Both the position numbers and the translations under genes were made by a program. Below, one piece after another: positions 1-64,000 of a stretch of 64,000 nt of DNA; within the stretch, counting starts at the first letter, position 1, and the number at the start of each line of letters is the position of its first letter. The notes under the pieces were generated by a model. That model did no database searches. It was not told where the DNA came from and saw only the letters and a program-made list of their open reading frames with translations. The stretch lies in IMG/VR virus record IMGVR_UViG_3300043788_000023, positions 96,001 through 160,000 of that record; one strand, given 5' to 3'. The stretch comes from a virus.

Positions 1-442
1 CGAGGCGTGACCGTGACAACCACTGCCGGGATCGCCGAGTTCCCCATCCGTTGCCAAGCAGCCATCCTGTGATGACCATCCAGCACCGAGTAGACGCCGT
101 CTTGCTTCATCAGCCAGACAGCTTCAAACTTCTTCGTGGAGCGAATACTGGCTATCAGTTCGCTCACTTCCTTGTCAAACAATGGCGTATCCCACCGCCA
201 CTTTCCCCCGTCATTCGGGTTCCTCTGGATGTTCGCGATTGAGACCTCTTCGCGCCCTACTTCCAGACCCACCTTGAACGACAAGTACAAGGCTCGCAGG
301 TCGTACCACGCCTGCGATTGTCTTGGCGTACGATCCCCAAAAGGATCGGCATACGCCACTTCAATTGCTCCGGGGATAGCCACAATTTCCATTTGCTTCA
401 GTCCGTCGAAGCCCGGCATTTGATGCCATTCCCCGAACTCTT

Positions 443-2317
443 TTACTCAGCGGCGGCCAGCGCAAGACCCTCGTACGAGGACTTCTTGCCCTTGCTCTTT
501 TCCCTGACCTCAGCGGCAGCAGCTTCGGATTCTTCCTGCTGGTGTTGCTTGCTGAGTGCCTTCGTCGCTTCGTCAAACATGTCCGCTGCACGGAAGATTG
601 ACTCAACCGCTTCACGCACTGCACGTGTGTCGTTGACCGAGGTCAAGGACTTTGCGTCAAGGTACATCTTCTTCAGGTCGTTGCCGATCTGTTCGGATTC
701 CTTGACTGCCTTGCCAGTGGTCTTCTCGGCTGCTGTCTTTGACTGCTCGTTCAGCTTGATCGGCTCGGTGGTCTCGTGCTTGGTGATGCCTGTGTTGTCC
801 TCAAGCATGCTGTGCGCCTCACCGATTTCCGGTGTGCGACCGCCGTCCTCGTCAACTTCCATCGGCTTGTAGCTGGTGTACCAGCCGCCGCCGTAGCCCG
901 CCGCGATCTTTTCAACCTGCTCAGCGATGATCCTGAGAGCAGATTCCTTCTTGTTGTGGATTGACCAAGCCGTGGCGTATGCCTTGCTCTTGTCGCCGGG
1001 GTATTCCTTCTTCAGCTTGTGCATCAATTCTTCACTGATGCCCGGAGGGGTGACGCCGACCTTCACAGAGGCGGACATCGGAGTCGGAGTCTCGTGCATC
1101 TCGTTCGGAAAGTCCACGGAGCCAGGGACGCCATGCTCTTCCTGTTCCTGCATGCTCGGCTTTCCGCCAGTCGGGCGGACGCCTTCTCCGGTGAGTTTGT
1201 AATCTTGGATGCGATAGTCGTCAGCGGTCTTTTCCTCTTCAAGGGCTGCAACGCTCAAGCCACCGAAACCGATGGTTGCCTTTTCAGGAGTTGCGGGAGC
1301 CTGCTTGGGGGCAGCCGGAGTCGGATTCGCACTCGGACGGGAAGATGACGGGCTGATGCTGGTGCTGGAAGATGAGCTTCCACCGTCATTCACCCTGTGG
1401 TCGCCGAGGTCTGCCTTCTTTTTGGCTGACGCTGCAACTGGACCCGGAACTGGTGCCGCAGCCGGAACCGGGGCGGGAGCCGCTGGGGCTGCACCTTCGG
1501 CTGGCTCTGCTGGAAGAACCGGACGGGACTTCAGGATTTCTGTCAACTGCACAACCGCATCCTGCTTGCCCTTGTTCTGGGCGAAGTCGTCTTCCTTCGG
1601 AAGATCGCCGATGACCTTGATGAGGGTCTCGGTCGGGATGAAGTCAATCGGGTTTGAACCGCCTGCTGCGGGAGCCGGAATTGGTTCTGGTGTGGGTGCT
1701 ACGGGGGCTGCTGCCATTGGTTCCTCGGGGACTGCTTCCTTCTTTTTCTTTGCTACACGGGGGACTTCAAGCTTCTCGGGAGCCTTGGCTTCGCCCTTCT
1801 CATCGCGATCGGTGGAGAATGCTGCGCCACCATCTGCGTTCTTCTTGCTTGCGTGAATCGGTTCGGCGATGGGACGGAGGCTGTTCTTCATGTTGGGGTC
1901 AAACTGGTACTGACCCGATTCTGTTGCTCCGCTCGGGTACTGATCTGCTCCGTGCTGATAAACAGCCGAATCGGGAACGTTGCCGACTCCCGGTTGGCGC
2001 TGCGCTTTGACGATTTTCAGAATCATATCAACCTCGTTTTTGAGCTTCCTTGCTTCCTCCGGCTTCACGGCATCATCCATGTAGTCCGAGATGCTCGACA
2101 CGCCGTCCTGCTTCATCTGCTGTGGATTCGCTTTCAGAATCCGTGACATGTGAGCAACGGCGTTTTCAATCTGTTCAATGCTGGGGTCGTTCGGGTTGGA
2201 CTCCATCAGGGTCTCAACCGCCATGTTGGCCCGGTTGATGGCTTCCTGAACCGTCCTCACGGACACCAACACTGTTGACTTCTTCCTGCGTCCAGCGATG
2301 AACTTAGACTTTGCCAT
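443..2317 (-). CDS. Low-complexity Pro/Ala/Glu/Lys-rich virion-associated protein (possible internal head or scaffold protein)
   Basis: 624-aa ORF downstream of the sheath gene; disordered composition with recurring K-x-A motifs; AGGAAG RBS. Confidence 0.55.
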   Translation of the reverse strand: MAKSKFIAGRRKKSTVLVSVRTVQEAINRANMAVETLMESNPNDPSIEQIENAVAHMSRILKANPQQMKQDGVSSISDYMDDAVKPEEARKLKNEVDMILKIVKAQRQPGVGNVPDSAVYQHGADQYPSGATESGQYQFDPNMKNSLRPIAEPIHASKKNADGGAAFSTDRDEKGEAKAPEKLEVPRVAKKKKEAVPEEPMAAAPVAPTPEPIPAPAAGGSNPIDFIPTETLIKVIGDLPKEDDFAQNKGKQDAVVQLTEILKSRPVLPAEPAEGAAPAAPAPVPAAAPVPGPVAASAKKKADLGDHRVNDGGSSSSSTSISPSSSRPSANPTPAAPKQAPATPEKATIGFGGLSVAALEEEKTADDYRIQDYKLTGEGVRPTGGKPSMQEQEEHGVPGSVDFPNEMHETPTPMSASVKVGVTPPGISEELMHKLKKEYPGDKSKAYATAWSIHNKKESALRIIAEQVEKIAAGYGGGWYTSYKPMEVDEDGGRTPEIGEAHSMLEDNTGITKHETTEPIKLNEQSKTAAEKTTGKAVKESEQIGNDLKKMYLDAKSLTSVNDTRAVREAVESIFRAADMFDEATKALSKQHQQEESEAAAAEVREKSKGKKSSYEGLALAAAE

Positions 2318-2326
2318 TCGTCTTCC

Positions 2327-2773
2327 TTAAACCGTGGTGTCAGGAATCACAGGCACAAGCGTGTTGCTACGAAGTTGCATCATCGCCTGTGCAATACGCC
2401 CTGACCCTGCCATCATCATAACGTTCGCCCAAGCCGTTGCCGCTTCACTCGGGTTCGTGGTAATGCAATCAAGCGGTCCCTGAATCGGGGCTGGTTGATT
2501 CGGATTCACAGTGCCCGGCAGCGCTTCCATGAAGCGCACCGTGAAGCTTGACATCTGCGTCGTTACGCCCACCCACTGTTCCGTTAGCGGGAACTGGAAT
2601 GTGAACGATGGATTCTGCGGGTCAGCAAAAGTGCCCGCGATGTTCACAACCGGGTCGCCAAAAGCCGCAATCTTCGCCTTGTCAGACGCGTCTGTGGGAT
2701 CGCCAACGAACAACGCCTGAAGCGTTACGCTAATGACCCCGTTAGCCTGTGCAACCACTGCGTGAATCTTCAT
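2327..2773 (-). CDS. Hypothetical structural protein
   Basis: 148-aa ORF with GGGAG RBS, co-oriented in the sheath operon. Confidence 0.6.
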   Translation of the reverse strand: MKIHAVVAQANGVISVTLQALFVGDPTDASDKAKIAAFGDPVVNIAGTFADPQNPSFTFQFPLTEQWVGVTTQMSSFTVRFMEALPGTVNPNQPAPIQGPLDCITTNPSEAATAWANVMMMAGSGRIAQAMMQLRSNTLVPVIPDTTV

Positions 2774-2791
2774 CCGTTAGCTCCCAAGAGA

Positions 2792-5700
2792 TTACAGGCT
2801 CGTCTGCACCGTGAAGGTCACGCTCAAGTAGAGCAAGCTGAAGATCGGCTTGAACGTTACCGTGACGTCAACCTCGGTCGGGTCGTTCGGGTTCTGCCTG
2901 ACCACGAGGCTCTGATAAGCAGCCACGATCTGCAAGTCAACCAAGTTCTTGAGCAGGCTGTTGCTGACCACCGTGATGTCGGTAACGAGGCTGTCAACCA
3001 GCTTGCGACCGATGAACTGTGCGAGAGTTGAGCGGAACTGCTGTGCGACGTAGTCCGCGATTGTCGTTGATGTCGGTTCGGATACGAGAACGCTTGACGG
3101 ATCGGTCGTCTTGTAGTGACGGATGAGCAGGCTGCCGTTGTTGTTGAGAACGAACGTCAATCCATTCGCTGCGCCCAGGTCCATCGTCGGGTTGTCAAGA
3201 GTGATGAGCAGGCGGCTGAATCCGACCAAGTTCTGGTTGGTCAGCGTGGTTGCCACATCGTTCGCCGGGTTGCAGTTCAAACCTGCCATTGCGGCTCCGA
3301 TGAACGGTCCGTCAACCAAGTACTCAATCGCGACGCCCGTGACTGGGTTCGTGATGAGGATGCCCGCCGCAACGTTGCCCATTGCGATCATGCGCTGGCT
3401 GAGCAGGCTGCTTGCGTTTGCGTTTGCCTGTGCCGGAGAAGTGAACTGGCTGTAGCCGACGAAGCCGATTGCCTCACCCTTGTAGCGTGCGGTCGCCTGC
3501 GTTGTAAGCTGGCGGCTGAGCGCTTGGTGAACTGTCGGGTCGTTGCTCAGTGGAGCCACGACGTCAGCCTTGCGGTTCAAGCCCGGAAGGTTGGATGTCA
3601 ATTGCTGAAGTGCCGCGATGTAGTCGCTGGCGGCAGCCACGTTCGTGCCGGGCTGTACCGGGACTTGGATCGCACCGAAAGTCTGCACACCGTTCAGCGC
3701 CATCAACTGGATACCCAGCGAGAGGCGGTTGATCGTGGACGGCTGACCGTAGTTTGCGTAAGCGTCCGAGGGGCGTGTGTAGAGCTTCAGGGCGTAGTCC
3801 GAAGCAACCTTGTTCGTCGTGAAGGTCACGAAGTAGAAGGTGCCGATTGCCGGGCCATCACCGCTGCCACGGAAGGTGCTCACGATGACCGTGTCGCCTG
3901 TCGTGGAGTTGAAGTTGCTGACGACTTCCATGTTCAAGCCAGCGATCGCGATTGCGTTGTTGCTGTATGCCGGAGCGATGCCCGGAGTACCGCAGTTGCG
4001 GGTTGCTGCGCTTGCGCCGGAGGCGTCCTTCTTCACAACGTATTGAAGCGTGTCGCCCGGAGCGTATTCGTAGGCTGCCGGGATGGACGTGATGCCGTAT
4101 GCTACGTGGTCGTCCGTGCGGACGATGGTCACACGGAAGCCAGTCTTGGCGTCAATGTAGGTCTGGTTGAGGTAGCCGATGCCAGCAGAACCCGCTGCGC
4201 CTGCGGTTGAAGACACCGTGTAGCTGTGGGTCACGGGGGCGAAAGTGCCGTCCGTGCCGCCAGTCAGGTTCGTTGCCGCGGTCGTGCTTGCGTTGCCAGT
4301 CAGCGTGCCGGAGCCGACCAAGAGAATCTGTCCACCGCTTGCCGTTTCGGCAGAGGGGAAGTTCGCAATGATCTGGTTCAGCGTCAGAGGCGTGCCAGCG
4401 TAGTTTGAGTAGATCGTGACGAGGTCGCCGGACACAACCACCGGGATCGGGTTGATCGTGACGTTGTCAATTGCGATCTGGACGTTGTTGCCGCTCGTGC
4501 CGGGGATCGTAGCCGTGAAGTGCAGCGTGCCTGCGCCCTGAACCAGCGCGAGGGTTGCTTGCACCGCAGGGATGACGACTGCGTTGCCGTCGTTACGGAA
4601 GGTCAGGGTGACTGTTTCGTCAACCGCTGCGCCAGCCGCCGCTTGTGCGTCGCCAGTCTGGTACGGGCTGTCAAAGCTCACTGTGTTCGGGTAGAGGACG
4701 CCAGTCGTTGCAAAGCCGCCAGCCGCCACCGTGTTGGTGCCGCCCTGTACGAGCGGAGCGATGCGACCGAGTTCGTCCTTGATCTGGTAGGTGCCGAGAC
4801 CGACGAAGCCAGAGTTGATGACCGTGACCGTGTACTGGTGCGAGGTGATCGTGTTGCGGTAGTACGATGCCCACACGCCTACTGGTTCGCCGGGCTGGCT
4901 GCTGCCGCTGTTAGACGGCTGCGGTGCGTTGAACAGGGTAACCTGCTGCGCCGAACCGTTGAGCGATGCGACTGCCACTGCGCCAGCTTCAAAAGCTGCC
5001 AGAGGGTCGGAACCGACGTAGACCTGAATGAGTGCCGGGTTGTCCGTGGTCTTACCGGAACCGCTGCCATCAGTCGGTGTGTCCAGCAAGGTGAAGACCG
5101 AGTTGCGGCCATTCACTGCACCCGCTGCCGGACGGAGGTAAACTTTCTCGTCCACGAGGGATGTGAGAATTTCTGACGGGGTGAAGTTCGCAAGCTCGCC
5201 AGCGGAAGAAGCTCCGATTGCTTCGCTTACGTTGTTGCCCCAGTTGACCGTGTTCGCCACGATGTTGCCGTGGGAATCAACGGCGGTGCCGAGGACGTAG
5301 TCAACGCCTTGGCGGAAGTCGCTGCGGTTCGGTCCGAGACCGACTTGAATGATCGAGGCGACGTTAGAGCTTGGGAGCAGGTCAAACGTGTTCTGCCACG
5401 TGTTGTAGTAATAGGTGAACGTCAGGGTTGCGCCAAACGGAACCGGGTTCGCCAGAGTGATCTGACCGAGAGCGCCGTTGACTGCTGAGACCGTTGCCAC
5501 AACGCCGTTGACCTGTGCGGTCACGAGCGCCGGGTTGGTTGTGGTCACGCCGCCGTTGGTACCGTCCACGATTGGGAAGTTGTTCACGACGAACAGGGTG
5601 TTGCTGCCCGGACCAGAGCCGCCAGCAAAAGGAACTGCTGCGCCTGCGGCGATCACTGTGGTCTGAACGCCTGCCAAAGCCTTCACTGTGAGGTAGCCGC

Positions 5701-6433
5701 CGTCAAGCGTCGGGATGCCTGCGGAAACAAGGCTCACGAGATTGGCGAGGGTGCGAACCGGGGTGGAGATGGAATTTGAATTGATGTTGATCGTGATTGC
5801 GTCGGTGCCTGCACCGCTTACAGCCTGTGAGTCCGGCACGTTCGCGCCAGCGATGAACTGGAGTGTTACGAGGTTTCCGGTTGAACCGGGGTTGCTGAGG
5901 CTCAGCGTGACAGTGTTGCCACCGCTGCCCACAACCAGTGTTGCGTACTGCGGAACGTCTGCGGTGTGATCTTCGTTCGTGACGAGAGTGTCGCCGCGCT
6001 TGAAGAAATAGTCAATCGTGAGATCAGTTCCGACCGGGATGATGTCTTGAGTAGTGAATGCGCCAGTTGCGCCGTTGAGGCTGATGACAGTGACAGGGAC
6101 GATGTTCCCGTTGGAGTATACTGCCTGAACCTGAATCTTGCTTGGGTCGTTCGTCGTGACGCCCTTGCCGGAGCCGTCAGTGACGGGGGCGTAGGTCGTG
6201 ACGAAGCTTTGCGTTAGTCCTGTGACTTGGTCGGAGATGTTCTCGTTGACCGACTGGTCGTCCTGCACCGGAGAGGAGCCACGGAACAGTTCGAAGTTGC
6301 TGGTCGTGAAGAATTGGACGCCTTCTCCGATGATGACCGGGATGCGGGCAGTGCCCGTCGCAGTCGCCGTGTTGGAGACGAAAATCTCGGTCGTGTAAAC
6401 GCCCGGAGGTGCATAGCTAGTGAAAAGTGCCAT
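2792..6433 (-). CDS. Contractile tail sheath protein with large beta-rich insertions
   Basis: N-terminal YAPPGVYTTE motif; C-terminal sheath domain (IADYVAQQFRSTLAQFIGRK...DPTEVDVTVTFKPIFSLLYLSVTF). Confidence 0.9.
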   Translation of the reverse strand: MALFTSYAPPGVYTTEIFVSNTATATGTARIPVIIGEGVQFFTTSNFELFRGSSPVQDDQSVNENISDQVTGLTQSFVTTYAPVTDGSGKGVTTNDPSKIQVQAVYSNGNIVPVTVISLNGATGAFTTQDIIPVGTDLTIDYFFKRGDTLVTNEDHTADVPQYATLVVGSGGNTVTLSLSNPGSTGNLVTLQFIAGANVPDSQAVSGAGTDAITININSNSISTPVRTLANLVSLVSAGIPTLDGGYLTVKALAGVQTTVIAAGAAVPFAGGSGPGSNTLFVVNNFPIVDGTNGGVTTTNPALVTAQVNGVVATVSAVNGALGQITLANPVPFGATLTFTYYYNTWQNTFDLLPSSNVASIIQVGLGPNRSDFRQGVDYVLGTAVDSHGNIVANTVNWGNNVSEAIGASSAGELANFTPSEILTSLVDEKVYLRPAAGAVNGRNSVFTLLDTPTDGSGSGKTTDNPALIQVYVGSDPLAAFEAGAVAVASLNGSAQQVTLFNAPQPSNSGSSQPGEPVGVWASYYRNTITSHQYTVTVINSGFVGLGTYQIKDELGRIAPLVQGGTNTVAAGGFATTGVLYPNTVSFDSPYQTGDAQAAAGAAVDETVTLTFRNDGNAVVIPAVQATLALVQGAGTLHFTATIPGTSGNNVQIAIDNVTINPIPVVVSGDLVTIYSNYAGTPLTLNQIIANFPSAETASGGQILLVGSGTLTGNASTTAATNLTGGTDGTFAPVTHSYTVSSTAGAAGSAGIGYLNQTYIDAKTGFRVTIVRTDDHVAYGITSIPAAYEYAPGDTLQYVVKKDASGASAATRNCGTPGIAPAYSNNAIAIAGLNMEVVSNFNSTTGDTVIVSTFRGSGDGPAIGTFYFVTFTTNKVASDYALKLYTRPSDAYANYGQPSTINRLSLGIQLMALNGVQTFGAIQVPVQPGTNVAAASDYIAALQQLTSNLPGLNRKADVVAPLSNDPTVHQALSRQLTTQATARYKGEAIGFVGYSQFTSPAQANANASSLLSQRMIAMGNVAAGILITNPVTGVAIEYLVDGPFIGAAMAGLNCNPANDVATTLTNQNLVGFSRLLITLDNPTMDLGAANGLTFVLNNNGSLLIRHYKTTDPSSVLVSEPTSTTIADYVAQQFRSTLAQFIGRKLVDSLVTDITVVSNSLLKNLVDLQIVAAYQSLVVRQNPNDPTEVDVTVTFKPIFSLLYLSVTFTVQTSL

Positions 6434-6498
6434 AGTTTCCTCGTCAAAAGGACTTCATCCAAGGAGACGAAAGTCCAAAAATGTAGTCGTTCCCGTGC

Positions 6499-6852
6499 TT
6501 ACCGCTCTGTCGGCTCGGGGGTTTTCACGAAGTCGAGTTTCCGGTCGTGAGCCTTGAAACCCTCGGTCGTCCATTCCAACCCCTTCTTGCCGCTCTTCTC
6601 ACGAATCTTGTCCCGCTCGGCTTTCTTGTCGTGTATCCGTTGCCAGCGCTGATTCGCGTCCTTGCCTATCGCTACGTCCTGCGTCATGTTTTGCATGCCG
6701 CTGGTCGCAATGCCGGGAGCCACAAGGATCACGTGTTCCGAGTCTTTTCCGCACCGAGGACATGAAAGCGTATCAGGCAAGCGTTTGTGGATTGACTGAA
6801 TGTGCTCCTGAACCACGCCGCAAGACTGACACTGATAGTCGTAAGTAGGCAC
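6499..6852 (-). CDS. FmdB-like zinc-ribbon protein
   Basis: MPTYDYQCQSCG...CPRCG signature. Confidence 0.8.
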   Translation of the reverse strand: MPTYDYQCQSCGVVQEHIQSIHKRLPDTLSCPRCGKDSEHVILVAPGIATSGMQNMTQDVAIGKDANQRWQRIHDKKAERDKIREKSGKKGLEWTTEGFKAHDRKLDFVKTPEPTER

Positions 6853-6858
6853 GTTTCC

Positions 6859-8751
6859 TTACCTGTAGGACGGGATGAAAATCTCGGAACCGAAAGCCTT
6901 CATCCTCGGAGCCATCTGTAATTTACCCAGAAAGTCGGTTTCCACTAGCGTTTCCGCGATCTCAAAATGAGTCAGGCGCGTCACGAGGGGAATATAGACC
7001 TTCCAGTCGGCTGCCGCCGAGACGGTGACGGTGTTGACGTACGTTGGCGCGGTGGCGCTGGTGTCACGGGCTTGCCCCGTGAAGCTGCGGTTGGTCTCAA
7101 AGATCGTGAGTCCATCCGCCTCAGTATCAATACGGCGCATGATGAGAAGCTCACGTTTGATCATTTCTGCGAGGTCGGATGACGTTTGCAGGTCGTTCGC
7201 CTTGACTTCCAGCGTGAACGACAGGTTCTCCTTGGAACCGAATACCTCGTATGTCTCGCAAAGTCCGGGGCTTACGATGATGGCGCACTGATCGCCCACC
7301 ACCACGTTGTCGCCAATGGCGAGGCGCAAGCCCGGCAAGATGGGCTGCTGCTGCCCATTGATAAGGAGCGGCTGCCCGGCGCTGGTCTGCACGACGTTCG
7401 TAAGCTCGGACGGGTCGGCGTTCTGCACGAAGCTCGCCGAGATCGGCTGAGCGAGTACGTTGCCCTGCTCGTCCACACGGGCGTAGGTGATCGTGTTCGG
7501 GTCTACCTGCGAGAGGTTGTTGATCTCCCACTTCTTAGCCGATGCTTTGACCTCCCCGGAGTCAATACGCACCTCCCAGCGGAGGAAGTCGCCCGGCTGG
7601 AGGAGTTGGGGGATGAGCAAGGAACCGTTCGCCTGCGGGATCGGGTTCGTGAAGCTGCCAGCCGGGGTGTTGATGAACACCTGGCCTGGCGCGAGGGTCT
7701 CGTTCGGGCCGAGGTTGACCTGAAGGTAGTTCTCGGGCATGATCCCTACTGCGTTGACAGGATTGACTTTAACCACCATGTTCGCTGTGATCGTGGAGCC
7801 TGCCGGGGTGTATTGGGACAAATTTACCCATTGAGGCCCCTGAAAAACGTAGTCAATGCCGGGACGCAGGTCGTAGCCGTCTTGGTCGGTCAAAGCCACT
7901 GAAATATAAGGACTTGGGATGTTGGCAAGCTGGCTGCCGGACACCGTCTTCTGGACGATGACGGCGCTCTCCGTGCGCTGGTACCAGAAATCCGTCAAGG
8001 GCGTCAGGGATTGCCCTGCAAGGGGCACAGCGGCGCTGTAGGGCGACCATGCGGCGGGATTGGTGCTAGGAGTCACTCCGGTGCTCTGTGCGGCTGCCAA
8101 GTAGGCTGCCCCGAGGTAGGTGACCGCCGTGCCGGGCGCATAGGTGAGCGTGGCGTTCCAAGCTGGGGAGTTTAGCCCGCTGTTGTACGTGCAGGCAAGC
8201 TGCTGGGTCGGCGTCACGAGGTATGCGAAGCCGCCCGAGGTCTGGTTGAACGTCTTCGCCACGACCGGAGTGCTGGTCGCGGAGTCCGAGAAGCTAACGG
8301 TGTTGAGGTCAATGCCGGGACGGAAGTTCACCACCGTGCCGGACGCCTGCGCCAGTTTGTCTTCAACCCAGCGGTACTTGTGGACGGTCAGTCCGAGGTC
8401 ACGTGTCTTGTCGTCAAAGAAATCTACGTTGAGGTAGTAAACGCCAGCCGGAGGATTCTGGTTCGTGGGATCAACCTCACGAGTCCATTCAATGAACTGC
8501 CCGTCCTTGTCGCCGACCTTCGCAAGGATGGCACGACCGATCTGCGTACACATGAAATAAGCTGGAGAGAGGCGGTTACCGGAGGTCGTGACGCTGGTGA
8601 TTGAAACCCACACATCGCCCCAACGCATGATGGTGTTGGCGGGAAACGTAACTTTGCCGAGGGTGTTCTTCCAACGTGGGTTGCGATCCACGATGTCGCG
8701 GATCACACGCATGAGATAATTGATTAGATTTGCGCCAGTAAGGTCAATCAT
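6859..8751 (-). CDS. Putative tail completion/terminator protein with an inserted CBM5/12-like motif
   Basis: 630 aa between neck genes and sheath; contains AWNATLTYAPGTAVTYLG...PAAW carbohydrate-binding-like motif; function inferred from position. Confidence 0.5.
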   Translation of the reverse strand: MIDLTGANLINYLMRVIRDIVDRNPRWKNTLGKVTFPANTIMRWGDVWVSITSVTTSGNRLSPAYFMCTQIGRAILAKVGDKDGQFIEWTREVDPTNQNPPAGVYYLNVDFFDDKTRDLGLTVHKYRWVEDKLAQASGTVVNFRPGIDLNTVSFSDSATSTPVVAKTFNQTSGGFAYLVTPTQQLACTYNSGLNSPAWNATLTYAPGTAVTYLGAAYLAAAQSTGVTPSTNPAAWSPYSAAVPLAGQSLTPLTDFWYQRTESAVIVQKTVSGSQLANIPSPYISVALTDQDGYDLRPGIDYVFQGPQWVNLSQYTPAGSTITANMVVKVNPVNAVGIMPENYLQVNLGPNETLAPGQVFINTPAGSFTNPIPQANGSLLIPQLLQPGDFLRWEVRIDSGEVKASAKKWEINNLSQVDPNTITYARVDEQGNVLAQPISASFVQNADPSELTNVVQTSAGQPLLINGQQQPILPGLRLAIGDNVVVGDQCAIIVSPGLCETYEVFGSKENLSFTLEVKANDLQTSSDLAEMIKRELLIMRRIDTEADGLTIFETNRSFTGQARDTSATAPTYVNTVTVSAAADWKVYIPLVTRLTHFEIAETLVETDFLGKLQMAPRMKAFGSEIFIPSYR

Positions 8752-8784
8752 CAGATTCCCCTACAAAGGCGTGAGAAAGGTGGA

Positions 8785-9306
8785 TTACCAACCGCCAGAG
8801 ACGCCGCTGCCGCCAGTGCTGTAGCCGCCCTTGCCTTCTTCGTGATTGTAGCTCTCCGGGTTGTCCACGATCTTGACGGGCGTGGAGCCGTAGTCAACGC
8901 CGGGTGCGGGAGCCGGGATGAAGACCTGCACAGGCTCGACCCACTGTTCGATTGAACGACGGACGTCGTTGATGCTGACCTGTGCGTTGATACGGGGATA
9001 CCAGCGGTTCTCAATGTGGACGATGCCCTGCCACGGATAGTCAAGGATGTTCCACTGGCTGCCGTCCTTGGCTTGGAACGTAGCGCCGGGGATCATGTAA
9101 GCGAAGAACATCTCGTCGCCTTCAATGGGCGAGAGAGGATTTGCAAGCTGCGTGTTGCCGGGGTTCGGCTTGAACTGTGCGAACGGGCTGGAGCGATAGT
9201 CATCCGGGTCGCCCACCATGGACTGAAGTTCCGGGTTCCCGTTGGGAATATCGGATTCGTCCAGTACGCGTGCCACTTTTGCGAGTTCGTTTGCGTCAAA
9301 AGCCAT
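8785..9306 (-). CDS. Hypothetical protein
   Basis: Start MAFDANE at 9306 with AGAGAGG RBS, inside the 8785..9492 ORF. Confidence 0.6.
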   Translation of the reverse strand: MAFDANELAKVARVLDESDIPNGNPELQSMVGDPDDYRSSPFAQFKPNPGNTQLANPLSPIEGDEMFFAYMIPGATFQAKDGSQWNILDYPWQGIVHIENRWYPRINAQVSINDVRRSIEQWVEPVQVFIPAPAPGVDYGSTPVKIVDNPESYNHEEGKGGYSTGGSGVSGGW

Positions 9307-9343
9307 AGAGGTGCCTCTCTTTAATGCAGGCGGTAGTTCCGAT

Positions 9344-10636
9344 TTACGTCTGAATCTTGCCAAACTCCACCGTCTTACCAATCGGGATGTTCGGGTTCTC
9401 CCAGTCCTTGCCCCCCGGAACAGCCGGGACGGTGCGTGGGTCAAACACGGGCTGTCCTGTGCCAGTGCCATTCTTCGGGTCAGGACGCACAATCGGGTTG
9501 TACAGGGTCGGCAGGCTGTTGTAGTTCCTGCGGATCATAGCCGAGGCAGCCAAGTATCGGGTGTCGCCGGGCGAGAGAAGCTCAACGACGAAGTCCTGCT
9601 GCAAGATGATACCCCGAGGCATCTTGTACACCACGTCGCTGACGACCATGATGTCGCCGTTGGCACGGAGGATCAGGTCGCCATTCTGGATGATCGGCGT
9701 GCGTGTCATGTAGCTGCGTGAGGTGCGTGTCGTCTTGATGCCGCCCTCGTCAAGGATGCGATTGAGAGCGGAGTCGGGCGGGACGAACAGAAAATCGTAC
9801 GGTCCATGATAGCCCCCGACGAACCCTGTTTCAAAGCACACGGGGCACCCAGTCTTGGGTTGCTCGCTGCCGAAGATGCAGCCGCAATGCTCTCCACGCC
9901 ACATGCGGAAGAAGCATAGTGCTGGCTCCCCAGTCGTCTCAAACAGATATTGGTTGCGGCGCACCATCTCTTCAAATTCCCAACTGATGTTGTCCACTTC
10001 CTGCGTGTTCTTGACGACGGTGCCAGGTGCGCCAGGTGGGTGAAGCTCGCCACGGTCGCCCACGGGCACGACGGTGTAGTAAGTGCGGTTGATGGCTGTG
10101 TAGATGTCAACGAAGTTCGTGAGCTTATTGAAGATCGCCTGCCAAGTCTTCACGCCGTTGTAATCCGTCACGTTGACGTTCCCGGTGTTCGCCTGCGCGG
10201 TGTCGGACACGGCTCCGCCCGGCTTCAGCGTGTTGTCAATCAGCATCGTCACCGTACGGTCAAAACTGTTCACGGATGTCGGTCGGCGAGTCACGCCATC
10301 GGTGATGATCATCACATCGTCCGGGCTGTTGGTCGCAGTGACACGCCCCGACTTCACGGTCGTGTACGGCGTTTCGGGCAGGCGGATAACCCATTGCCCG
10401 ATCTCGCCCTTCTCAATGAAGTCAGACGGCTGCACATCGTACGTCACCTGCGTCAGCACAGTCATGTCACGGTAGAAATGCCCAGTGTGCGGAGCCTGAT
10501 TCAGCTTGACCCAGTTGGACGGATGATCGTAAGCACGGTAGATGTTGTAGCCCTTGGTTGAATCATGGCTATCCGCCCACCACAAATCGTGCGAGCCGAC
10601 GAGACCGGAATCAATGAGTAGAAGGTTTGTGACCAA
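9344..10636 (-). CDS. Putative head-closure/neck protein
   Basis: 430 aa; CxC...CxxC...GFxGGY motif typical of neck proteins in large myophages; synteny. Confidence 0.55.
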   Translation of the reverse strand: MVTNLLLIDSGLVGSHDLWWADSHDSTKGYNIYRAYDHPSNWVKLNQAPHTGHFYRDMTVLTQVTYDVQPSDFIEKGEIGQWVIRLPETPYTTVKSGRVTATNSPDDVMIITDGVTRRPTSVNSFDRTVTMLIDNTLKPGGAVSDTAQANTGNVNVTDYNGVKTWQAIFNKLTNFVDIYTAINRTYYTVVPVGDRGELHPPGAPGTVVKNTQEVDNISWEFEEMVRRNQYLFETTGEPALCFFRMWRGEHCGCIFGSEQPKTGCPVCFETGFVGGYHGPYDFLFVPPDSALNRILDEGGIKTTRTSRSYMTRTPIIQNGDLILRANGDIMVVSDVVYKMPRGIILQQDFVVELLSPGDTRYLAASAMIRRNYNSLPTLYNPIVRPDPKNGTGTGQPVFDPRTVPAVPGGKDWENPNIPIGKTVEFGKIQT

Positions 10637-10640
10637 AGCT

Positions 10641-11597
10641 TTACCCCAAGAGCCAGCGTTGCTGGCGCAGACCTGCGCTGAACGGGCGGTTCGCAGTGAG
10701 AAGCGGTGCGACGGTGTTGAACTGCTGTTGGTAAGTCTGTGCGAGTGACTGGTACAGCGCTGACTTGTTGATGTCCAGCGACACGCCGTTCAGCGAGTAA
10801 CTGAACTCGTCGGCCGCCCAACGTGCGGACTCACCAGACAGGCAGTACGACGCGGCACCCAAGGCAGCGATGTTGCCCCAGTCAAACGGAATGTTGTCCA
10901 GCGTGAAATTGAAAAAGTTCATCGGGTTGTAGACGTTCAGCGTGGAGATCGCAATGCTGAGGTTCACAAGGATCGTGGTGTCCAGCCAGATGAAGCCAAC
11001 ACGGGTCGTGTAATTGGAAACCACCTTGCCGGGTGTCGGCGGGCGGAAGTGGTAGTTCCTGTCCGGGTTCGTGTCAGCGATAAGTTCACGCACCACACGG
11101 ATAGCCTGCGCATACATCGCTGGCGTCGTTCTTGCGGAGGCGATGGAAAGCTGCTTGCCGATGATCATTGACGGGGCTTCAAACGCCGGGTCAGCCGGGT
11201 CAATGGACTGGACGATGAAGTCCATGTGGACGTAGTTTGCCGGGCAGTTGGCGGCGTACTGCTGAAGCTGCCAGACGATCTTGTAGATGCCCTGTCCCCA
11301 CACGGTCGGGATAGTGAACTTGGCGTAGTAGGTGCCGAGGCTGGCACGGATCGGAATCTGACCAGGCGGAATTACGAGCGTTGAGCCTTCCGGGGGAAGC
11401 GGGGGTCCGCCTTCCATGTTGAGCGGCTGGTGCAGGTCGTACTCGTACGCCACCGTGGGCTTGGTCGGCACCAAGTCCCGCAACTTGAACACACTGTAGC
11501 TGATGTTGACTGGATCAACCAGATTTCCCTGCGCGTCGCGGACTAGGATCGCCAAGTCCTGCGTTCCGGTCTGTTGTCCTTTGGTTAAAACGATCAT
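10641..11597 (-). CDS. Putative head-to-tail adaptor/neck protein
   Basis: 318 aa; C-terminal FSYSLNGVSLDINKS...Y helix typical of adaptors; AGGAG RBS. Confidence 0.55.
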   Translation of the reverse strand: MIVLTKGQQTGTQDLAILVRDAQGNLVDPVNISYSVFKLRDLVPTKPTVAYEYDLHQPLNMEGGPPLPPEGSTLVIPPGQIPIRASLGTYYAKFTIPTVWGQGIYKIVWQLQQYAANCPANYVHMDFIVQSIDPADPAFEAPSMIIGKQLSIASARTTPAMYAQAIRVVRELIADTNPDRNYHFRPPTPGKVVSNYTTRVGFIWLDTTILVNLSIAISTLNVYNPMNFFNFTLDNIPFDWGNIAALGAASYCLSGESARWAADEFSYSLNGVSLDINKSALYQSLAQTYQQQFNTVAPLLTANRPFSAGLRQQRWLLG

Positions 11598-11638
11598 GGA
11601 AAGGTCTGCTCCTACCCTAGATTTGCGTATTTATTTGT

Positions 11639-12208
11639 ATGATCCTCATTGACTTGTACGGTGGACCGGGTGCTGGGAAAACGACCCTCTCGTTCTATCT
11701 CATGTATCGCCTCAAGATGGCTGGAATCCGGGCTGAACTGGTCGGCGAAGCCGCCCGTGAGCACCACATCTACGACTCCATGCCGGGCAACGTCGCACCA
11801 CCGCTGCTTGACAACCAAGTCCTCTTGGCCGGACAGCAGTTTGAACGCATTCTGCGGTTGCAGCGTCATGACTTTGAAGTCGCCGTCAACGACTCGCCGC
11901 TGATCCAAGGCATGCTTTACTGCGAAGGGCAGGCGTACCACGATCACCTGAAGAAAACCATCCGGTCTTTGGAGCCGTATTTTGAAACCTACAAGGTCAT
12001 GATCCATCCACGACCCGGCAGCTATGACCCGGAGAGCCGGGTGCAGCGCACAGAGAAAGAAGCACGGGCGCTGGATGCGACGGTCGTCAAATTGGCAAAG
12101 GGGAAGTTCTGGTCGGAAGTTGGCTGGGAAGACTGGGACACGCTGGGCGACGCTGTCGTCGCCTTGGCTCTGTTGAAGCGAAAGAAAAAGAAGACTAGCC
12201 GTAAGTGA
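11639..12208 (+). CDS. NadR/AAA_28-like P-loop nucleotide kinase
   Basis: LYGGPGAGKTT Walker A, DSPL motif, YDPESRVQ. Confidence 0.75.
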   Translation: MILIDLYGGPGAGKTTLSFYLMYRLKMAGIRAELVGEAAREHHIYDSMPGNVAPPLLDNQVLLAGQQFERILRLQRHDFEVAVNDSPLIQGMLYCEGQAYHDHLKKTIRSLEPYFETYKVMIHPRPGSYDPESRVQRTEKEARALDATVVKLAKGKFWSEVGWEDWDTLGDAVVALALLKRKKKKTSRK

Positions 12209-12761
12209 TCCTCTCTTTTGATTCCATCAGGTTCTTGATCCACTCAAAGATGTTGTTCACGCCTATCGTGCCGTCTACGCGGTAAAGTTGCGCCTCACGG
12301 TCGTAGTAGCCGATCAACGGGGCGGTGCGGGTTGCGTATTCTTCCATGCGTTCGCCAATAGTCCCCGCGTTGTCGTCGGGACGTCCCTCGTTACGAGCCG
12401 CAATGCGGCGGAGAACTTCCTCCTCCGGTACTTGGAGCAGGATCGCGAGGGGATGCCCGTAGTGAGCGTAGTACCATTCCGCTTGCGTGACAGTGCGGGG
12501 ATAACCATCAAGAATGTAGCCGTCTTCGCAGTCTTCTTGCCCCAAGCGGGAAGTGATCAGGTCCTCCATCAGGTTGTCCGGCACAAGCAGACCCTTGTCA
12601 AGAGTCTCCTTGACAGCCATACCGAGGATGCTTCGTCGCTGGACATTGAAGCGCAGTATTTCTCCGGTGGAGATGTGGGGAATTCCAAAGTAGGCGGACA
12701 GGAGCTTTCCCTGAGTGCCCTTGCCAGAACCAGGCGATCCGATCAGGACAACGGGCATCAT
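12195..12761 (-). CDS. adk: Adenylate kinase (short-LID type)
   Basis: GSPGSGKGTQ, HISTGEILR, GYILDGYPRT and GRPDD motifs. Confidence 0.92.
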   Translation of the reverse strand: MMPVVLIGSPGSGKGTQGKLLSAYFGIPHISTGEILRFNVQRRSILGMAVKETLDKGLLVPDNLMEDLITSRLGQEDCEDGYILDGYPRTVTQAEWYYAHYGHPLAILLQVPEEEVLRRIAARNEGRPDDNAGTIGERMEEYATRTAPLIGYYDREAQLYRVDGTIGVNNIFEWIKNLMESKERITYG

Positions 12762-12928
12762 GCGTTCCATCCTGCGAAGAACGCCTTCCAAGCGTTCTCG
12801 GTGTACGGCGAAACGTATTCACCGTTGGCGCACTGATCCAGCGAGTACCAGATAGGCTTGACGCCTTCCCTCGTCCAGAACTCAAACTCGGCGCGAGCCT
12901 TCTTTTCGTTCTTTTGTTCAGATGTCAT
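12758..12928 (-). CDS. Small hypothetical protein
   Basis: ATGA overlaps with the genes on both sides. Confidence 0.5.
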   Translation of the reverse strand: MTSEQKNEKKARAEFEFWTREGVKPIWYSLDQCANGEYVSPYTENAWKAFFAGWNA

Positions 12929-13221
12929 TTCGTCTCCGTGCCGCAAGTCGTGTCGCCCGGTGGTAAGAATGCAACACCGATGTCATGGATTCCCTTGACG
13001 ACATGATCTTTGTGTTTCTCGTCAGTCCAATAAACATTGTACGTGTTGAAGGTGATCTGTTCAATGACCACCTCATTGTAGCAGGCGTGGGCGGTGCCGT
13101 TGCCCGGATTCACGGTGATCAAAGCCGGAGTTGAGTAATGAGTGAGCGACCCGCCCGCAGGCGGTTTGGAACTGCCGCAGCCTACAAGAACCAGTAAGAA
13201 AACCAACAGTGTCTTTTTCAC
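12925..13221 (-). CDS. Putative lipoprotein
   Basis: MKKTLLVFLLVLVGC lipobox. Confidence 0.65.
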   Translation of the reverse strand: MKKTLLVFLLVLVGCGSSKPPAGGSLTHYSTPALITVNPGNGTAHACYNEVVIEQITFNTYNVYWTDEKHKDHVVKGIHDIGVAFLPPGDTTCGTETK

Positions 13222-14048
13222 TTGTCCCCCGGATAGTTGCTGCGTGGTCTGCCTTCACCGAGGCGGACACGTTCGTACTTGTCAAACTCACAAAGGCAGT
13301 TCTGCAAATCCTGCGCGTGCAGCGGAGGCATGCCCGCAGCCTGTATCATTGGAAGGATTGCGGCTCTCAGCCCGCAGAGGGTGACGAACCATTCGCCCTC
13401 TTTCCAGTTCTGATTGACGGGTCGCCCCATGACACGGTTCAAGCCACGCTTGCTGCCCGGTCCCTCAACGGCGAACTCCCACCAGTCCAGCGCGGTGTCC
13501 AGCATGCGTGTGTACTTGGTGTCGCACACGATCTGCCCCGCCATGAAGCTGCCGATGCCGTTGAACTCAGTCAGACGCTTCTGCAAATGGGCGCAGCTTC
13601 TCGTCTCGCCAATGTAATCCCGTCGTTCCCACAGCGGGGTAAGAATGTTGTCGGCGATGTGAGCAACCTTGGAGCCGCCCTTCCCGGCGTGGATCATGTA
13701 TGCGCCCGTCCAAACCTTTTTGCCTGTGTCCGTCAAGCGCTGCATCACCGCCTTGAAGCCGTGACCCTGTCCCCACGGCACGGGGTAGCCTATCTCGGCG
13801 AGTGTGTCGGGCCAATTGACGTAGCGGGCGACTGCCATTGCGAACCACACATCGGGGTCGTTTGTGTTCGGATCACGCCAGTTTTCCTTGATCCATTGAG
13901 TGACGGTGTCGTCCTCGCGGTAGACGTTGCAGAAGCGGTAGTTCTGGAGGATGGGGTCTTGAGTCCAAGGCTTGGGCAAGCCCTGCTTGCGGTGCTGGAG
14001 CACGGCGTAGCGCTCGCTTACGAATCGGAAGAGGTCTTCGGTGCGCAC
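13218..14048 (-). CDS. 5-hmdU DNA kinase helical-domain / aGPT-pyrophosphorylase-family protein (thymidine hypermodification)
   Basis: ER...PWTQDPILQNYRFCNVYREDD and QNCLCEFDKYER motifs. Confidence 0.8.
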   Translation of the reverse strand: MRTEDLFRFVSERYAVLQHRKQGLPKPWTQDPILQNYRFCNVYREDDTVTQWIKENWRDPNTNDPDVWFAMAVARYVNWPDTLAEIGYPVPWGQGHGFKAVMQRLTDTGKKVWTGAYMIHAGKGGSKVAHIADNILTPLWERRDYIGETRSCAHLQKRLTEFNGIGSFMAGQIVCDTKYTRMLDTALDWWEFAVEGPGSKRGLNRVMGRPVNQNWKEGEWFVTLCGLRAAILPMIQAAGMPPLHAQDLQNCLCEFDKYERVRLGEGRPRSNYPGDK

Positions 14049-14279
14049 TTACTCATTATGCCCCGAGGGGGAAGCAATGTCAATCAGGGCGTTATCCTCA
14101 ACGAAGTCGTAATGCTCGGCGCACAGCCAGATGCCGTCACGCTTGATTGAAGCCGGGGCGTCACAAAAGCCGTAAGGCGAGTCGTCCCCAGAGTTGTGGC
14201 AACGCCCGGCACCTGAAGCATTCAAAGCTTCGCAGGTTCCGACGCTGGCACCACCAGTGATGAACTGACAGCGGTTCAT
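14049..14279 (-). CDS. Small Cys-rich protein
   Basis: CDAPASIK...WLCAEHY; paralogous motif in 44840..45046. Confidence 0.55.
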   Translation of the reverse strand: MNRCQFITGGASVGTCEALNASGAGRCHNSGDDSPYGFCDAPASIKRDGIWLCAEHYDFVEDNALIDIASPSGHNE

Positions 14280-14470
14280 GACGGGATTTTGTTCAGCACC
14301 AGCCAGTGGTCAGCTTCGCAGTCCTTGGCGAGGCGAATCAGCATGGAAGCGTGTGTCTCGCAAAGCTGCACAAGCTCGCCGTCGTGCTTCTTCAGGGTAG
14401 TAGTAGCGGGGTTCTCGCAGGTGAACTTCCTAGCATCATTGTCAGCGACGGTGAATTTGCAAGTAGCCAT
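14276..14470 (-). CDS. Small Cys/His protein
   Basis: C...CENPA...LCETH; coupled stop/start. Confidence 0.5.
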   Translation of the reverse strand: MATCKFTVADNDARKFTCENPATTTLKKHDGELVQLCETHASMLIRLAKDCEADHWLVLNKIPS

Positions 14471-14473
14471 GGA

Positions 14474-14779
14474 TTAGCCCACAGGGTATAGGTTGCCGAT
14501 CATGTCCGAAATCTGCTTGTATTCCGGTATGTCGCCGTTCTGCCAAATCTTCAGTTCTTCATACGGGCGGGTCACACGGACATCAAATTCGGCGGCTACT
14601 TTCTGGAGGACTCCTGCCACGGCGTTGATCTCTTCGTAGTTCAGCCCCTTGGCAAGCAGAAACTTTGCGGCAAGCCGTGTGATCGCGTAATTGAGATCGC
14701 CCACAGTCTCAAGCTGTTCAGACAGGGACTCTACGCATGGGTCAATGGGTTTCCGGTCGGATGGTTGTATGTACGGCAT
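14474..14779 (-). CDS. Conserved phage protein (DUF6899-like)
   Basis: MPYI...GDLNYAIT...PYEELKIWQNGD. Confidence 0.65.
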   Translation of the reverse strand: MPYIQPSDRKPIDPCVESLSEQLETVGDLNYAITRLAAKFLLAKGLNYEEINAVAGVLQKVAAEFDVRVTRPYEELKIWQNGDIPEYKQISDMIGNLYPVG

Positions 14780-15573
14780 TAGTTCACCTTTCTCCACGTC
14801 GCGCCTTCCATGACGTTGCTTTCGGTTTCGTAAACTGCCGATGGCTGGTAGGACTTTCGTAGTTCCTCGGGCAGTTCAAGCATCAGGGAATAGGCGATGA
14901 TACTGTAGCCCAGTAGGTCACGAGCGCTGTCCTCACGCTTCTCAAAGTTTCCGGCACGATTGTCAGCCTTGAGTTGAGCGTACCGGGCGATCTTGTCCCA
15001 CAGCCTGGGCAGGATACCTGGAAGGCCGTGCCTGCGGAAACTCTCGCCGTAATCCTGCGCCTTGGGGTGTAGGAATTCGCATGCAGCAGCGACACGTTCC
15101 CTGACAAGCTGTTCCGTGCTGTGGATGTCCTGAAGCTGGGCGTCGGTGAGTGCTTTTTCTTCCATCAGCACGAGCAGTGCCGATGTGTAAACCAAGAAGT
15201 GAAGGCCTTGCTCAACCATGTGGAGAAACATCGGAGACCACTTAGACGGCGGGGTGTTGCGGTTGTGCTCAATCAGGCTCTCAACCACAATGAAGCGGTA
15301 GAGCCACTGGAGCGCTATGTGCCCGAGGCTGCACGGCACGGCATCAAGCTCCGGCATGACGGTTTCTTTATCCAGTTGAGTGTCAATCCTGTCCCCGGCG
15401 ATGTACCCTACGCCGTTCAGGTAGGAAAGCTGGTCAGCGGATTGAAGAAGCTCTCTAGCTTCCTTTGCGCTGATATGGGTGGGGAGGTTCTCAATCACTG
15501 GCTTCCAGCCGTCGCCGCGAACCATCAGGCTTCGGCGTACCTCTTGCCAGAAGGGGGTAGTTTCATCGCTCAT
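14779..15573 (-). CDS. Nucleotide-modification-associated domain (DUF1599-like) protein
   Basis: KAQDYGESF...RLWDKIARY...DSARDLLGYSII. Confidence 0.7.
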   Translation of the reverse strand: MSDETTPFWQEVRRSLMVRGDGWKPVIENLPTHISAKEARELLQSADQLSYLNGVGYIAGDRIDTQLDKETVMPELDAVPCSLGHIALQWLYRFIVVESLIEHNRNTPPSKWSPMFLHMVEQGLHFLVYTSALLVLMEEKALTDAQLQDIHSTEQLVRERVAAACEFLHPKAQDYGESFRRHGLPGILPRLWDKIARYAQLKADNRAGNFEKREDSARDLLGYSIIAYSLMLELPEELRKSYQPSAVYETESNVMEGATWRKVN

Positions 15574-15591
15574 ACCCCTTAATACTGCGAT

Positions 15592-15783
15592 TTAAGCTTC
15601 GTCTTCGTCGTCGCAGTTACATTGCACGACTGGGGAGGGGGCGGGATACTTTCCTGTCACCGACCGGACGAGCTTGATCACGAAGTCGCAAAGAATGCCT
15701 AAACCGAACAGAATAAAGCACCCGGTGATGAAAGCGTGACCGGGGTACCTAGCTATCCAGTCTAGAATGTCGTTTAGATTCAT
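15592..15783 (-). CDS. Small membrane protein
   Basis: One hydrophobic helix; GAGGA RBS. Confidence 0.5.
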   Translation of the reverse strand: MNLNDILDWIARYPGHAFITGCFILFGLGILCDFVIKLVRSVTGKYPAPSPVVQCNCDDEDEA

Positions 15784-16030
15784 CTATCCTCACAAAGAAG
15801 TCAATGGCATCACGCAACGTGCCCTCTTCGTTCTCAAGCCGCCAGTACACGTCTTGCAGCCTGCTATGGTTTGCGGCTAGCCAATCCATCCTGTCGCTGT
15901 CGTCCAATTCTCACCTTCCCGAAGTACCTGATCTTGCCCTCTTTCGCCGCCTTGTTGATCTGGTGGCTAGCCCACAGGGTCATGACGATCCCCACGGAAC
16001 CCAGGCTGATGATGAAAATATCGTAGAGCA

Positions 16031-17836
16031 TCAATGGGACTCTACGCCAGAACCACCCGAGAACTGGGAAGCGGAGGCGGCTCTCGCTCTCGGCTTACGG
16101 GACTTCCTGATCGCCTTCAGTTTCTCTGGGATCACGGGTGCTGTGTCCTTCGTGTGCTTCATGTCGGTCTCAAAGCTCACGGAAGCCGTCACGGCACGCT
16201 TGAGGTCTCCGATGTTGATCGTCCGGTTCTTGGACTTCGCGAGCGTCATCGCCATGCGGATTGAGTTCTTGATCTGGCGACCGTTCACGTCGTAGCTGGA
16301 AAGCTCCGCAGCCCACTCCGGGTTGAGACCCGCAGCACCGAGGAGGTTCGTCCACACCTTCTGCGCTTTGCCTTCCTTCTTATAGTGCAGGGCGACGGAG
16401 ATGCGGCTGTAGAACGCTTGGTCAATCTTCCGCACACGGTTGGTCGTGAGGAAGAGCACACCGTTGTGATACTCAAGCAGGCGCAGGAACACGCCCACCA
16501 TTGCGTTGCGTTCAATGTTGTGCTCGTCACGCTCTTCAAGGAAGATGTCTGCCTCGTCAAGCAGGAGCACGGCGTCCCAGATGACGGCGACGTCAAGGAT
16601 GTTGCGCAGCTTCTTTTCCAGCGTGTCGGTGCTGGTGCCGAGTTCGCCGACGCCAACGGAGTACAGAGGCTTGTGGAGGAGTTCTGCCACGGCTTCTGCC
16701 GAGGCGGTCTTGCCCCAGCCCGGAGGCCCGTGAAGCAGGAAGATCGTCCCGCCGCCTTTGCCCTCAATGATGTCTTGGAAGCCCGATCCGTGGAACTTGA
16801 CAAGCGAGTAGATCAAGTCCTTCTTGTCTTCCTCCACGACGAGTTTGTCCCATGCGTCATCACGCCACTGGATGTCGGTCATGCCGTCAAGGTCAAGCTT
16901 GCCCCACTGCTTCACAGCGAGGGAGAACCCGTAAAGCTGCGGTAGGCAGCGCCAGTAATCCTTATCCGCGATGTCAGTGTTGGCACGAACCTGACCACCA
17001 CGCTGGCGTTCCTCTTCAATCTGGACGCCGCAGCGTGCGACGCAGGAGCGCCAGACTTCAGGTTCTTGGCGTTCAAACGAGATCGGATCAATGACGACAC
17101 GACCGTCAGCACGGAACGTGCGGGCGTTCCACCAGCTAGGCTGTTCCAGCGTGCCCTTGTAGGCAACGTAGGTACCCGGCTTGAGGAAGCGTGCGAACCG
17201 CTTGCCACGTTCCGTCAAGAACGCTCTGTCCTTTTTCGTCACGGGACGCACGGGCAGGTCTGCCAGCGGTATGAGACCACGAAAGCCCGGCATTGAGTAC
17301 GAGTACAAGCCCTGTGCGACCTCGCCCTTGACGGCGTGGACGACACTGATTGTGAACTCCCAGTAGACGCCCGCGAAGAAGGAGCGCTGGAGCTTCACGG
17401 ACTTCACGATGCCGCCAATCAGACCCTCGTCGTAGGTCTTCGCCACGATCTCGGTGCCAGCAGGGAACACGGTCTCTATGTCGCTCATCTCAACGAGACC
17501 CTTTTCCTTGCGTTTCTCGTAGGAGGTGACACGGCGCTGTTTCTCTTCTTGCAGGATGGTGATGAGCGTGCCCTTGGACGGGTGATTGATGTGGTTGATG
17601 AGGTCAATATAGTCGGCGAGAAAAGCAACGGGGTAGCGGTGTCCGAATTCCTCAACCATTTCTTCTTCAAGAGAATTGGTCAGATAGGACCAGACGTAGT
17701 CACGCATGCCGCCAAACTTCGGGTCACGCATGTCAATGAACTTGTGCCCACGGTCTTCAAGAAGCTGGAACCCGGCGTTTTTGGAAACGACGACTGGCTT
17801 CTCGTTGTAGGTGTAGTACTCGTAGCTTCTTGCCAA
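16031..17836 (-). CDS. AAA+ ATPase
   Basis: LHGPPGWGKT Walker A; LLLDEADIFL Walker B; FLTTNR sensor; SRI arginine finger. Confidence 0.9.
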   Translation of the reverse strand: MARSYEYYTYNEKPVVVSKNAGFQLLEDRGHKFIDMRDPKFGGMRDYVWSYLTNSLEEEMVEEFGHRYPVAFLADYIDLINHINHPSKGTLITILQEEKQRRVTSYEKRKEKGLVEMSDIETVFPAGTEIVAKTYDEGLIGGIVKSVKLQRSFFAGVYWEFTISVVHAVKGEVAQGLYSYSMPGFRGLIPLADLPVRPVTKKDRAFLTERGKRFARFLKPGTYVAYKGTLEQPSWWNARTFRADGRVVIDPISFERQEPEVWRSCVARCGVQIEEERQRGGQVRANTDIADKDYWRCLPQLYGFSLAVKQWGKLDLDGMTDIQWRDDAWDKLVVEEDKKDLIYSLVKFHGSGFQDIIEGKGGGTIFLLHGPPGWGKTASAEAVAELLHKPLYSVGVGELGTSTDTLEKKLRNILDVAVIWDAVLLLDEADIFLEERDEHNIERNAMVGVFLRLLEYHNGVLFLTTNRVRKIDQAFYSRISVALHYKKEGKAQKVWTNLLGAAGLNPEWAAELSSYDVNGRQIKNSIRMAMTLAKSKNRTINIGDLKRAVTASVSFETDMKHTKDTAPVIPEKLKAIRKSRKPRARAASASQFSGGSGVESH

Positions 17837-17855
17837 AGGAGTAACCTCTCAAGTG

Positions 17856-17884
17856 AGCATAACCCCCTTGGCGGGGAACGTCAA
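17856..17884 (-). promoter_or_regulatory. Sigma70-type promoter of the AAA ATPase gene
   Basis: TTGACG-N17-TATGCT. Confidence 0.6.
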
Positions 17885-17994
17885 GCGGCGGCCGTTATGG
17901 TTTATCTCCGCCCATCAGCCGGAAAAAAGACCGGAGCGCCCACGCACCTGCGAAGGCCACCCCGGTCCACATCAATGCTTCGGGCCAGTTCAAA

Positions 17995-19464
17995 CTAAAC
18001 TCCCACACCGTTCGCTTGGGCGTATTCCGCACCCTGCTCGTCCGCGATCTTGCGGATTTCGTCAAGGTTCTGGAAGCGCTTCATCTCGCCGTTGAGAAAA
18101 ACCGTCTCAAGGCGGTCAAACGGGTAAGGGACATCACGATTTGAATTCACCACAGTCGCCCAGCGACCACGATCCTGCTTGAGCAGTACGAGGCGTCCGC
18201 CCTTGCTTGCCTTGCCCTTGTCGGTGGACGGGTCCTTGGACACCGGGATGTCCTTGCCGTCAATCACCGCGTTGCAAAGCTTGATGGCGAACTTCTGGGT
18301 GTCACGGTTGACCTTCTGGAGTAAGCCGCCTCCCATACCGCAGACGATGTTCTCGGTTGACCAGTGTGCTGCCTTGATGGCACGAAGCAGCGAGTGGATG
18401 GAGTACAAGTCCATACCGTCTCCCCACAGGGTGCCGATGCACGGGGCAAGAACCTTGTAGCCCTTGCCGTTCTCACGGGTGCCGAAGCTCTCGGCGAAGA
18501 TGTCAAACAGTTGGGGAACCTGAGTGGTCGGATCGCCGGAGTCCGGTCGGCAAACCACCTTGCCCTCACGAGCACGAATCAGATCACGAAACTCTCGTCC
18601 GAGAATTTCCTTTGCGAAGTTGAAGATGTTGTAGGAGTCGCCCACAAGGCTGATGATGCCCTTGGGGTACTTACGCAGCGCGGCTCCGACTTGCTCCGCT
18701 TCGCCAGCGCGACCCTTGATGGTGAACATTGAGTGCTCGGTCGCCGGGACGCTGTACATTGAGACGCGAGGAGCACCGTAGTACTGGTGCGTGTAGTCCA
18801 TGCCGACCATCGTATCGCTACCGAGAAAGTTGATGCCGTGCGCTGCGCCGCCACGCCCAGCCGCCTGCACGCATTCCACGCCCCGGAAGCCGAAGTCGTG
18901 AAGCTGGAAGGGGAGAGCCGCCAAGGTGTCGGCTGTTTCCTCAAGAAACTTGCGGAAGAGTTCTTTGCACATGCGTGACTTGGTCGCAACCGTGGTGCCG
19001 TACCAAGCGTGTTGGAGAACAGTCTCCATCCACTGCCCGATTCCCGGCACCCGCTGATCTGTGGAGCGGACGGTGTAGAGAACATTGCTGACCGGAACGA
19101 TGCTGCCTTCTTTGACCGCTTTGATCTCAACCGGGAGCCGCCCGTCATACTTGTCCAGAATGTATTTCCAGTCGTCGTAGTGGAACGGGAAGCCCTCGTA
19201 GAAGTGGGCTTGGGTGTCTTCCTGCATGTCGTTCAGGTTTTGCAGGGTGAAGAACTTGCCGATGAAATGCTCAATCAAGAGACCTTGAAGCCCGAAGAAC
19301 TGGGTGTACGGAAACTCGCCGCCACGAGATTCAAAGTAGGCGAGCAACTCCTGCACAGCCGCTTCGTAAAAATGGGTGTTCTTGTAGCTGTCCGCCAAGT
19401 GGAGCGGGTTGGGGTCAAACGGTATCGGTGCAGCGTAAGACAAAGTCGGGTTATACACTTGCAT
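17995..19464 (-). CDS. nadV: Nicotinamide phosphoribosyltransferase
   Basis: DSYKNTH, LHDFGFRG, SVPATEHS, RPDSGDP and GMGGGLLQKVNRDT motifs. Confidence 0.95.
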   Translation of the reverse strand: MQVYNPTLSYAAPIPFDPNPLHLADSYKNTHFYEAAVQELLAYFESRGGEFPYTQFFGLQGLLIEHFIGKFFTLQNLNDMQEDTQAHFYEGFPFHYDDWKYILDKYDGRLPVEIKAVKEGSIVPVSNVLYTVRSTDQRVPGIGQWMETVLQHAWYGTTVATKSRMCKELFRKFLEETADTLAALPFQLHDFGFRGVECVQAAGRGGAAHGINFLGSDTMVGMDYTHQYYGAPRVSMYSVPATEHSMFTIKGRAGEAEQVGAALRKYPKGIISLVGDSYNIFNFAKEILGREFRDLIRAREGKVVCRPDSGDPTTQVPQLFDIFAESFGTRENGKGYKVLAPCIGTLWGDGMDLYSIHSLLRAIKAAHWSTENIVCGMGGGLLQKVNRDTQKFAIKLCNAVIDGKDIPVSKDPSTDKGKASKGGRLVLLKQDRGRWATVVNSNRDVPYPFDRLETVFLNGEMKRFQNLDEIRKIADEQGAEYAQANGVGV

Positions 19465-20389
19465 TTTGGGCCTCCTCTTTCTTGATGCCCTTTTCCTTCA
19501 AAAACTTCTCCAGAAGGATAAAGAGCGGCTGGTGCGTGTCAACGATGTTTCCCGCTACCAGCGCTTCGGTCTTGAACCATCTCACTTCAACAATGTCGTC
19601 GCTCGCCGTCGCACCCTGAGACGTCACGGTCGTAGAGAAGAACGAAGTCTTGACTGCACGGTCGGGCGTGTTGTAGCGCCAGTCGGGAATGAGTGCGGAG
19701 CCGATGTACTGCATCTTGTGCGGGTCAAGCGAGGTCTCTTCAAAGACTTCGCTGCGGGCGTCTGCCTCGTAGGTCGGGCGCTTCCTCTCCGCATGTCCGC
19801 CGATGAAGCGGTACTTTCCTTCTGGATCAGTGTCCTTGCGCCCGAGGAGAATGTTCACATAGTCGGTGGTGAAGATTGCAATGTCCACAGTCGGCAGAAG
19901 CACGGGCCAGAGGTGTGCGGATGCGTAGATCATCCCGGCTCGGAACTCGGACGACTCAATGACGGTGTTGGAAAGAGCGTTGCGGATGTCGGTGCCCTTG
20001 ATCTTGGAGATTTCCACCGGGAGGGTGAGTTCAACGGGGGTGTAGCGCCCTTTGTAGTGCGGGACGAATGAATCACGTCCGCCGTAGAGAGTCGCATCGC
20101 CGAACGTCACGACCGAGGAGATTGCTTTGTCAAGCTGCTCGCTCCACATCTCGTCGTTGCGCACGTCCATGAGCGGGAGCACTGTGAAATCGGGGAATTT
20201 CGCCTGAATCATCCTGCGGCGTGTTTCAAAATCAAGCGGATTGTCTTTGGTGAGTCCGGCTGGGTGAACGCCGACGAACACGATGACGCCGTTATGCCGG
20301 ATGCGTACTTGACGGAACAGTTCCATGTGTCCGTCGTGCAAGTCGTTGACTTGGAACCTGCCTACAACCACTCCGTAACTGGGTTTCAT
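19451..20389 (-). CDS. Bifunctional NMN adenylyltransferase / Nudix ADP-ribose pyrophosphatase (NadM-Nudix, NatV-like)
   Basis: GRFQ..LHDGH HxGH motif, NPL, Nudix-like box (GG...ARSEVFEET), ASDD. Confidence 0.9.
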   Translation of the reverse strand: MKPSYGVVVGRFQVNDLHDGHMELFRQVRIRHNGVIVFVGVHPAGLTKDNPLDFETRRRMIQAKFPDFTVLPLMDVRNDEMWSEQLDKAISSVVTFGDATLYGGRDSFVPHYKGRYTPVELTLPVEISKIKGTDIRNALSNTVIESSEFRAGMIYASAHLWPVLLPTVDIAIFTTDYVNILLGRKDTDPEGKYRFIGGHAERKRPTYEADARSEVFEETSLDPHKMQYIGSALIPDWRYNTPDRAVKTSFFSTTVTSQGATASDDIVEVRWFKTEALVAGNIVDTHQPLFILLEKFLKEKGIKKEEAQNASV

Positions 20390-20562
20390 CTGAAGAACTT
20401 TCCGACTACGGCAATCGCCGACAGAAAGAAGGCGGCGACGACCAGCAGTCCAAGTACAGAAGTCAGACGCACGATCACAAACGAGTGGGCGATGACCCAA
20501 TATCCCACATAGAGCAGAAATGCTGCCATCAACACAAGAAGAATGGCGAGACGTCTCATCAT
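20386..20562 (-). CDS. Small two-TM membrane protein
   Basis: Hydrophobic; ATGA overlap with the NMNAT gene; GGAG RBS. Confidence 0.5.
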   Translation of the reverse strand: MMRRLAILLVLMAAFLLYVGYWVIAHSFVIVRLTSVLGLLVVAAFFLSAIAVVGKFFR

Positions 20563-20698
20563 ACTTATCTCCAACTCCCAAATCTTATCCGGTACGCAAT
20601 GGGGGCGCTGACGACAGCGAGAACTACTCCCAAAGCGAGGACGTACCGATGGGTGAAAATGTCCGTCCATGTAGAAACCAAGATCATCTGAGGGGGCA

Positions 20699-20938
20699 TC
20701 ACTTCAGTTCTCCGGCTGCGAAGGCTTTCTCAAGCTCGGCGCTGACGATGGGGTTGTCCACTCTAAAAACGGCAACAGAGTCCCACTGCTCTTGGAGCTT
20801 CTTGGCGTACCCACGATCACTTTCTGAAAGAGCGGTGTTGTACTTCAGGTTGAAAAGGAAGTTCGCCATCTTCGCGCCAATGAAGTCGGCGCGGGTAACC
20901 GGACGGCGTGTCTCAGCCTTTTTCTTAGCCTTCGCCAT
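20699..20938 (-). CDS. Hypothetical protein
   Basis: 79 aa with GAGAGG RBS. Confidence 0.55.
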   Translation of the reverse strand: MAKAKKKAETRRPVTRADFIGAKMANFLFNLKYNTALSESDRGYAKKLQEQWDSVAVFRVDNPIVSAELEKAFAAGELK

Positions 20939-20951
20939 CTTGACCTCTCAC

Positions 20952-22988
20952 TTACTTAGATGCGGCGGTCTTGGGTAAAGCGTCAATTTCTTTCAGGAAT
21001 CTGGAGGGGGCTACCCGCTGGACGTTGGCGCTGCCTTGGACGGGCACCTTCTCCGGTAGGCACAATACTAGCGCATCCTTGGCACGGGTGCAAGCTACAT
21101 AAAACAAACGCCTTTCCTCCTCTATTTCCTCGTCGGAACCCATGGAGAACCTGTTGGGGAGGCTGCCCTCGTACACGTTGGTGACGTACACCCGCTTCCA
21201 TTCCAGCCCCTTCGCGGAGTGGATCGTGCTGATGGTCACGGAGCCTTGGCGCAACTCCTCCATCTTGCGGTCGTACTGCATCTGGGTAAGCTCCCCGGTC
21301 GCAAGCTGGCGGTCGTACATGATCTTCTCAGTCTCGTCGCCCTTGGTGCGGTCAAGCGCCATCTGGAAAATCAGGTCTTCCAGCGTCATGTTGGCGTCAA
21401 TGGTGAGGGACTGAACCATGAGAATGAAGCGTTCGATGTTCTCCAGCTTGGTCTTCACCTTGTCCGGGTCTTTCTTGTACTTTTCCTTCTGGTACTTGCG
21501 GTAGTCAAACAGGGCGAGCAGCTTCTCAACGGCGGTGAGAGGCATGTCCTTGAATTCGGTGACCATGTCAACGATGCCGATGAGATTGTGCAACCGTTCG
21601 TTTTCTTTCGCGGCCTCCAACAGGTCACCGTCAAACCGCTGGTTCGCGTCAATCCTCAGCTTGTTGAGCGCAACCTCGCCCACGCCACAGCGGGGCACGC
21701 CGCAGCAGCGCATGAACGCAGTGAAGTCCTTGCGGTTGCATACCAACCGAAGATAGCCAAGGATGTCCTTCACCTCCTCGGTCTGGAGCAAGCCACGTCC
21801 GCCACGCACGATGTACGGGATACGCCGACGCACAAGCTCACCCTCTAGGTCACGCACCTGCATACCGCTGCGCACGAGGATGGCATTTTCTTTGAACAGA
21901 ATCGGGTCTTGTTTACGTGAAGCATCATTCTTGATCTGCTGGGCGATGATCTCGGCGCAGTTCTGGGGCAGGCTGGCACGGAACAGTCGCCAGTCCCCTT
22001 CCTCCTCACGGAACACGTCCATTTGAAGAGGGATGGTTTCAGTCATCGTCTTTTGAATCTTGTTGGCGAGATGCACGATCAATTTCTTGCTACGGTGATT
22101 CCGCTTGATGCGGTGCATGGTGGGCGTCGTATCACGCCAGTTCTCGCTGTAGTCCTTCAGGATTTTCGGCACGGCTCCGTTGAAGCCGTAGATGGACTGA
22201 CCCATGTCCCCGACGACGTACAGGTTCATGTTCTCCGGTGCGAGGAGACCGTTGACGAATTCCCACTGCACCGGGTTCGTGTCCTGTGCCTCGTCCATGA
22301 GGACGTGATCAAATTGCTTTTGAAGGACTGCCTTCCACTGTGGGTCGTTGCGCATCCTGCGGACGACGAGGTGGAGCATGTCGTCAAAGTCAACCACGGA
22401 GTTCTTGCGCTTCTCGTCCTCAAAAAGCTCCCAGAGGTCAAGGTACTCCTCGGTCATTGCATGATACCCGGAGTGCTGCTCAAGCGCCTTCTCATGGACA
22501 GCGTCGGTGTAATCGTCACGGAAACCCACGCCACGAGCACGATGGAAGCCGATCTTCTCCAGAACGGAGTAGGTGTAGCCGTTGCCCCGAGGTTCGCTGC
22601 GCCCGTGCTTCTCGTCGTAGCGTTCAATGATCTTCTTCATCAACTGCGATTGGTCGTATTCGTCAAGCGGTGTAACGTGCTGCTGAAGACCGAATGCTTT
22701 GGGGTTCTTGCGGATGCCGGACAGTGCGAGGGAGTGGATCGTGGAGACACGAGGCTCCTTGTCCATGGGCGTGTCAAGACCCAAGCCAAGGCGATCCTTG
22801 AGTTCTCCCGCGGCCTTATTGGTGAACGTGATGGCACAGATGCGACGGGGCTGCACGCCCTGCTCCATAAGCCAGCGGACACGCTCAGTGAGCACACGAG
22901 TCTTACCAGAGCCAGCGCCAGCGATTAGAACGGCAGGCTTACCTACCGGATGCTGTACGGCGGCTGTTTGCTCTTCGTTTAGCTGCAC
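20952..22988 (-). CDS. UvrD/PcrA/Rep SF1A helicase
   Basis: LNEEQ Q-motif, AGAGSGKT, DEAQDTN, VGDMGQSIYGF, STIHSAKGLEW, EERRLFYVACTRAK; GTG start. Confidence 0.95.
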   Translation of the reverse strand: MQLNEEQTAAVQHPVGKPAVLIAGAGSGKTRVLTERVRWLMEQGVQPRRICAITFTNKAAGELKDRLGLGLDTPMDKEPRVSTIHSLALSGIRKNPKAFGLQQHVTPLDEYDQSQLMKKIIERYDEKHGRSEPRGNGYTYSVLEKIGFHRARGVGFRDDYTDAVHEKALEQHSGYHAMTEEYLDLWELFEDEKRKNSVVDFDDMLHLVVRRMRNDPQWKAVLQKQFDHVLMDEAQDTNPVQWEFVNGLLAPENMNLYVVGDMGQSIYGFNGAVPKILKDYSENWRDTTPTMHRIKRNHRSKKLIVHLANKIQKTMTETIPLQMDVFREEEGDWRLFRASLPQNCAEIIAQQIKNDASRKQDPILFKENAILVRSGMQVRDLEGELVRRRIPYIVRGGRGLLQTEEVKDILGYLRLVCNRKDFTAFMRCCGVPRCGVGEVALNKLRIDANQRFDGDLLEAAKENERLHNLIGIVDMVTEFKDMPLTAVEKLLALFDYRKYQKEKYKKDPDKVKTKLENIERFILMVQSLTIDANMTLEDLIFQMALDRTKGDETEKIMYDRQLATGELTQMQYDRKMEELRQGSVTISTIHSAKGLEWKRVYVTNVYEGSLPNRFSMGSDEEIEEERRLFYVACTRAKDALVLCLPEKVPVQGSANVQRVAPSRFLKEIDALPKTAASK

Positions 22989-23745
22989 GCTTTTTCCCTT
23001 CAAACCTAGCAACGAGGGCGGTTGCATTGTCGCCCGTAGGCATTGCCACAGCACGGTCAACGATGGCTTGCGCCTCAGCGCCTTCCTCAACCAGCTTGAC
23101 TATGCTCTCTGCTGCCACGGCAAAATTGTAGTGGCTGGGATCAAATACGCCGTCCGTCGCTACGATTACGAAGCTGTCTTGGTTGACCTTTACGGTATAG
23201 ATGTCAGGCACACGTGACAGCACACGGTTCAAGTGGTAGTTGCCGAGAGCACGTGCCATCTGCAACCCACCGCCGCTGAAGCTTGCGCAAAGGTAGCCGT
23301 TAAGGACGATTCCACCACGCTCCTCCGCTGCCCTGCGCTCTTCGTAATTGGTGCGGACATTGTGCTCGGGTCCGATGTTGATCTTACCCTCGGCGTCCTT
23401 GATGACGATGGGACTGTCTCCCAGAATAGCGCACGTCACCGTGTTGCCCCTGTACGGAATGTACGCGAGGGACAGCGTGGAGCCGGGGTTGAGATGCCTA
23501 GTCAGCGAGTGAAGCTTGTTGATCGCCTTCTTCAGGGCGGTGCGAGGCGTGGCTTTAGGCTCGGTAATCTCGTCGGCGAAAATGCCGGGAAACTTCTCGG
23601 ACGCAAGGTGCGACACTTGCTGACCGCCATGGCCGTCAAACACGCCGATCAGCAGCCCCTTCGGGCAGCTTACGGTGAAAAAGCGGTCTTCCTGATAACC
23701 ACGCAGACCCACGTGGGTCGCAGATGTTGTAGGTTTTATCTTCAT
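22939..23745 (-). CDS. PP2C-family protein phosphatase
   Basis: RGYQEDR, GVFDGHGG, GDS, ATDGVFD and DNAT motifs. Confidence 0.92.
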   Translation of the reverse strand: MKIKPTTSATHVGLRGYQEDRFFTVSCPKGLLIGVFDGHGGQQVSHLASEKFPGIFADEITEPKATPRTALKKAINKLHSLTRHLNPGSTLSLAYIPYRGNTVTCAILGDSPIVIKDAEGKINIGPEHNVRTNYEERRAAEERGGIVLNGYLCASFSGGGLQMARALGNYHLNRVLSRVPDIYTVKVNQDSFVIVATDGVFDPSHYNFAVAAESIVKLVEEGAEAQAIVDRAVAMPTGDNATALVARFEGKKRAAKRRANSRRTASGR

Positions 23746-24032
23746 ATCATGTACTGCGTGACTTGGATGTTCACGTCCTTGAAAACGATGTCGTAACAGG
23801 GTTCGCACAAAACCGCGGTGTGTATGTCCCCGTCTTTCTGGGAACCATAGCCCCAGCCTTGCTTGAGCAGGAAGTGGTTGGCGAACGAAGGTTCGTGGTA
23901 GATGCTGTACGGCTCGCCCATAGGGTTCCAGCCGCCCTCTACGATCTTCTCAATCTCCACACCGCAGCGGTCGCAGGTGACCTTGTCCAATTCCTTGCGT
24001 TCGGAGTTGACGATTTTGTATGTTAGACCCAT
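23742..24032 (-). CDS. Zn-finger hypothetical protein
   Basis: CDRCG...WGYGS..DG...LCEPC. Confidence 0.6.
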   Translation of the reverse strand: MGLTYKIVNSERKELDKVTCDRCGVEIEKIVEGGWNPMGEPYSIYHEPSFANHFLLKQGWGYGSQKDGDIHTAVLCEPCYDIVFKDVNIQVTQYMI

Positions 24033-24046
24033 GCAGACTAATACTG

Positions 24047-24083
24047 CAAAAAGAAAAGCCCCGGCTTTTGAGACCGGGGCTTC
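24047..24083 (-). terminator. Intrinsic terminator
   Basis: AAGCCCCGG/CCGGGGCTT stem followed by a U-tract. Confidence 0.75.
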
Positions 24084-24105
24084 TCCGTGGTGAGGTCTGC
24101 AAACT

Positions 24106-25221
24106 TTAGAAGCCGCTGTCTCCGCCAGAACTGCCGCCGAAACCGCTGTCGCTGGAGCCGCCAAAATCGCTGCTGGGCGGGTCGTAGCTGGGCGTGGATT
24201 CCGGTTCGGAGAAGCTGGTGTCCGGTGCCGACTGCGTAGGCTCTTCCCAAGTTGAGTCGGGAGCCGAGGGCGCAGGCGGGGTGTAGGAGGGCGCTGGTTC
24301 AACGTAAGTCGTCTGCGGTTGTTCATAGACCACAGTCGGGTTGTTCGGACGGCTGAGCATCTCGCCGACCACTAAACCAGAGACGAAGCCATCGCCACTG
24401 CCGGAGTTGTTGTTGATCACGGTCGTGTGCGAAGGCGCTGCCGCTGCGTAGCGGTAGGGGTTGGGCGGTGTGGCGTAAGACGTACGATCCGGCACGGGCG
24501 TGGTGTCGTAGTCGGTTGTCGTGGGTGTGGTCGTTTCCGTTTCCTCAGTCTTCTTGCGGAGGACGAAGTAAAGCACGAGACCGAAGATGCTCAACGTGAG
24601 CAGGACAAGGAAGAAAACCAGGAGTCCAGACGTTCCGCTGTTGTCGGTTTGCTGGGTCTGCACCGGGGCTGTGTTCTGCGCACCTGACGCTGTGTACGTG
24701 CGTGGTTGCCCGGCTGCGCCGGGTCCACGCTGTTGAGCGACGTGGAAAGAAGTCGCCTGCCCGGTCGTGCCCGTCAGAACGGCCGCGAGACCTAGTTCCC
24801 ATTGGCGGTTCTTGAAATACGTGTTGGAAAGCTGGCTGTAAGTGGACGTGATGTCAAACGCACCGTTGTAGTACGAGCCGAGAAACATGTTCTTGGCGCG
24901 GTCGTTCGGCGCAACCATGACCACGAAGAGATTCGCCTTGCGCTGTCCGTTGGTCGTCCAGCTTGGGCAGTTTAACTCAAAGCGCCGTTCCACGTCGGAA
25001 AGGCTGGAGCCATAATTGGCGATTGAATCAACGATGACGACCTTGACGTCTGCGCCTTGATTGATCAGAGTGCGGGCGGCGCTGCCGATGACCTGCGGGT
25101 TGTGGATGACCCCGGCTTGGTCAATGATGGTCGCATTGCATTGAGTCTGGGTTTGGGCTTGAGTCAGCGGGGCAAAGAGTAGAACGAGCGCCGCGACGAG
25201 CAAAGACAATCTTAGGTTCAT
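24106..25221 (-). CDS. TPM-domain membrane protein with Ser/Gly/Pro-rich tail
   Basis: Signal peptide, IIDQAGVI TPM start, one TM helix, DSGFGGSSGGDSGF tail. Confidence 0.75.
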   Translation of the reverse strand: MNLRLSLLVAALVLLFAPLTQAQTQTQCNATIIDQAGVIHNPQVIGSAARTLINQGADVKVVIVDSIANYGSSLSDVERRFELNCPSWTTNGQRKANLFVVMVAPNDRAKNMFLGSYYNGAFDITSTYSQLSNTYFKNRQWELGLAAVLTGTTGQATSFHVAQQRGPGAAGQPRTYTASGAQNTAPVQTQQTDNSGTSGLLVFFLVLLTLSIFGLVLYFVLRKKTEETETTTPTTTDYDTTPVPDRTSYATPPNPYRYAAAAPSHTTVINNNSGSGDGFVSGLVVGEMLSRPNNPTVVYEQPQTTYVEPAPSYTPPAPSAPDSTWEEPTQSAPDTSFSEPESTPSYDPPSSDFGGSSDSGFGGSSGGDSGF

Positions 25222-25276
25222 GGTGATCTCCTGTACTGAAAATACCAGAGCGGGGGAAATTTACAAGGAAGGCCTT

Positions 25277-25307
25277 AAAAAGAAAAAGCCCCGGCGAACC
25301 GGGGCTT
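25277..25307 (-). terminator. Intrinsic terminator
   Basis: AAGCCCCGG-UUCG-containing loop-CCGGGGCTT plus U-tract; same stem as the 24047 terminator. Confidence 0.75.
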
Positions 25308-25322
25308 CCTCCCACTCTAGGA

Positions 25323-26012
25323 TTAGAGGACGAACTTGAGTCCGCCGCCGCCAGTCCACGTGGTTGCACGCAGAATGGACGAGGTAGAACCCGTCAGGTT
25401 GGACGAGAAGGACAAGGTCTGGGTGAAACGGAGGTGCTTGCGAATTCCAGTCTTGCCGAGGATGATCTCGTTGGTCACGTTGAAGGAACGATCTGCCACC
25501 GGGGGATTGATGTTGGTGATGGAAAAGCCACCGGGCAGGATGTAGTTGGCGATGATGCGATCACGGCTGAAGTTGAAGCCGCCGCCGACGAATGGACGGG
25601 CCTGAGCAACGTTCACGCTGGTAAAGAAAGAGCGGACGCCCTCTTCACCTTGCTGAATGGTCGTGAAACCTGTGACTTGGTTGGAGTAGGATGCGCCGCC
25701 GCCGACGAGCACTACCTTGAAAATCTTGAGGTAGCCTGACCCCGTCACCTTGCCCGTGTAGCCGGACGCGGTGCTGAAGCCGTTGGCAAACGATTCCTGA
25801 TAGTTGACATCGAGCAGCAGGTGCTTGGTGCTGGACTCAATACCGACGCCGACGTTGGCGCTCGGGGTGGAAGAGTTCAGGACTGAGCCTGTGCCAGTTC
25901 CGGTGATGCCGATGGTGCCGTAAGGTGCAAAAGCGCCGTTCTGTGCGTGAGCCGGGGCGACGAGCGCCAGAGCCGCGAACAGAGCGATGACTGCTAAGGT
26001 TAGAACCTTCAT
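25323..26012 (-). CDS. Exported protein, probable outer-membrane beta-barrel
   Basis: Signal peptide (AHA-Q); amphipathic strands; C-terminal GGGLKFVL. Confidence 0.6.
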   Translation of the reverse strand: MKVLTLAVIALFAALALVAPAHAQNGAFAPYGTIGITGTGTGSVLNSSTPSANVGVGIESSTKHLLLDVNYQESFANGFSTASGYTGKVTGSGYLKIFKVVLVGGGASYSNQVTGFTTIQQGEEGVRSFFTSVNVAQARPFVGGGFNFSRDRIIANYILPGGFSITNINPPVADRSFNVTNEIILGKTGIRKHLRFTQTLSFSSNLTGSTSSILRATTWTGGGGLKFVL

Positions 26013-26106
26013 TCTGTTTTTCTCCTGTGGGTTTTGCCCAGACCCTATAATACTCGGAAAAGAACGAATGGCGCAAACTTTTTGTAATGATTGTAAAATA
26101 AAGGAC

Positions 26107-27033
26107 TTAGTTGAAGTGGGCGAATAGGAAATTCACCCCGCCGTCGTTGCTGTACACGACACCATGCTTTAGGCTCGCCACTACGATGTGGTTTCGGTCT
26201 GTGGCGATCATGTCATTGACAACCACGACGTTGAGGCTCCGACGCTTCCAAGAGTCCCCGCCGTTGGTGGAAAGGAATACGCCGTCAGTCGTCCCAGCAT
26301 AAATCGTGTTCTTGTCCACTTGGAAAAGAACCTTGGTTCGCCGTGCATCCTTGCTCGTCTTCAGCTTTTTGTACTGCTCACCGTCGTCGCTGCCTTTGTA
26401 TATGCCGGAGCACGCACCGATGTAGACCGTTGAGGGGTCGGTCTTGTCAAGGATGATGGAAAAGAAATCTGAATCGTTGATCAAGCCCTTGTCTATGGGG
26501 TGCCAAGCGGCTCCGCCGTTGTGCGTGACGTAACCCAAGTGCCAAGTCCCTGCAAAAATCTGATTGGGGTAGTTCGGGTCTACAGCTACGCTCTGGACGT
26601 TCTTGATCGTGAAAATTTTGTCCCAAGTCATCCCCTGATCCGTTGAACGATACACGCCGTCCAAACCGCCAGCGATGAGCGTATCCCCGGAGAGTGCCAA
26701 CCCACGGATGCTTTTGTGGAGCGTCAGTTCCCAAGTCTTCCCTTCATCAAGGGAACGGAAGAAGTCGCCCACATTAGGATTGTTCAAATCCCAAGCGGCG
26801 ATGTAGATGCGACCGCCGTCCGTCAGGATGCGGTCAATCACGTACTGGTTGCCGAACGAAACGAAAGCTTGCCACGAAACGCCTTGATCGTGAGAGGTGT
26901 AGAGGATTCCAGCGGAGGTTCCTAGATACAGCACGCCGGGGGCGGCTGCCAAGCTGCGGGCCTCTATGTATGGCATAGAGACCCGCGCCGGGACAAGGAA
27001 GAATACTACGAGTGCGAGGAGAAAGGCTCTCAT
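26107..27033 (-). CDS. BNR/Asp-box beta-propeller (VPS10/YCF48-like) exported protein
   Basis: Repeated SxDxGxxW Asp-boxes; signal peptide. Confidence 0.85.
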   Translation of the reverse strand: MRAFLLALVVFFLVPARVSMPYIEARSLAAAPGVLYLGTSAGILYTSHDQGVSWQAFVSFGNQYVIDRILTDGGRIYIAAWDLNNPNVGDFFRSLDEGKTWELTLHKSIRGLALSGDTLIAGGLDGVYRSTDQGMTWDKIFTIKNVQSVAVDPNYPNQIFAGTWHLGYVTHNGGAAWHPIDKGLINDSDFFSIILDKTDPSTVYIGACSGIYKGSDDGEQYKKLKTSKDARRTKVLFQVDKNTIYAGTTDGVFLSTNGGDSWKRRSLNVVVVNDMIATDRNHIVVASLKHGVVYSNDGGVNFLFAHFN

Positions 27034-27509
27034 TGCTCCCGAATCGTGACAGTGTTGCCCGTGGTCGCATCGGCAGTTACGCTGATGCGGGAAGGAGCAA
27101 TTCCGAACTTGGATTCACCGCTGGTGAGATAGCGACGAACGCCCTGAACGTTCTTGGCACTTCCACGAACCACGACTGTCTTGGTGGGATTGCTCTGCAA
27201 CCACAACGCCACAGTGTCAAGCGATGCTTTGCAGAGGTTGGTGACCACAGCCTTGGCTCCGAACTGGCACGATGCGTCAAACGTCGGCACAGTTGCAGGT
27301 GTGGGTGTAACCGGAACCGGAGTCGGAACCGGGGTGGGTGCCGTAACCGTCACCACTGCCGGGGGCACTGGTGTTGGAGGAGGCGGCACTGGTGTCGGTG
27401 CTATGGTCAGAACCAAAGCTGCCGTGGCAACCACGACGGCGGTAATGAAAGGTCGCCGTGCCGCCAAGTGGAGAACGCCTGAAATACTTCCCGATGGAGA
27501 ACCGTACAT
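27030..27509 (-). CDS. Membrane-anchored OmpA-C-like protein
   Basis: TM helix, Pro/Thr linker, CKASLDTVALWLQSNP...GIAPSRISV. Confidence 0.6.
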   Translation of the reverse strand: MYGSPSGSISGVLHLAARRPFITAVVVATAALVLTIAPTPVPPPPTPVPPAVVTVTAPTPVPTPVPVTPTPATVPTFDASCQFGAKAVVTNLCKASLDTVALWLQSNPTKTVVVRGSAKNVQGVRRYLTSGESKFGIAPSRISVTADATTGNTVTIREQ

Positions 27510-27510
27510 G

Positions 27511-28392
27511 TTATTGTCGCCCCTTTTTGTTGAAAAGATTCCAATCAAATGATGTGTTGAAGAAGAAATAAGCACCCGTGGACGAAAGCCCCGAGATGAA
27601 GCGGTTTTCGTGACGTACCGAAGCGCCTATCTCAGTGTACACGCCGTGGATGGGAGCAGCAAGCTTAATTCCGCCACCGCCCGCAACTTTGTTTTCCCAA
27701 TCGTTCCCCTGCGTGTCGCCGACGAATCGGATTTCAGCGTAGGGAATGAGAGCCACGCGACCGAAGCGGTGAGCGATGACGCCCTGTTGGACGTTGCCCA
27801 TGCCGATCACGTTGTTGTGCTCAATGGGTTCGATGTTGCCCGCTTCAAACCACGCAGAACCGGGGAAGCGGCTCTTCGGGTCAGCCATGGGCTGCCAGCC
27901 GAACCAGCCGTTGACGAAGCCTGTTGCTCCGCCGCGCTGCGTTGGCAGGTTGTAGGTGCCGTTGACCAGAGTCGGGCTGAGGAACTGTCCGGTTCCGACG
28001 TAGCGATCTTCGTACTGGTAGCCACCGCTGACGCTGATGACTCCATGCCGGAAGAACTTGTTGATCTTCGCTCCACCGAACGGCAGGACCATGTTGTTCC
28101 ACGGGTAGCCGTAGGTGTCGTTGCCCAGCGAAACGCTGGCGTATGGGGTGAATGTGACGGAGCCTTTGGCGGTGCTAAACAGCGTTACGCCCTGCTCCAC
28201 GTAGATTTCGGATTGAATGTTGCCATGCTCGACCGGGCTTGAGTCGCCGACTGACGTCCAAGCCTGACCGGGAAAGGCGGAAACTTGCAGCGTGCTGCCC
28301 TTGGCAGCGGGGATCGGGCCGTCCTGCGCGAAAGCCGCTGAGGCTACCGTCAGGGTTAAAGCTAGGAACAGTGCTGAGAGTACGTTTTTCAT
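27511..28392 (-). CDS. Outer-membrane beta-barrel protein with internal duplication (candidate glycan export pore)
   Basis: Signal peptide; two repeats of FPGxAW...PxEHxN...QG...PYA....D..G..WxN. Confidence 0.6.
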   Translation of the reverse strand: MKNVLSALFLALTLTVASAAFAQDGPIPAAKGSTLQVSAFPGQAWTSVGDSSPVEHGNIQSEIYVEQGVTLFSTAKGSVTFTPYASVSLGNDTYGYPWNNMVLPFGGAKINKFFRHGVISVSGGYQYEDRYVGTGQFLSPTLVNGTYNLPTQRGGATGFVNGWFGWQPMADPKSRFPGSAWFEAGNIEPIEHNNVIGMGNVQQGVIAHRFGRVALIPYAEIRFVGDTQGNDWENKVAGGGGIKLAAPIHGVYTEIGASVRHENRFISGLSSTGAYFFFNTSFDWNLFNKKGRQ

Positions 28393-28479
28393 AAATCTCC
28401 TTGTTCCCCTTTGATGCTGTGAACATCGGGCGGGGTGCGCCCTTTTTGAAAAAAGTGCTTGGTGCCAGTAATTTTTACC

Positions 28480-29544
28480 TTAGTACCTCTTTACAGAGAA
28501 CCACGCTTCTGCGTGTTTGCGGGCGACGATGGTCTTCCAAAAACTGGTGAAGAGTACACCACAGTCCACAAAACGCATTACCACATACGCAGGGGACGCA
28601 AGTATCACATCCATCCTACGCTCGCTGATGCCGCAAAACACGGCAAGCGCGAATGTAATGAGGAAGTCGCAGCCTGTGAGCCACAGCATCCTCATCGGAT
28701 ATTTGAGCAGGAAGTACGGGAATAAACAGAGCATTACCCCGAAGAACATGCCCTCGCCCATGAGCAGCTTCCACTCAAGGTCAAGTCTTTTCCAGCCAGT
28801 AAAAATGTTGTACTTCAGACCAATCTGCCAAGTGCCAGTATACCACCGATTCATCTGTTTTACATAGTCCGTCAGCGTGCGTGGGTCCTGCGTGTAGACC
28901 TCGGCCTTCGGTCGGTACACGATCTTGCCCATATTTTGGCGGTGGACTTGGAGGGTCACGTCCATGTCTTCGACCAGCGTGTCACGGTTCCAGTCCAGCT
29001 TGGCGAACACGTCGGAGCGATAGCTGGCGGCGCATCCTGGTGCTACGTTGATCACGCCCATGTTGCTCTGCGCCTCGCGGTAGATGAAGTGCGTCACGAA
29101 GTAGCCGAAGCAGCGGTAGGCCGTGAGCCAGTTGTACGGCACACTCTTCGCCCTGCCGCACACGAGGGCGACATCCTTCCGTCCGTAGAAGCCTTTGCGG
29201 ACCTCCCGGTAGTATTCCTCGTTGACCATCGTGTCGGCGTCCATCAGCGTGATGATGTCGTAGCGCTTGATTAGGTCAAAGTGGCTACAGGCACGGGCGA
29301 TGGCGTTTGCCTTGCCGACGTTCTTCTCGTTGCGGAGCACGTTCACGCCGAACGACGCTGCGATCTCCCCGGTGCCGTCCGTGGAGCCGTCGTCAATCAC
29401 GTACACGTCAGACGACAGCATCCGGGCGTTCAAGATGCTCTTCACTGTGCGGGCGATCACCCTTGCCTCATTCATGGCGGGAACAATGACACAAAGCCTC
29501 AAGTCGGGACTCCTCAGTTCTGTTCTCAGGTCTTCGCTAATCAC
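28480..29544 (-). CDS. Processive GT2 glycosyltransferase (PgaC/CslA-like)
   Basis: DDGSTD, DADT, TLVED and QMNRW (QxxRW) motifs; C-terminal TM helices. Confidence 0.9.
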   Translation of the reverse strand: MISEDLRTELRSPDLRLCVIVPAMNEARVIARTVKSILNARMLSSDVYVIDDGSTDGTGEIAASFGVNVLRNEKNVGKANAIARACSHFDLIKRYDIITLMDADTMVNEEYYREVRKGFYGRKDVALVCGRAKSVPYNWLTAYRCFGYFVTHFIYREAQSNMGVINVAPGCAASYRSDVFAKLDWNRDTLVEDMDVTLQVHRQNMGKIVYRPKAEVYTQDPRTLTDYVKQMNRWYTGTWQIGLKYNIFTGWKRLDLEWKLLMGEGMFFGVMLCLFPYFLLKYPMRMLWLTGCDFLITFALAVFCGISERRMDVILASPAYVVMRFVDCGVLFTSFWKTIVARKHAEAWFSVKRY

Positions 29545-30500
29545 CGAGCCACGACCGTCAACGCTCTGGCATCAAACGCGACGTTGTACACACCATCTTC
29601 GGATTCAAGCTTGACTCCCTGCTGGAAAAGGTTGACGTTATCCGGTGCAGTGATGCGCAGCGTTACGCCGTCAGGAAACGCTGGTGGTACTTCCCATGAG
29701 TAAGTCACGCCGTGCGTGTCCGTCCCCTGCTTCGCATGTTCAAATGCTTCCTGCGCCCGGAGGTAAGCTGCAACGGTTCCGAACGGTGCGATCCACAGCC
29801 CTTTATCTTCCTGCGTCTTCATGTAGTCAAGCATCCCGGTGAATGTCTCAACCGGAATAGGTTCCCAACCGCTTTTCTCATCACCGATTCCGTGAATCTG
29901 GAGCACAGTCCAAGCGTTCTTGGACATGTCGGTATCCACCCAGCTTTTGTACGTGTCAAGCGTAGTCGCTGTCATGGTGACCTGCGACGGGATGTTGTAG
30001 AAGTCTGTGTTGTCTGCGGGCACGACGTAGAAGTTGTCAGACCATCCGGCACGAGCGGCGAAGTGGAATGACTTCACCCAGCCGTCCAGCCCCGGTGACG
30101 TCTCGCCGTATGGGTAAGCGAAAGTGTAAGTGCGCAGACCCATGTTGTCCATCAGGAAATGCACCGAGTCCTCAATCTGCTCCTCTGTGTTCTCGGCATC
30201 AAGCAGATTCGGGTGCTCGTGAGTCATGGTGTGGCTGCCGATTTCCTCTCCGTTCGTCGCAGCTTTTTCCCAATCCTTGAAGCGGGACAGTTTGGAGATC
30301 AGGAGGTAGAAGGTGCCACGCATGTCACGCTTTTCAAGCTCCGGCACGGCGATGTCAAGCTGGCACGGGCGGGCGTCGTCAAACGTGAGCGACACGGCGG
30401 CCGTGTGATTGTCCCACGGAAGGACTTTCAGCGTCGGCGCAGTTTGAGCTTGTGCCGAGACACACATCAGGGTCAGAAACAGCACTGCAAATAGTCTCAT
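29541..30500 (-). CDS. Polysaccharide deacetylase (CE4), exported
   Basis: SLTFDD, EIGSHTMTH and FAYPYG motifs; signal peptide. Confidence 0.9.
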   Translation of the reverse strand: MRLFAVLFLTLMCVSAQAQTAPTLKVLPWDNHTAAVSLTFDDARPCQLDIAVPELEKRDMRGTFYLLISKLSRFKDWEKAATNGEEIGSHTMTHEHPNLLDAENTEEQIEDSVHFLMDNMGLRTYTFAYPYGETSPGLDGWVKSFHFAARAGWSDNFYVVPADNTDFYNIPSQVTMTATTLDTYKSWVDTDMSKNAWTVLQIHGIGDEKSGWEPIPVETFTGMLDYMKTQEDKGLWIAPFGTVAAYLRAQEAFEHAKQGTDTHGVTYSWEVPPAFPDGVTLRITAPDNVNLFQQGVKLESEDGVYNVAFDARALTVVAR

Positions 30501-30544
30501 ACCAATAGTATACAGCCGAGTGTGCAAGTTTGGCTGGGTCATCG

Positions 30545-32242
30545 TCAGTTCTCCACCTGTAAGATGCTCGCCACGGACGGGATGCCGGACGAGTTCACAA
30601 GAAAAAGCATGTAGTAGCCCGGAGGGGCTACGGAACCGTTGGGCGGCACGGTCGCGGTCAGCGAACCGGAGCCGGATGTGAAAGTCACGCCGACGTAGCG
30701 CTGATCGGTGTCAAACGAGTGCGTGTCAGCGCCAAGCTTCATCAGTACGACCGTCTTGATGTTGGTGTTCGGCGTTGCGATCTGAAAACTCTGACCGTAG
30801 TGCAACACGGTCGGTGCGGTCGTGATAGTCGGGCGGGACGCCGGGGAACCATCCGGGTTCCAGAAGTACGGCGGTTGATACACTTCAATGTGATTGTCAA
30901 ATTGTCCCTGCGCTGGATTGCTGCCCATGGAAACCACGGAACCGTCCGGCAGAAGCAGCGCCGTGTTGTGGTAGAGCCGGGCGTAAGCCTGCGTCCCTGC
31001 GGGGCTGAACGAATCCGTCGCCGGGTCATAGATTTCCGCATCCAGCGATGCAGTCGCCGGGTCTTCGTCGTTCGCAGAACCAGCCATCGTCAGCACTTTT
31101 CCGTTCGGTAGAAGGACAGCTTGCATTTCAATGCGTCCCAGCTTCATGTTGCTTTTGCTGTAGACCCAAGCCGGATTCGGCTGGCTGAGGTCAATGGTTT
31201 CCACGGTGTTCGTCGCCGGGTCGTTCCCGCCGAACGTGACGACCGTTGGCTTGTACGTGGGCGGCACGAGCGGAAGCAGAACAGCGGAGCCGTAGGTGCG
31301 GATGCCCGTGTAGTTCGTCTTGGCAACTTCGTTCCAGACCGTGGGGTTCGCTGGGTCAAACATGTAGGATTGCACATCAGGTCCAGCGTAGAAGACCTTA
31401 CCGTTCGGCAGCAGGAACATGCGTGGATAAAGCTGCGGATAGAAGCCGTTGTCAACTGTTCCGTTCAGCGCAGGGTTCGTGGCGAAGTACGGGTCGTTGA
31501 AGTCCCAGCCGTTCGCCGCGCTGTAGAATTCCACGGTGTTGTTGTCCAGTGCGTTCTGATCTTGTCCGCCGAATACCATCATGCGTCCGTCGCCTAGTTC
31601 AACCACGGTCGGGTACCAGCGCCCATCCACCATCGGAAGGTCGGTGTCCGTAAAAGTCGTTGTGTTCGGGTCATAGATCGTTGCGTTTGAGGAACCAAGA
31701 AACTGGTCATCCGCAACGGTGGAGGCGTTTCTTGCCACCTTGTGCCCCGGCATCCGTTCGGAAGTATTTGTCGCTGCGCCCGGTGCGCGTTCAGGTTGAC
31801 TGTGCCCCATCGCCCGCATCATTGCGGCGACTGTGCCGCCAGCGTAACTCTGCGTGCCTCCTGCGACGAACAGCCGCCCGTCAGGCAGGTGGGCAGCGCC
31901 ATTGCAGAAGATGTCCCAGCTAGTGGTGGGAATGGTCGTGATGGTCTGCTTGATTGGATCAAGAACCGCCGCCGTGTACTGTGCGGGTGTGGTCGGGCAT
32001 CCGGCTTGCGTCGGCGGGCAGTTGCCGGAGCCTTGGAGAGTCACTACCGTGCCGTCCGGCATCAGCGCCGCATGAATCGGATTGATCGGCATGGAGGCCG
32101 GGACGGTATTCCACACGCCGTCAGGATGTGGCGTGTACGTTGGGGGAGGCGGGGGCGGTGTGCCGGGATCGGAAGTCTGCATAGACCCACCGCCGCAGGC
32201 TGTCAAGCACAATAGAGGGAGCAATGCCAGAAAGCGTCTCAT
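30545..32242 (-). CDS. Galactose/glyoxal oxidase-like radical-copper oxidase (AA5, GlxA-like) lipoprotein
   Basis: Lipobox LTAC; DIFCNG, RWYPT, YPR, RLYHN, THS and APPGYYMLF motifs. Confidence 0.9.
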   Translation of the reverse strand: MRRFLALLPLLCLTACGGGSMQTSDPGTPPPPPPTYTPHPDGVWNTVPASMPINPIHAALMPDGTVVTLQGSGNCPPTQAGCPTTPAQYTAAVLDPIKQTITTIPTTSWDIFCNGAAHLPDGRLFVAGGTQSYAGGTVAAMMRAMGHSQPERAPGAATNTSERMPGHKVARNASTVADDQFLGSSNATIYDPNTTTFTDTDLPMVDGRWYPTVVELGDGRMMVFGGQDQNALDNNTVEFYSAANGWDFNDPYFATNPALNGTVDNGFYPQLYPRMFLLPNGKVFYAGPDVQSYMFDPANPTVWNEVAKTNYTGIRTYGSAVLLPLVPPTYKPTVVTFGGNDPATNTVETIDLSQPNPAWVYSKSNMKLGRIEMQAVLLPNGKVLTMAGSANDEDPATASLDAEIYDPATDSFSPAGTQAYARLYHNTALLLPDGSVVSMGSNPAQGQFDNHIEVYQPPYFWNPDGSPASRPTITTAPTVLHYGQSFQIATPNTNIKTVVLMKLGADTHSFDTDQRYVGVTFTSGSGSLTATVPPNGSVAPPGYYMLFLVNSSGIPSVASILQVEN

Positions 32243-32331
32243 GCTGGTTTAGATGCTCGGCAAGGTAAGAATGACGTGTTCTTGGTACATTTTTCACGGA
32301 ACTTTCAGTAACATAGGTAGGGGAGAACACT

Positions 32332-33192
32332 ATGATTTCTTGGATTATCGCAGCAGCCGTAACCGCAGGAACAGGCGGAGGTTACGCCGTCTATCGTGCC
32401 AAAAAGAAAAAGCCGACCCCGGCACCCGTCCCGAAACCGACGCCACCGCCCCCACCAGCCCCCAAGCCCGTGCCTACACCTACTCCCAATCCGACGCCGA
32501 CTTTTGAGGATGATTTCAGCAGCGGTACCCTGTCATCAAACTGGCGTGTATCAAACTGGACAGCGCCAGGTAACGTCGCAGGTGCGAACGTCGGCACCTT
32601 CATCCCCGCAAACGTTGATCTGAGCCAAGGTTGCCTGTGTCTCAAGTTGCAGCAGACCAAGAACGCCGATGGCTCCGTGTCCTCGGTCGGTGGTGAGATT
32701 CAGCTTAACCAACTCTGCGGGTACGGCACGTACGTCTACGACATGCGTGCATCGTCAACGAGCGCCACGGTGTCCGGCGCAGGATCGGCCGTCAACGGTC
32801 AGATAAGCTCGGGATTCAACTACCTGCCGGATGCGAACTACAACTCAATCACCGAAATTGATGCGCCCGAGATTGAAGGGCAGCACCCGAACCAAATCTC
32901 CTACACGGTGTGGAACAACCAAGTGTCGGAAGACACCAGCGCTGTTCCGATTCTTTCGCCGGATGCCCAGTTCCACGAATACAAGTTCCAGTGGTTCGCT
33001 GGGAGCGTGAAGTTCTTCCTTGACGGTCAGCTTGTCTACACGGCTACGACGAACATCCCGGCGCAAGCCGCCTACATGATGTTCAATCATTGGGGAACGA
33101 ACAGCACGAACTGGGGTGGTCTTGCGACACCGGGCGTCGACCGTTTCATGTACGTGAAGAATTTTAAGTTTTACGCGAACGCTGCTGTCTGA
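32332..33192 (+). CDS. GH16 glycoside hydrolase with N-terminal anchor
   Basis: EIDAPE catalytic-like motif, FEDDFS, FHEYKFQW, FMYVKNFKFY; Pro linker. Confidence 0.8.
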   Translation: MISWIIAAAVTAGTGGGYAVYRAKKKKPTPAPVPKPTPPPPPAPKPVPTPTPNPTPTFEDDFSSGTLSSNWRVSNWTAPGNVAGANVGTFIPANVDLSQGCLCLKLQQTKNADGSVSSVGGEIQLNQLCGYGTYVYDMRASSTSATVSGAGSAVNGQISSGFNYLPDANYNSITEIDAPEIEGQHPNQISYTVWNNQVSEDTSAVPILSPDAQFHEYKFQWFAGSVKFFLDGQLVYTATTNIPAQAAYMMFNHWGTNSTNWGGLATPGVDRFMYVKNFKFYANAAV

Positions 33193-33530
33193 AGAGTCAA
33201 GGGGTGATGCTCTTTGACATGGCAGTTCTTGCAAAGAACTTCGCACTTCGCAATCTCGGCTAATATGCGTTCTTTACTCCAGCCGTTGTTGGCGGCCTGT
33301 GCTAGATTCGTGTCTTTCTGCGTTGGGTCTAAGTGGTGGAAATCTAAACAAGCCCAGTGGGTTTCTGGGCAACGATTACACTTCAGCGTCTTTAACTCAT
33401 GAAACCACGCCACAAGTTCGTTGCGGCGCTGGGCAATTTCAGCCCGACGCTTACGCTGGTTTTTAGCATACCAGCGCTTGTTAAAGCGACGATTATAGGT
33501 CTTCTTTTTTGCTTGGTTCTTGAATGGCAC
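33171..33530 (-). CDS. HNH endonuclease
   Basis: CNRC...LDFHHLDP...EIAKCEVLCKNCH. Confidence 0.85.
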   Translation of the reverse strand: MPFKNQAKKKTYNRRFNKRWYAKNQRKRRAEIAQRRNELVAWFHELKTLKCNRCPETHWACLDFHHLDPTQKDTNLAQAANNGWSKERILAEIAKCEVLCKNCHVKEHHPLTLQTAAFA

Positions 33531-33542
33531 CAAGTTTAATAC

Positions 33543-33627
33543 TGGCTGGGAAGGCAGGATTCTAACCTGCAAGCCTTGCGGCACCAGTTTCAAGGACTGG
33601 CGTGTTTAACAATTCCACCACTTCCCA
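33543..33627 (-). tRNA. Atypical class-II tRNA with UUG (Gln) anticodon and Leu-type body
   Basis: Acceptor UGGGAAG/CUUCCCA-G-CCA; loop CC-UUG-AA; long variable arm GCC-GCAA-GGC. Confidence 0.75.
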
Positions 33628-33633
33628 AGAGAT

Positions 33634-33707
33634 TGGCTGGGAGACTAGGATTCGGACCTAGACTTCTTGGTTCAGAGCCAAGCGTGTTGCCGTTACACTA
33701 TCTCCCA
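33634..33707 (-). tRNA. tRNA-Gln(CUG)
   Basis: Cloverleaf; loop CU-CUG-AA; U1-A72, G73; encoded CCA. Confidence 0.92.
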
Positions 33708-33716
33708 AAAGAAAGT

Positions 33717-33790
33717 TGGCTGGGAGACCTGGATTCGAACCAGGATAGCAGGGTCCAAAGTCCTGCGTCCTACCGTTGGACGATCTCCCA
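33717..33790 (-). tRNA. tRNA-Gln(UUG)
   Basis: Cloverleaf; loop CU-UUG-GA; encoded CCA. Confidence 0.93.
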
Positions 33791-33799
33791 AAAGAAAAT

Positions 33800-33875
33800 T
33801 GGAGCTACCAGAGGGCATCGAACCCCCAACCTCCGCATTACAGGTGCGGCGCTCTGCCAATTGAGCTATGGTAGC
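33800..33875 (-). tRNA. tRNA-Thr(UGU), C33
   Basis: Cloverleaf; loop CC-UGU-AA; U73-CCA. Confidence 0.9.
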
Positions 33876-33884
33876 GAAAATTTT

Positions 33885-34121
33885 TTACTTGCAGCAGCGC
33901 CCGTTCATCGGATGCTGGGCTTCAGGCACCGGGTAGACCGTTGCGCCCTTGTGCTCCTCGCAGGGCCAAACGTGTTCGCTTCCGTCTCGTGCCAACCACT
34001 TGATGCCGTACTGCTCCAGCGGATTGACGACCGCCTCTACCGCCAGTTCCACGTCCCCGATCACGACCTTCTTGCCCATGAGCAGGTTCATCGCCTGCTC
34101 GCCGTTCAACTTGATTTCCAT
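33885..34121 (-). CDS. Small hypothetical protein inside the tRNA operon
   Basis: 78 aa with GGAG RBS, between Thr tRNAs. Confidence 0.6.
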   Translation of the reverse strand: MEIKLNGEQAMNLLMGKKVVIGDVELAVEAVVNPLEQYGIKWLARDGSEHVWPCEEHKGATVYPVPEAQHPMNGRCCK

Positions 34122-34136
34122 TTCATCTCCCGAACT

Positions 34137-34212
34137 TGGAGCTACCGGGTGGATTCGAACCACCGACCTCCCCCTTACCAAGGGGGCATTCTACCAACTG
34201 AACTACGGCAGC
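34137..34212 (-). tRNA. tRNA-Thr(GGU)
   Basis: Cloverleaf; loop UU-GGU-AA. Confidence 0.93.
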
Positions 34213-34223
34213 AAACTTAAACT

Positions 34224-34299
34224 TGGAGCTACCGGAGGGCCTCGAACCCCCGACCTCCGCATTACGGGTGCGGCGCTCTACCAACTGAGCTACGGTAGC
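34224..34299 (-). tRNA. tRNA-Thr(CGU), C33
   Basis: Cloverleaf; loop CC-CGU-AA. Confidence 0.9.
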
Positions 34300-34310
34300 A
34301 CTACAAAAAT

Positions 34311-34385
34311 TGGTACCCATGGAGGGATTCGAACCCCCATAACACGCCTATCGAGCGTGCGTCCTAGCCGTTGGACGACACGGGT
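34311..34385 (-). tRNA. Atypical tRNA-Ile(GAU), C33
   Basis: Acceptor ACCCGUG/CAUGGGU-A-CCA; loop UC-GAU-AG; Gln/Glu-type D arm. Confidence 0.8.
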
Positions 34386-34397
34386 AAAACAAAATCG

Positions 34398-34549
34398 TGG
34401 TGGAGCGTGCGGGATTCGAACCCGCTTCGGTACCAAACGATCTCAAGCCCATCCAGCTTCGGATTTTTGCCCGTCGCCTTCAACTGCTCGCTTGCGATCC
34501 GGGGAGTCGAACCCCGCGTGAGTCGTCGCTCTAGCCTCCAAGCCGCCCC
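34398..34549 (-). ncRNA. 152-nt tRNA-Ala/tmRNA-like RNA with a second T-arm inserted in place of the anticodon loop
   Basis: GGGGCG/CGCUCC-A-CCA (G3:U70, A73); D-like arm; terminal T-arm; internal CGGGG-UUCGACU-CCCCG. Confidence 0.75.
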
Positions 34550-34558
34550 ACAGAAATT

Positions 34559-34634
34559 TGGTAGGCGCGACTGGGATCGAACCAGTGACCTCAGTCTTAT
34601 CAGGACTGCGCTCTGCCAACTGAGCTACGCGCCT
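34559..34634 (-). tRNA. tRNA-Ile(GAU)
   Basis: Canonical cloverleaf; loop CU-GAU-AA. Confidence 0.95.
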
Positions 34635-34647
34635 TCAAAACGTGCCT

Positions 34648-34685
34648 AAAAACAAAAAAGCCGACCACTTGTTGCTTGGTCGGCT
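34648..34685 (-). terminator. Attenuator terminator upstream of the tRNA operon
   Basis: AGCCGACCA/UGGUCGGCU stem plus UUUUUGUUUUU, ~14 nt before tRNA-Ile. Confidence 0.88.
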
Positions 34686-34713
34686 GCTAACGTCCTGAAT
34701 TTGCTGGGCTTAC

Positions 34714-34803
34714 TTAGTCTTTGAAGCCCTCAGACACGTCAACGGACCGACCGCATGTAATTCGTTGCGTCGTCGTAGTTCGCGTTGTAGGTGTCTGGTT
34801 CAT
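34714..34803 (-). CDS. Attenuator leader peptide MNQTPTTRTTTTQRITCGRSVDVSEGFKD
   Basis: 29 codons with 8 Thr, 2 Gln and 1 Ile in the first 16; overlaps the antiterminator strand 34736-34752. Confidence 0.82.
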   Translation of the reverse strand: MNQTPTTRTTTTQRITCGRSVDVSEGFKD

Positions 34804-34819
34804 GATCTTTTCTTTGTGT

Positions 34820-34854
34820 TGGCTGGGAGTCTCCGGTTTTACCAAAGACTCCCA
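34820..34854 (-). ncRNA. tRNA acceptor-stem minihelix, Gln-like (G-CCA end)
   Basis: UGGGAGUCU...AGACUCCCA-G-CCA; first 6 bp and discriminator match the tRNA-Gln genes. Confidence 0.7.
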
Positions 34855-34856
34855 AC

Positions 34857-34890
34857 TGGAGCCGAAACTCAGCTTTCGCTAACCTTCGGC
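34857..34890 (-). ncRNA. tRNA acceptor-stem minihelix, Thr-like (U-CCA end)
   Basis: GCCGAAG-G-UUAGC-GAAA-GCUGA-G-UUUCGGC-U-CCA (7+5 bp). Confidence 0.7.
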
Positions 34891-34892
34891 AT

Positions 34893-34926
34893 TGGTGGAG
34901 AACCTCAGATTTCGCTGCGATTCTCC
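34893..34926 (-). ncRNA. tRNA acceptor-stem minihelix (A-CCA end)
   Basis: GGAGAAUC...GGUUCUCC-A-CCA. Confidence 0.65.
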
Positions 34927-34932
34927 GTCTTG

Positions 34933-34964
34933 ATTATATTACTGGAAGTCCAGAAATATGTCAA
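34933..34964 (-). promoter_or_regulatory. Sigma70-type promoter of the minihelix/attenuator/tRNA operon
   Basis: TTGACA-N17-TAATAT, with an overlapping TATAAT. Confidence 0.8.
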
Positions 34965-34983
34965 GGTTATTTTCGCAGCGCCT

Positions 34984-35187
34984 TTAGACGGCTGTGACGC
35001 GTTCGGCTTGGAGACCCTTGGGTCCCTTGACCACTTCAAACTCAACTGCTGCGCCTTCGTCAAGGCTCTTGTAGCCCTCGCTCTGGATCGCCGAGAAATG
35101 TACGAATACATCCTCGCCAGTCTGACGGGTGATAAAGCCATAGCCCTTTGCTGCGTTAAACCACTTCACGGTACCTTGTTCTGCCAT
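34984..35187 (-). CDS. cspA: Cold-shock protein
   Basis: GTVKWFN...KGYGFI (RNP1) and DVFVHFSAI (RNP2). Confidence 0.95.
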
Positions 35188-35296
35188 TTTGTTTCCTTTG
35201 ATTGGATTGCTGAGAAAGTCTTTTGCGGGAGGGGTAAGCCTACAGCGGAGATCAGTTCTACCAGCTACTACACTATAATACCGAAAGTTGGGAAAG

Positions 35297-36198
35297 TCAA
35301 GCCTTGATTAGCGGTAGTTCCTCGGGCATGATCCCGAAGGTGTCCCACCAGAACTCGGGCTGTTTGTCCCCGTTGTTCCGAAAATAGCGTCGGCCTTCAC
35401 GCAGGGACTTCTCCATGCGACCACGTTCCCCATCCATCCAGCCCATAAACGAACATTCCACGCCCTGCGGGTTGAGACGCATGAATCGCCGGATCAGGCG
35501 ACGGCAGACGTAGTTCCTGCCCCTGTTGCCCGGCACGATGTCCTGCTCGCGGAACACGCACAGGGTGCGGAAATGGTCGCGGGACACCGGGTCTAGGTCC
35601 TGCCGGAAGAGGCTCGTCTCGTCCACGCGGCTTTTGCCTTCCACGATCTGAAGCATGCGCTCGTAGCCGAAGCCCACGTCCACGGAGTGCCCCATCGGGT
35701 TCACGAGATTGCCTACTTCAAGCCCCTCCGGCGTGAACAGTTCCGAGCAGTAGCCGCCCACGGTGCCGTCCGACCAGACGCAATCCGGGTCGTGGCACAC
35801 GGGGAAGACTCCGTTCCAGTGCCGCTCAAAGCCGGACTCCGGGTGGATGTTTACGTGGGAGATCGGGATGCCGAGGTCGCGGACGATGCCCGTCCACATG
35901 TCGCAGTGCCGCTGGTAGTCGTCCGTGCCGAAGCCGAAGCTACCGACCATCTGGAAGAAGGTCAGGTGCGTGCCGTCGCCGACCTCGTCGATGTCATTGG
36001 TGCGGACGCAGTGCTGGATGTTGCCGTGGCTGGTGCCGTCCGGTGTCTGGAACCTTGGCTTGAGTGGCTGCATCCCCGCGCTGATGAAAAGCGTGGTGGG
36101 GTCGTTCTCGGGGATTATGTTGGTGCTTGGTTCAAAGGGGAGACCGTTCTCGCTGAAGTGGCGTCGAAGGGTCTCGTTTAGGCGTCCCGCTGTGACAT
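35297..36198 (-). CDS. Minimal alanyl-tRNA synthetase-like protein (aminoacylation core only; start is out of frame)
   Basis: [39 protein letters not shown], motif 3 [13 protein letters not shown]...[21 protein letters not shown]; RBS-linked ATG at 36198 is one base out of frame. Confidence 0.82.
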
Positions 36199-36227
36199 GG
36201 CATCCTCCTACCCTATGATACCAGAAG

Positions 36228-36590
36228 TTAAGAGACTATGGCGGCTTTTCGTCTCGTCAAGTTAAAGGTTTCGCGCACACCCTTGAATGAGACTTCAACC
36301 TGTTTAGCTTGGGACAATAGAGCCTCAAGCACGCGCTCACAGGTACCAGAGTCGCCGTACAAAATCTCCCAGTGAACGTACCCGGCTTTCAACTCTGCCG
36401 AAGGACGGCAAGTTTGAAGATGGCTGACATCAGACGGGAGCAACCGAGGCAACACCACTTGCACGCTGTATACTTCAGCGCGTGAGGAGTTGGCGATAAG
36501 AGCGATGATACGCTCTTTAAGCTCAAACCGTGTTAGCTCCGGCAGTTGACCGCTCATAAGTTCCCCTGTAAAGGGTTCTAATACGCTCAT
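36228..36590 (-). CDS. Hypothetical protein
   Basis: 120 aa; ATGA-coupled to the kinase gene. Confidence 0.5.
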   Translation of the reverse strand: MSVLEPFTGELMSGQLPELTRFELKERIIALIANSSRAEVYSVQVVLPRLLPSDVSHLQTCRPSAELKAGYVHWEILYGDSGTCERVLEALLSQAKQVEVSFKGVRETFNLTRRKAAIVS

Positions 36591-37375
36591 TTCGTGCCCT
36601 CCATGGCTCTGTTAGCGAAGTCGTGCGTCGGTTGGGGAAGCTCGTACACCACGCCAGCGTTTTGAAGACTGGCTTGCAGTTGCTTGCGTGTGTCTGGTGT
36701 AAACTGCCCATGGACTTTCTGAAACCCCCGATGAAAAATGGCGGAGACGTTGTCTTGATAGGTGTCCAAAATTTGGCGACCCTGAGGCTGTAAAATCCAG
36801 TCCAGAACTTGGTTGGCTTCACCGCTTGCGTTCGCGGCGAGGGCAATCCCATAGTCAATGCCGACTAGCCCGTATGCGGGCGAATACGCCCAGTTGCCAA
36901 GGTGACGGTCGGTTACCCCGTAAGCTTTGTGGAGCCAGTGCCACTGTCCCAGTTGATCCAAGAATCGCACGCGCCATGCTTCGGTTAGCTGAATCAACCG
37001 CCATGCGTCAGGCTGCTTGTCGAGCGTTACGGCTCCGGGCACCCATACGATGACGTTTGTGTCTCGGTTTTTCAGCACCCCAATTTCGTCTATGTCAATC
37101 TTGAGGATAGGTCGGGCATTGTCAACCCGCAGCAGCATGGCAGCCTCAGCTACGAGGCGTTCATTTCGGGCAGCATTTGCATGACTCGGCGAGGCTTTGA
37201 GACTACCCACCACGCCGTTTTCGGTGAGTAACTTGAAGTGGGTGTCGTTGTTCGCCCCGGAACTGGTTATCGTGTCAGCGGCTACAGGCTCCACAGCAAC
37301 GATTCTCCCAAGCGACAGAGATAGCGCAGTTAGCTTGGCGTTGATGCTGTCCAGCAGTGTTTGGTCGAGGAGCAT
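36587..37375 (-). CDS. HipA/PI3K-like kinase-fold protein
   Basis: LK...NE, DRHLGNW catalytic loop, IDYG Mg-binding motif. Confidence 0.65.
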   Translation of the reverse strand: MLLDQTLLDSINAKLTALSLSLGRIVAVEPVAADTITSSGANNDTHFKLLTENGVVGSLKASPSHANAARNERLVAEAAMLLRVDNARPILKIDIDEIGVLKNRDTNVIVWVPGAVTLDKQPDAWRLIQLTEAWRVRFLDQLGQWHWLHKAYGVTDRHLGNWAYSPAYGLVGIDYGIALAANASGEANQVLDWILQPQGRQILDTYQDNVSAIFHRGFQKVHGQFTPDTRKQLQASLQNAGVVYELPQPTHDFANRAMEGTK

Positions 37376-37383
37376 GCCCTATT

Positions 37384-37722
37384 CTAGTCTTGAACCCTTT
37401 CCCAAGTCACGTAAACTTTTCGCGCCTTCAAACCGGATTGCTTCACGGGCTGGTAATTCACATCAACCGCCTCAACGATTCTCTCCCAATGGCAATGCTT
37501 GTTTCCAAGAGGGGCATCGTCAAAAGCACAACCGTGTGGCGCGTTGTCAGTGGGCATGATCACCGCACTTTCAGGAACATCGTAGTCTTTGGCGTACTCA
37601 GCGGCATCGGGCTGCGCCCAACTACATCCGGCTGCGCGGCAAAGCCAAAAAATAACGCCAATCAGGATGAGGCCCGACACTGTTCCAAATGGATTGCTTG
37701 AAGCCTTTTTTGTCTCAGCCAT
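37384..37722 (-). CDS. Membrane-anchored hypothetical protein
   Basis: N-terminal TM helix; PHGCAF..APLGNKHCH. Confidence 0.6.
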   Translation of the reverse strand: MAETKKASSNPFGTVSGLILIGVIFWLCRAAGCSWAQPDAAEYAKDYDVPESAVIMPTDNAPHGCAFDDAPLGNKHCHWERIVEAVDVNYQPVKQSGLKARKVYVTWERVQD

Positions 37723-37907
37723 TATTGCACCGTACCCGTGATCACGCGCCCGCCGCCGTTGATGTAGTCGGGTTGAACCACGCACGGGCCTTGGATGCAG
37801 GTGTGGTTGCCAGCAGGCACTAAGTCACCTGCGTGGTAGACGGGTTGCTGTGGGGCAGAGGAACACGCACACAGCAAAACAACTGGCAGGAGCAGCAGAC
37901 TTTTCAT
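37722..37907 (-). CDS. Small lipoprotein
   Basis: MKSLLLLPVVLLCAC lipobox; GGAGGG RBS. Confidence 0.6.
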   Translation of the reverse strand: MKSLLLLPVVLLCACSSAPQQPVYHAGDLVPAGNHTCIQGPCVVQPDYINGGGRVITGTVQ

Positions 37908-37997
37908 CGTTCCCTCCAGCCATAGTATACAGCGGGGTCTGAAGGATTGTCTACGAAGGAAAAGCGAAGAGGGCACGTCCCATAACGGAGAGTATGT

Positions 37998-38504
37998 TTA
38001 CCTGCCTGCGCGTGCTTCTTCCCTTATTTTTTCGTCTCTAAGGGCTTGGTAGATCGTTCCCACAGAGCACTGATGCTTCTTCGCAACAGCGCGATAACTC
38101 ATCCCACTTTGCCGATCTCTTTTGACCGCTTCTAAATCAAAGACTCTTTTAGGTCGTCCGGGGAAACGTCCATTTTCACGGGCTTTTTCCAGCCCGCGCT
38201 TGATTCTCTCGCCCACGGGAAGCATGCTGTACAACACTGTCAGGTCTCCGGGCTTATACACGACGACGGGCAAGCCCGCTTTCGCCAGTAATCCTGCGAC
38301 CTCGTTTTGATTGCCGTGCAGTTGTCGCCCTACCGTGGGGCCTTTTGTCTCAATCGGTCGAATAGTTAGTTCATCTGTCTCAGGGTCAGTTCGGTAGCAA
38401 AGAAAATCGGGCCAGCCGTTTCTGATAACAGTCCATCCATCCGCCTCAAGCTCTTCTTTAGCTTGTCGTTCCGCTTTGGTCAGATTCCTCGCCGTTATAG
38501 CCAT
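37998..38504 (-). CDS. VRR-NUC/PD-(D/E)XK nuclease fused to a resolvase-type HTH
   Basis: GWPD...IETKGP...Q; GRFPGRP; SYRAVAKKHQCSVGTIY. Confidence 0.65.
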   Translation of the reverse strand: MAITARNLTKAERQAKEELEADGWTVIRNGWPDFLCYRTDPETDELTIRPIETKGPTVGRQLHGNQNEVAGLLAKAGLPVVVYKPGDLTVLYSMLPVGERIKRGLEKARENGRFPGRPKRVFDLEAVKRDRQSGMSYRAVAKKHQCSVGTIYQALRDEKIREEARAGR

Positions 38505-38509
38505 CAGAT

Positions 38510-38698
38510 TTACCTTGTCTTACACACCGCGCATCTGGAATCGCTGGGCGGTATCAGGTGCTTGCAACTGCGGCACGGGTGATAGCCCAAGTCCAGCAAC
38601 GTTTTCCTGCTCCGAACGCCCCAGTCCCGGCACCACGGACACAGACCGTTTTCGTCAAGCTGGTACCAGAAATTGCGAAGTTTGGTCAGGATTCCCAT
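38510..38698 (-). CDS. Small Zn-ribbon protein
   Basis: Three CxxC motifs. Confidence 0.45.
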   Translation of the reverse strand: MGILTKLRNFWYQLDENGLCPWCRDWGVRSRKTLLDLGYHPCRSCKHLIPPSDSRCAVCKTR

Positions 38699-39171
38699 TT
38701 GCCCAGCTTGCTGCGCAGCCTTGCCTCTACAGCAGGGGGCACCAATCCCGAGACCGATCCGCCGTGGCGCACGACCGCCCGCACAAGCGACGAGCTTAGA
38801 TAGCTGTGAGCCTCGCCGGGTATCATGAATACGGTCTCTATCTCAGGGGCGAGCTTGCGGTTCATCATCGCCATCTGTAACTCGTACTCATAGTCGGACA
38901 CGGCGCGGATGCCGCGCAGCAGGATGCGTGCTCCCAAGTGTTTCGCGTAATCCACCACCAGCCCTTCAAACGTCCCCACCTCTACGTTTGGGAGATGCTT
39001 GGTGTTCTCGTGCAGCATCTCTATCCTCTCCTCCAAGGAAAAGAGGGGTGCCTTGTCGCTCTTCAAGGGCACAGCCACGTAAACTATGCCGATCTTGGAA
39101 GCCCGCGAGATCAGGTCAAGGTGCCCGTTCGTGACGGGATCGAATGTGCCCGGATATACGACGATGTTCAC
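38686..39171 (-). CDS. coaD: Phosphopantetheine adenylyltransferase
   Basis: YPGTFDPVTNGHLDLI, LRGIRAVSDYEYELQMAMMN and YLSSSLVR motifs. Confidence 0.95.
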   Translation of the reverse strand: MNIVVYPGTFDPVTNGHLDLISRASKIGIVYVAVPLKSDKAPLFSLEERIEMLHENTKHLPNVEVGTFEGLVVDYAKHLGARILLRGIRAVSDYEYELQMAMMNRKLAPEIETVFMIPGEAHSYLSSSLVRAVVRHGGSVSGLVPPAVEARLRSKLGKWES

Positions 39172-39558
39172 TTAAAAAGTTCCGATCCGCTCGCGCTTCT
39201 CCAGCCCCATCTCCACGCACCAGTCTTGCAGCACCGTGATGGCCTTGATCACCTGCTTGCGGGTGATCTTCTTGTACTTCCGGTTGTGGAAGATGTGGTC
39301 GGCTGTCTTCTCGGCGGCGCAGGCGATGGGCAGGTTCGTGTTCCAGTCCGTCTCCTTGGCGAAGCCGCAGCCGATGGTGCCGAACTTCGGGAATATCTGC
39401 ACCGCCTGGTCACGGTACAGCTTGATGCGGGCGATGAAGTAGTCCTCGTCCAGCGGGGGCGTGATTGACACCAACACACCACCCTTCGCCACGAACGTGT
39501 CTTCCGCCTTGGCGAAGCTTGCGTTGACCTCGATGACTATCTTCTTACTCGTGCTCAT
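39172..39558 (-). CDS. Hypothetical protein
   Basis: 128 aa; strong phage-type codon bias. Confidence 0.6.
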   Translation of the reverse strand: MSTSKKIVIEVNASFAKAEDTFVAKGGVLVSITPPLDEDYFIARIKLYRDQAVQIFPKFGTIGCGFAKETDWNTNLPIACAAEKTADHIFHNRKYKKITRKQVIKAITVLQDWCVEMGLEKRERIGTF

Positions 39559-40231
39559 ACTCTTCCTTCTCAACCTTGCCCTTACGGTTGACCGTGATCT
39601 TCATGTGGTCGCCGAACATGGTCTCAAGGTCTTCCTCGTCAAAATTCCCGAGGAACTTGGAGACCTTGTCCGTCGCCTTGTCAAACGCCTTGCTGTACTC
39701 CTCGTGGGACTTGACCTTCACGCCGTCCACGGTGATTGCACCCTTCTCGTCAATGGCGACGGTCTTGCCGTCGATGCTCATGGCGGAAATCTTCCCGCCC
39801 TTCATGCCGTCGAACATGCGCTTGTAGTCGTCCTGCGTCTTGATCTCGTCGCCGTCCTCATTGGTGAGGTCGCCGCTGTTCTCGTCGTACGTGATCTCCT
39901 GCCCGTCCAAGACCAGCGTGACGGAGGGGTAGTCGGTGTGGGCGCTGAACTCGCAGACGTCCCCGTCGTTCCAGTAGGGCGTGTACTGGGTCCAGCCGAA
40001 CGTGATGATGTCCGGGTTCTCCTCAAAGAACTCCTCCGCCATCTCAGCGAAGGCGCTCTTCGCCGTGGTCTCCATCGCCTTTTTGGCTTCGGCGATCTTC
40101 TTCTTCAGTTCTTGGTACTTCTTCGCTGCTGCGGTTGCCATGATGGGTTTCTCCTCTGATTTTGGTTCCGGTTCCGGCATGTAGTGCGGGTGTCCGACTG
40201 GCGGCTTGTTCAGTCCATTCATCGGGTCCAT
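39545..40231 (-). CDS. Conserved phage hypothetical protein
   Basis: WTQYTPYWNDGDVCEFS...MFGDH...VTVNR motif. Confidence 0.7.
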   Translation of the reverse strand: MDPMNGLNKPPVGHPHYMPEPEPKSEEKPIMATAAAKKYQELKKKIAEAKKAMETTAKSAFAEMAEEFFEENPDIITFGWTQYTPYWNDGDVCEFSAHTDYPSVTLVLDGQEITYDENSGDLTNEDGDEIKTQDDYKRMFDGMKGGKISAMSIDGKTVAIDEKGAITVDGVKVKSHEEYSKAFDKATDKVSKFLGNFDEEDLETMFGDHMKITVNRKGKVEKEEYEHE

Positions 40232-40232
40232 G

Positions 40233-40619
40233 TCAGTCCACCGTTTTCCTTTTCCTCAAAAGTCTCTTCGCTGACGGAGGCGGCTCGCCTCGCCCGGTTA
40301 CCATCCATTCCTTGACTTCCATCTCTTGGAGGAAGTCCTGCGCGGAGGGGATGAACCTCCCCCGGAAATCCTCAAGCACGTGCTGCTCGCCGATGTCCCG
40401 CACCGAGATCGTCATGCCGTCGCTGTTCTTCAGCGTGACCCCGAAAACCAGTTCAAGGATCGTGCCCACGAACCATGCGTTGTGGGTCAGCGTCCTGTGG
40501 CGGCTGTCCGCCATCGTGCCCTTGGAGGAGTCCATGAGGTTGTGAATCTCAATGTAGTCCTCGGGCTTACCACCAAACTTTTTGGCGCTGCTCTCTGCGT
40601 GAATCCAAGGCTTCGCCAT
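40233..40619 (-). CDS. DUF6915-like protein
   Basis: PWIHAESSAKKFGG..EDY..IH..MDSSK....D.RHR...H...GEQHVLED. Confidence 0.7.
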   Translation of the reverse strand: MAKPWIHAESSAKKFGGKPEDYIEIHNLMDSSKGTMADSRHRTLTHNAWFVGTILELVFGVTLKNSDGMTISVRDIGEQHVLEDFRGRFIPSAQDFLQEMEVKEWMVTGRGEPPPSAKRLLRKRKTVD

Positions 40620-41116
40620 CAGAGGTCATCGTCGCTTTCAACCTCTGGAAATGGGTAATCTCCCAAGTTCGTCGGGCTGTGATCAATGGTCACACCGTGG
40701 TTGTGACCCCAAGAAAGCTTGACCTCCAAGTCCGGTTCGCTTCCCCAGAACTGGAGCACCGTGCCGCCGCTGACTTGGTTCAGATGCCACCCAAAAGGCT
40801 TGCGTGACTTCTCCACCATCGCTTGGTATTCCTTGTACGCCTTCGTCGCTGCTTCGTGTTCGGCTTTCAGTTCGCCCACGGTCTTCGTGTCGGGCGTCGC
40901 GGACGTGATTGTTGCGCCATAGCCAGGAGACGGGGCAGGAGTTAATTTCTTGAATTCGTGTTCGGTGTTCAGGTAGGACTCTTGTGCCTGCTCGCAGAGG
41001 GCGTCAAGCTCTTCCTCTGACATGTCAATCGGCACCCAGACGTAGGTGTACCCGGTGCCGTGCTTCCAGCTTATCGGTTCACCGCAGCGCCAGTGCTCAA
41101 TCCTTGCAAGCTTCAT
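40619..41116 (-). CDS. Hypothetical protein
   Basis: GAGGAG RBS; TGATG coupling to the next gene. Confidence 0.6.
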   Translation of the reverse strand: MKLARIEHWRCGEPISWKHGTGYTYVWVPIDMSEEELDALCEQAQESYLNTEHEFKKLTPAPSPGYGATITSATPDTKTVGELKAEHEAATKAYKEYQAMVEKSRKPFGWHLNQVSGGTVLQFWGSEPDLEVKLSWGHNHGVTIDHSPTNLGDYPFPEVESDDDL

Positions 41117-41117
41117 G

Positions 41118-41417
41118 TCAGTTCTCCTCAACGATGTCAAGCATGCGTCCCGCAGCGGAAAGACGCCCACGCATATAGTTCACTGCGAAGAAAAGTTCCT
41201 CGGCTGCTTGTTGGGAGAAGGCTTGTGCGAAGATGCGACCGTCAGACTCGTAGATGTTCCACTGGTTGTTGTACATCCCGTCGTCAACGAACTCCATCCG
41301 AGTTAGAGGCAAGTAGATCATGGGAGAAAGCGCAAGGGAGGCTGCGCAGCCTCCCCCACATAGCTCACCAGTGCTCACCAGTACTGTCAAACCCTGACCC
41401 TCATCGGAGACACTCAC
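41118..41417 (-). CDS. Hypothetical protein
   Basis: ORF fills the operon gap; start uncertain. Confidence 0.4.
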   Translation of the reverse strand: MSVSDEGQGLTVLVSTGELCGGGCAASLALSPMIYLPLTRMEFVDDGMYNNQWNIYESDGRIFAQAFSQQAAEELFFAVNYMRGRLSAAGRMLDIVEEN

Positions 41418-41529
41418 GTGAGCTTCAACTCTCCGAACTATTGGCGGATTCTATTAGACTGGACTGTCGCTCTGGACTGTCGCCAAGTTCATAATACATC
41501 TACTGGGGGATTTTGCAACATGCGGCCGC

Positions 41530-42285
41530 TTAAGACTGCACAGCCCGCCACATGCTTTTTAGCGCACGGCTGACTTCAGCACGAGCTTCCGGTGTCCAAT
41601 GTGCTGCGAGAGCTTTGGACATGCGCTTGCGCACACGGTCAGGAGCCTTGTCCCAAACCGCGGTCATCTGTTGGCTGATTCTTTCACGGTCTTCAGGGGA
41701 CCAACGTGCGTCCTTGAAGGAACGTCCGTAGTTATGCTTGGGTCCGTGCCCCTTGCCTCGGTAAATGCCGTGAGCACGTGCTATCCTCGCAACGTATAAA
41801 GTGGGCTTGTTTAGGTCACGACCGATGTCAGAGTAGCTTTGATCCGGGTGCTTACGCACATATTCAGCGACCTCGGCGTTGCGCTGCCTAGATTCTTCGG
41901 TCACGTTTGTGCGGCGCTGATTGCTGCGGTACACGACCTGACCGACCACGTGCTTCGGCAACCCGAACGCTTCGGAGATTTCTATGTAGGTCATCTCAGG
42001 GTGCGACTGCACGTAGCGCAGGATGCGGGTATCACGCTTCTGTTGGAGTTCCTTGGCGGATAGGACTCGGGGCACTCGTGGTTTGGGGGTTCTCCACTCC
42101 AAGTGGGATGTCCCGGTGAGACCAGCGGCACGGGCTTTCTTGAAGTTCCGGCGCTTCGCTGCAAAATAGACGGAGTTCATAGAACGCCCGAAGTGCGCCC
42201 CGATCTCACGCCAAGTAAGCTCCGGGTGTTCAGCAGCGTACTTCACAACTTCATCGTTGGATTGTTTGGAACTGTACTTGCTCAT
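41530..42285 (-). CDS. Basic DNA-binding protein with three HTH repeats and NUMOD3-like helices
   Basis: Three Y..xHP..(T/S)(W/Y)..I repeats; W(S/T)PE.R repeats. Confidence 0.65.
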   Translation of the reverse strand: MSKYSSKQSNDEVVKYAAEHPELTWREIGAHFGRSMNSVYFAAKRRNFKKARAAGLTGTSHLEWRTPKPRVPRVLSAKELQQKRDTRILRYVQSHPEMTYIEISEAFGLPKHVVGQVVYRSNQRRTNVTEESRQRNAEVAEYVRKHPDQSYSDIGRDLNKPTLYVARIARAHGIYRGKGHGPKHNYGRSFKDARWSPEDRERISQQMTAVWDKAPDRVRKRMSKALAAHWTPEARAEVSRALKSMWRAVQS

Positions 42286-42305
42286 GCTTGCTAATACTTG
42301 AAAAT

Positions 42306-42390
42306 TGGTACGCGGGGGAGGAATCGAACCTCCGACCTCTCCTCATCAAAAGGGGAGCGCTCTGGTACAACCCAACTGAGCTACCCGCGT
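42306..42390 (-). tRNA. Atypical tRNA, anticodon undetermined (expanded D loop and anticodon arm)
   Basis: Acceptor ACGCGGG/CCCGCGU-A-CCA; normal T arm; anticodon region CUCCCC-UUUUGAU-GAGGAG. Confidence 0.65.
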
Positions 42391-42392
42391 AT

Positions 42393-42497
42393 TGGAGCGC
42401 CTGGGGGGATTTGAACCCCCGACCAACGGATTATTTCTCCGCTGCTCTTGCGAGGTCGGTTTTAGAGACCGCCGCTCTACCACTGAGCTACAGGCGC
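42393..42497 (-). tRNA. Amber-suppressor tRNA(CUA), 105 nt, with an extra anticodon-like arm
   Basis: GCGCCUG/CAGGCGC-U-CCA; loop CU-CUA-AA; inserted GCGGA-GAAAUAA-UCCGU arm. Confidence 0.72.
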
Positions 42498-42502
42498 AAA
42501 CT

Positions 42503-42577
42503 TGGCACCCCCGGTGGGATTTTTACCCACATGCGCGGCTTTAGAGGCCACTGCTCTTGCTGTTGAGCTACGGGAGT
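42503..42577 (-). tRNA. Amber-suppressor tRNA(CUA) with degenerate D and T loops
   Basis: ACUCCCG/CGGGGGU-G-CCA; loop CU-CUA-AA; T loop UAAAAAU. Confidence 0.78.
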
Positions 42578-42703
42578 ATGGTGTACGCATCTTATCGCAC
42601 CCACGAGGGCGTAAGGGAGACTTTCTTTCCGGGTGCGCGGCGTACCTGCGATTTTTCCCGTCAGTCGTCTCTGCGAAATATCGTTCGGTGTCTAATACTG
42701 GTG

Positions 42704-42782
42704 TGGTGGGGTCGGCGGGATTTGAACCCGGCGATCAGGGTTTTAGAGACCCCTGCTTTGGGCCAGACTAAGCTACGACCCC
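42704..42782 (-). tRNA. Amber-suppressor tRNA(CUA)
   Basis: GGGGUCG/CGACCCC-A-CCA; loop CU-CUA-AA; T loop UUCAAAU. Confidence 0.85.
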
Positions 42783-42788
42783 GCACCA

Positions 42789-43394
42789 TCAGTATACAGC
42801 CACCTCTTTCAAACTGGCTACCAGCTTCTTGCCGATCTTGTCAATCTGCTTCCACTTGATCTTGAACGTGTCGCTGTCAAGCTGATGCAGCCATGACGCG
42901 TTTGAGTGAATCTCCGCAAGACCCGCAAGGATCAGTGACGGAGCCTCGGGACGCTTGATGAACTCGTCAATGGCGGTTGCGCCCTTGATCGTGTGGATGT
43001 CCATGTCCGCCCGAATCAGGTCGCCGATCTGCTCGTCTTCCGGTGACCAGTGATCGTGCCCGTCAAGTTGTATAGCAGCATGCTTCATCCACGTCTCGTA
43101 ACTGATCTGCGCGTGGTTCGTAAAATGCTGCTTGCCGTCCTCGTCCACAGTGCGACAGAACGGCTTGCCGCAGTCGTGGTAGATCAGGTAGTGCTGCATG
43201 ATGTTCAGAGGAAGCTGGTGCGGCTTCATCGCTGCTGCCCACTCGGGCATGCGCCACTTGAGCTTTGGCTCCGGGCTGATGATGTCCAGATAGCGGGCGA
43301 ATACGTCCATCCCGTGATCCAGCACACTCATTCCGGGGAACTGCTCACACCTCTTCATCGGTTCTTCCAGCTTACACAGATTGGTCTACAGCAT
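42789..43394 (-). CDS. HD-domain phosphohydrolase with an in-frame TAG at codon 3
   Basis: SVLDHG, YHDCGKP, HFTNHA, DMDIH; GAGGAGG-N6-ATG CTG TAG in frame with the ORF. Confidence 0.78.
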
Positions 43395-43572
43395 TGTCTT
43401 CCTCCTCGGCGCAGAACCCGCAGTGCGGGCACGTGACGCCATATAGAATTCCCCAGCAATACGACTTGCCACACTTTTCGCAAGCAAGTCTGTGGGAGCC
43501 GGGGTTTGAGCTTCCACAGCAACAAAGTTTTGTCACCACTGGTGACGGCATAAACACGTCAAGCCAACTCAT
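43372..43572 (-). CDS. Small Cys-rich Zn-ribbon protein
   Basis: CEKC and CPHC; TGATG coupling. Confidence 0.5.
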   Translation of the reverse strand: MSWLDVFMPSPVVTKLCCCGSSNPGSHRLACEKCGKSYCWGILYGVTCPHCGFCAEEEDNAVDQSV

Positions 43573-44237
43573 CAGACATCCTCCTCGGTGCTGCCCTGCT
43601 TGCGGACGCCCCATCCTCCGCGCCAGTATACCTCAAGGGTGTCATCCCACATCGCCTCACGGCGGTCGTTCCAACTGGGCCAGACCTCGTACTCCTTCGC
43701 GCCGATCCCGAGGATGCCACCGTGCTTTTCTTTCTTCGGCGGCAAATCCTTGACTGGGTCTTTGGGGCTGAGACCAAGCTTCCCGTAGGCGTAGTCCGCA
43801 GCGTGGCGGCATTCTTCACCGCCTGGACGAATCTCATCTGCGTGCCTTTTCACCCAGCGGTGGAAGGCGTCCATCTCAACCTTCAGTTCCACGTCGCGGC
43901 TCGCCTTGCGGGTCTCGTCATCGCTCTTGCGGTAGCGCTCGGCGGAGTCCGAGTTGCCCACTTCCGAGTAGTCAATCTCGGCGTCGGGGGTATCCCACAG
44001 CAGATCGGTGATGCTCATTGGCGAGATCACGACCTTTGATCCTTTGCTGGTGTACTTACCGCCCACGAGATCGTAGTAGGGCTTCTTCGCCGGGTCACGC
44101 TTCAGCACTTGCAGGCGTCCGTCCCAGTACGCAGGCTCGGTGGTCACCGTGAAGATGTCCACGTTCTCCACGCAGCACTCAAGCTCACCGCTCGGATCGG
44201 CTTCCTGTAATTCCGCTATTAAGTCCTTGGTTTTCAT
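43572..44237 (-). CDS. Hypothetical protein
   Basis: MKTKDLIAELQEADPSGE...PAYWDG; ATGA coupling to the Pth2-like gene. Confidence 0.7.
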   Translation of the reverse strand: MKTKDLIAELQEADPSGELECCVENVDIFTVTTEPAYWDGRLQVLKRDPAKKPYYDLVGGKYTSKGSKVVISPMSITDLLWDTPDAEIDYSEVGNSDSAERYRKSDDETRKASRDVELKVEMDAFHRWVKRHADEIRPGGEECRHAADYAYGKLGLSPKDPVKDLPPKKEKHGGILGIGAKEYEVWPSWNDRREAMWDDTLEVYWRGGWGVRKQGSTEEDV

Positions 44238-44602
44238 TGTATTGCTCCTGTTGCGTCCGGCTCGTGCCAGAGGCGGTAATTGGACAGCGCCCGGCGCTGC
44301 ACGCCCTCAATGGGGACGGTGGCAACGGCAGACAGACCCATATTGAAGTCCGGCTCGTAGAATACCTGATGACCGATGTCGTGGGAACGCAGCTTCTCAA
44401 TGACACGGAAGAGCGCCGCCTTGTCGGGCACACCAATGGTGATGCACGATGGGGTCACGTCTAAATCTTGGGGTTGAGACAAACGGCGGGCGACCTCAAA
44501 GGTCGCGTGATTGGACTGAACCAACTGTTGCGCAAGGCTGATGTCCTGCCTCACGAACACGTAAAAGTAGGGGTGTTGCTGGGAAACCTAGTGCTGTGAC
44601 AT
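44234..44602 (-). CDS. Pth2-like peptidyl-tRNA hydrolase with an in-frame TAG at codon 5
   Basis: YFYVFVRQDISLAQQLVQSNHA...FYEPD...LSAVAT.P; ATG TCA CAG CAC TAG in frame; GGAGG upstream. Confidence 0.75.
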
Positions 44603-44655
44603 ATCCTTTGAGCCTCCATGACTCAATACTGCTAAAGTGGTCAGTAGTCAAATAA

Positions 44656-44817
44656 ATTGTCGGCGCGACGAACGGGAAATCGAACCCGAACTCCATACGG
44701 TGAGGAACCAACCGCCGCTCGCTTCGGCTGACTCATCCGGCTAGATGACGCCTCCACGATTATCGCTATCCGGGGAATTCGAACCCCGCTCTCAGCCACG
44801 AGAGGTCGCCCGACGAT
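44656..44817 (-). ncRNA. ~160-nt structured RNA with two T-arm hairpins (related to 34398..34549)
   Basis: Closing helix GUCGG-GCGAC/GUCGC-G-CCGAC; CGGGG-UUCGAAU-UCCCCG and CGGG-UUCGAUU-UCCCG; own promoter. Confidence 0.68.
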
Positions 44818-44833
44818 AACTCCAACAGTGCAT

Positions 44834-44862
44834 ATTATCTCACAGATCGGCGGCTTTGTCAA
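44834..44862 (-). promoter_or_regulatory. Sigma70-type promoter of the ncRNA/Pth2/HD/suppressor-tRNA operon
   Basis: TTGACA-N17-GATAAT with extended -10 TG. Confidence 0.8.
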
Positions 44863-45046
44863 CAGCATCTTTTACGAAACTAAGCACCTCATCGTAGTGC
44901 TCAGCGCACAACCAGCCCTGAGCCAGCTTGATAGACGCGGGCTTGTCGCAGAGGATCGGATCGCCGTCTTCCCCCGGCTCCGTGTGGAAATCCACGATGA
45001 ACTGGCAGTTGTGCAAAACTGGCTCCAGCCGTGGAGTTCCGTCCAT
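44840..45046 (-). CDS. Small Cys-rich protein
   Basis: CQF...CDKPASIK...WLCAEHYD; paralog of 14049..14279. Confidence 0.55.
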   Translation of the reverse strand: MDGTPRLEPVLHNCQFIVDFHTEPGEDGDPILCDKPASIKLAQGWLCAEHYDEVLSFVKDAVDKAADL

Positions 45047-45054
45047 GTCACCAC

Positions 45055-45314
45055 GGCTCAGGGGATTTTCCGGCGCTCATCCTCAGCATTGTTCCCGACG
45101 CCAAGGTTTGCCTATTCTTCTTTCGGCGCAATCGCACCGCTGTCCCCGAGTTGAAGAACGTCCAAGCAGCGGGGGTCAATTCCCCCTTCAAGACAAGCGC
45201 AGGTGAGTTTTACGTCACCTCTCCCCGCAAGCCCTGTCACACTTGGCAAAGTCTAGTCTCCCGTAGGTTTACTTTCGGAACCGATGACGTCTGCTGCCCA
45301 CGGACACTGGAGCC
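45055..45314 (-). ncRNA. Candidate ~260-nt structured ncRNA
   Basis: No credible ORF; TG-G-TATCAT -10 just upstream; GGCUC/GAGCC closing stem; several hairpins. Confidence 0.4.
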
Positions 45315-45332
45315 TTCTGTATGATACCACCA

Positions 45333-45361
45333 GAAACAAAAAAGCCCAGCCGAAGCTGGGC
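45333..45361 (-). terminator. tmRNA terminator
   Basis: GCCCAGC-UUCG-GCUGGGC plus UUUUUUGUUU. Confidence 0.85.
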
Positions 45362-45652
45362 GAATTTTGTGGTGTTGAGGATCAGAGACACCGTCTCTGG
45401 GCACGCAGGTTTTTAAGCTGCGGCTGCCATTGCCATTGCCTTTGGAGCAGTGACGTTTAGTTGTTTCCATCCTGATTTTCGAGGGTATGGTACCTCGGGT
45501 CGCTAGCTCCGTCCTCGCACGTCTTCCGTCGAAACCGATTACCCCCGCAGTGGTGGAGGTAGAGGGAATTGAACCCTCGTCCGAAAAGACTGTCTGGTGC
45601 CTTTTACCCCCACACTTACCCTTCGGCAGTCTACAGGGGCTTACGACCATCT
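45362..45652 (-). ncRNA. ssrA: Circularly permuted (two-piece) tmRNA; tag (A)VTAPKAMAMAAAA*
   Basis: T-arm + UACCUCC-A-CCA (ending 45551) precedes GGGGGUA...GGUUUCGAC (starting 45546); G3:U70; tag ORF 45454-45413. Confidence 0.88.
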
Positions 45653-45658
45653 AACCTA

Positions 45659-45687
45659 AGAATACCGTAGTTCTGGTACTTTGTCAA
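45659..45687 (-). promoter_or_regulatory. tmRNA promoter
   Basis: TTGACA-N17-TATTCT. Confidence 0.75.
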
Positions 45688-45689
45688 GT

Positions 45690-46511
45690 TCAGCGTCCAC
45701 GCATGATACGGCGGTATGCGCTCTGGGACTTGCGGTCTTCCTTAATCATTTCCCGAACTTCCTCGTAGGCGTCATCTGCCTCCCTGAAGTTCCCTTCATC
45801 AAACCTCTTCAGTTCGGCGTCAAGGTCAAGACCAAGTTCGTCTATCCACGCCAGCAGTTTCTTGCGGCGGTAGGTCTTCATCCTCTTGACCTCAGCGTCC
45901 GTCATCCCCGGTGAGGGTGCGGGCTTGTCCACGTACTTCAGGTCGTCCGGCAGGTACAGCGCTGTCACTGGTCTCTTCCAGTCGTAAGCGGGTTCCCAAG
46001 TCGGGTCTTTTTCTTTTTCACGGCGGGGTCGTTCAGACGGTTCAAAGAAGATGTCTGGTAGGTCGTCGTCAGTGATTTCAGGACGTGGCTTTTCTTCTGC
46101 CGCGGTCTTGGCCCCTTCCAGAAGTTCAATCTCGTTCTCAAGCTCAACCCTACGGAGGTCGGGGTTCTGCCATTCGTTCAGGTATTCTTCGTCCTGCACC
46201 AGTGCGAACGCAATCTGACGTGCTCGGTCACGATATATCTTTGAAACGTTGGAGCCGTGCGTGACGAGGAACACGACGATTCCGAGGTAGCGATCCGGGT
46301 CGTCTCCTCCACTCATTGCGTCAAGCTCTTTGATGAGCACAGGAAGCTGCTTGTCAGATATAGGCTCGTCGAAGCCTTTTCCCCGTGGGTCTTGCGGGCG
46401 GTGCTTGTCTAGGATGTCATGGACGCTGTCGCTGTCGTAGGACTTGTCGCCCCACTGTCCGGCAAACTTACCTTGGCTCCCACGCCGAGTCCTGCTCAAC
46501 GCTGGCGACAT
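45690..46511 (-). CDS. Acidic hypothetical protein (possibly a +1 frameshift continuation of 46468..47160)
   Basis: Coding-like from GKFAGQWGDKSYDSD onward; start uncertain. Confidence 0.55.
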   Translation of the reverse strand: MSPALSRTRRGSQGKFAGQWGDKSYDSDSVHDILDKHRPQDPRGKGFDEPISDKQLPVLIKELDAMSGGDDPDRYLGIVVFLVTHGSNVSKIYRDRARQIAFALVQDEEYLNEWQNPDLRRVELENEIELLEGAKTAAEEKPRPEITDDDLPDIFFEPSERPRREKEKDPTWEPAYDWKRPVTALYLPDDLKYVDKPAPSPGMTDAEVKRMKTYRRKKLLAWIDELGLDLDAELKRFDEGNFREADDAYEEVREMIKEDRKSQSAYRRIMRGR

Positions 46512-47160
46512 AGTTCGGGGAGTGCAGTTCCCGTTCGTTCTGCTGTGTCGGGTCGTGCGTCTCCGCCCACATTCCCCAGAGTCCCTTGTGCGACCTGATC
46601 TGCTCGGCATACTCCGCCTTGACGATTTCTTCGGCGACGTGCATCTCTGGCTCGGTCGGAAAGTTAAACATGGAAACTTCGTCGTCTTCGTAGTGCGTGA
46701 CTTCAAAGTCTTTCATTCCAGCTTTGGCGAGATGAAACGCTACAGTTCCGGCAGCCTTCATCGGGACGGCAAAGCTGAAACGTGGGGGTCTCCCGGCGAA
46801 CTTCTTTGCGGTGCGTTGGTGTCCTATGATACCCATACTCTTCAGGAAGTCCTCATCGGACTTCTTCTCGTCCTCGGGGCTGAGCGTTGGCGGTTCCTCT
46901 TCCTTCGGCTCTACGATAGTCTTAAGCGCTTCTGAATCTGTCCAGTGTGCGGAGCGGGAGCCGTCCTCGGTAATGACTTGGTAGAACGGTTCCTCTGTTT
47001 CACGGTCTACGTCAATCTTGACCTTGATGTCGCTGTAGGGGCTGCCCCACACCTCTTCCCCGGTGCCGGATGGGAAAAACCCGTTAGCGCCGAGGATTTC
47101 ACGCCAGTCGTCATCCGGGTACTTGCCCATATCTTCTGCTTTCTTTAGGAGATCGCTCAT
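46468..47160 (-). CDS. Acidic hypothetical protein (possibly virion-associated)
   Basis: 230 aa with GAGG RBS; K/R-x-A motifs. Confidence 0.6.
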   Translation of the reverse strand: MSDLLKKAEDMGKYPDDDWREILGANGFFPSGTGEEVWGSPYSDIKVKIDVDRETEEPFYQVITEDGSRSAHWTDSEALKTIVEPKEEEPPTLSPEDEKKSDEDFLKSMGIIGHQRTAKKFAGRPPRFSFAVPMKAAGTVAFHLAKAGMKDFEVTHYEDDEVSMFNFPTEPEMHVAEEIVKAEYAEQIRSHKGLWGMWAETHDPTQQNERELHSPNYVASVEQDSAWEPR

Positions 47161-47199
47161 CGGAGCCTCACAAAAGGAAGGGAAATTCCGGTTTTGGGG

Positions 47200-47436
47200 T
47201 CAGTTGGGGTTGGCAAACGTGCGTGGGGGGAGCTTGTCTTGATCGGTTGTCCGGTCAAGGATGTCAGCGTACTCACGGAGCAGATTCGCAAGCTCGTGAC
47301 CATTCTCAGTGAGATTGCCGATGCCGATGAACTCGGTCGGGTTGGCTTTCATCATGAAGCCTGCGTAGGCGTAGCCGAGTTTCGTAGCGAGTAGGGTGAA
47401 GTTCTGGTATGCGATCATCAGGTCTTCGGGCAGCAT
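47200..47436 (-). CDS. Hypothetical protein
   Basis: TGATG coupling. Confidence 0.5.
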   Translation of the reverse strand: MLPEDLMIAYQNFTLLATKLGYAYAGFMMKANPTEFIGIGNLTENGHELANLLREYADILDRTTDQDKLPPRTFANPN

Positions 47437-47819
47437 CAGCTTTCGCCTCCTATTTCTAAGTCGTCGTCAATGTAGTCCTCATCAGGATACATCTCGTGGA
47501 ATTCCTTGCGGAGCTTGTCGTAGAACTCGTCCGTCGCCTTCAAGCGTTCGGGCGTCATGGCGATGTTGCCGTGCCAGCCGTTGATTGAGTCCATCCCACG
47601 GTTCGCCTCGGCGGGGCAGGGCTGCTGAATCCAGCCGTGGTCTAGCTCAAACAGTTTGCCGTCCTTGTCAAAGGAGTGCCCGGTGAAGGCGATGCCCCAA
47701 GCCTTGCGTAGCTCCTGCCAGAGCGGGTGCTTGTTGCAGAATTCGCAGTTGTCCTCGGGTGCGTGGAGCACACGGGGATCGCAGTGGGGAAATTGTGTGA
47801 TGTGTTCGCGCCGTGCCAT
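47436..47819 (-). CDS. Hypothetical protein
   Basis: FPHCDPRVLHAP..CEFC motif. Confidence 0.6.
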   Translation of the reverse strand: MARREHITQFPHCDPRVLHAPEDNCEFCNKHPLWQELRKAWGIAFTGHSFDKDGKLFELDHGWIQQPCPAEANRGMDSINGWHGNIAMTPERLKATDEFYDKLRKEFHEMYPDEDYIDDDLEIGGES

Positions 47820-47837
47820 GTTTCTATAATACACCAC

Positions 47838-48416
47838 TCAGCAGGTTTGTGGGGGTGTTCCACCACCGGAACCAGGCGTAGAACCTCCGGGACCGGAGCC
47901 ACCGGGGTTATTAGCGGATGGTTGGAAGCCTTTGAAGCCCGGAGCGTCACGGATGACGTTAGGCCAATTCTTGAAGAGCGGGAACGTGAGCCAGTAGTTT
48001 CCTGCGAACTCAATCCAGTAGCCACGCAGCGGATCAAAGCCCGCATCAAGCATGGTCACATTACCCATTGCGACGGGAGGAGCCGGAGGGGAGACGTTCG
48101 CTCTGTTCGCCATCAGGTAGTACGCTGGCGTCGCCGCGAATGGCGGCTGGGAAAGCTGGGCAGCAGGGATTGAGGCTCCAAACCACGGCTTCATGAAAAG
48201 TCTGAAACCGTCTTGGCGTGATAGCTGCCCGATGTCGTAGGAGATCATAAACAGCGAGTCGCCGAAGAGAATGGTGGTCTGAACTTTCCCCCAGATTGTG
48301 GTAACGGACAACATGGCACGATAGCCATCTTCAAACGCAACATTCCCATAACCCGGAGGAGTGACTTGCTGGGGTTGGGGTCTGCTAAGCTGCAATGCGA
48401 ATATGTTTTCGCCCAT
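47838..48416 (-). CDS. Hypothetical protein
   Basis: 192-aa ORF in the late operon. Confidence 0.55.
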   Translation of the reverse strand: MGENIFALQLSRPQPQQVTPPGYGNVAFEDGYRAMLSVTTIWGKVQTTILFGDSLFMISYDIGQLSRQDGFRLFMKPWFGASIPAAQLSQPPFAATPAYYLMANRANVSPPAPPVAMGNVTMLDAGFDPLRGYWIEFAGNYWLTFPLFKNWPNVIRDAPGFKGFQPSANNPGGSGPGGSTPGSGGGTPPQTC

Positions 48417-48428
48417 TATGCCTTTTCG

Positions 48429-48692
48429 TTACCGCTTCATCGGACAGTTGTACTTGTGCGGGAAAGGTCTCTCGCCAAACTCAGCAGTGCGGCCGCACTT
48501 GTCGCATTTCAGAACCGACTTGCCGTCCACGTAGGTGTGCGTGAAAGTGAAGCCCATGTTGGCGTCCTGCTCTGCACGCCTGATCTCGGCTATCTCTTCC
48601 TCAGTGAACTCAAAGTCCTCGTCATCAAGGTCGTTTGGGTTGCCGTCCTCGTCGTACTGCTCGTCCATGTAATCGTCAAAGTCAATTGCCAT
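48429..48692 (-). CDS. Acidic Zn-ribbon protein
   Basis: CDKC...H...C. Confidence 0.5.
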   Translation of the reverse strand: MAIDFDDYMDEQYDEDGNPNDLDDEDFEFTEEEIAEIRRAEQDANMGFTFTHTYVDGKSVLKCDKCGRTAEFGERPFPHKYNCPMKR

Positions 48693-48693
48693 G

Positions 48694-48990
48694 TCAGACC
48701 CACCCCGTGCCGCCGCAATTCTCGCAGCCCTTGCCTTGGCACTCCTTGCAGTGCAACAGTGGTTCAAGCTCCGGGTGCTCCTTGGCGATCTGAGCGTCCT
48801 TCTTTGCCCGTGCCTCGTGGTACGCCTTCAGAAATTCCTGACCAGCGGGAGTCTTCCTGAAGCCTTCCTTGAAAGTGATCCAGAACGCCGTCCAAAACTT
48901 TTCAATCCAGTTGTCCCAGATTTTCTTAATGGGCCACACGGCGAAAGCACCGATGCCAGCCCAGACCCAATGTGACCAGTGCCCACTCAT
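48694..48990 (-). CDS. Membrane protein with a DnaJ-like Zn finger
   Basis: N-terminal TM; CKECQGKGCENCGGTG. Confidence 0.55.
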   Translation of the reverse strand: MSGHWSHWVWAGIGAFAVWPIKKIWDNWIEKFWTAFWITFKEGFRKTPAGQEFLKAYHEARAKKDAQIAKEHPELEPLLHCKECQGKGCENCGGTGWV

Positions 48991-48991
48991 A

Positions 48992-49660
48992 TTAGAAGCT
49001 CAACACCCACGAAAAGATGATGTCCACGCCAGCCGGGAGGATGAGCGGTGGGAGGGTCTTGTAGTTCACAAGCACAACGCTGTCCGCCGGACCCGGAGGT
49101 GTTGCAGCCGGGTTAAAATACGGGGCGTTCGTCATGTTCGTCGGTTGTCCGCCAGCGCCTACGAGTGTACCACCGCCGATCAATCCCATCTCACGAATGC
49201 TTTGGGTGATGTTGTCGGTCGTGGCGTTCACCGTGGTCTGGAAGTCTACCATCGTGCTGAACTGGTTCACCGGGTTGAAGTTCACGTCCACGTAGTTGAT
49301 GCGGGAAAGCGGCTTGCGCAGGAACTCGGAAATGAGCGCAGTCTGAACCGGGGAGGGGTCGGGCTGTGTCTCAGGTGCCCAGGAAGGGCTGCCAGCGCCT
49401 ATTGCAAGGCCCCAGACGCCGTACAGCGGGTCTGCTGACACGCCAGCCTCGCCGAGGGTGTAGGGGACGGCTGGGGCGTTCGGGAGGGCGTTTGCCATGA
49501 GGCGTGCGAATAGCCACCGTACGACGTTCACGATGATGTTGTGACCCGTCCAAAGCACCTCGCCATTGTCTGCCCGCATGACGCGGATGTTGATTTTGGC
49601 AGGGTACTGCTGGCGATCCAGCATGTCCGAACCAAGCTCTATTTTCCTGAATTCATTCAT
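48992..49660 (-). CDS. Baseplate/tail-fibre attachment protein
   Basis: HNIIVN...LAIGAG...L.SEFLRK...IREMGLIGG motif typical of myophage baseplate distal proteins. Confidence 0.6.
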   Translation of the reverse strand: MNEFRKIELGSDMLDRQQYPAKINIRVMRADNGEVLWTGHNIIVNVVRWLFARLMANALPNAPAVPYTLGEAGVSADPLYGVWGLAIGAGSPSWAPETQPDPSPVQTALISEFLRKPLSRINYVDVNFNPVNQFSTMVDFQTTVNATTDNITQSIREMGLIGGGTLVGAGGQPTNMTNAPYFNPAATPPGPADSVVLVNYKTLPPLILPAGVDIIFSWVLSF

Positions 49661-49672
49661 AAATTCACCCTC

Positions 49673-51139
49673 TTAAATAGCTCCCTTAGCCTCAATACCC
49701 GATTCTACAGGCTTTGTGTTCGTGAAGTCCTCATCTGTTATGGCTTTGACTCCGACTCGCTGCGCACGACCATCCCTTCTCAGGTGGTACACCGCCCATG
49801 AGCCGTCATCCCGCTTCACGCCGTACCGCTTGATGTTGTACTGCGGGATCACCAATGCACGCTTGCCGCCCAGAGTGCCCCAGTAGCCGACACGTTCAAT
49901 GATCATGAGGCCTTCAAAAATTTGTCGCCCGGACAGCTTATCTGCCGCAAGCCGCTTCTGGAGCTTGTCCAACGGTACGAGGTCGTCGTAGGTCTTGGTC
50001 GGCTTGAGATGCACCATCACTTGGCTGCCACCATACATTTCATGCTGACGCATGACTTGCTCGGGTTTAACTTCGTACGGGTTGGGCTTTTTCTGAACCT
50101 CCGGGGTTGGCTCCGGTTCGGCCGCTTCTTTGACTTCTTCCTTCGGAGCCTGCTTCACATCTTTCGGCTGTTCAAGCTGCTCCTGCGGGATCATCGTCCA
50201 GTTGGTGCGGTTCTTCGGCACGGGGAAGTTCAGTAAGCGCATCTTGCGGAACGTCGGGCGTCCGGGGAAAATCTGAGTGCGTCCGTCAGGGAACTTGACG
50301 ATGTAGTCCTGCGGTCCTTTGTACAGCGCCATATCGCCGCCAGCTACTCCTTCAGGCTGATACGTCATGCCTTCCACGGAGATTGCACGGGGGATACCGT
50401 TGAGCGGAGCGGCTTTCATTTCCTGCTCGTTCACGAAGCTCACGGGCGCAGTGAAATCCACGCTGCCCTTCTTGAGCATCTTGAGAAGCTGATTCTTGAA
50501 CGACTTTCCGGTTCCGATTGGAATCGTTCCAGTAGCCCGACCCATCTGGTCGTACACGATGACAAACATCGGTTTCGGCTGTTGCTTGAGCGAACGGTTA
50601 CGATACTGGCGTATCACACGTGCGCTGTCGCTGGGCTTGATCTTCTGCTTCGGCGAGTAGGTGAGTTCAATGTGGCGAATCTTCGGCTCACGCTTGAGCT
50701 TCTTCCCCGAACCTGTCACGACATGCTTCTGCGTGGCGTTGATGAAGTCCATTGGGATGTCAAACGTGCCCTCGTAAATCTGCACGGTCGGGTCTTGCCC
50801 AGCTATGTCTTGATCTTTCGCCGTGTCAGCCTCGGTGCTCATGCTCTTGAACGTGGAGAGCACAGTCTGGTACATCTTGACAATGACTGGCTCCTCGTAC
50901 TCCTGCGCGATCATGAACGAAGCAACCTCGTCAAGCAACACGTTGACCGCCTCGGCGATGAGTTCCGACATGGCACGAGGCTCGCCCTCGGCGAGTGGGA
51001 AGTTCATGGAAAACACGGTAAAGTTGGGAATTCCGAGATCAAGTGCAATAGTCACACGGGGGTTCGCATCGCGGATGATAGCGAGTTCCAGCACTCCGTG
51101 CGGGGGTGAGACGTACGCGGTTTTGTCAGTCTTTTCCAT
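49673..51139 (-). CDS. Hypothetical (virion-associated) protein
   Basis: 488-aa ORF within the baseplate operon. Confidence 0.6.
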   Translation of the reverse strand: MEKTDKTAYVSPPHGVLELAIIRDANPRVTIALDLGIPNFTVFSMNFPLAEGEPRAMSELIAEAVNVLLDEVASFMIAQEYEEPVIVKMYQTVLSTFKSMSTEADTAKDQDIAGQDPTVQIYEGTFDIPMDFINATQKHVVTGSGKKLKREPKIRHIELTYSPKQKIKPSDSARVIRQYRNRSLKQQPKPMFVIVYDQMGRATGTIPIGTGKSFKNQLLKMLKKGSVDFTAPVSFVNEQEMKAAPLNGIPRAISVEGMTYQPEGVAGGDMALYKGPQDYIVKFPDGRTQIFPGRPTFRKMRLLNFPVPKNRTNWTMIPQEQLEQPKDVKQAPKEEVKEAAEPEPTPEVQKKPNPYEVKPEQVMRQHEMYGGSQVMVHLKPTKTYDDLVPLDKLQKRLAADKLSGRQIFEGLMIIERVGYWGTLGGKRALVIPQYNIKRYGVKRDDGSWAVYHLRRDGRAQRVGVKAITDEDFTNTKPVESGIEAKGAI

Positions 51140-51142
51140 CTA

Positions 51143-53602
51143 TCAATACAACCCAAAGATATTTAGATCGTCGCCGCCCGAGATTTCCCAGACTTGGTCA
51201 AGGCGTGGAGCCACAAGACCGTACAGGTGGTTCGGGTCAACGTTTCCGACTTCTCCGGTCGGAGGCGGTGGAGTGTTTCCGGTTCCCATGTTCAAAATTT
51301 GCACCCAGCCATTCGGGGCGCTGAACGTATTCTTGCCAACGTTGCGCCAAATGACATTGCCGTCCGTGGTGTTGCCGTTGAGCGAGTCGTTCCAGCTTGG
51401 CTTGGGGTTCGCTTGGGACACGCCAGCGTTAAGCGCAAGCTGCTGGTTGCCGTTGGTGTCTACTATGATCTGTCCGAGGAACACCGTGCCAGCCGGAACC
51501 CAGCTTGATCCCACAGCTACGCTGGAGAGGTTGCTGTTGATCGGCGGATTTCCGAGGACGTAGTTTCCATTGACGAGGTAGTAGGCGGATTGAAGCGTCG
51601 GCGAAAGCATGCCAGCGTCAGCTTGAACGCTTGGCGATTGGAGCGCCACGGTAGCGGTGCTTGCGATCTGGAACGTGGACACTTCAGCAGTGCCGGAATC
51701 CAACGGGTTCTGGTAGTCCCCAGCGTTGAAGTTCGCCGTGAAGCTGGTGGGCGTCACCGAGAGCACGACCACGGTCTGCCCGTTCAGGAAAGCTTGGGCT
51801 GTGCCTTGCAGAGTCACAAGCATGCCGGGGAGAAAATTGTTCGCCGCTGTTACGGTGAGGACGTTCGTACTGATTTGGGTCGCCCGCACATTGGCAACGA
51901 GGTTGTACACATTGTGGATCGGGGCGGTGACGTTGAGCGCCGCCGCACTGAATCCGGTGACCGTGACGTACTCCCCCTCGTGGAGAAACTGAGTCGTCGG
52001 CACGTAGGAGTACGTGGCATTGATCCCGTCCGCCATGCCGTTGAGGAGGTTGACGAATACAGTCGGAAGCGCCTGCCATTGCGGCAGCGTAAGCTGGGCG
52101 GATAGCCTTCTCCCGTACGCCGCGACGGTTGTCTTCGGGTTCGCAGGGTTGAGAGGGATAGGCTTGCCTTGCCCGTCTTTCGCCACAGTGCCGTCTGCGT
52201 TGAGCTTGAAGTTGGCGAGGGGGGCGATCCACAGCATGGGACCGAATGGCGGTTGTTCAATCTGCTTCACGAAGATGCGCAGCGTGTCCGTCATGCCGTG
52301 CGGTACAGAGTCGCATGGCACACAACAGAAGTTCGTGTAAAGCTGTTGGTAGAGCGCACGCCATACCGAGTTAAGAGCGTTGAACTGGACAGTGGTGATG
52401 TTGGCGGGGAAGCCGAACGTCGCTGTTCCAGTGGCTTCCGCTTGCGTCAAGTAGTTTGGGTGCTTGAAGTTGGCTGTGAACGAGTTGCCGGACACGGAAG
52501 TCACCGTGAGGGGCACGTTGTTCAGGAACGTTGAAACATTCAGATTGATAAGCTTGACGACCGAACCAGCCGAAACAGGAACCGCAAAGCTGAGATTGAC
52601 TGTGAGAACGTCAAACGTCACAGAAGTGCTCTGCACTGCCGGAGAAATCCCGGTCCACGTCAACTGATTGTCGCCAGTTGTGGGTCCGACTAGGTTGCCT
52701 CCAACCAGTGTCGCACCAACAGTGCTCCACGTTGGTTGCGTGATGCCGCTGGTGTTCGGAAAAACGCCGATGCTGGTCGTAAGTTGAAAGTTGCCATTGG
52801 AGTCCCGCAACAGACTGCCCAGCGGAAACACCGTGGACGCCTTCCAGTACAGCGCCGGGCTGATCCCCGTAAATCCTGTGAACTGGTAGAACGGCTGCTC
52901 GTAGGTCGGAAGCTGCACAAACTGCGATTGCGTCACGTTCTGTGGGCTGAGGATGCACTGTAAATCTTCACCTTCGCCAAAGATCGTTGTGAACTCAAGC
53001 CCGACGTGCGCTGGCTTGGCGAGTGCGATTGCGTTGTAGAGGCTCTGGATGATGGTCTGAAGCTGGAGCAACGAGGTGACCGTCGTCAGAGGATTTGATC
53101 CCGATCCACCGACTTGCACAGCCACGCTGATCGCGTTGCGGTCGGACTGGTCAAAGACCCCGTTCCCGATTTCCTTGTAAAGCTCCACGACGTTGACGGA
53201 GATTCCCGTGTACGCAAGAATGACATCATGAATCGCTTGAACGGTCGTTCCCTCTTGGTACGCAGAGATAAGATCAACGAGCATCTGCTTGTACTGCGTG
53301 TCAAATTGCTGCGGCGAGGGCCAGTTGGATGCGATGTACAACGGCGCAGCCCAGCGGCGGCGAATGTCCGGGGGAGTCAGCAGGCTAGGGTCTTTGTTGA
53401 CGAGATCGTAGGAATAATCGTAATCAAGCTTTGAAAGCTCAATCGCCAGCGCCCTGAGGAAGTTCCCCCAGATACTCTGGTCGTTGCGTGTTGCGTAGAA
53501 GTCCGCAACTGCCTGAATCAAAGAGTTGAAGCGGGCGTCTTCGTACCGGAGAAGGTCTTCACGTGATCTGAGATAGAGCAGGTCGGGGTTGTTGTTCGCC
53601 AT
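51143..53602 (-). CDS. Baseplate wedge protein (gpI-like N-terminus) with CBM-like and beta-repeat modules
   Basis: Directly downstream of baseplate J; AKPAH motif; W..ST.F repeats. Confidence 0.65.
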   Translation of the reverse strand: MANNNPDLLYLRSREDLLRYEDARFNSLIQAVADFYATRNDQSIWGNFLRALAIELSKLDYDYSYDLVNKDPSLLTPPDIRRRWAAPLYIASNWPSPQQFDTQYKQMLVDLISAYQEGTTVQAIHDVILAYTGISVNVVELYKEIGNGVFDQSDRNAISVAVQVGGSGSNPLTTVTSLLQLQTIIQSLYNAIALAKPAHVGLEFTTIFGEGEDLQCILSPQNVTQSQFVQLPTYEQPFYQFTGFTGISPALYWKASTVFPLGSLLRDSNGNFQLTTSIGVFPNTSGITQPTWSTVGATLVGGNLVGPTTGDNQLTWTGISPAVQSTSVTFDVLTVNLSFAVPVSAGSVVKLINLNVSTFLNNVPLTVTSVSGNSFTANFKHPNYLTQAEATGTATFGFPANITTVQFNALNSVWRALYQQLYTNFCCVPCDSVPHGMTDTLRIFVKQIEQPPFGPMLWIAPLANFKLNADGTVAKDGQGKPIPLNPANPKTTVAAYGRRLSAQLTLPQWQALPTVFVNLLNGMADGINATYSYVPTTQFLHEGEYVTVTGFSAAALNVTAPIHNVYNLVANVRATQISTNVLTVTAANNFLPGMLVTLQGTAQAFLNGQTVVVLSVTPTSFTANFNAGDYQNPLDSGTAEVSTFQIASTATVALQSPSVQADAGMLSPTLQSAYYLVNGNYVLGNPPINSNLSSVAVGSSWVPAGTVFLGQIIVDTNGNQQLALNAGVSQANPKPSWNDSLNGNTTDGNVIWRNVGKNTFSAPNGWVQILNMGTGNTPPPPTGEVGNVDPNHLYGLVAPRLDQVWEISGGDDLNIFGLY

Positions 53603-53605
53603 AGG

Positions 53606-56600
53606 TTACCCCGCTGTCACATAGTTAATGGTGATCGTGCCCGGTGCCAAGTACTCGGTCGGCGACACCGTGACGTCTTTTGCCCCGCCTTCGTTGAAGA
53701 CTTGGTATGTGACGAAGAAAGAAAGCTGCGCTGGAGTCGGGATGTCAAGCGGAACCGTCAAGGCAATCTTTCCGCTGTTAGCATCATCCGTGCCGTAGAT
53801 GTAGAACGAACCTGGCGTGGAGTTCACGATGCCTGGTGCGACGGCGAGATGCGGGACAGAGGGGCTGTTATTCAGGAAGTCCTGCAAGGACGTGGCACGG
53901 CGGAACACCTGACCTTGGTACAACACATCCACAATCGCAGTTGGCTGTCCCCCCGTTGCGATGGTGGTATCAGGCAGCACTGTGTTGGTGCTGATCCATG
54001 CGTTGTTCGTCTTGTTCGTCTGCGTCCAAGCTGTGCCCGTGGGAATAACGACGCCGATGTCGTATGAGCCGTCACTCTTCGCACACTTGACGAGCGGGAG
54101 TTCCACGCTTTGCACGCCCGTGATCGCTTGCACTTGGCTCACAAGCTCGGACTGAAACAGGGTGGTCGTGGAGTTGTCAAGCACCACGTTGATCGCTGTA
54201 CGGATGACCGGGTCAACTGTCGCGGCGTTGGTGTTCTTGTCAAGTGTGACCGTCATGGTGATGTCAACCGGGTTGGCAACCATCGCCTTGATAAGTACGT
54301 CCGCTGCTGCTGATTGAGTCTGAGCAATAGTGTTCGCCAGAAGCTCAACGAACGTCGGGTACTGGGTGGAGACTGTGAAAGTCTCGGTCACAAAATAAGA
54401 GACCAGCACTGTGCCGCCGTCTGGGATTCTTCCCGTGAGGATTCTCGCCAATGTGGCGGAACCGGATGTCGGGTCAACCGTGAGCGTGAAGTCAAGGTTC
54501 TCTTTATAAACCACTGTGGCAGGTGAGTTGGTGACCTTGATGTAGCGGGATTCGTGTGGAACTTGATTGCCCACTAGACCGACTGGATCAAAGGTCAAGG
54601 AGCCGATAACATCCAGCCCGCCGTCAGCGCCCAACAAGCCGTTCCAGCCGTCAAGCGTCAAATCAAAGCCCTGCTGCGTTACCGGGAACACGTCGGTTCC
54701 GATGGTGTAGCTTTCAGGCAGCCAAGTGTTGAATACGAAACCGTCGTTGTCCAGTGTGGTGGGCAACGTGCCGTTGAGCACCTGCGCCTCGCCGGATATG
54801 AAAGTCAGCCGTTCGTACAGAACGAACTTGTTATAGGCGACGACGATCTGTTGCCCGGCTTGGATCGCGCTTCCGGTCACGGTGCCCGAAGTCAGCGTCG
54901 GTCCAGTGTTGGCTTGAATGAACGTAGCCGTGAACTGGGTCGGCGAGGCTGTGGCGATTGTCACCGTCTGATTGTTGAGGATCGCAGCGAAGGTCGGGTC
55001 TTGAATACCGCTGAACTGTACCGATGCCCCTGCACCGAGGTCGTTAGCCGCAGATACGGTCAGCACGTTATTCACGATTGTAAGCTGCGTCAGCGTTGCG
55101 GTTGACGTGAGCGGCTGGATGCCGTACTGGTGGTACGGACCAAAAGCGACGATGTTGTAGTCCTTCCCGAACACGTATGAGGTGGACAGGTCAAGACTCA
55201 ACACGCTATTCACATTAAGGGGCACGCCGCCTGCGCCGAGGGGCTGATCCATGCCGATGTCAATGAGAGTCGGGGATGCTAGCGACCCCACGGTGATAGT
55301 CTTTTGCACCGGGGAACTGGTCAGGGACACTTGCACGATGTCGCCCGCCTTGTTTGATCCGCCGTTCAAAAGGAAATCAGACGTGTGTACCAAGGTCACG
55401 TCGGTGCTCGGCAAGACGCCCGATCCGGTCGCCGACCCAGTGACGGAGTAGATTTGAAGCACGGGCTGAAGCGCTGGGACGTGCGAGAACGGTGAGGCAA
55501 GCCTCATGAAGAGTGCAAAGGAGTACGTGTTTGTTGCAGCGCCCGACAACGCCGCCAAAGCTGCTTGGTTTGTCGCCGGGTTGTTGTTGAGCGTGAGGGG
55601 AACCTTCGCCTTCGTGGTTGAGTTGCCCACGTATTGGTAGGCTATGTCGTTCGGGTTGATGATAATCTGACCCGTCTGATTATTGAACTGCGCTCTGTCA
55701 AGCGACAGGTAGAAAGCGTTTGACGAACGGCTCACGAAAAGTTCAACGCCGTCGTACGGAGGAAACGGCAGCGCACCAAAGTTATTGATCTGGAATGTGT
55801 TGCTACCGATGAACGCCAGCGTGGAGTAGGTCTGCGTGTTCCCGTACACACCGTTGTCGGCGTAGGAGAACGGCACGAACTCGTCCTGCTGAGAGAACGT
55901 CGTACCCCTTGCGTAGATGTCCACCGCACCGAATACATGCTTCAGGCGAGTCGGGTCCCAGTCACGCAGCATCTCAAGATCGCCAGCCGCCACGACTTGT
56001 GCGGAGATGACGCCGGGGGTGCTGAGAGCGGTGACGAGGTAGCCGTTGGCTGAACTGCTATCGTTGCCTGTGAACTTGCGGGCTTGGATGCGTGCGGCAA
56101 ATGCAGAGTTGGATTCTTGGTCGGTGCCGAACGTAGCACCCACGAGGTTCGTCACATTCACGCCAGACGGAACGCCGTTTACTGTCTGCCTGATGGTGCC
56201 AGCCCCGACGTTTCCGATGGAGCCTGGCTGCGTGCATTGGGCGGGAACGCTTACGCCCCACCATCCAGTGCTCGTGTTGAAGAACGAGGCGAGATTAGCG
56301 ATGTTGATTGTTCCCTGACCCTGCGTGGTGAACGTGAGAGTACCTGTCGTACTATCGGGCACCGTGGAAACGGTGGCTCCCTCGGGGATCGTGATGCTGG
56401 ACGTGGGCTGCTGGTACGTGTAGAAAGTCAGCACCACGGTCGCCTGTGTTGATCCGAGGCGGGTCAATCCCGCTGCTTCGCCGAGAAGGTCAAACTGCTC
56501 ATTGATGAGGTTCTGTGTATCCTGCGGTGACAGACCGTAGGCACGGGCAATCTGCTGCTTGTACGGGCTGGACTGGAACGGATCGGAGAGTCCATTGCCG

Positions 56601-58681
56601 CTTGCGTTGTCAATCTGCGAGATGGCAGAGATTGAAGTTGAAACCCTCGCAAACCACTCACGGACGGACATATTGGCAAGCTCAATGGAGAACGGATCAA
56701 TGAAGATGTCTCGTACTTCGGAGCGTGGCGACAGGTCAAGGTCGGGAAGCTGCTTGTTGATCTGCGCGATCAGACGTCCTGCAATGTCCTCTTTGCGCTG
56801 GAGTACAGGGAAGTCGCTCGGATTGGCGACGTGCAGATTGACGTAGCCTGCCAGCAAAGGTCCATTCTCAACAGACTCGTACACGATGTTCGTCGTTGGG
56901 TCTTGGACGACTGTTGAGAACATCGCATAGAACTGGGTGGCGTTGATCGTGGAGAACGGGACATCCACGGTGCTGTAGTTCGTCAGCATGGAGGTGTCAG
57001 TCGTAGACGTAGTGCTCGTAGAGATCACGCTGACTGCCGTACCGTTGTCGGCGATTGAAGCTACTGCCCCGAGTGGTTCGGCGCTGTTGGCGTAGTTTGA
57101 GTGCGTGAAAGCTGCCCTGAATTGGAACGGGTTTGCTAAGGTAACAGTCAGGACTTGACCGTTCAGGAACGGCTCCGCTGTACCGCTGATGACCACCTGC
57201 TGTCCGACAGAGTAGCTATTCTGCGCCGTGACAGTGAGAACGTTACCGGAGATTGAAGTCGCAGAGATAACGTTGCCGTAAGAGTTCGTGCCATTGTCAG
57301 GGTTTGAGTAAGTGAACAACGACGTAAAGGCGGTCGGCGTTGCGGTCAGGATAGTCAGGCTCTCACCGTTGAGGAACGTGGCGTTCGCAAGACTTGCGAT
57401 CTCTACCACCATGCCGGGGACAAAACTGTTCTGCGCCACGATTGTCGCAAGGTTGTTAGCGAGCACCACGTTTGAGATGACCGCTGTCGGCACGTTGACC
57501 GATGTGTTTGAGGCGGATGTTATGACCGTACCCGTGGAACTGGAGATCGCCGTGACGAGGTCTCCGAACTGAGTGAACGGCGGGTTTACGCCTGCCGGGT
57601 CGGTGGAAATCTGCACTCTGACGCCGATGAAACCAGGGAAATCGGGAGTCACCCACTGCAACGTGCAATCAGTCTGGTTCTTTAGCGCAGAGATACCGGA
57701 AGGCGGAGCAATAGCAACTGAGAGGTCGCTTTGCGCGAACAGCAGGGAGAACCTAACTGTGGGCGTGATCGCCGTGGGTCCGATGTTCGCCCACACAAGC
57801 TGGTTGTCCAGCGTTGCCGCTTGCACTATTCCTGAGTCGGCAGCAGCAGGATAATCCGCCTGCGTGATGGGGGCAGTGAAGAACGTCGGGTTCGCATTGG
57901 AGATCGTTACGACCTGACCGTTGAGAAGTGCGTTGACAAAGCCCGTGAGGTACACGGACTGACCTACGACAAAGGTGTTGACGCAGGTGACGGTGAGCAA
58001 GTTCGCAGAAATGGACACCTGTGTGGCAGTCGTCGGAGGCTGTTTGCTCCAAGCAGGCTGTGGTACCACGCTGCCAGAATCAGAGATGTTCGTGAAGTTC
58101 CCGGCGACGATTGTTGATGTAAAGCCAGTGAACGTCGGGCCTGCGCCGATGAGCGCTGCGACGAGAACGGTCTGACCGTTGAGTACCGCTTCGGCGGTTC
58201 CGGTGAGAACGACGGGCTGTCCCACGGTGAACTTGTTGTTGCACGTCACAGTGAGGACGTTGTTCACGACGGAGGTCGCCGTGATAGACGACCCGGTTGA
58301 AGACGACGTTCCAGACCCGGTTGACTGAACCACGACCTCTACGTTTCCGAACGGATCAGCAAAGCGTGTGTTTAGCGGGTAGCTGGTGCCTGGTAGCCAG
58401 GTAGCGGTTGGATCGTAGTTACGACCGATGATCGTGACATTCGTCTGCGCAACCGAAGGGGTCAGCGGGATGGACTGAGTGAACTGGTTGAAATTTCCGA
58501 CGATTGAGAATGTGTTGATGGCATAGGGGGTGTTGTAAATTCCAACCTCTACACGGGTTGTGTGCTGGTCGGCATCAACTACGAGCGGAAGAACGGACGA
58601 GTCAATGGAGACCACACTCGTCCCGGTAGGCAGAACTGGGATCACCAGTTGAAGAGGCGACAATGTTGCCGAGGGTGCCAT
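53606..58681 (-). CDS. Baseplate J/gp47-like wedge protein, 1691 aa
   Basis: LTRLGSTQA...FTT...GSIGNVGAGTI...VTN...GTDQESN..FAARI; GAVDIYARG. Confidence 0.85.
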   Translation of the reverse strand: MAPSATLSPLQLVIPVLPTGTSVVSIDSSVLPLVVDADQHTTRVEVGIYNTPYAINTFSIVGNFNQFTQSIPLTPSVAQTNVTIIGRNYDPTATWLPGTSYPLNTRFADPFGNVEVVVQSTGSGTSSSTGSSITATSVVNNVLTVTCNNKFTVGQPVVLTGTAEAVLNGQTVLVAALIGAGPTFTGFTSTIVAGNFTNISDSGSVVPQPAWSKQPPTTATQVSISANLLTVTCVNTFVVGQSVYLTGFVNALLNGQVVTISNANPTFFTAPITQADYPAAADSGIVQAATLDNQLVWANIGPTAITPTVRFSLLFAQSDLSVAIAPPSGISALKNQTDCTLQWVTPDFPGFIGVRVQISTDPAGVNPPFTQFGDLVTAISSSTGTVITSASNTSVNVPTAVISNVVLANNLATIVAQNSFVPGMVVEIASLANATFLNGESLTILTATPTAFTSLFTYSNPDNGTNSYGNVISATSISGNVLTVTAQNSYSVGQQVVISGTAEPFLNGQVLTVTLANPFQFRAAFTHSNYANSAEPLGAVASIADNGTAVSVISTSTTSTTDTSMLTNYSTVDVPFSTINATQFYAMFSTVVQDPTTNIVYESVENGPLLAGYVNLHVANPSDFPVLQRKEDIAGRLIAQINKQLPDLDLSPRSEVRDIFIDPFSIELANMSVREWFARVSTSISAISQIDNASGNGLSDPFQSSPYKQQIARAYGLSPQDTQNLINEQFDLLGEAAGLTRLGSTQATVVLTFYTYQQPTSSITIPEGATVSTVPDSTTGTLTFTTQGQGTINIANLASFFNTSTGWWGVSVPAQCTQPGSIGNVGAGTIRQTVNGVPSGVNVTNLVGATFGTDQESNSAFAARIQARKFTGNDSSSANGYLVTALSTPGVISAQVVAAGDLEMLRDWDPTRLKHVFGAVDIYARGTTFSQQDEFVPFSYADNGVYGNTQTYSTLAFIGSNTFQINNFGALPFPPYDGVELFVSRSSNAFYLSLDRAQFNNQTGQIIINPNDIAYQYVGNSTTKAKVPLTLNNNPATNQAALAALSGAATNTYSFALFMRLASPFSHVPALQPVLQIYSVTGSATGSGVLPSTDVTLVHTSDFLLNGGSNKAGDIVQVSLTSSPVQKTITVGSLASPTLIDIGMDQPLGAGGVPLNVNSVLSLDLSTSYVFGKDYNIVAFGPYHQYGIQPLTSTATLTQLTIVNNVLTVSAANDLGAGASVQFSGIQDPTFAAILNNQTVTIATASPTQFTATFIQANTGPTLTSGTVTGSAIQAGQQIVVAYNKFVLYERLTFISGEAQVLNGTLPTTLDNDGFVFNTWLPESYTIGTDVFPVTQQGFDLTLDGWNGLLGADGGLDVIGSLTFDPVGLVGNQVPHESRYIKVTNSPATVVYKENLDFTLTVDPTSGSATLARILTGRIPDGGTVLVSYFVTETFTVSTQYPTFVELLANTIAQTQSAAADVLIKAMVANPVDITMTVTLDKNTNAATVDPVIRTAINVVLDNSTTTLFQSELVSQVQAITGVQSVELPLVKCAKSDGSYDIGVVIPTGTAWTQTNKTNNAWISTNTVLPDTTIATGGQPTAIVDVLYQGQVFRRATSLQDFLNNSPSVPHLAVAPGIVNSTPGSFYIYGTDDANSGKIALTVPLDIPTPAQLSFFVTYQVFNEGGAKDVTVSPTEYLAPGTITINYVTAG

Positions 58682-59475
58682 TAGCCGTTCATCCTAAGTG
58701 TGAATCCCAACGGAGCAGCCTGACCGCTGTAGTTAGACACGGTCGCACTGACCCTCACGACAGTCGGGTCTTGCTGGTCAATCGCTGCTGTTATGTTCAC
58801 AATGTCCTTCAAAATCTCCTGCGGGTCTAAGTTCTGTACGGTGCTTTGAGCCTGTTGCACCCTCTGCATGTTGGTTAGGGCGTTGACGACCGCAGTCTGT
58901 ATGTCTGTGTCTGTAATCTGAATACCGAGTTTGCGACCAACATAGCTCTTTATGGCGCAGACAAAGGTCGGGTAGAAGGGGCAGCGGGAGGTGAGAATCC
59001 ACTTCAAGGCCTTCTGTGCCAGCTTCGTCGCTTGCGTGACTTCAGAAAATGGGGCGCTCCCCACACCCAGCTTGAGGTCATTCAGGAAGCCCGTGGCGCT
59101 GCACTTCAGGCAGTAGTCTTGCCGGGAAATGTACGAGACCTCAATCAGCGGTAGAACAAGACGGACAGGGTTGTTGAACACGATCTTGTAGAAAATGTTA
59201 TCGGTTGTGAGGTCTATCCTGTCTGGGTCTAGTACCACTTGCCAGCCATAGATCGGGTCGGAGGAATGCACTTGCTGCCCGTGAATCCACATCTGAACCG
59301 ACTGAGCACCGTTGATGGGCGCACGTTGATTGATTGACGGTTGCCCAGCGTAGTTCAGAGTACGGAAGTCGTCCTGATTGACAACGTACCGCTCAAACCA
59401 CTGATGGTGGTCGCACGCGCCGATGGGTAGATTCGTCATCGGGTCAAACATCAGGATGTTATAGTCAAAGCTCAT
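58681..59475 (-). CDS. gp25/GPW-like baseplate wedge (sheath initiator) protein
   Basis: KLAQKALKWILT...YP..; C-terminal DPTVVRVSATV; upstream of the J-like gene. Confidence 0.65.
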   Translation of the reverse strand: MSFDYNILMFDPMTNLPIGACDHHQWFERYVVNQDDFRTLNYAGQPSINQRAPINGAQSVQMWIHGQQVHSSDPIYGWQVVLDPDRIDLTTDNIFYKIVFNNPVRLVLPLIEVSYISRQDYCLKCSATGFLNDLKLGVGSAPFSEVTQATKLAQKALKWILTSRCPFYPTFVCAIKSYVGRKLGIQITDTDIQTAVVNALTNMQRVQQAQSTVQNLDPQEILKDIVNITAAIDQQDPTVVRVSATVSNYSGQAAPLGFTLRMNG

Positions 59476-60158
59476 CAGGTTCCGAGTTCCCTTGTGTCAA
59501 CAGACGGTCCGGTTCCGGCAGGCGTAGAAGTTATCTGCTCAATCTCCCACTGTGTCGGGGCGTCAAGCTGGTTCACACGGAACCTCGGCTGCCCGCTCTT
59601 TTCCGGGTAGACATCCGTTTGGTCGTCTACCAAAACAGCTTCGTATTCCGGTTGACTGAAATAGCCGTTTATGCGGGTGATGAGGTTCTCCACCGTGTCG
59701 TTGGAGAACTGCGTCGGGTTCATGGCTAGGAAAGCCTTTTCAGCCTTATCTTCCGTCTTTTCAATAACATTGCGGAGATGGTTCATGGCGAACACACTCT
59801 CGTCCTGCCGCTGAAACTGCTCCTTCATGTAATCCTTGATCTGGTACATGGCGACCATCGGAAGCTGGTCGTCACGGTACGGGTAGTTGAAGCTTCCCTG
59901 CGGACCGGGTTTCCACGGCTCTTTCTTAAAAGTCGGAGCGAGCGTTTCATCGTTCAGCGTGGCGTAGTACTGTTCAAGCACACCAGCCGTCTTGCGGAGC
60001 ACCGCAGCACGAATTTGGAAGTGCTGCTGAATCGCAGAAAAATTCTTCTCACGAGCACGTACCCATGTGTTGAACGCATTCTGCTGCGTTTTTGAGAAGT
60101 GCCCTAAGAAGTTGAACGGCGGTCCGGCGTAGCCGTATACATATCCGTTTCCTGCCAT
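59475..60158 (-). CDS. Hypothetical structural protein
   Basis: 227-aa ORF with TGATG coupling. Confidence 0.6.
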   Translation of the reverse strand: MAGNGYVYGYAGPPFNFLGHFSKTQQNAFNTWVRAREKNFSAIQQHFQIRAAVLRKTAGVLEQYYATLNDETLAPTFKKEPWKPGPQGSFNYPYRDDQLPMVAMYQIKDYMKEQFQRQDESVFAMNHLRNVIEKTEDKAEKAFLAMNPTQFSNDTVENLITRINGYFSQPEYEAVLVDDQTDVYPEKSGQPRFRVNQLDAPTQWEIEQITSTPAGTGPSVDTRELGT

Positions 60159-60161
60159 TCA

Positions 60162-63071
60162 TCACTCCTGTGGTGCAAGGGTAAGCGCAACGGCGCATCC
60201 CGACGATTGGTTGCACGGCCAAACCACTCCGTACCCTCCGGCACCGTTCACCACCTGGTAGGCAAGAGCCGACGACCACGTGAATCCGTTAAACGAGGAC
60301 GGGTTGCCCAGCAACGTCCACCCGGCTGGCACACCACCGCCGCAGCCGCCAGTTACGCAGGAGAGGAGAACGTCGTGCTGGTTACCTGTGAAAAGTGTGC
60401 CCATGTTGTTGGTGACGCTTTGGCTGGCTGACGTGTACGCTTGGTTGATCGCGATAGGCGAACCGTCAACTTGGTAGCCGTAATTCGCTCCCTGCAACTC
60501 AACGACTGTGACAGCCAAGGCTGCGTTGTTTGCGTTGGCGTGGTGGCAACCCAAGTTGGTAATTTCAGCGTCGGTCGCTGGGGCGTTGACGTTCGCAACG
60601 GAAATCCAGCAAGCTTCCTCAAAGGAGTTGTAGCTCTTCGGGGTGACTCGGTTGTAAACGTTTCCGCCGTTGTCGTGGATGGACGGTTCTCCACCACCTG
60701 AAATCGTGGACCAGTCAAACTCGGAGAAGCCCATGACCATGATGTTCCCCGGCGTGGTAGCTTGGGGCAGCGGGATAAACGCGGTGCCCTGAACGCAGCC
60801 GAACTGACCAGGAAAGATCGTGTACGTGGCACGCTGCACGACGTTGATGCCGTACGTGATGGTGACCGGGAACGTGTACGTGGTGTTGCTGTAAAATGTC
60901 GTAGACAAACCGCTGACTGTGTCCGTGGCAACGAATCCGAGAAGGTCTGTGGTGCCCAACTGCTGGTTCGGCGGTGTGAACGCAATCGTGAACGTACTGA
61001 AGTACACGGTCTGACCGTTGACGGTGCCTGAAGAGTGGCTTTGCAGCGCACCGCTGCCGATGAGGTTCGCCCCAGATTGTGAACTGTTGAAGTAGAAATC
61101 CATCGTCATCGGATTGTTGTCAAGCGTGTATGCGGTTCCGGTGAGAATGTACTGTTGATTGGTGAGCGCCGTGTCGTTCGGGCTGATAGAGAACGCATAC
61201 GGGGTGGGTGCGATAAAGCCAGACCCAGTCAACGAAATAGCCCGTGACACGTTGGACATGTATGTGACGGGACCGTTGATGACGAATGCCGTGCCGGAAA
61301 GATAACTGAGAGTTCCAGTCAAGCTCGTGCGAAGATTGAAGCCGCCGTTGGAGGTGGAGAACGGCACAGCCACAGGCACGGTGTACCCCGTCAAGAAGCC
61401 GGAGGTGTTAAACTGCGCTGCAACGCTGCCCGTCTGAACGGAGGTTCCGCTGTCCGATGTGAATGAGGCAGTGACGGTGTTGGTGGTCTTGCCGCCCGTG
61501 CCGATCTGCTGCGGTGACATCGGTTCGCTCAGCGTAACGGTGAACACGTGGACACCGCCGTCAGCAGGCACAGTTGACGGCGACACAGCGACCGAAGTGG
61601 GGTTCGTCATGTAGTCAACTTCTACGCTGAATGCAATTCCGCCCGGTCCGCTCAACGATGCCGGGACGAACGTGTCGTAGCTCTTGTTGACGGAGTTGAA
61701 CCAAGCAATGTCCTCGGCGGTTACGGTAAGCTGCGTGGAAGCAGCGATGCCGGGAGGGAACGGGGTGCCGTTGTACTTGAGGCTGAACTGCCCGTCACTT
61801 GCGTCGTTGTACACGACGTTGAGGAGGCTCTGCGTGTTTCCGCTGAGCGTGAAGACGTTCGTGGCAGCAGAGGGTTTGTCTACAGCCTGACCATTGTAGG
61901 TCTGAAAGTTGAAGACGTGGGTCGGGTCGTTGTAGATGAAGAGCTTGCCTATCGTTCCCTCAAAGATCGGGATGTACTGCTTGTTCGCATACACGATCCC
62001 GTTCACGCTGACGTTCACCGTGATCTGGTTGCCCTGAATCTGAATGTTAGACTGCGCCAAGCTCAACTGCAAATTACCTGCGGGTGTCGTAGCCGGGGGA
62101 GCAGCCTGAAGAGCCACAGGCTTGATCACACCGCCTGATTCGCCGTTACCGGAAGCCGGAGGAATAGCACCCGTACCTGCGGCGTATGTCATCTGGAAGA
62201 ACGTCTGCGCGTCGCCGTTGTTCACGAACCATGAGAGGAACGGATAGATTCCGGGCGTCGGGAAGTTGATGTATACGTAATCAGTCGGCTGAGTACCGAT
62301 AGCCGGGGTGTTGCGGGTGCCCAACAGCGGCCATGCGCCGACTCCTGTCAGGGACGTGCCTGAGATCGCAGCGATGGCAGTGCTCGGGGAAGCTGGAGCG
62401 CCGCCGCCTGGCGTGGTCGTGAAAGCGCCAGCCACGTAGCTTGCGCCGCCGCCGATGTAAAGCGCCCAAGAGTCGTCAACCAAGAAGTAGAATGTCTGCA
62501 CGCCCGCTTGAGCCACAACAAGCTGCCCCTGCAAGAACGTGACGAAAGCGCCGTCGCCCTGTGCGCCCTGACCCCAACCAAGAGGCGTGCCGAGGGATGT
62601 CAGTGCGGTACCGTCTGACTTGACGTCGTCTAGCAGCGGTGGTGTGTGCCTCAACTGCCCGGTGTTGCCGTCGTCTGTGGTGAGACCCACGATGGGAACG
62701 CCCGTTCCGGCAGTACCGTTGGTGAAGACTTGGTTGATCACCACGGTGTCTCTGTTGAGCATCGTGCCGTATGACGAGCCAACGCCATGCCACGTGGGGT
62801 TCTCGCCGGGGTTAACGTATCCGGCGATAGTCAGGTTGCTGGCGAGGGACACAGTGCCGTTTGCCGCCTGCCATGCTACGAAGGCGTTGTTTGAGACGTA
62901 TGCGTGGTTGGCAATGGTAGCCGCTGCGCTGAACTGATCCTGACCGCCGTTCACACCCGTGAATGTGACGCTGGTTGAACCAGTGCCCGTGGTCGGGTCA
63001 ACGTTCACCGCGACCGTCTTGGTCTGCGGGTTGGCTCCGGTCACTGTTATCGTTATTGTCTCTGTAGGCAT
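60162..63071 (-). CDS. Large beta-rich virion/fibre protein with Ig-like and PA14-like regions
   Basis: 969 aa, T/G/S-rich; TFYFLVDDSWALYIGG PA14-like motif. Confidence 0.6.
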   Translation of the reverse strand: MPTETITITVTGANPQTKTVAVNVDPTTGTGSTSVTFTGVNGGQDQFSAAATIANHAYVSNNAFVAWQAANGTVSLASNLTIAGYVNPGENPTWHGVGSSYGTMLNRDTVVINQVFTNGTAGTGVPIVGLTTDDGNTGQLRHTPPLLDDVKSDGTALTSLGTPLGWGQGAQGDGAFVTFLQGQLVVAQAGVQTFYFLVDDSWALYIGGGASYVAGAFTTTPGGGAPASPSTAIAAISGTSLTGVGAWPLLGTRNTPAIGTQPTDYVYINFPTPGIYPFLSWFVNNGDAQTFFQMTYAAGTGAIPPASGNGESGGVIKPVALQAAPPATTPAGNLQLSLAQSNIQIQGNQITVNVSVNGIVYANKQYIPIFEGTIGKLFIYNDPTHVFNFQTYNGQAVDKPSAATNVFTLSGNTQSLLNVVYNDASDGQFSLKYNGTPFPPGIAASTQLTVTAEDIAWFNSVNKSYDTFVPASLSGPGGIAFSVEVDYMTNPTSVAVSPSTVPADGGVHVFTVTLSEPMSPQQIGTGGKTTNTVTASFTSDSGTSVQTGSVAAQFNTSGFLTGYTVPVAVPFSTSNGGFNLRTSLTGTLSYLSGTAFVINGPVTYMSNVSRAISLTGSGFIAPTPYAFSISPNDTALTNQQYILTGTAYTLDNNPMTMDFYFNSSQSGANLIGSGALQSHSSGTVNGQTVYFSTFTIAFTPPNQQLGTTDLLGFVATDTVSGLSTTFYSNTTYTFPVTITYGINVVQRATYTIFPGQFGCVQGTAFIPLPQATTPGNIMVMGFSEFDWSTISGGGEPSIHDNGGNVYNRVTPKSYNSFEEACWISVANVNAPATDAEITNLGCHHANANNAALAVTVVELQGANYGYQVDGSPIAINQAYTSASQSVTNNMGTLFTGNQHDVLLSCVTGGCGGGVPAGWTLLGNPSSFNGFTWSSALAYQVVNGAGGYGVVWPCNQSSGCAVALTLAPQE

Positions 63072-63083
63072 TGATCTTGTCCG

Positions 63084-64000
63084 TTATAGAAGCTGCGTCG
63101 GAAAACTCCCTGAGGACGGTGCCACAATCAGCGTACCGTCAGTGTAGACCAGCCACATAAAAGTCTTGGTAATCTGGACACCGGAATCCGTTACCGAGAC
63201 CACCAAATCGTTGTTTCCAGGCGCTCCGGCGTTGAATGGTCCGAGCAACGGGATGATCGCCGTCCTTGTCCCTGTGTTCAACTGGATGGTGCCCACCGTG
63301 ATCGCAGGGTTGCTCAGCGATACCGATATGGTGCTCGTGGAGGTGCTGACCACGTTTGTCGCCACGACGTGGAACGACAGGTTAATTTCGGGGTTGATCG
63401 TCGCCACGTTCCCGGCATCCACATAGCCGAGATAGAGGGTGCTCGTGCTGTCCGTAAAGTCAATTCCAGTCTGAAGATTGAGTCCGACGTTCACCGCGAC
63501 CGTGAACGCTTGGTCAACGTACGTGCCGAGTGTGTCCACCACACGGAAGAGCACGGACTTACTGTAGCCAGACTGGGTCGTGATACCGCTCACCAAACCA
63601 CTGGATGAGACTCCAATACCCGTAGGCAGCGGATTTGTGTTATTCGGTGAAAGCTGGAACGTGTAGGGCGTGTTCGGGCTGCCTACGGCCGTAAGCTGGA
63701 AGCTCTCCTGAATACCCGAGACGATGTTGATCGTGAACGGCGAATTGGTGAAGTGCAAGCCGGATGGCTGCGACGTGATAGTGATGCCAGTAACAGTCGC
63801 CACGGTTGACACGCTATCTGTCGCGTGGAACGTGAACGTCGCCGGGTTGGGGCTGAAATTGGACGGAACAGTGCCCGTGATGAGACCGCTGCTCGCCAGT
63901 GCCAAGTTCGGGGCGACAGTGTTCATGGGCGTCGGGCTGCTCGTCCACGTGTACGGCGGGACGCCGCCAGTGGCGATGAGTTGCACGCCGACAGTGCTCG
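63084..64000 (-). CDS. Putative Ig (He_PIG) repeat virion protein, 5' truncated by the window edge
   Basis: QLIATGGVPPYTW...GLITGT and LPTGIGVSSSGLVSG repeats. Confidence 0.75.
   Translation of the reverse strand, partial: STVGVQLIATGGVPPYTWTSSPTPMNTVAPNLALASSGLITGTVPSNFSPNPATFTFHATDSVSTVATVTGITITSQPSGLHFTNSPFTINIVSGIQESFQLTAVGSPNTPYTFQLSPNNTNPLPTGIGVSSSGLVSGITTQSGYSKSVLFRVVDTLGTYVDQAFTVAVNVGLNLQTGIDFTDSTSTLYLGYVDAGNVATINPEINLSFHVVATNVVSTSTSTISVSLSNPAITVGTIQLNTGTRTAIIPLLGPFNAGAPGNNDLVVSVTDSGVQITKTFMWLVYTDGTLIVAPSSGSFPTQLL

Follow-up and report, generated by a model that had tools for sequence, protein, structure and literature searches.

Leader-peptide attenuators control amino-acid operons in enterobacteria, and include thrL (Thr and Ile codons), ilvL of ilvGMEDA (Ile, Leu and Val), trpL, hisL, leuL and pheL. 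The E. coli pheST operon, which encodes an aminoacyl-tRNA synthetase, is also controlled by leader-peptide attenuation, through the pheM leader. T-box riboswitches (RF00230) report the state of a specific tRNA pool by a terminator/antiterminator switch; they recognise uncharged tRNA by direct binding, using a specifier codon together with the T-box sequence, and involve no translation. Phage tRNA genes are usually viewed as constitutive helpers of codon usage or as replacements for tRNAs destroyed by defence systems. We found no published attenuator control of tRNA genes in the literature.

We analysed a tRNA array of a large uncultured phage and its leader on the minus strand of a 64,000-nt stretch of DNA (referred to as the window). 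The features of the locus are summarized in Table 1. The first-pass annotation had assigned the leader to the attenuation architecture of thrL and trpL, and comparative tests supported this assignment, as the ORF, the terminator and the antiterminator are kept with covariation. As in the thrL/ilvL class, a short leader ORF is rich in the sensed codons, several amino acids are sensed per leader, and mutually exclusive 1:2, 2:3 and 3:4 folds surround an intrinsic terminator, so arranged that a stalled ribosome would free the antiterminator. As with pheST/pheM, attenuation would act on a part of the translation machinery that deals with the sensed amino acid, and, as with the T-box, a terminator/antiterminator switch would report on specific tRNA pools.

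Unlike leaders of the thrL/ilvL class, to which it has no sequence similarity, the element is phage-encoded, precedes tRNA genes instead of biosynthetic or aminoacyl-tRNA synthetase genes, and has its stop codon in a hairpin at the antiterminator tip. Its codons equal the anticodon set of the array, isoacceptor by isoacceptor, and the product would feed back directly on the sensor. The pheST/pheM system, in contrast, is a chromosomal one in which a protein gene is controlled by the sensing of just one amino acid, and the T-box lacks the ORF with codon periodicity seen here. The novelty of the phage leader is that tRNA genes are the regulated genes, and not a mechanistic mismatch with the attenuator class.

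We consider it likely, from comparative analysis and modelled folding, that a ribosome-mediated (leader-peptide) transcription attenuator gates the Ile/Thr/Gln tRNA array and matches tRNA transcription to decoding speed. The phage probably makes these tRNAs only while ribosomes read the matching codons slowly.

Table 1 Features of the leader and tRNA array in the window.
Feature	Position	Strand	Description	Basis
Sigma-70-like promoter	34936..34964	-	TTGACA 34964-34959, 17-nt spacer, TAATAT 34941-34936; 10/12 matches	
Three 5'-UTR hairpins, H1-H3	34820..34926	-	H1 34926-34897, H2 34890-34861, H3 34854-34824	
Leader ORF	34714..34803	-	29 codons + TAA; MNQTPTTRTTTTQRITCGRSVDVSEGFKD	
Region 1	34756..34797	-	5' arm of hairpin A, carries the sensing codons	Folding
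Region 2	34726..34755	-	3' arm of hairpin A; partner is either region 1 or region 3	Folding and covariation
Hairpin B	34706..34729	-	At the antiterminator tip; leader stop codon (34716-34714) in the loop	
Region 3	34673..34698	-	Spacer and terminator 5' arm; antiterminator when paired with region 2	Folding and covariation
Intrinsic terminator	34647..34685	-	9-bp GC-rich stem (34685-34677 with 34667-34659), 9-nt loop, U-tract UUUUUUGUUUUU	
tRNA array	33543..34634	-	tRNA genes, small ORFs and one tRNA-like element	

A sigma70 promoter, a 29-codon ORF behind it and a terminator just before the first tRNA gene had all been annotated in the first pass, and each was recovered at this locus. The promoter spacer contains the palindrome CTGGAcTTCCAG, and the −35 hexamer and the spacer are kept among relatives. 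The terminator was missed by a simple terminator scanner, and the sole cause was its 9-nt loop. About 14 nt separate its U-tract from the first tRNA gene (12-13 nt counted from the last U). As this gap has no room for a promoter, the array tRNAs depend on read-through. The array consists, in order, of Ile(GAU), a tRNA-like element (34515-34398), Ile(GAU), Thr(CGU), Thr(GGU), a 79-aa ORF, Thr(UGU), Gln(UUG), Gln(CUG) and Gln(UUG), with eight tRNA genes (two Ile GAU, Thr CGU, GGU and UGU, two Gln UUG and one Gln CUG). Neither a leader nor a terminator was found at the second tRNA block of the genome (42306-42782), and the leader design is not universal within this genome.

Fourteen distinct homologous leaders were collected from related soil, peat and freshwater phages. 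Nine of the 14 were retrieved with a pattern that omits the ATG, and three by synteny alone via an AlaRS-like neighbour. Close relatives are ~95% nucleotide-identical across the leader, so that many of the 14 are not independent, and the variation that matters is contributed by about five lineages. An ATG followed by a frame of 28-31 codons was present in 14/14 leaders, as was a terminator, and the loop of hairpin B contained the stop codon in every case. Indels inside the ORF were of −3 and +3 nt only, all in-frame. The Ile-Thr-Gln array likewise follows the leader in the relatives, and these phages retain the ORF, the antiterminator and the terminator together, rather than keeping the terminator and losing the other two. 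Searching the region against GenBank phages by blastn returned tRNA and csp matches only and no relative of the leader. Five further loci (P0054, P0071, P0096, P0099 and P0115) are without the Ile-Thr-Gln array; two of them look bacterial, and they are uninformative on the leader.

The alternative helix had been drawn in the first pass as a pairing of 34752-34736 with 34693-34678. This 17-nt helix forms the core of a larger antiterminator (34755-34673, 83 nt) that encloses the leader stop codon; alone, it is weak, an internal loop separating 6 bp from another 4-7 bp, and is convincing only within the larger structure. The antiterminator is the minimum-energy fold of its stretch (−34.7 kcal/mol, z = −4.3), and its z-scores in four lineages were −4.3, −6.3, −5.9 and −3.7. 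The hairpin B stem is retained via shifted or compensated pairs in the relatives L004, L015, L016 and L028. Pairing was conserved at 83% for the terminator state and 88% for the antiterminator state, compared with 23-43% for slid controls. Both sides of the alignment columns 69:148 and 70:147, in region 2 and in the terminator arm, were changed in four sequences (UA to CG and CG to GC). Judged from the alignment, both RNA states, hairpin A with the terminator on the one hand and the antiterminator on the other, are conserved with compensatory changes.

We evaluated the switch in silico by masking the 5' end of the leader as a ribosome would. Stalling had been proposed to turn on the tRNAs, and in the window the terminator probability fell from 0.96 to about 0.1 under a stalled-ribosome mask in the Thr run, which comprises leader codons 9-12 (34779-34768) within region 1. 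In six leaders of the window type with a long terminator loop, masking of nt 1 to 36-48, as by a ribosome with its A-site near codons 9-12, lowered the probability from 0.96 to 0.02-0.3, and masks of at least 54 nt restored it to 0.96. When nt 49-118 were shuffled, the switch behaviour appeared in 1/200 dinucleotide shuffles. The drop was weaker or limited to one mask in four other leaders of the GCCGACC type: L008, L010 and L011 gave 0.09-0.46 at mask 36 only and 0.56-0.82 at masks 42-48, and L005 stayed at 0.76 or above. In the divergent L004, L028, L015 and L016, the equilibrium terminator probability was at least 0.6 under every mask, and the antiterminator was favoured only on transcripts cut before the terminator 3' arm. 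Equilibrium folding shows no switch in these four leaders, and the argument there is therefore kinetic, from folds of truncated transcripts. Truncated RNA already adopts the antiterminator as its minimum-energy fold when unmasked, which leaves the default state without translation uncertain.

The sensor codons had been annotated as being read by the downstream tRNAs, and the codon counts bore this out. The leader ORF contains eight Thr codons (ACA, ACG and ACU), two Gln codons (CAG and CAA) and one Ile codon (AUU), and each array anticodon has a cognate codon in the leader. At leader positions 3-17, 11/15 codons are read by the array tRNAs, compared with 16.4% genome-wide (P = 1.6e-6). Two rare CGA Arg codons are also found in the ORF; they are invariant, and the matching tRNA is absent from the array. 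The +1 frame is also open in the A/C-rich stretch of the leader, and for this reason an open reading frame by itself is not evidence. Within the 16 codons after the ATG of the window leader, the other two frames give 2 array-read codons each; across the leaders, the same 16 codons hold 11-13 array-read codons in frame 0 and 1-2 in the other frames. In codon columns 6-16 of the homologous leaders, 8 variant states were synonymous and 7 were non-synonymous, and all 7 of the latter swap among Thr, Gln and Ile only; the 3' half of the ORF is free of such constraint. Thr and Arg leader codons vary synonymously at the third position. As read from these substitutions, leader codon identity is under selection.

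Leader codons also covary with the downstream tRNA set elsewhere, a point that the first-pass annotation had proposed to check in related phages. The more distant phage L018 carries three leaders, each matching its own tRNA block (chi-square 26.8, p = 2e-5), and the cultured Caulobacter phage CcrBL10 carries two leaders that match two tRNA blocks (Fisher p = 1.6e-6). The leaders of both phages are unrelated to the window leader and yet are codon-matched to their own tRNA blocks. One CcrBL10 leader showed the same switch under masking, with a terminator probability of 1.00, then 0.04, then 1.00. A 20-codon ORF upstream of the Glu/Asp tRNAs of CcrBL10 has a weak 4-bp hairpin only and was not counted as a leader.

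From these results we infer leader translation, stalling-dependent read-through and a physiological trigger, and propose the following sequence of events. Transcription would start from the promoter, and a ribosome would translate the 29-codon leader while RNA polymerase approaches the terminator. As long as decoding of Thr, Gln and Ile codons is fast, the ribosome would complete the leader as far as its stop codon, which the hairpin B loop places in the middle of the antiterminator, and region 2 would be either covered or re-paired with region 1 as hairpin A. The terminator would form and transcription would stop about 14 nt ahead of the first tRNA gene. If the ribosome stalls at the Thr run or at nearby Thr, Gln or Ile codons, it would cover region 1, and region 2 would be free to pair with the spacer and the terminator 5' arm as the long antiterminator, allowing the polymerase to continue into the tRNA genes. 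As the array products are the tRNAs that read the leader codons, the circuit would exert negative feedback on decoding capacity.

A real RNA switch might instead be flipped by a trans-acting binder of region 1, such as a protein, a T-box-like tRNA or a small RNA, with the ORF being incidental. Nucleotide conservation of the leader exceeds coding needs, and two mutually exclusive covarying structures would suit any riboswitch-like element. In addition, no canonical Shine-Dalgarno sequence was found before the leader ATG, where there is only the A-rich stretch AAAGAAAAGAUC. In L028 the ATG directly adjoins the promoter, so that the mRNA would be near-leaderless, and leader b of CcrBL10 likewise appears near-leaderless; leader 3 of L018 has GAGGAA 5 nt ahead of its ATG. 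Nevertheless, we regard a trans-acting binder as improbable, as it does not account for the frame-specific 3-nt periodicity, the restriction of indels to in-frame ones, the synonymous variation of Thr and Arg third positions or the confinement of non-synonymous changes to Thr, Gln and Ile. Nor would a sequence-specific binder explain the codon-level matching between unrelated leaders and their respective tRNA blocks in L018 and CcrBL10. In Rfam, searched with 34300-35100 at E-values as high as 10, the leader matched no family, T-boxes included. Weak Qrr and PhrS hits on the leader were attributed to chance.

We consider it similarly improbable that the stretch from promoter to terminator encodes, as a gene of its own, a small RNA or a 29-aa peptide, with the tRNAs arising from constitutive leak-through or upstream transcripts and unregulated by decoding speed. 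The terminator is strong, and the whole leader is strongly structured (z = −7.15). RNA contigs covering the leader in four metatranscriptome studies, at low depth, all end at 34678-34695, the foot of the terminator, as a discrete RNA of roughly 280 nt would; such contigs cannot show strand, ends or levels, and their common end is a weak hint of termination there. However, the short gap before the first tRNA gene fits no promoter, and a conserved, compensated antiterminator over the terminator 5' arm would be pointless in a plain terminated gene. The C-terminal half of the peptide is unconserved, and the only constraint on the N-terminal half is an alphabet of three amino acids, those of the downstream tRNA set.

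The hairpins H1-H3 form an optional module outside the switch core. Each of the three is followed by NCCA, and their stems covary when the window is compared with L001 and L015. Three copies occur in the window type and in L015, one in L016 and none in L028, and in L004 an unrelated hairpin-forming sequence takes their place. That H1-H3 act as nut- or put-like sites of processive antitermination, through a phage factor or the RNA itself, with the terminator serving only as a timing gate, is very improbable: H1 and H2 lie between promoter and terminator and are paralogous, sharing a conserved CGAAAU/G loop at the apex and stems that covary, but the module of ORF, antiterminator and terminator is kept where they are absent or replaced, and such sites would leave the codon matching and the region 2:3 covariation unexplained.

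If the attenuator model holds, phages have a built-in sensor that measures codon-specific decoding speed and feeds back on transcription of the matching tRNAs. Leader-peptide attenuation would then extend from metabolic genes to the decoding machinery, and tRNA genes would gain a direct loop from product to sensor. The trigger may be host-tRNA depletion by a defence system, amino-acid starvation, or plain supply-and-demand feedback on the phage tRNAs. We suggest only tentatively that codon-barcoded leader attenuators are a general modular device of tRNA-rich phages, which would sense decoding codon by codon and switch on the matching tRNA block. Such a device would be an inducible counter-measure to anticodon nucleases and similar defences that cleave or deplete host tRNAs, or to host shutdown. 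Leader families without relation to one another carry this design in the present clade, in L018 and in cultured phiCbK-like Caulobacter phages.

The leader would also serve as a readable barcode that predicts the tRNAs of its operon and aids the annotation of tRNA operon boundaries in metagenomic phages. Because CcrBL10, a cultured Caulobacter phage, shares the design, the idea is testable at the bench with reporter and starvation assays. The MNQTPTTRTTTTQRIT... leaders together with the Ile-Thr-Gln array constitute a separate sequence family, found in phages from soil, peat and freshwater with sizes of about 170-460 kb. Phages of this leader family also encode a mini-AlaRS, amber-suppressor tRNAs and a permuted tmRNA.

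All genes from about 33171 to 48000 lie on the minus strand of the window, which is part of a 169.6-kb virus contig. The features of this region are summarized in the table below. The coordinates and sequence readings of the leader locus in the first-pass annotation, which proposed that a leader peptide attenuates the tRNA operon, were correct. The array tRNAs were confirmed by Rfam, and an Rfam search with the leader found no known family. No Shine-Dalgarno sequence was seen before the ATG on inspection of the leader sequence.

Features of the leader locus in 5′-3′ order, followed by other features of the region
Feature	Coordinates	Strand	Description
AlaRS-core-like gene	36073-35297	-	258 aa; resembles class II alanyl-tRNA synthetase in the catalytic core only
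Cold-shock protein gene	35187-34984	-	between the AlaRS-like gene and the promoter
Sigma-70-like promoter	34964-34936	-	TTGACA-17-TAATAT
Palindrome in promoter spacer	34942-34953	-	CTGGAcTTCCAG
Hairpins H1-H3	34926-34820	-	between promoter and leader ATG; each followed by NCCA (ACCA, UCCA, GCCA)
Leader ORF	34803-34714	-	29 codons, MNQTPTTRTTTTQRITCGRSVDVSEGFKD
Arg codon 8	34782-34780	-	within the leader ORF
Arg codon 14	34764-34762	-	within the leader ORF
Terminator	34685-34647	-	9-bp stem and U-tract
tRNA array		-	starts about 14 nt past the terminator; Ile(GAU), tRNA-like element, Ile(GAU), Thr(CGU), Thr(GGU), 79-aa ORF, Thr(UGU), Gln(UUG), Gln(CUG), Gln(UUG)
tRNA-like element	34398-34515	-	inside the attenuated array
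Second tRNA block	42306-42782	-	two CUA tRNAs (amber suppressors), 102-nt tRNA with insertion (42396-42497), tRNA-Glu(CUC)
Permuted tmRNA gene	45322-45644	-	two-piece type; tag peptide VTAPKAMAMAAAA

We collected related leaders from IMG/VR via the AlaRS-like neighbour, by scanning metagenomes with a pattern whose sole anchor was the outer stem of hairpin A, and from contigs bearing AlaRS-like homologs. Together with one viral pattern scan, these routes gave 14 distinct leaders on contigs of up to 463 kb; no relatives of the leader were found among GenBank phages. Synteny alone led to the leaders of three related phage loci (L014, L015 and L016), and all three showed the same kind of leader followed by an Ile-Thr-Gln array. 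Because nucleotide identity across the leader is about 95% among close relatives, the information comes mostly from about five lineages, namely the window type and the loci L004, L028, L015 and L016.

The ATG, a frame of 28-31 codons and a stop codon within hairpin B, a stem at the tip of the antiterminator, were kept in all 14 leaders. Indels within the ORF were of -3 and +3 nt only, whereas those in the non-coding part downstream were of arbitrary length. The N-terminal half has been rewritten across the five lineages in one alphabet throughout (MKQTQTTRTTTTQRIITG..., MKQTQTTRTTTTQRITIT..., MKQTTTTRTTQQRITIR..., MKQTQQTRITTQRTTTC...), and the C-terminal half varies freely. At codon columns 6-16, the variant states were 8 synonymous and 7 non-synonymous, and all seven of the latter encode Thr, Gln or Ile. 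The open frame alone is no evidence, since in this A/C-rich stretch the +1 frame is open as well. Among the 16 codons after the ATG, codons read by the array numbered 11-13 in frame 0 versus 1-2 in the other two frames. They made up 11 of the 15 codons at positions 3-17, compared with 16.4% in the long ORFs of the genome (P = 1.6e-6), and for every array anticodon the leader contains a cognate codon. Arg is invariant at codons 8 and 14 in 14/14 leaders, most of which use CGA at both positions. Of the Arg codons in this genome, CGA is used least (0.19% of codons), and the array carries no matching tRNA; these codons might be built-in slow sites. The mRNAs of L028 and of Caulobacter phage CcrBL10 look near-leaderless.

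Codon content also co-varied with the downstream tRNA set, a positive outcome of the check that the first-pass annotation had proposed for related phages. The more distant phage L018 (AlaRS-like protein 64% identical) carries 37 tRNAs in the stretch examined, with three terminators directly before tRNA blocks and a short ATG ORF ending 28-34 nt upstream of each. Leader 1 (MNFTHTSERLSLYSLSLCDSGWSEGCV) precedes tRNAs for Leu x5, Cys, Ser x4, Asp and Glu x2; leader 2 (MISHSTKRFATTQPAAQPWGVGNCIMVRS) those for Asn, Gln x2, Gly, Thr x3, His, Ala x2, Phe, Pro x3 and Arg(ACG); and leader 3 (MKLRSKHVVSIIRGKRMWGGVRV) those for Trp, Ile(UAU), Lys x2, Arg(UCU), Arg(CCG), Val, Ile(GAU) and Gly(UCC). The codon-by-block table (15, 7, 3; 4, 16, 7; 3, 4, 13) gave a chi-square of 26.8 (p = 2e-5). 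The cultured phage CcrBL10 (MH588544) has two leader-terminator-tRNA units, at 3629-3766 and 5531-5626. In the first, gp078 precedes Pro, Pro, Thr, Lys, Leu x3, His and Ala tRNAs; in the second, an unannotated 31-codon ORF (MSKSYRQFVQIQVVRNFRAGRSRMDDGGTFI) with a 13-bp terminator precedes Val, Ile, Ile, Val, Gln, Gln, Ile, Arg and Arg tRNAs (codon table 22, 0; 3, 10; Fisher p = 1.6e-6). The gap at 4120-4323 of this phage seems to hold unannotated tRNA-like genes.

In the full leader, region 1, which carries the sensing codons, paired with region 2 to form hairpin A, and hairpin B and the terminator formed as well. In every lineage, transcripts ending before the terminator 3′ arm instead formed a long helix of region 2 with the spacer and the terminator 5′ arm (region 3), with hairpin B and the stop codon inside it (z-scores -4.3, -6.3, -5.9 and -3.7). 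The alternative helix proposed earlier proved to be the core of this longer antiterminator. On the 14-sequence alignment, 83% of the terminator state and 88% of the antiterminator state could pair, versus 23-43% with slid partners, and RNAalifold itself chose the region 2:3 pairs. Homologous loci keep the ORF, terminator and antiterminator together. Four sequences differed on both sides of columns 69:148 and 70:147 (UA to CG, CG to GC), in step with the terminator stem, which changed from GCCGACC to GCCGCC.

We masked the leader from nt 1 to mimic a stalled ribosome. The response was clear in six window-type leaders: the terminator probability fell from 0.96 to 0.02-0.3 with masks to nt 36-48 (A-site in the Thr run, around codons 9-12) and returned to 0.96 for masks of 54 nt on. 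Of 200 dinucleotide-shuffled versions of nt 49-118, only one gave the same response, and the second CcrBL10 unit behaved like the window type (1.00 to 0.04 to 1.00). Four other GCCGACC-type leaders gave a weaker or single-mask response (L008, L010 and L011 at 0.09-0.46 only at mask 36; L005 at least 0.76). The four divergent lineages (L004, L028, L015 and L016) showed no equilibrium flip, so the argument there rests on folding order.

The best reading is ribosome-mediated attenuation of the tRNA array, in which the products feed back directly on the sensor. If the Thr, Gln and Ile codons are decoded fast, transcription would terminate, and a ribosome stalled on the leader codons would cause antitermination and yield more of exactly the tRNAs that read them. 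A defence nuclease, starvation or plain demand might be the trigger. Leader-peptide attenuation is a textbook class of mechanism. Full-text literature searches found no published account of its acting on tRNA genes; what is new here is that the target is tRNA genes, that the barcode works at isoacceptor level and that the setting is a phage.

Leader contigs were found in four soil/sediment metatranscriptome runs from four studies (34678-35083, 34692-34898, 34692-35028 and 34695-34847), and all end at the terminator foot. They give only a weak hint that terminated leader RNA exists, because depth was low and contigs show neither strand nor true ends.

The stems of H1-H3 covary between relatives, their apical loops are conserved, and H3 is a copy of the acceptor stem of the array's tRNA-Gln. 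Homologs have 3, 1 or 0 copies; the switch therefore does not require these hairpins, which could serve as minihelix-like elements for processing or as decoys. The promoter-spacer palindrome is kept in relatives (TCTGGAC...CAG) and could be an operator site.

The tRNA-like element, which ends in ACCA and whose T-arm is normal, lies about 800 nt away from the mini-AlaRS gene and gave a weak tmRNA-type match (23.8 bits, below the Rfam gathering score). The AlaRS-core-like protein had 313 homologs at E <= 1e-10, many on large phage contigs adjoining tRNA arrays and some on contigs that look bacterial, where the genes around them have domains of Planctomycetota type. The second tRNA block lies directly behind a protein gene, with no leader or terminator. 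Relatives carry 2-3 CUA tRNAs, and also a permuted tmRNA gene.

Follow-up and report, generated by a model that had tools for sequence, protein, structure and literature searches.

Organization and conservation of the block

We examined a block of about 12 kb (positions 33543–45687) in a window of 64,000 nt, the whole stretch of DNA that was analysed, from the 169,608-bp genome of a soil phage. All the parts of the block lie on the minus strand, and 12 out of the 12 tRNA and tmRNA genes detected by ARAGORN in the genome sit inside it. The same gene order was observed in other metagenomic phage contigs of 202–463 kb (L001, L006–L009 and L011–L014). The anatomy of the block, its conservation and the coding signatures reported below were observed directly in these sequences. 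Contigs from one soil metatranscriptome library matched parts of the block, though these may reflect DNA carry-over. The original prediction had described a translation-rescue island, and nearly all of its listed parts were recovered by coordinates, profile matches and ARAGORN or Rfam calls, namely minihelices, CspA, a mini-AlaRS, suppressor tRNAs and a tmRNA, together with tRNAs under a putative attenuator, Pth2-like and HD genes that appear to be gated by TAG, and a candidate frameshift, the last three being supported by conserved sequence features. It also rested on co-occurrence of the components: the core parts were found together and in matching order wherever a relative had enough sequence over the region. 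That all the listed parts belong together was not borne out, as the kinase is unique to this phage while CspA and the HD gene are absent in some relatives.

The 12 kb are two conserved modules flanking variable cargo. In comparison with the loci of the relatives, several genes, among them the kinase and two HTH genes, were found in this phage alone, and CoaD (PPAT) was common only to this phage and one relative, L014. CspA, the HD gene and the CCA-ended hairpins were variable within the clade. We found no genome-wide recoding, and the rest of the genome follows the standard code.

A tRNA cluster behind a putative attenuator

The block contains a cluster of eight tRNAs (33543–34634, minus strand), detected by ARAGORN and by Rfam (tRNA, 54–69 bits). 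In transcription order these are Ile-GAU (34559–34634), an Ile-like GAU (34311–34385), Thr-CGU (34224–34299), Thr-GGU (34137–34212), Thr-UGU (33800–33875), Gln-UUG (33717–33790), Gln-CUG (33634–33707) and a Gln-UUG with a long extra arm (33543–33627); a 79-codon ORF (33885–34122) is inserted within the cluster. The Ile/Thr/Gln content was identical in L001, L006–L009 and L011–L014. Between the two Ile tRNAs we also found a tmRNA-like acceptor/T-arm element (34398–34515, minus strand) with a G3:U70 acceptor stem, A73 and CCA; it matched the Rfam tmRNA model below the gathering score (23.8 bits, E 3e-7), folded no better than shuffles (z = -1.0) and was not detected in L008, L009 and L012. It is a weak component.

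Directly before the cluster lies a leader ORF of 29 codons (34714–34803, minus strand; start MNQTPTTRTTTTQRI) with a weak, GA-rich ribosome-binding site, in which 11 of the 15 codons following the ATG are Thr, Gln or Ile. This count ranks first among the 2,934 open ATG windows of the genome. The ORF was present in 10 sequence variants with a length of 27–31 codons, all keeping the motif M[NK]QT.TTRTT..Q.I; Thr codons differed in the third position (synonymously) only, and the C-terminal half was free in sequence and length. An intrinsic terminator follows (34652–34685, minus strand; 5' arm 34677–34685, 3' arm 34659–34667, U tract 34652–34658), with 17 nt separating its end from the first tRNA. 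No promoter-like site was found between the terminator and the tRNAs.

The leader ORF contains segments 1 and 2 of a four-segment structure. In all 10 variants the full-length minimum-energy fold contained the terminator hairpin, and in 8 of them the full-length fold showed pairings 1:2 and 3:4 together. When the transcripts were cut at the terminator loop, a long 2:3 helix covered 7–9 nt of the terminator 5' arm in 10 out of 10 variants; this helix was about 4 sd more stable than shuffles, while pairing of the GC-rich terminator arm alone occurs in 3–29% of shuffles per sequence. The paired segments covary between the two clades on which this comparison is based (GGUCGG:CCGACC in one and GGGCG:CGCCC in the other).

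According to the mechanism that we propose, the tRNA operon would be transcribed only by passing the terminator behind the Thr/Gln/Ile-rich leader. A ribosome stalled on Thr, Gln or Ile codons would keep segment 1 from segment 2; the freed segment 2 would pair with segment 3, the terminator 5' arm would be sequestered and transcription would continue into the tRNA genes. In this way, exactly those three kinds of tRNA would be supplied on demand.

Upstream of the leader we identified three tandem hairpins of 34–35 nt (34820–34926, minus strand), each ending in a discriminator base and CCA: H1 (34893–34926, A-CCA), H2 (34857–34890, U-CCA) and H3 (34820–34854, G-CCA), the latter with a Gln-type acceptor (U1:A72, G2:C71, G3:C70). 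The 296-nt region comprising them had a fold z of -6.6. Of the 10 variants, 8 have one to three such hairpins, in which the stem changes are compensatory and the N-CCA end is invariant; L008 and L011 have none. A promoter-like site (TTGACA-17-TAATAT; 34936–34964, minus strand) would serve the hairpins, the leader and the tRNAs, and a similar site was found at the matching place in relatives.

A reduced AlaRS-like gene, CspA and a kinase-fold protein

The reduced AlaRS-like gene spans 35297–36208 (minus strand) including an upstream Shine-Dalgarno (SD) sequence (36203–36208) and a mini-ORF, with the main frame at 35297–36181. It matched the Pfam tRNA-synt_2c domain with 60 bits (cut-off 30), and the alignment of its 294-aa frame with PDB AlaRS begins at residue 13 (E 1.5e-19). 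Conservation of the main frame runs from a Leu codon (36179–36181) to the stop at 35297, and the frame has no start codon of its own. The six-codon mini-ORF (MSQRDA-stop; 36178–36198, minus strand) lies in a different frame, and its stop overlaps the first conserved codon of the AlaRS-like frame, an arrangement kept in 7 variants; the Leu codons at the junction (CTA, TTA and CTG+A) all create the overlapping stop. Before the first in-frame ATG we counted 18 synonymous versus 6 non-synonymous changes on the codons of the variants, and the sequence of this stretch is homologous to the N-terminus of AlaRS. Passing from the mini-ORF to the main frame requires a -1 or +2 shift, and no slippery sequence was found at the junction. 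Translation of the AlaRS-like core would thus involve a frame change or a restart at the mini-ORF stop; in L001 the gene has an ordinary ATG further in.

The block also encodes a CspA-family cold-shock protein (34984–35187, minus strand; Pfam CSD, 2e-29) with its own promoter-like site (35272–35300), found in 6 out of 9 relatives, and a HipA_2/PI3K-like kinase-fold protein (36587–37375, minus strand). The kinase, predicted earlier as HipA-like, is supported by ESM Atlas features (0.95) and by structural likeness to the HipA_2 and PI3_PI4_kinase clusters of the ESM Atlas (TM 0.62–0.70), but it had no Pfam or NCBIfam match and no homologue in any relative locus; it is variable cargo outside the conserved core.

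CUA tRNAs, early TAG codons and the tmRNA

Three tRNAs with a CUA anticodon were detected by both ARAGORN and Rfam (53–62 bits) on the minus strand: one with G1 and A73 (42704–42782), one with A1:U72 and G73 (42503–42577) and one with a long extra arm and U73 (42396–42497). All relatives carried 1–3 CUA tRNAs at the equivalent place, of similar kinds according to their 5' halves. Next to them lies an 85-nt tRNA of unusual form, with a D loop of 15 nt (42306–42390, minus strand; Rfam tRNA, 49 bits). ARAGORN assigns it to Glu-CUC, though its anticodon arm can also be read with a UUG loop; similar acceptor stems were found in L011 and L014.

The Pth2-fold and HD genes both begin with an SD sequence, an ATG, 1–8 codons and a TAG, which places the TAG 2–9 codons after the start, and the base after the TAG was always a purine. 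The genome's coding strand has no other start of this kind, and no mid-gene TAG was found. The HD-domain gene (42789–43394, minus strand) starts with SD-ATG-CTG-TAG (TAG at 43386–43388) and continues in frame, a start observed in all 5 of the distinct loci carrying this gene. The Leu before the TAG varies synonymously, the peptide behind it is conserved, and the N-terminus behind the TAG is homologous to that of relatives with a normal start; in L009 an ATG follows right after the TAG. The AlphaFold model of the HD protein (pLDDT 94) had its best PDB matches in 3wfo–3wfs, 'tRNA processing enzyme' (TM 0.6), and the protein resembles the C-terminal half of CCA-adding enzymes.

The Pth2-fold gene (44234–44602, minus strand) starts with SD-ATG, 3 codons and TAG-GTT (TAG at 44588–44590), and continues in frame. 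The in-frame TAG was present in 8 out of 9 loci, with TAG GTT invariant across those 8 (7 distinct sequences), while the L013 gene has none. Codons behind the TAG show synonymous variation and correspond to the N-termini of distant homologues with ordinary starts, and Gln occupies the TAG position in homologues of the family. Neither of the candidate GTG starts is conserved, and either one would truncate the first strand (YFYVFVR) of the AlphaFold model. This model (pLDDT 86) matched the Pth2 structures 2zv3, 3erj and 1q7s in Foldseek (TM 0.7, E 1e-5); the family scores below the Pfam cut-off and is without the Pth2 GK lysine motif. In other organisms the Pth2 and HD domains occur fused in a single protein (P0235, P0237).

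Taken at face value, this arrangement suggests that full-length Pth2-fold hydrolase and HD phosphohydrolase would arise only when the neighbouring CUA tRNAs read UAG, probably as Gln. The output would depend on how much matured, charged suppressor tRNA is present compared with release factor 1, which would make this a licensing, timing or self-limiting gate. TAG terminates 3 of the 48 long ORFs in the window, plus some very long genes elsewhere, and strong amber suppression would be costly because TAG also ends real phage genes.

Ahead of the Pth2-fold gene we found a promoter-like site (44834–44862, minus strand; 11/12 matches plus TG) and a structured leader of about 230 nt with two T-arm-like elements (within 44603–44862, minus strand), including a mascRNA-like element (44764–44821) with a sub-threshold Rfam match (25.6 bits, E 0.04). 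The leader region is not conserved, and in L001 a small membrane ORF replaces it. The predicted tRNA-like ncRNAs are only sub-threshold Rfam matches at 34398–34515 and 44764–44821, and neither was found in relatives.

Finally, the tmRNA gene (45322–45644, minus strand) is a two-piece (permuted) gene with the tag VTAPKAMAMAAAA and a G3:U70 acceptor, detected by ARAGORN and Rfam (RF04321, 70.6 bits versus a gathering score of 47), with a promoter-like site (45659–45687, minus strand) and a terminator (45344–45361, minus strand). A tmRNA with a similar tag was found in all relatives covering the region. It would be the sole strongly supported G3:U70 substrate in the phage for the AlaRS core of about 300 aa.

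Comparison with known systems

The enterobacterial leader-peptide attenuators of trp, thr, his and pheST combine a short ORF of regulatory codons, four segments and a terminator before the genes. The phage device shares the regulatory-codon ORF, the exclusive pairings 1:2, 2:3 and 3:4 and the terminator directly before the genes, and we infer by analogy that it works like the thr and trp attenuators. It differs in being phage-borne, in the CCA-ended hairpins that precede it and in its targets: tRNAs decoding the Thr, Gln and Ile codons of the leader itself, in contrast to biosynthetic or synthetase genes in enterobacteria. In the literature searched we found no description of an attenuator with tRNAs matching its own leader codons.

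In the autoregulation of prfB (RF2), an early in-frame stop is passed by a programmed +1 frameshift at CUU U, with an SD-like stimulator close by. In both prfB and the block, a translation-factor gene carries a conserved stop within its first codons at which the ribosome must not terminate, and in both the output would report the activity of the termination or decoding machinery. Unlike prfB, the AlaRS-like junction requires a -1 or +2 shift without a slippery sequence, and the Pth2-fold and HD genes need read-through instead of a shift.

The Tupanvirus mini-AlaRS retains just the aminoacylation part, needs only the acceptor stem and charges G3:U70 substrates (PMC10036535). The phage gene likewise encodes a virus-borne reduced AlaRS, with a predicted activity of this kind. 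Its product of about 300 aa matches approximately residues 13–323 of the solved aminoacylation fragments (435–465 aa), with internal deletions, and its translation, unlike that of the Tupanvirus protein, appears to need recoding.

Stop-codon recoding is described in phages that carry their own suppressor tRNAs and read TAG as Gln ('code 15'; Borges et al., bioRxiv 10.1101/2021.08.26.457843). With these phages the block shares phage-encoded CUA tRNAs, in-frame TAG, the idea of gating by read-through and the likely Gln; it differs in having only two such genes with one early TAG each, and in the continued use of TAG to end some genes. The jumbo phages CBB, GAP32 and RsoM2USA encode HD homologues, annotated only as hypothetical protein, and also resemble the block in their tRNA/tmRNA islands; jumbo phage papers mention tRNAs and tmRNAs.

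Interpretation of the block

The original prediction had proposed that several parts are gated by ribosome behaviour, and comparative sequence evidence now supports three such devices: the attenuator, UAG read-through and the frame change at a stop. These parts are apparently expressible only on stalling, read-through or frame change, and therefore resemble natural translation-state switches.

A more specific reading, also part of the original prediction, is a counter-defence kit that senses translation damage by tRNA-targeting abortive-infection systems and deploys tmRNA, decoy minihelices, matching spare tRNAs and enzymes for tRNA-end repair. The Pth2 fold, the CCA-enzyme-like HD protein, the CCA hairpins and the tmRNA would all act on tRNA ends or stalled ribosomes, and the spare tRNAs sit under a demand-type attenuator. 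Against anticodon nucleases, phages are known to use their own tRNAs and, in T4, tRNA repair; Pth works against toxins acetylating aminoacyl-tRNA, while pyrophosphorylated tRNA CCA ends are restored by HD hydrolases. However, the amber gate would shut under tRNA attack because it requires working tRNAs, and since general tRNA loss makes it fail, it fits licensing or feedback better than an alarm. Moreover, Ile, Thr and Gln are not the usual set of targets for known anticodon nucleases (Lys, Glu and Arg), and none of the hairpins, CspA, the HD gene or the kinase is clade-wide. We regard this reading as possible but rather unlikely.

Alternatively, ribosomes could terminate at the short upstream ORFs and restart nearby by translational coupling, with the CUA tRNAs serving another purpose. 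The design of SD, ATG, few codons and stop is common to the Pth2-fold, HD and AlaRS-like genes, read-through is excluded in the AlaRS case by the difference in frame and by a stop that may be TAA, TAG or TGA, and the L009 HD gene offers an ATG immediately behind its TAG. What makes this improbable for the Pth2-fold and HD genes is that their stop is in every case an in-frame TAG, that the codons behind it are conserved as protein yet have no conserved start, that CUA tRNAs accompany these genes in every locus, and that the HD Met-Leu before the TAG, with its synonymous Leu variation, looks like part of the protein. An ordinary tRNA/tmRNA island for codon supply, in which the leader ORF, early stops and frame break would be chance, decay or assembly errors, is disfavoured and seems very improbable: such clusters are common in large phages according to the jumbo phage literature, and several neighbouring genes are unrelated cargo, but the fine features recur in 7–10 independently assembled, diverged sequences with coding-type substitutions, and the leader composition is the extreme of the genome.

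Every regulatory and enzymatic step discussed here is one that we infer. On balance, we consider it fairly probable that, in a clade of large soil phages, the block acts as a conserved translation-support module comprising tRNAs, tmRNA and tRNA-end enzymes, with the expression of several parts linked to ribosome behaviour on short leader sequences. For the phage, such a module may serve as a timer or self-limiting feedback, and this is equally possible as stress sensing or the countering of abortive infection.

Gene content and conservation of the block

The window lies on a single contig of 169,608 bp, and all 12 tRNA/tmRNA genes that ARAGORN reported on this contig fall within 33543-45644. 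The window has a G+C content of ~57%, carries nearly all of its genes on the minus strand and includes structural phage genes and HNH genes; megablast against the phage collection gave no nucleotide match to it. ARAGORN and Rfam concordantly identified eight tRNAs (two Ile, three Thr and three Gln; 33543-34634), one odd tRNA (42306-42390) and three tRNAs with a CUA anticodon (42396-42782), and both recovered a two-piece (permuted) tmRNA (45322-45644). CspA (34984-35187) and a fragment of the AlaRS catalytic core (from 35297 upward) were detected with Pfam. The original prediction had described these parts as a ~12-kb translation-rescue island, and its anatomy stands up well.

Relatives were gathered via two proteins, the AlaRS-like and the Pth2-fold one, and via a DNA pattern derived from the leader described below. 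Their loci come from the end of a 436-kb contig (L001/L004) and from contigs of 462 kb (L006), 202 kb (L007), 278 kb (L008), 263 kb (L009), 332 kb (L010), 463 kb (L011), 222 kb (L012), 438 kb (L013) and 97 kb (L014); L003 and L005 were also collected. The gene-neighbourhood comparison that had been proposed together with the island showed the core parts co-occurring in the same order across the relatives, as far as their DNA extends: tmRNA, Pth2-fold gene, CUA tRNAs and variable genes, followed by the AlaRS-like gene, sometimes CspA, the leader and the Ile/Thr/Gln tRNAs. Only ~500 bp separate the CUA tRNAs from the AlaRS-like gene in L001; thus, the 12 kb of the window comprise two conserved modules with variable cargo between them. 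Among the genes confined to the window phage are the predicted kinase and two HTH genes.

A tmRNA-like element at 34398-34515 was rejected as a conserved part, as it was not found in L008, L009 and L012 and folded no better than shuffles. We also discarded a match to the cspA thermoregulator (32 bits; gathering score, 78), because it mostly reflects the coding region. An HNH endonuclease gene (33171-33530) adjoins the tRNA cluster of the window and another lies inside the cluster of L001, on the opposite strand (12520-13233), which suggests homing-endonuclease traffic in the cluster. A tRNA-Gln(UUG) measuring 85-86 nt, with a long extra arm, is kept in the relatives (window 33543-33627; L006 18396-18481; L008 18095-18180), as are tRNA-Thr(UGU) genes 82-86 nt in length; both sizes are unusual for their tRNA kinds.

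Within the cargo, a 262-aa ORF (36587-37375) had been proposed as a HipA-like kinase. It resembles HipA_2 clusters of the ESM Atlas (feature score 0.95; TM 0.62-0.65) and likewise PI3/PI4-kinase clusters. No Pfam or NCBIfam profile matched it, and this predicted identity is a lead only. The cytidylyltransferase-like gene at 38686-39171 is CoaD/PPAT (NCBIfam TIGR01510, 9e-58) and unrelated to translation. It is preceded by an ORF (39172-39573) whose stop directly abuts the GTG start of CoaD in the same frame.

The tmRNA matched RF04321 with 70.6 bits (gathering score 47), and the alignment showed a G3:U70 acceptor and a tag frame ending in Ala-Ala (ARAGORN tag VTAPKAMAMAAAA). The tmRNA parts of L009 (8489-8570) and L012 (8846-8923) matched the betaproteobacterial tmRNA model below its gathering score (49-53 bits), which hints faintly at the host group. 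A non-coding stretch of ~270 nt (45050-45320, minus strand) separates the tmRNA terminator from the small ORF that comes next (44840-45046); this stretch is conserved in L001 (6100-6380), looks structured and matched no Rfam family.

The phage, or near relatives of it, can be found in soil metagenomes, although at low depth. Contigs on 34678-35311, 39211-39438, 42740-42972 and 45026-45562 came from one soil metatranscriptome library; they allow no conclusion on expression or termination in the block, because contigs do not reveal transcript ends and the library may contain DNA. A contig of the same library covers 45026-45304 without mismatch.

A leader and terminator ahead of the Ile, Thr and Gln tRNAs

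The unit that includes the eight tRNAs begins with a promoter-like site (34936-34964), followed by three hairpins (34820-34926; fold z = -6.6), each ending in a discriminator base and CCA. Eight of the 10 variants carry the hairpins, whose stems show compensatory changes. In the window, the hairpin ends mirror the acceptors of the downstream tRNAs, with A73 as in Ile, U73 as in Thr, and U1:A72 and G73 as in Gln. Next comes a leader ORF of 29 codons, beginning MNQTPTTRTTTTQRI, with a terminator 3' of it that ends 17 nt ahead of the first tRNA. This ORF is kept in 10 sequence variants (27-31 codons). Its first 16 codons are nearly invariant and its C-terminal half varies freely in sequence and length; Thr codons differ at the third position alone, and where a residue is replaced, the new one is often Thr, Gln or Ile. 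Thr, Gln and Ile make up 11 of the 15 codons after the leader ATG, the highest count among the genome's 2,934 open ATG windows. A second leader-like candidate (10 of 15 codons) proved to start at a Met within a long structural gene.

According to the folding, segment 1, inside the leader ORF, pairs with segment 2, which can alternatively pair with segment 3; the 2:3 helix extends into the 5' arm of the terminator, and the terminator itself is formed by segments 3 and 4. All 10 full-length folds contained the terminator, and 1:2 plus 3:4 was the minimum-energy structure in 8 of the 10 variants. Transcripts ending in the terminator loop adopted the 2:3 fold in 10 out of 10 cases, covering 7-9 nt of the 5' arm. 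The 2:3 structure was ~4 sd more stable than shuffles; arm pairing by itself is not unusual by chance (3-29% per sequence, a weak shuffle control). The paired segments co-vary between the two clades. We found no promoter in the interval from terminator to tRNAs, so that the tRNA operon would be made only by read-through. This arrangement resembles attenuators of the trp/thr type, which also have a leader with a run of regulatory codons, as in the 27-31-codon phage ORF, and a terminator directly before the regulated genes with mutually exclusive pairings, as in the phage folds. The predicted attenuator fits a supply of tRNAs on demand. Neither an attenuated tRNA operon nor phage minihelices were found described in our literature search.

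Amber codons at the starts of two genes

The Pth2-fold gene starts with a Shine-Dalgarno (SD) sequence, ATG, three codons, TAG and GTT, before continuing as HPYFYVFVR. In eight loci (7 distinct sequences), the SD-ATG is followed by 1-8 variable codons and then by TAG GTT, which is invariant; the codons 3' of the TAG vary synonymously. A start downstream of the TAG was considered: neither of the nearby GTG codons is conserved, and the AlphaFold model (pLDDT 86) places YFYVFVR as the first strand, which a GTG start would cut. The aligned residues of distant homologues with an ordinary start are M-x-Q-V, suggesting that the TAG is read as Gln. The exception is L013, which has no TAG before the gene. 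In this most distant relative, the SD-ATG (9900-10000) is in another frame, which implies either a frame change there or an assembly indel.

The model matched 2zv3, 3erj, 1q7s, 1wn2 and 1xty in Foldseek (TM ~0.7, E 1e-5 to 6e-4), which include archaeal and human Pth2 structures. The window protein scored 14.4 bits against Pfam PF01981 (cut-off 23), and 11 of 29 relatives matched this family with E no higher than 0.1 (best 3e-5). The EPD motif has an invariant Asp, but aligning the protein to PDB 24bt shows a deletion of the GK lysine segment. Homologues of the Pth2-fold protein numbered 151; a search of prokaryote genomes with the protein returned no close relatives.

The HD gene shows a comparable start, with SD, ATG, Leu (CTG, TTG or CTA), TAG and x-N-L-x-K-L-x-x-P-M, in all five distinct loci holding the gene, and the stretch after the TAG is homologous to the N-termini of relatives with a normal start. 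We dropped a start at Met 43358, to which homologues from jumbo phages had pointed by aligning from residue 1 of the short ORF, because the relatives keep both SD-ATG-Leu-TAG and the conserved peptide after it. Homologues of the HD protein numbered 328, and the H...HD...D residues are kept in an alignment of 26 homologues. The model (pLDDT 94) had its best PDB matches (TM 0.6) in 3wfo-3wfs ('tRNA processing enzyme'), which are class-II tRNA nucleotidyltransferases, and NCBIfam gave a faint match to a CCA-adding enzyme.

CUA tRNAs, three in the window, number one to three in every relative. Genome-wide recoding of TAG (code 15) was also weighed. Recoded phages share a phage-encoded CUA suppressor tRNA with the window phage but have in-frame TAG in many, typically late, genes. 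In the genome scan, early-TAG starts on the coding strand were limited to two genes (Pth2-fold and HD), in which the TAG comes directly after the start, and coding stretches contained no TAG. Translation table 11 leaves the long structural ORFs intact. With only two TAG starts and no internal TAG, the phage is not recoded; the whole-genome stop-codon count was crude and too noisy for measuring TAG avoidance. A purine, a context favouring suppression, follows the TAG in every case. Some phage genes still end in TAG, so suppression is probably partial.

Two homologues, P0235 and P0237, are fusions in which the HD domain is joined to the C-terminal half of a Pth2-fold domain, so that the two putatively gated proteins probably act together on tRNA 3' ends. 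The called N-termini of these fusions begin mid-domain, so they too may have an unnoticed in-frame stop upstream. Such an amber gate would fit licensing, timing or self-limitation of two enzymes possibly harmful to charged tRNAs. As an alarm it would fail once tRNAs were disabled.

A frame break in the AlaRS-like gene

The AlaRS-like protein matched Pfam tRNA-synt_2c with 60.3 bits (against 30.3) and aligned to residues 13-183 and 214-310 of AlaRS in the PDB, including the CVR, FFxM.GxFxFG, GxC.E and DxGxGxER segments. It has internal deletions and stops near AlaRS residue 320; judged by this alignment, it is best classed as an AlaRS-core-like protein rather than an AlaRS. With its G3:U70 acceptor, the phage tmRNA is the obvious candidate substrate.

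The first ATG (36073) falls inside the homologous region, and the open, conserved frame reaches further upstream, to a Leu codon at 36179-36181. Between the window and L008, the stretch 5' of the ATG differs by 18 synonymous and 6 non-synonymous changes, and with this stretch the protein aligns to AlaRS from residue 13. No start codon was found in the main frame in seven variants; in L001 the gene has an ordinary ATG further in. Upstream, in another frame, lie an invariant SD and a mini-ORF, MSQRDA, whose stop (TAA, TAG or TGA) overlaps the first conserved Leu codon in all seven variants. This Leu codon uses just those synonymous forms that create a stop, and mini-ORF and main frame joined have the length of a canonical AlaRS N-terminus. 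Translation would need either a restart or a shift by -1 or +2.

The original prediction had raised a possible frameshift; the conserved frame break with its overlapping stop agrees with it in the seven variants, but none of them has a slippery sequence. The break and the stop in the initial frame are common to the prfB and dnaX frameshift sites, which differ in having a slippery sequence. The last codons of the mini-ORF are GAC GCC/GCT (GAG GGC in L012), and re-pairing of the Ala codon in the -1 frame is impossible. Slippage and hopping were rejected, given the lack of a slippery heptamer and of a matching landing codon in the right frame, and the mechanism may be other than slippage. ARAGORN also reported tRNAs with a two-base anticodon (six-membered anticodon loops) near the CUA tRNAs in L008 (12523-12596) and L011 (114-188 and 509-584 in the orientation used), which could bear on the frame change.

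Discussion

Stop-codon recoding in phages (outlined in bioRxiv 10.1101/2021.08.26.457843), a mini-AlaRS of a giant virus (outlined in PMC10036535) and phage tmRNAs are already described. The proposal that expression in the block is gated by ribosome events holds up well at the level of sequence conservation, as judged by the predicted attenuator, the TAG starts and the AlaRS frame break.

The three devices could form a self-contained translation-surveillance circuit, in which three ribosome events each license a matching remedy and the phage gauges and repairs host translation; we consider this reading rather unlikely. Stalling on Thr, Gln or Ile codons would license additional tRNAs of these kinds; dedicated reporter tRNAs, by reading through UAG, would license enzymes that clean tRNA 3' ends; and a stop-codon-dependent frame change would license an AlaRS core charging the phage tmRNA. 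The CCA-ended minihelices would serve as acceptor-stem decoys or substrates, and the repair would cover attack by tRNA-targeting defences. A counter-defence purpose of the module is possible.

If the gates work, this would be, to our knowledge, the first known case of a tRNA operon under a leader peptide of its own codons, and the seemingly useless amber-suppressor tRNAs of standard-code phages would be explained as switches for a few chosen genes. The block would provide a natural example of three recoding and attenuation devices wired into one translation module, as well as compact, portable sensors of tRNA charging and suppression efficiency. Finally, it would point to two uncharacterised families of enzymes, Pth2-fold and CCA-enzyme-like HD, that probably act on tRNA 3' ends.

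What the first reader, a model, noticed from the sequence alone, without database searches (positions are those of the whole stretch)
34398..34549. 152-nt alanine-identity tRNA-like RNA whose anticodon loop is replaced by a domain carrying a second T-arm
Seen: acceptor GGGGCG/CGCUCC with G3:U70 and A73-CCA, a D-like arm (GCUU/GAGC), an extended stem GACGA-CUCA/UGAG-A-UCGUU enclosing ~75 nt including CGGGG-UUCGACU-CCCCG, and a normal terminal T-arm. It lies inside the attenuated tRNA operon. Established: G3:U70 is the AlaRS determinant shared by tRNA-Ala and tmRNA. Inference: a mini-tmRNA-like rescue RNA or a tRNA mimic/decoy; I cannot place it in a known class.
Basis: partly seen in the sequence, partly recalled or inferred. 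Interest (0 to 1): 0.75.

Follow-up and report, generated by a model that had tools for sequence, protein, structure and literature searches.

The report
Alanine-type tRNA-like RNA in jumbo phage
A giant phage carries, inside its tRNA operon, a conserved 152-base RNA with the alanine-accepting end of a tRNA but a different, non-decoding body, next to the phage's own miniature alanyl-tRNA synthetase; its job is unknown.

Summary
The feature is real, lies on the minus strand (34549 to 34398), and is conserved. The window is part of a 170-kb jumbo-phage record.

Four full copies (117-152 nt) and one copy cut by a contig end all sit right after tRNA-Ile(GAU) in syntenic operons. Its conserved ends are as conserved as the neighbouring tRNA, and more than the coding DNA nearby.

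Confirmed:
- an invariant acceptor GGGGCG/CGCUCC with G3:U70 and A73, and CCA (CCG in one copy)
- a terminal T-arm with two compensatory pairs
- an internal T-loop hairpin with one compensatory pair

Covariation and folding energies favour a long hairpin (P5, three compensatory pairs, variable tip), a helix (P2) joining the 5' region to the linker before the T-arm, and a small hairpin (P3).

ARAGORN and every Rfam family fail. tmRNA scores 13-16 bits against a threshold of 47.

A roughly 300-residue AlaRS catalytic core is encoded 0.75 kb upstream. The phage also has its own two-piece tmRNA.

Best reading: a processed, alanine-chargeable, non-decoding tRNA-like RNA. Its role (decoy, sink or rescue) is inferred only. 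No expression data could be obtained.

Side finding: the mini-AlaRS family needs a conserved frame change after a 6-codon MSQRDA-stop start.

The parts
34398..34549 (-). The whole tRNA-like RNA gene (152 nt). RNA position p equals window coordinate 34550 minus p.
   Evidence: Sequence. Homologues. Model R1 scores it 140.3 bits.
34543..34549 (-). P1 acceptor, 5' strand GGGGCGG (RNA 1-7); G3 pairs with U70.
   Evidence: Invariant in 4 of 4 copies, with 6 standard pairs.
34398..34408 (-). P1 acceptor 3' strand ACGCUCC (RNA 142-148), discriminator A (149) and encoded CCA (150-152).
   Evidence: The L087 copy has CCG instead of CCA.
34532..34542 (-). 5' junction and 5' strand of helix P2 (RNA 8-18, CUUGGAGGCUA), including G11 and G12.
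   Evidence: RNAalifold consensus. The tmRNA model aligns the L006 equivalent to the D-loop analogue. Pair 15:118 changes G:U to G:C; no change on both sides.
34520..34531 (-). P3 small hairpin GAGC-GACG-(A/G)CUC (RNA 19-30). It is weakened in this copy by A27.
   Evidence: There is no covariation; the pair 22:27 is C:G in three copies and C/A here.
34500..34516 (-). P4 internal T-loop hairpin CGGGG-UUCGACU-CCCCG (RNA 34-50).
   Evidence: Pair 36:48 is G:C in three copies and A:U in L006. The loop is invariant.
34439..34499 (-). P5 long hairpin (RNA 51-111): a 10-pair base with one mismatch, and a tip of variable length (41 nt here, 20 nt in L004, a 6-nt loop in L006).
   Evidence: Three pairs changed on both sides (52:110, 53:109, 54:108).
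34426..34438 (-). Conserved linker GUUUGGUACCGAA (RNA 112-124); positions 115-123 form the 3' strand of P2.
   Evidence: energies.
34409..34425 (-). Terminal T-arm GCGGG-UUCGAAU-CCCGC (RNA 125-141).
   Evidence: Two pairs changed on both sides in L006 (GACGG/CCGUC).
34559..34634 (-). tRNA-Ile(GAU) immediately upstream; the element follows it in every copy.
35297..36223 (-). Mini-AlaRS gene. This is the open AlaRS frame; the annotated ATG is at 36073, but homology starts about 45 codons earlier.
   Evidence: Pfam tRNA-synt_2c 1.8e-16. PDB AlaRS hits 1e-12 for the protein and 9e-30 for the family profile. The family has 396 proteins.
36178..36198 (-). Ribosome-binding site followed by ATG and a 6-codon frame, MSQRDA-stop, lying +1 relative to the AlaRS frame. 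It is the probable true start, which then needs a -1 or +2 frame change.
34936..34964 (-). Promoter-like site TTGACA-17-TAATAT for the tRNA operon.
45322..45644 (-). The phage's own two-piece (permuted) tmRNA, another alanine acceptor.
   Evidence: ARAGORN; Rfam RF04321 at 70.6 bits.

Best explanation
It is a real, conserved gene for a non-decoding tRNA-like RNA of a small jumbo-phage lineage.

Structure:
- It keeps a complete tRNA 'top half': an acceptor stem identical over its first five pairs to tRNA-Ala and tmRNA (G3:U70, A73), CCA in three of four copies, and a canonical T-arm.
- The D and anticodon arms are replaced by a closed body.
- In that body, helix P2 leaves the acceptor/T junction, as in the tRNA-like domain of tmRNA.
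- P2 opens into a junction carrying a small hairpin (P3), a second T-loop hairpin (P4) and a long hairpin with a variable tip (P5). P5 starts at the very next base after P4, with no linker.

Inferred mechanism:
- It is transcribed with the tRNA operon.
- It is cut out by the tRNA-processing enzymes (RNase P at G1, 3' trimming and CCA repair).
- It is charged with alanine, because AlaRS reads only the acceptor stem. The enzyme could be the host's or the phage's own roughly 300-residue AlaRS core, encoded 0.75 kb upstream.
- Without an anticodon arm in tRNA geometry it cannot read codons.
- It therefore acts as an alanine-accepting mimic of the tRNA acceptor end. It may be a sink or decoy for factors that bind or attack tRNA ends, or a substrate of a non-decoding pathway.

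Shown here: conservation, the structured core, the identity nucleotides and the neighbouring AlaRS-like gene. Inferred only: processing, charging and the cellular role.
For: - Four full copies and one truncated copy sit at the same operon slot.
- Identity of the conserved 5' and 3' ends is 85.5-93.5%, against 89.5-92.2% for the adjacent tRNA-Ile and 77% for the AlaRS coding DNA.
- Six pairs keep pairing through changes on both sides, against 1.7 expected in shuffles (0 of 500 shuffles reach 6). 95.9% of cells are paired, against 41-51% when partners are slid.
- RNAalifold independently gives P1, P2, P3, P4, P5 and the T-arm.
- This fold beats the alternatives by 1-17 kcal/mol in all four copies.
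- The acceptor, G3:U70 and A73 are invariant, while the other helices vary.
- Spacers of 9 and 12 nt to the flanking tRNAs match the rest of the array.
- ARAGORN and the Rfam tRNA model do not call it.
- The AlaRS-like gene upstream has the class II motifs.
- In a distant relative, the same mini-AlaRS sits between two canonical G3:U70 tRNA-Ala genes.
- A natural mini-AlaRS is known to charge acceptor microhelices (PMC10036535).
Against: - There is no expression, end-mapping or charging data.
- Only four sequences, about 66-94% identical, are known. P2 and P3 rest on invariant columns plus energy, not on compensatory changes.
- The window's own copy weakens both (G14, A27).
- The closest relative by AlaRS among loci that span this slot (L002, 82%) lacks the element and the preceding tRNA-Ile. 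The mini-AlaRS family is far wider (about 400 proteins) than the element. So the two are not obligate partners.
- The record is about 54% complete, so a canonical tRNA-Ala or SmpB gene may lie elsewhere.
- The specific role (decoy, sink or donor) has no direct support.
Confidence: 0.5

Rival explanations
1. It is a mini-tmRNA. It would be a stand-alone tRNA-like domain that, charged with alanine and bound by host SmpB and EF-Tu, enters stalled ribosomes and accepts the nascent chain without adding a tag.
For: - The topology of acceptor, T-arm and a helix leaving the junction is that of the tmRNA tRNA-like domain.
- The tmRNA model aligns the shortest copy end to end (16 bits, E = 1.4e-4 in a 398-nt search). 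It places GGAUGCUA on the conserved GGAUUCGA.
- The acceptor equals that of tmRNA over five pairs.
Against: - Scores are 13-16 bits against a gathering score of 47.
- The conserved UUCGAC and GGAC junction motifs of tmRNA are not in register.
- There is no conserved reading frame or pseudoknot. The only region long enough (the P5 tip) shrinks to a 6-nt loop in L006.
- The phage already encodes a complete two-piece tmRNA.
- No SmpB gene is found in the 170-kb record.
Confidence: 0.15
2. It is a decoding tRNA with an expanded body. On this reading P3 is the D-arm, P4 the anticodon arm (loop UUCGACU, anticodon CGA) and P5 a class II long variable arm. With alanine identity it would read the serine codon UCG as alanine.
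For: - P4 is a 5-bp stem with a 7-nt loop and U at position 33, followed directly by a long arm, as in class II tRNAs.
- The start of P5 (UCGCAAG..GAGCAG plus a CGGnnAAAnnUCCG hairpin) resembles the long variable arm of the phage's 102-nt tRNA(CUA).
- Relatives carry other tRNA genes with large insertions.
Against: - The loop fits the T-loop signature at every diagnostic position (U54, U55, C56, purine 57, A58, closing G53:C61). It has C at position 37, where tRNAs almost always have a purine.
- The extra 9-pair helix P2 would displace the anticodon from the CCA end.
- Neither ARAGORN (introns allowed) nor the Rfam tRNA model calls it.
Confidence: 0.05
3. It is a rearranged tRNA relic kept only as a processing spacer in the polycistronic tRNA transcript. 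The acceptor and T-arm would be retained so that RNase P and the 3' nucleases can cut; the rest would have no function.
For: - It is missing from several close relatives (L002, L008/L010, L026).
- It is replaced by another tRNA-like RNA in L005 and L019.
- The P5 tip is highly variable.
- A homing endonuclease gene is inserted next to it in L018.
Against: - Interior helices P4 and P5 keep pairing through four compensatory changes.
- The interior single-stranded segments are nearly invariant.
- The alanine identity nucleotides are invariant. A spacer would need none of this.
Confidence: 0.12
4. It is a protein-binding scaffold or regulator. Its two tRNA 'top halves' (P1 with the T-arm, P5 with P4) would bind the phage mini-AlaRS or tRNA-modifying or tRNA-targeting host proteins. 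Charging would be irrelevant.
For: - P4 abuts P5 with no linker, like the T-arm and acceptor stack in tRNA.
- Three very stable NCCA-ended minihelices in the operon leader show that the operon uses acceptor mimics (z = -8.0).
Against: No partner has been identified. The invariant G3:U70, A73 and CCA argue that the free 3' end matters.
Confidence: 0.15

Closest known systems
tRNA-like domain of tmRNA (Rfam RF00023, and RF04321 for two-piece forms)
   Same: GGGGC/GCUCC acceptor with G3:U70, A73-CCA and a canonical T-arm. There is no D stem, and a helix leaves the junction where the anticodon stem would be. The tmRNA model aligns the L006 copy globally.
   Different: It scores 13-16 bits against 47. 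It is 117-152 nt rather than about 350 nt. It has no pseudoknots, no conserved tag frame and no UUCGAC/GGAC junction motifs. Its body carries a second T-loop hairpin.
tRNA-Ala
   Same: The full acceptor identity set (G1:C72, G2:C71, G3:U70, G4:C69, A73), the T-arm, and a place in a tRNA array with tRNA-like spacers.
   Different: It has no recognisable D-arm or anticodon arm and is twice the length. ARAGORN and RF00005 do not call it.
Phage T4 species 1 and species 2 RNAs (rnaC, rnaD)
   Same: These are small stable RNAs of 139 and 119 nt inside a phage tRNA gene cluster. They are annotated only as 'small, stable RNA'. rnaC ends in a T-arm-like hairpin.
   Different: There is no sequence or model similarity beyond the T-arm (R1 gives 16.3 bits, like ordinary tRNAs). 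T4 rnaC shows no G3:U70 acceptor.
Tupanvirus mini-AlaRS with acceptor microhelix substrates (PMC10036535)
   Same: [quoted passage not shown] This gives a precedent for the proposed pairing of enzyme and RNA.
   Different: The phage enzyme is smaller still (about 300 residues) and unrelated in origin. No dedicated tRNA-like partner RNA was described for the Tupanvirus enzyme.
YrlA / bacterial Y RNA-like (RF02553) and mascRNA (RF01684)
   Same: They are tRNA-like modules with a T-loop in non-decoding small RNAs.
   Different: Scores are 13.2 against 69 and 15.6 against 42.5. Only the T hairpin matches. Those RNAs are not aminoacyl acceptors with G3:U70.

Membership tests
tRNA (RF00005) | Cloverleaf with D-arm and anticodon arm; model score of at least 29 bits; called by a tRNA finder. 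| tested here: not met
   There is no RF00005 hit on 34398-34549, even at E up to 10. ARAGORN does not call it, with or without introns.
tRNA-Ala identity set | G3:U70 wobble pair, A73, G2:C71 and G4:C69 in a 7-bp acceptor ending in CCA. | tested here: met
   All are present and invariant in 4 of 4 copies. The seventh pair is a G/A mismatch.
tRNA-Ala identity set | Actual aminoacylation with alanine. | not testable with these tools
   This needs an in vitro or in vivo charging assay.
tmRNA (RF00023 / RF04321) | Model score at or above the gathering score of 47 bits. | tested here: not met
   The window copy scores 13.0 and 11.3 bits. The L006 copy scores 16 bits.
tmRNA (RF00023 / RF04321) | mRNA-like domain: a conserved tag reading frame with a stop codon, flanked by pseudoknots. 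| tested here: not met
   The only variable-length interior (the P5 tip) is 41, 41, 20 and 6 nt in the four copies. By my own reading, a 14-codon frame ending in UGA exists only in the window copy and L087, which are 94% identical to each other.
tmRNA (RF00023 / RF04321) | tRNA-like domain: acceptor with G3:U70, T-arm, a D-loop analogue containing GG, and helix P2 leaving the junction. | tested here: inconclusive
   The topology fits. P2 has no compensatory support, and the UUCGAC/GGAC motifs are absent in register.
tmRNA (RF00023 / RF04321) | Works with SmpB. | not testable with these tools
   No SmpB (PF01668) is found in the 170-kb record, which is 54% complete. Host SmpB cannot be assessed.
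YrlA / Y RNA-like (RF02553) | Model score of at least 69 bits; a Ro-binding stem formed by the two ends. | tested here: not met
   It scores 13.2 bits, E = 7.6, and the hit is offset from the element.
T4-type stable RNAs of phage tRNA clusters (rnaC/rnaD) | Sequence or structure homology to T4 rnaC or rnaD. | tested here: not met
   R1 on the T4 locus gives 16.3 bits on the 3' part of rnaC, the same range as the T4 tRNAs.
AlaRS (Pfam PF01411), for the neighbouring gene | Class II catalytic core with motif 2 Arg, motif 3 GxGxER and the alanine-pocket residues. | tested here: met
   Pfam gives 60.3 bits against a cut-off of 30.3. The family profile hits AlaRS structures at 9e-30 over chain residues 9-361. 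Invariant residues are R74, N172, V174, D182, G184, G186, E188 and R189. Assigning these residues to the alanine pocket and to motif 3 rests on my recollection of E. coli AlaRS.

The most novel reading that the evidence does not exclude
Some jumbo phages may encode a previously undescribed class of aminoacylatable, non-decoding 'acceptor-end' RNAs. These would be built on the two identity systems that need only the acceptor stem.

- One type is this RNA, with alanine identity (G3:U70).
- The other occupies the same operon slot in two nearly identical relatives. It is a 90-nt RNA with a histidine-type G-1:C73 acceptor.

The alanine type would work with the phage's own minimal AlaRS. That enzyme's synthesis would itself be gated by a frame change at an Ala-stop site. 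Together they would form a phage module that senses or buffers alanine charging, or that protects tRNA 3' ends from host attack.
Probability: 0.2. Interest if true: 0.85.

Novelty: new variant of a known kind. Interest (0 to 1): 0.6.

Why it matters
Phage tRNA clusters have long been known to hold stable RNAs whose functions are unknown. The T4 species 1 and 2 RNAs, for example, are still annotated only as "small, stable RNA".

This RNA offers a tractable case for three reasons:
- It has a clear, testable biochemical handle, alanine identity.
- It has a candidate dedicated enzyme next door.
- Its conserved body contains a second T-loop.

If it is charged but does not decode, it would show that phages deploy aminoacyl-RNA mimics beyond tRNA and tmRNA. 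That bears on how giant phages control or shield host translation. The adjacent mini-AlaRS, with its family-wide out-of-frame start, may be a new example of recoding-based autoregulation of a synthetase.

Tried and rejected
Searches that found nothing more:
- Pattern scans for further copies returned nothing in three viral-contig scans, one metagenome scan and one genome-contig scan.
- nhmmer and model R1 over 97 related loci found only the four copies.
- A BLAST of the operon against INPHARED phages hit only ordinary tRNAs.

Expression:
- Two encoding-contig look-ups returned no DNA.

Folds rejected:
- The unconstrained MFE pairs half of P4 with half of the T-arm. I rejected this because the compensatory changes in L006 lie within each hairpin and would break the cross-pairing.

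Readings rejected:
- Intron-containing tRNA: ARAGORN with introns makes no call, and no excision restores a cloverleaf.
- A tag frame AVEGDGQKSEAGWA-stop, which I read by eye in the window copy: it lies in the variable P5 tip and is absent from L004 and L006.

Other checks:
- Earlier notes described Pth2-like and HD genes near the suppressor tRNAs. Pfam found no family at E up to 0.01 in the ORFs as read by table 11, so I did not build on them.
- Literature searches for phage tRNA-like decoys and T4 species 1 RNA found nothing that describes this RNA.

Full report
**What the window is.** The window is bases 96001-160000 of a 169.6-kb IMG/VR virus record judged about 54% complete, so it comes from a jumbo phage. 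The finding lies on the minus strand. The RNA reads from 34549 down to 34398.

It sits in a tRNA array:
- It starts 9 nt after tRNA-Ile(GAU) (34634-34559).
- It ends 12 nt before the next tRNA (34385-34311).
- Thr and Gln tRNAs follow.
- A promoter-like TTGACA-17-TAATAT site lies at 34964-34936.

**Is it a known RNA?** No.
- ARAGORN does not call it, with or without introns allowed.
- At gathering thresholds Rfam finds only the flanking tRNAs and a two-piece tmRNA elsewhere in the window.
- At E up to 10, the only hits on the element are the two 17-nt T-type hairpins. They score 10-16 bits with the tmRNA, permuted-tmRNA and mascRNA models.
- A YrlA hit of 13.2 bits is offset from the element.
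- The fold of the single sequence is not unusual (z = -1.45). The sequence alone therefore proves little.

**Homologues.** A BLAST against deposited phages gave only ordinary tRNA matches.

The gene upstream turned out to be informative. ORF 35297-36073 (minus strand) matches the AlaRS catalytic family:
- Pfam PF01411 at 1.8e-16.
- PDB AlaRS chains at 1e-12.

Using it as an anchor, I collected 97 related loci. The order mini-AlaRS, cold-shock protein, leader, tRNA-Ile(GAU), further tRNAs, GH16 recurs in them.

Copies of the element follow tRNA-Ile in:
- L087 (152 nt)
- L004 (131 nt)
- L006 (117 nt)
- L018, where only the 5' end is present at the contig edge, after an inserted ORF that looks to me like a homing endonuclease gene; it was not searched against any family library

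The element is absent from L002/L020, L008/L010 and L026. In L005 and L019 a different tRNA-like RNA takes its place.

Five pattern scans of the public collections found no further copy.

**Conservation.** Between the window and L004, L006 and L087:

| Segment | Identity |
|---|---|
| Element's conserved 5' and 3' ends | 85.5-93.5% |
| Adjacent tRNA-Ile | 89.5-92.2% |
| AlaRS coding DNA | 77% |

Covariance model R1, built from the four copies, scores them 134-152 bits. Nothing else in 656 kb of related phage DNA exceeds 25.5 bits, and those weaker hits are ordinary tRNAs.

**Structure.**
- The acceptor is invariant.
- The internal hairpin has one compensatory pair (G:C to A:U).
- The terminal T-arm has two.

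Its 3' strand instead belongs to a long hairpin, P5 (51-60 with 102-111).
- P5 has three pairs that change on both sides: A:U to U:A, U:A to C:G, and C:G to U:A.
- Its tip varies from a 6-nt loop to 41 nt.

For my model as a whole:
- 95.9% of cells pair, against 41-51% when partners are slid.
- Six pairs covary, against 1.7 in shuffles (0 of 500 shuffles reach 6).

RNAalifold independently returns the same core and adds two helices:
- P2 (9-12 and 14-18 with 115-123)
- P3 (19-22 with 27-30)

With only the covariation-supported helices fixed, free folding recovers P2 and P3 in three of the four copies.

P2 and P3 lie in nearly invariant columns, so they rest on energy and one-sided changes only. 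The window copy weakens both (G14, A27).

The unconstrained MFE pairs P4 with the T-arm. That pairing is incompatible with the within-hairpin compensations in L006.

**Resulting anatomy.**
- P1: acceptor, with G3:U70.
- A short junction containing GG.
- P2.
- An inner junction with P3, P4 and P5. P4 has a perfect T-loop signature: UUCGACU closed by G:C.
- P5 begins at the base right after P4, as the acceptor strand follows the T-arm in tRNA.
- A conserved linker, the T-arm, A73 and CCA. One copy has CCG.

The outer part has the topology of the tmRNA tRNA-like domain. The tmRNA model aligns the shortest copy end to end, but at only 16 bits against a threshold of 47.

**Context bearing on function.**

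*The upstream gene.*
- It belongs to a family of about 400 proteins of 250-350 residues, found on contigs up to 448 kb.
- Its profile matches AlaRS aminoacylation-domain structures at 9e-30, from chain residue 9 to about 361.
- The class II motif 2 and motif 3 residues and the alanine-pocket residues are invariant.
- In a distant member (L007) the gene sits between two canonical G3:U70 tRNA-Ala genes.
- A virus mini-AlaRS that charges acceptor microhelices is documented (PMC10036535).

*Other alanine acceptors in the record.*
- The phage has its own complete two-piece tmRNA.
- No canonical tRNA-Ala and no SmpB gene were found in the partial record.

*Links that do not hold.*
- The element is not an obligate partner of the enzyme. 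The enzyme family is far wider, and a close relative (L002) lacks the element.

**Explanation.** I conclude that this is a genuine tRNA-like RNA gene. The inferred steps are as follows:
- It is processed like a tRNA.
- It is charged with alanine through acceptor-only recognition.
- It cannot decode.
- Its role is a mimic, sink or decoy of the tRNA acceptor end, or a rescue-type substrate.

Only the conservation, the structure, the identity nucleotides and the neighbouring gene are shown.

**Rivals.**

| Reading | Confidence | Main objection |
|---|---|---|
| Mini-tmRNA | 0.15 | Low model scores, no conserved tag frame, and the phage has its own tmRNA |
| Protein-binding scaffold or regulator | 0.15 | No partner identified; invariant G3:U70, A73 and CCA suggest the free 3' end matters |
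| Processing spacer or relic | 0.12 | Interior covariation and an invariant identity set |
| Decoding class II-like tRNA reading UCG | 0.05 | T-loop signature of P4, C at position 37, and the extra helix P2 |

**Novelty.** No Rfam family and no paper found describes it.

The nearest precedents are the tmRNA tRNA-like domain and the T4 species 1 and 2 RNAs. The T4 RNAs lie in the T4 tRNA cluster and are annotated only as small stable RNAs.

I class it as a new variant of a known kind, with moderate interest. The evidence is limited by having four sequences and no expression data.

**Side findings.** In 36 of 44 distinct mini-AlaRS loci, a ribosome-binding site and ATG lie one base out of frame.
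- They open a 4-7 codon frame (MSQRDA-stop, MSQLNA-stop, MRRLA-stop). In most loci it ends Ala-stop; in some, one or two further codons follow the Ala.
- About 24 loci have no in-frame ATG, GTG or TTG before the conserved motif 1.
- MSQRDA resembles the AlaRS N-terminus MSKSTA as I recall it from E. coli.
- The family therefore seems to need a -1 or +2 frame change right after an alanine codon.

The operon leader holds three very stable NCCA-ended minihelices (z = -8.0).

Noticed in passing
window 36178-36223 (minus), and L003-L095: The mini-AlaRS genes have no in-frame start. A conserved GGAGG-N5-ATG lies in the +1 frame and opens a 4-7 codon frame (MSQRDA-stop here), usually ending Ala-stop. 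36 of 44 distinct loci show it, and about 24 have no in-frame ATG, GTG or TTG. MSQRDA resembles the AlaRS N-terminus as I recall it from E. coli. This suggests a conserved programmed -1 or +2 frame change, possibly responsive to alanine charging.
   Followed up: partly
window 34820-34926 (minus): Three consecutive very stable hairpins are each followed by NCCA (…GUUCUCC-ACCA, …UUUCGGC-UCCA, …CUCCCAG-CCA), between the promoter and the leader ORF. MFE is -61.1 kcal/mol against -31.1 for shuffles (z = -8.0). They recur, with changed stems, in L002.
   Followed up: partly
L005:3280-3369 and L019:2777-2866: At the slot the element occupies, these relatives carry a different 90-nt tRNA-like RNA. Its 8-bp acceptor GGUGACGG/CCGUCACC-CCA has the bacterial tRNA-His signature G-1:C73. 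ARAGORN does not call it. Only two near-identical copies are known.
   Followed up: partly
window 42306-42782 (minus): There are three tRNAs with a CUA (amber-reading) anticodon. One (42396-42497, 102 nt) has a roughly 33-nt variable arm whose sequence resembles the start of the element's P5. Relatives keep two or three such tRNAs. Whether TAG is recoded in this phage was not examined.
   Followed up: no
L004:11823-11998, L006:11631-11790, L087:2362-2449: A segment of about 176 nt directly downstream of the element is 87-95% conserved in the relatives and absent from the window. It has several hairpins with GNRA-like loops and repeated AAGUCCGGG motifs, and no Rfam match.
   Followed up: no
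L018:3900-4448: An ORF of about 500 nt that looks to me like a homing endonuclease gene (Cys-rich; not searched against Pfam) is inserted between tRNA-Ile and the element in the relative with the closest AlaRS among loci that span this slot (89%).
   Followed up: no
L008:3213-3372 (also in L010 and L041): A 160-nt tRNA-like gene (GCGCGGG…CCCGCGC-ACCA) has a canonical start (UAGCUCAGUGGG) and T-arm but large insertions in the D-loop and beyond. Expanded tRNA-like genes seem common in this phage group.
   Followed up: no
L007:5970-7080: In a distant jumbo-phage relative with 37 tRNA genes, the mini-AlaRS gene lies between tRNA-Ala(GGC) and tRNA-Ala(UGC). Both are canonical, with G3:U70.
   Followed up: partly
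window 33885-34130 (minus): An 81-codon ORF sits inside the tRNA array, between tRNA-Thr(UGU) and tRNA-Thr(GGU). It has no Pfam match.
   Followed up: no
window 42789-44560 (minus): Earlier notes describe ORFs here as Pth2-like and HD-domain genes. Read by table 11, they gave no Pfam family at E up to 0.01.
   Followed up: partly
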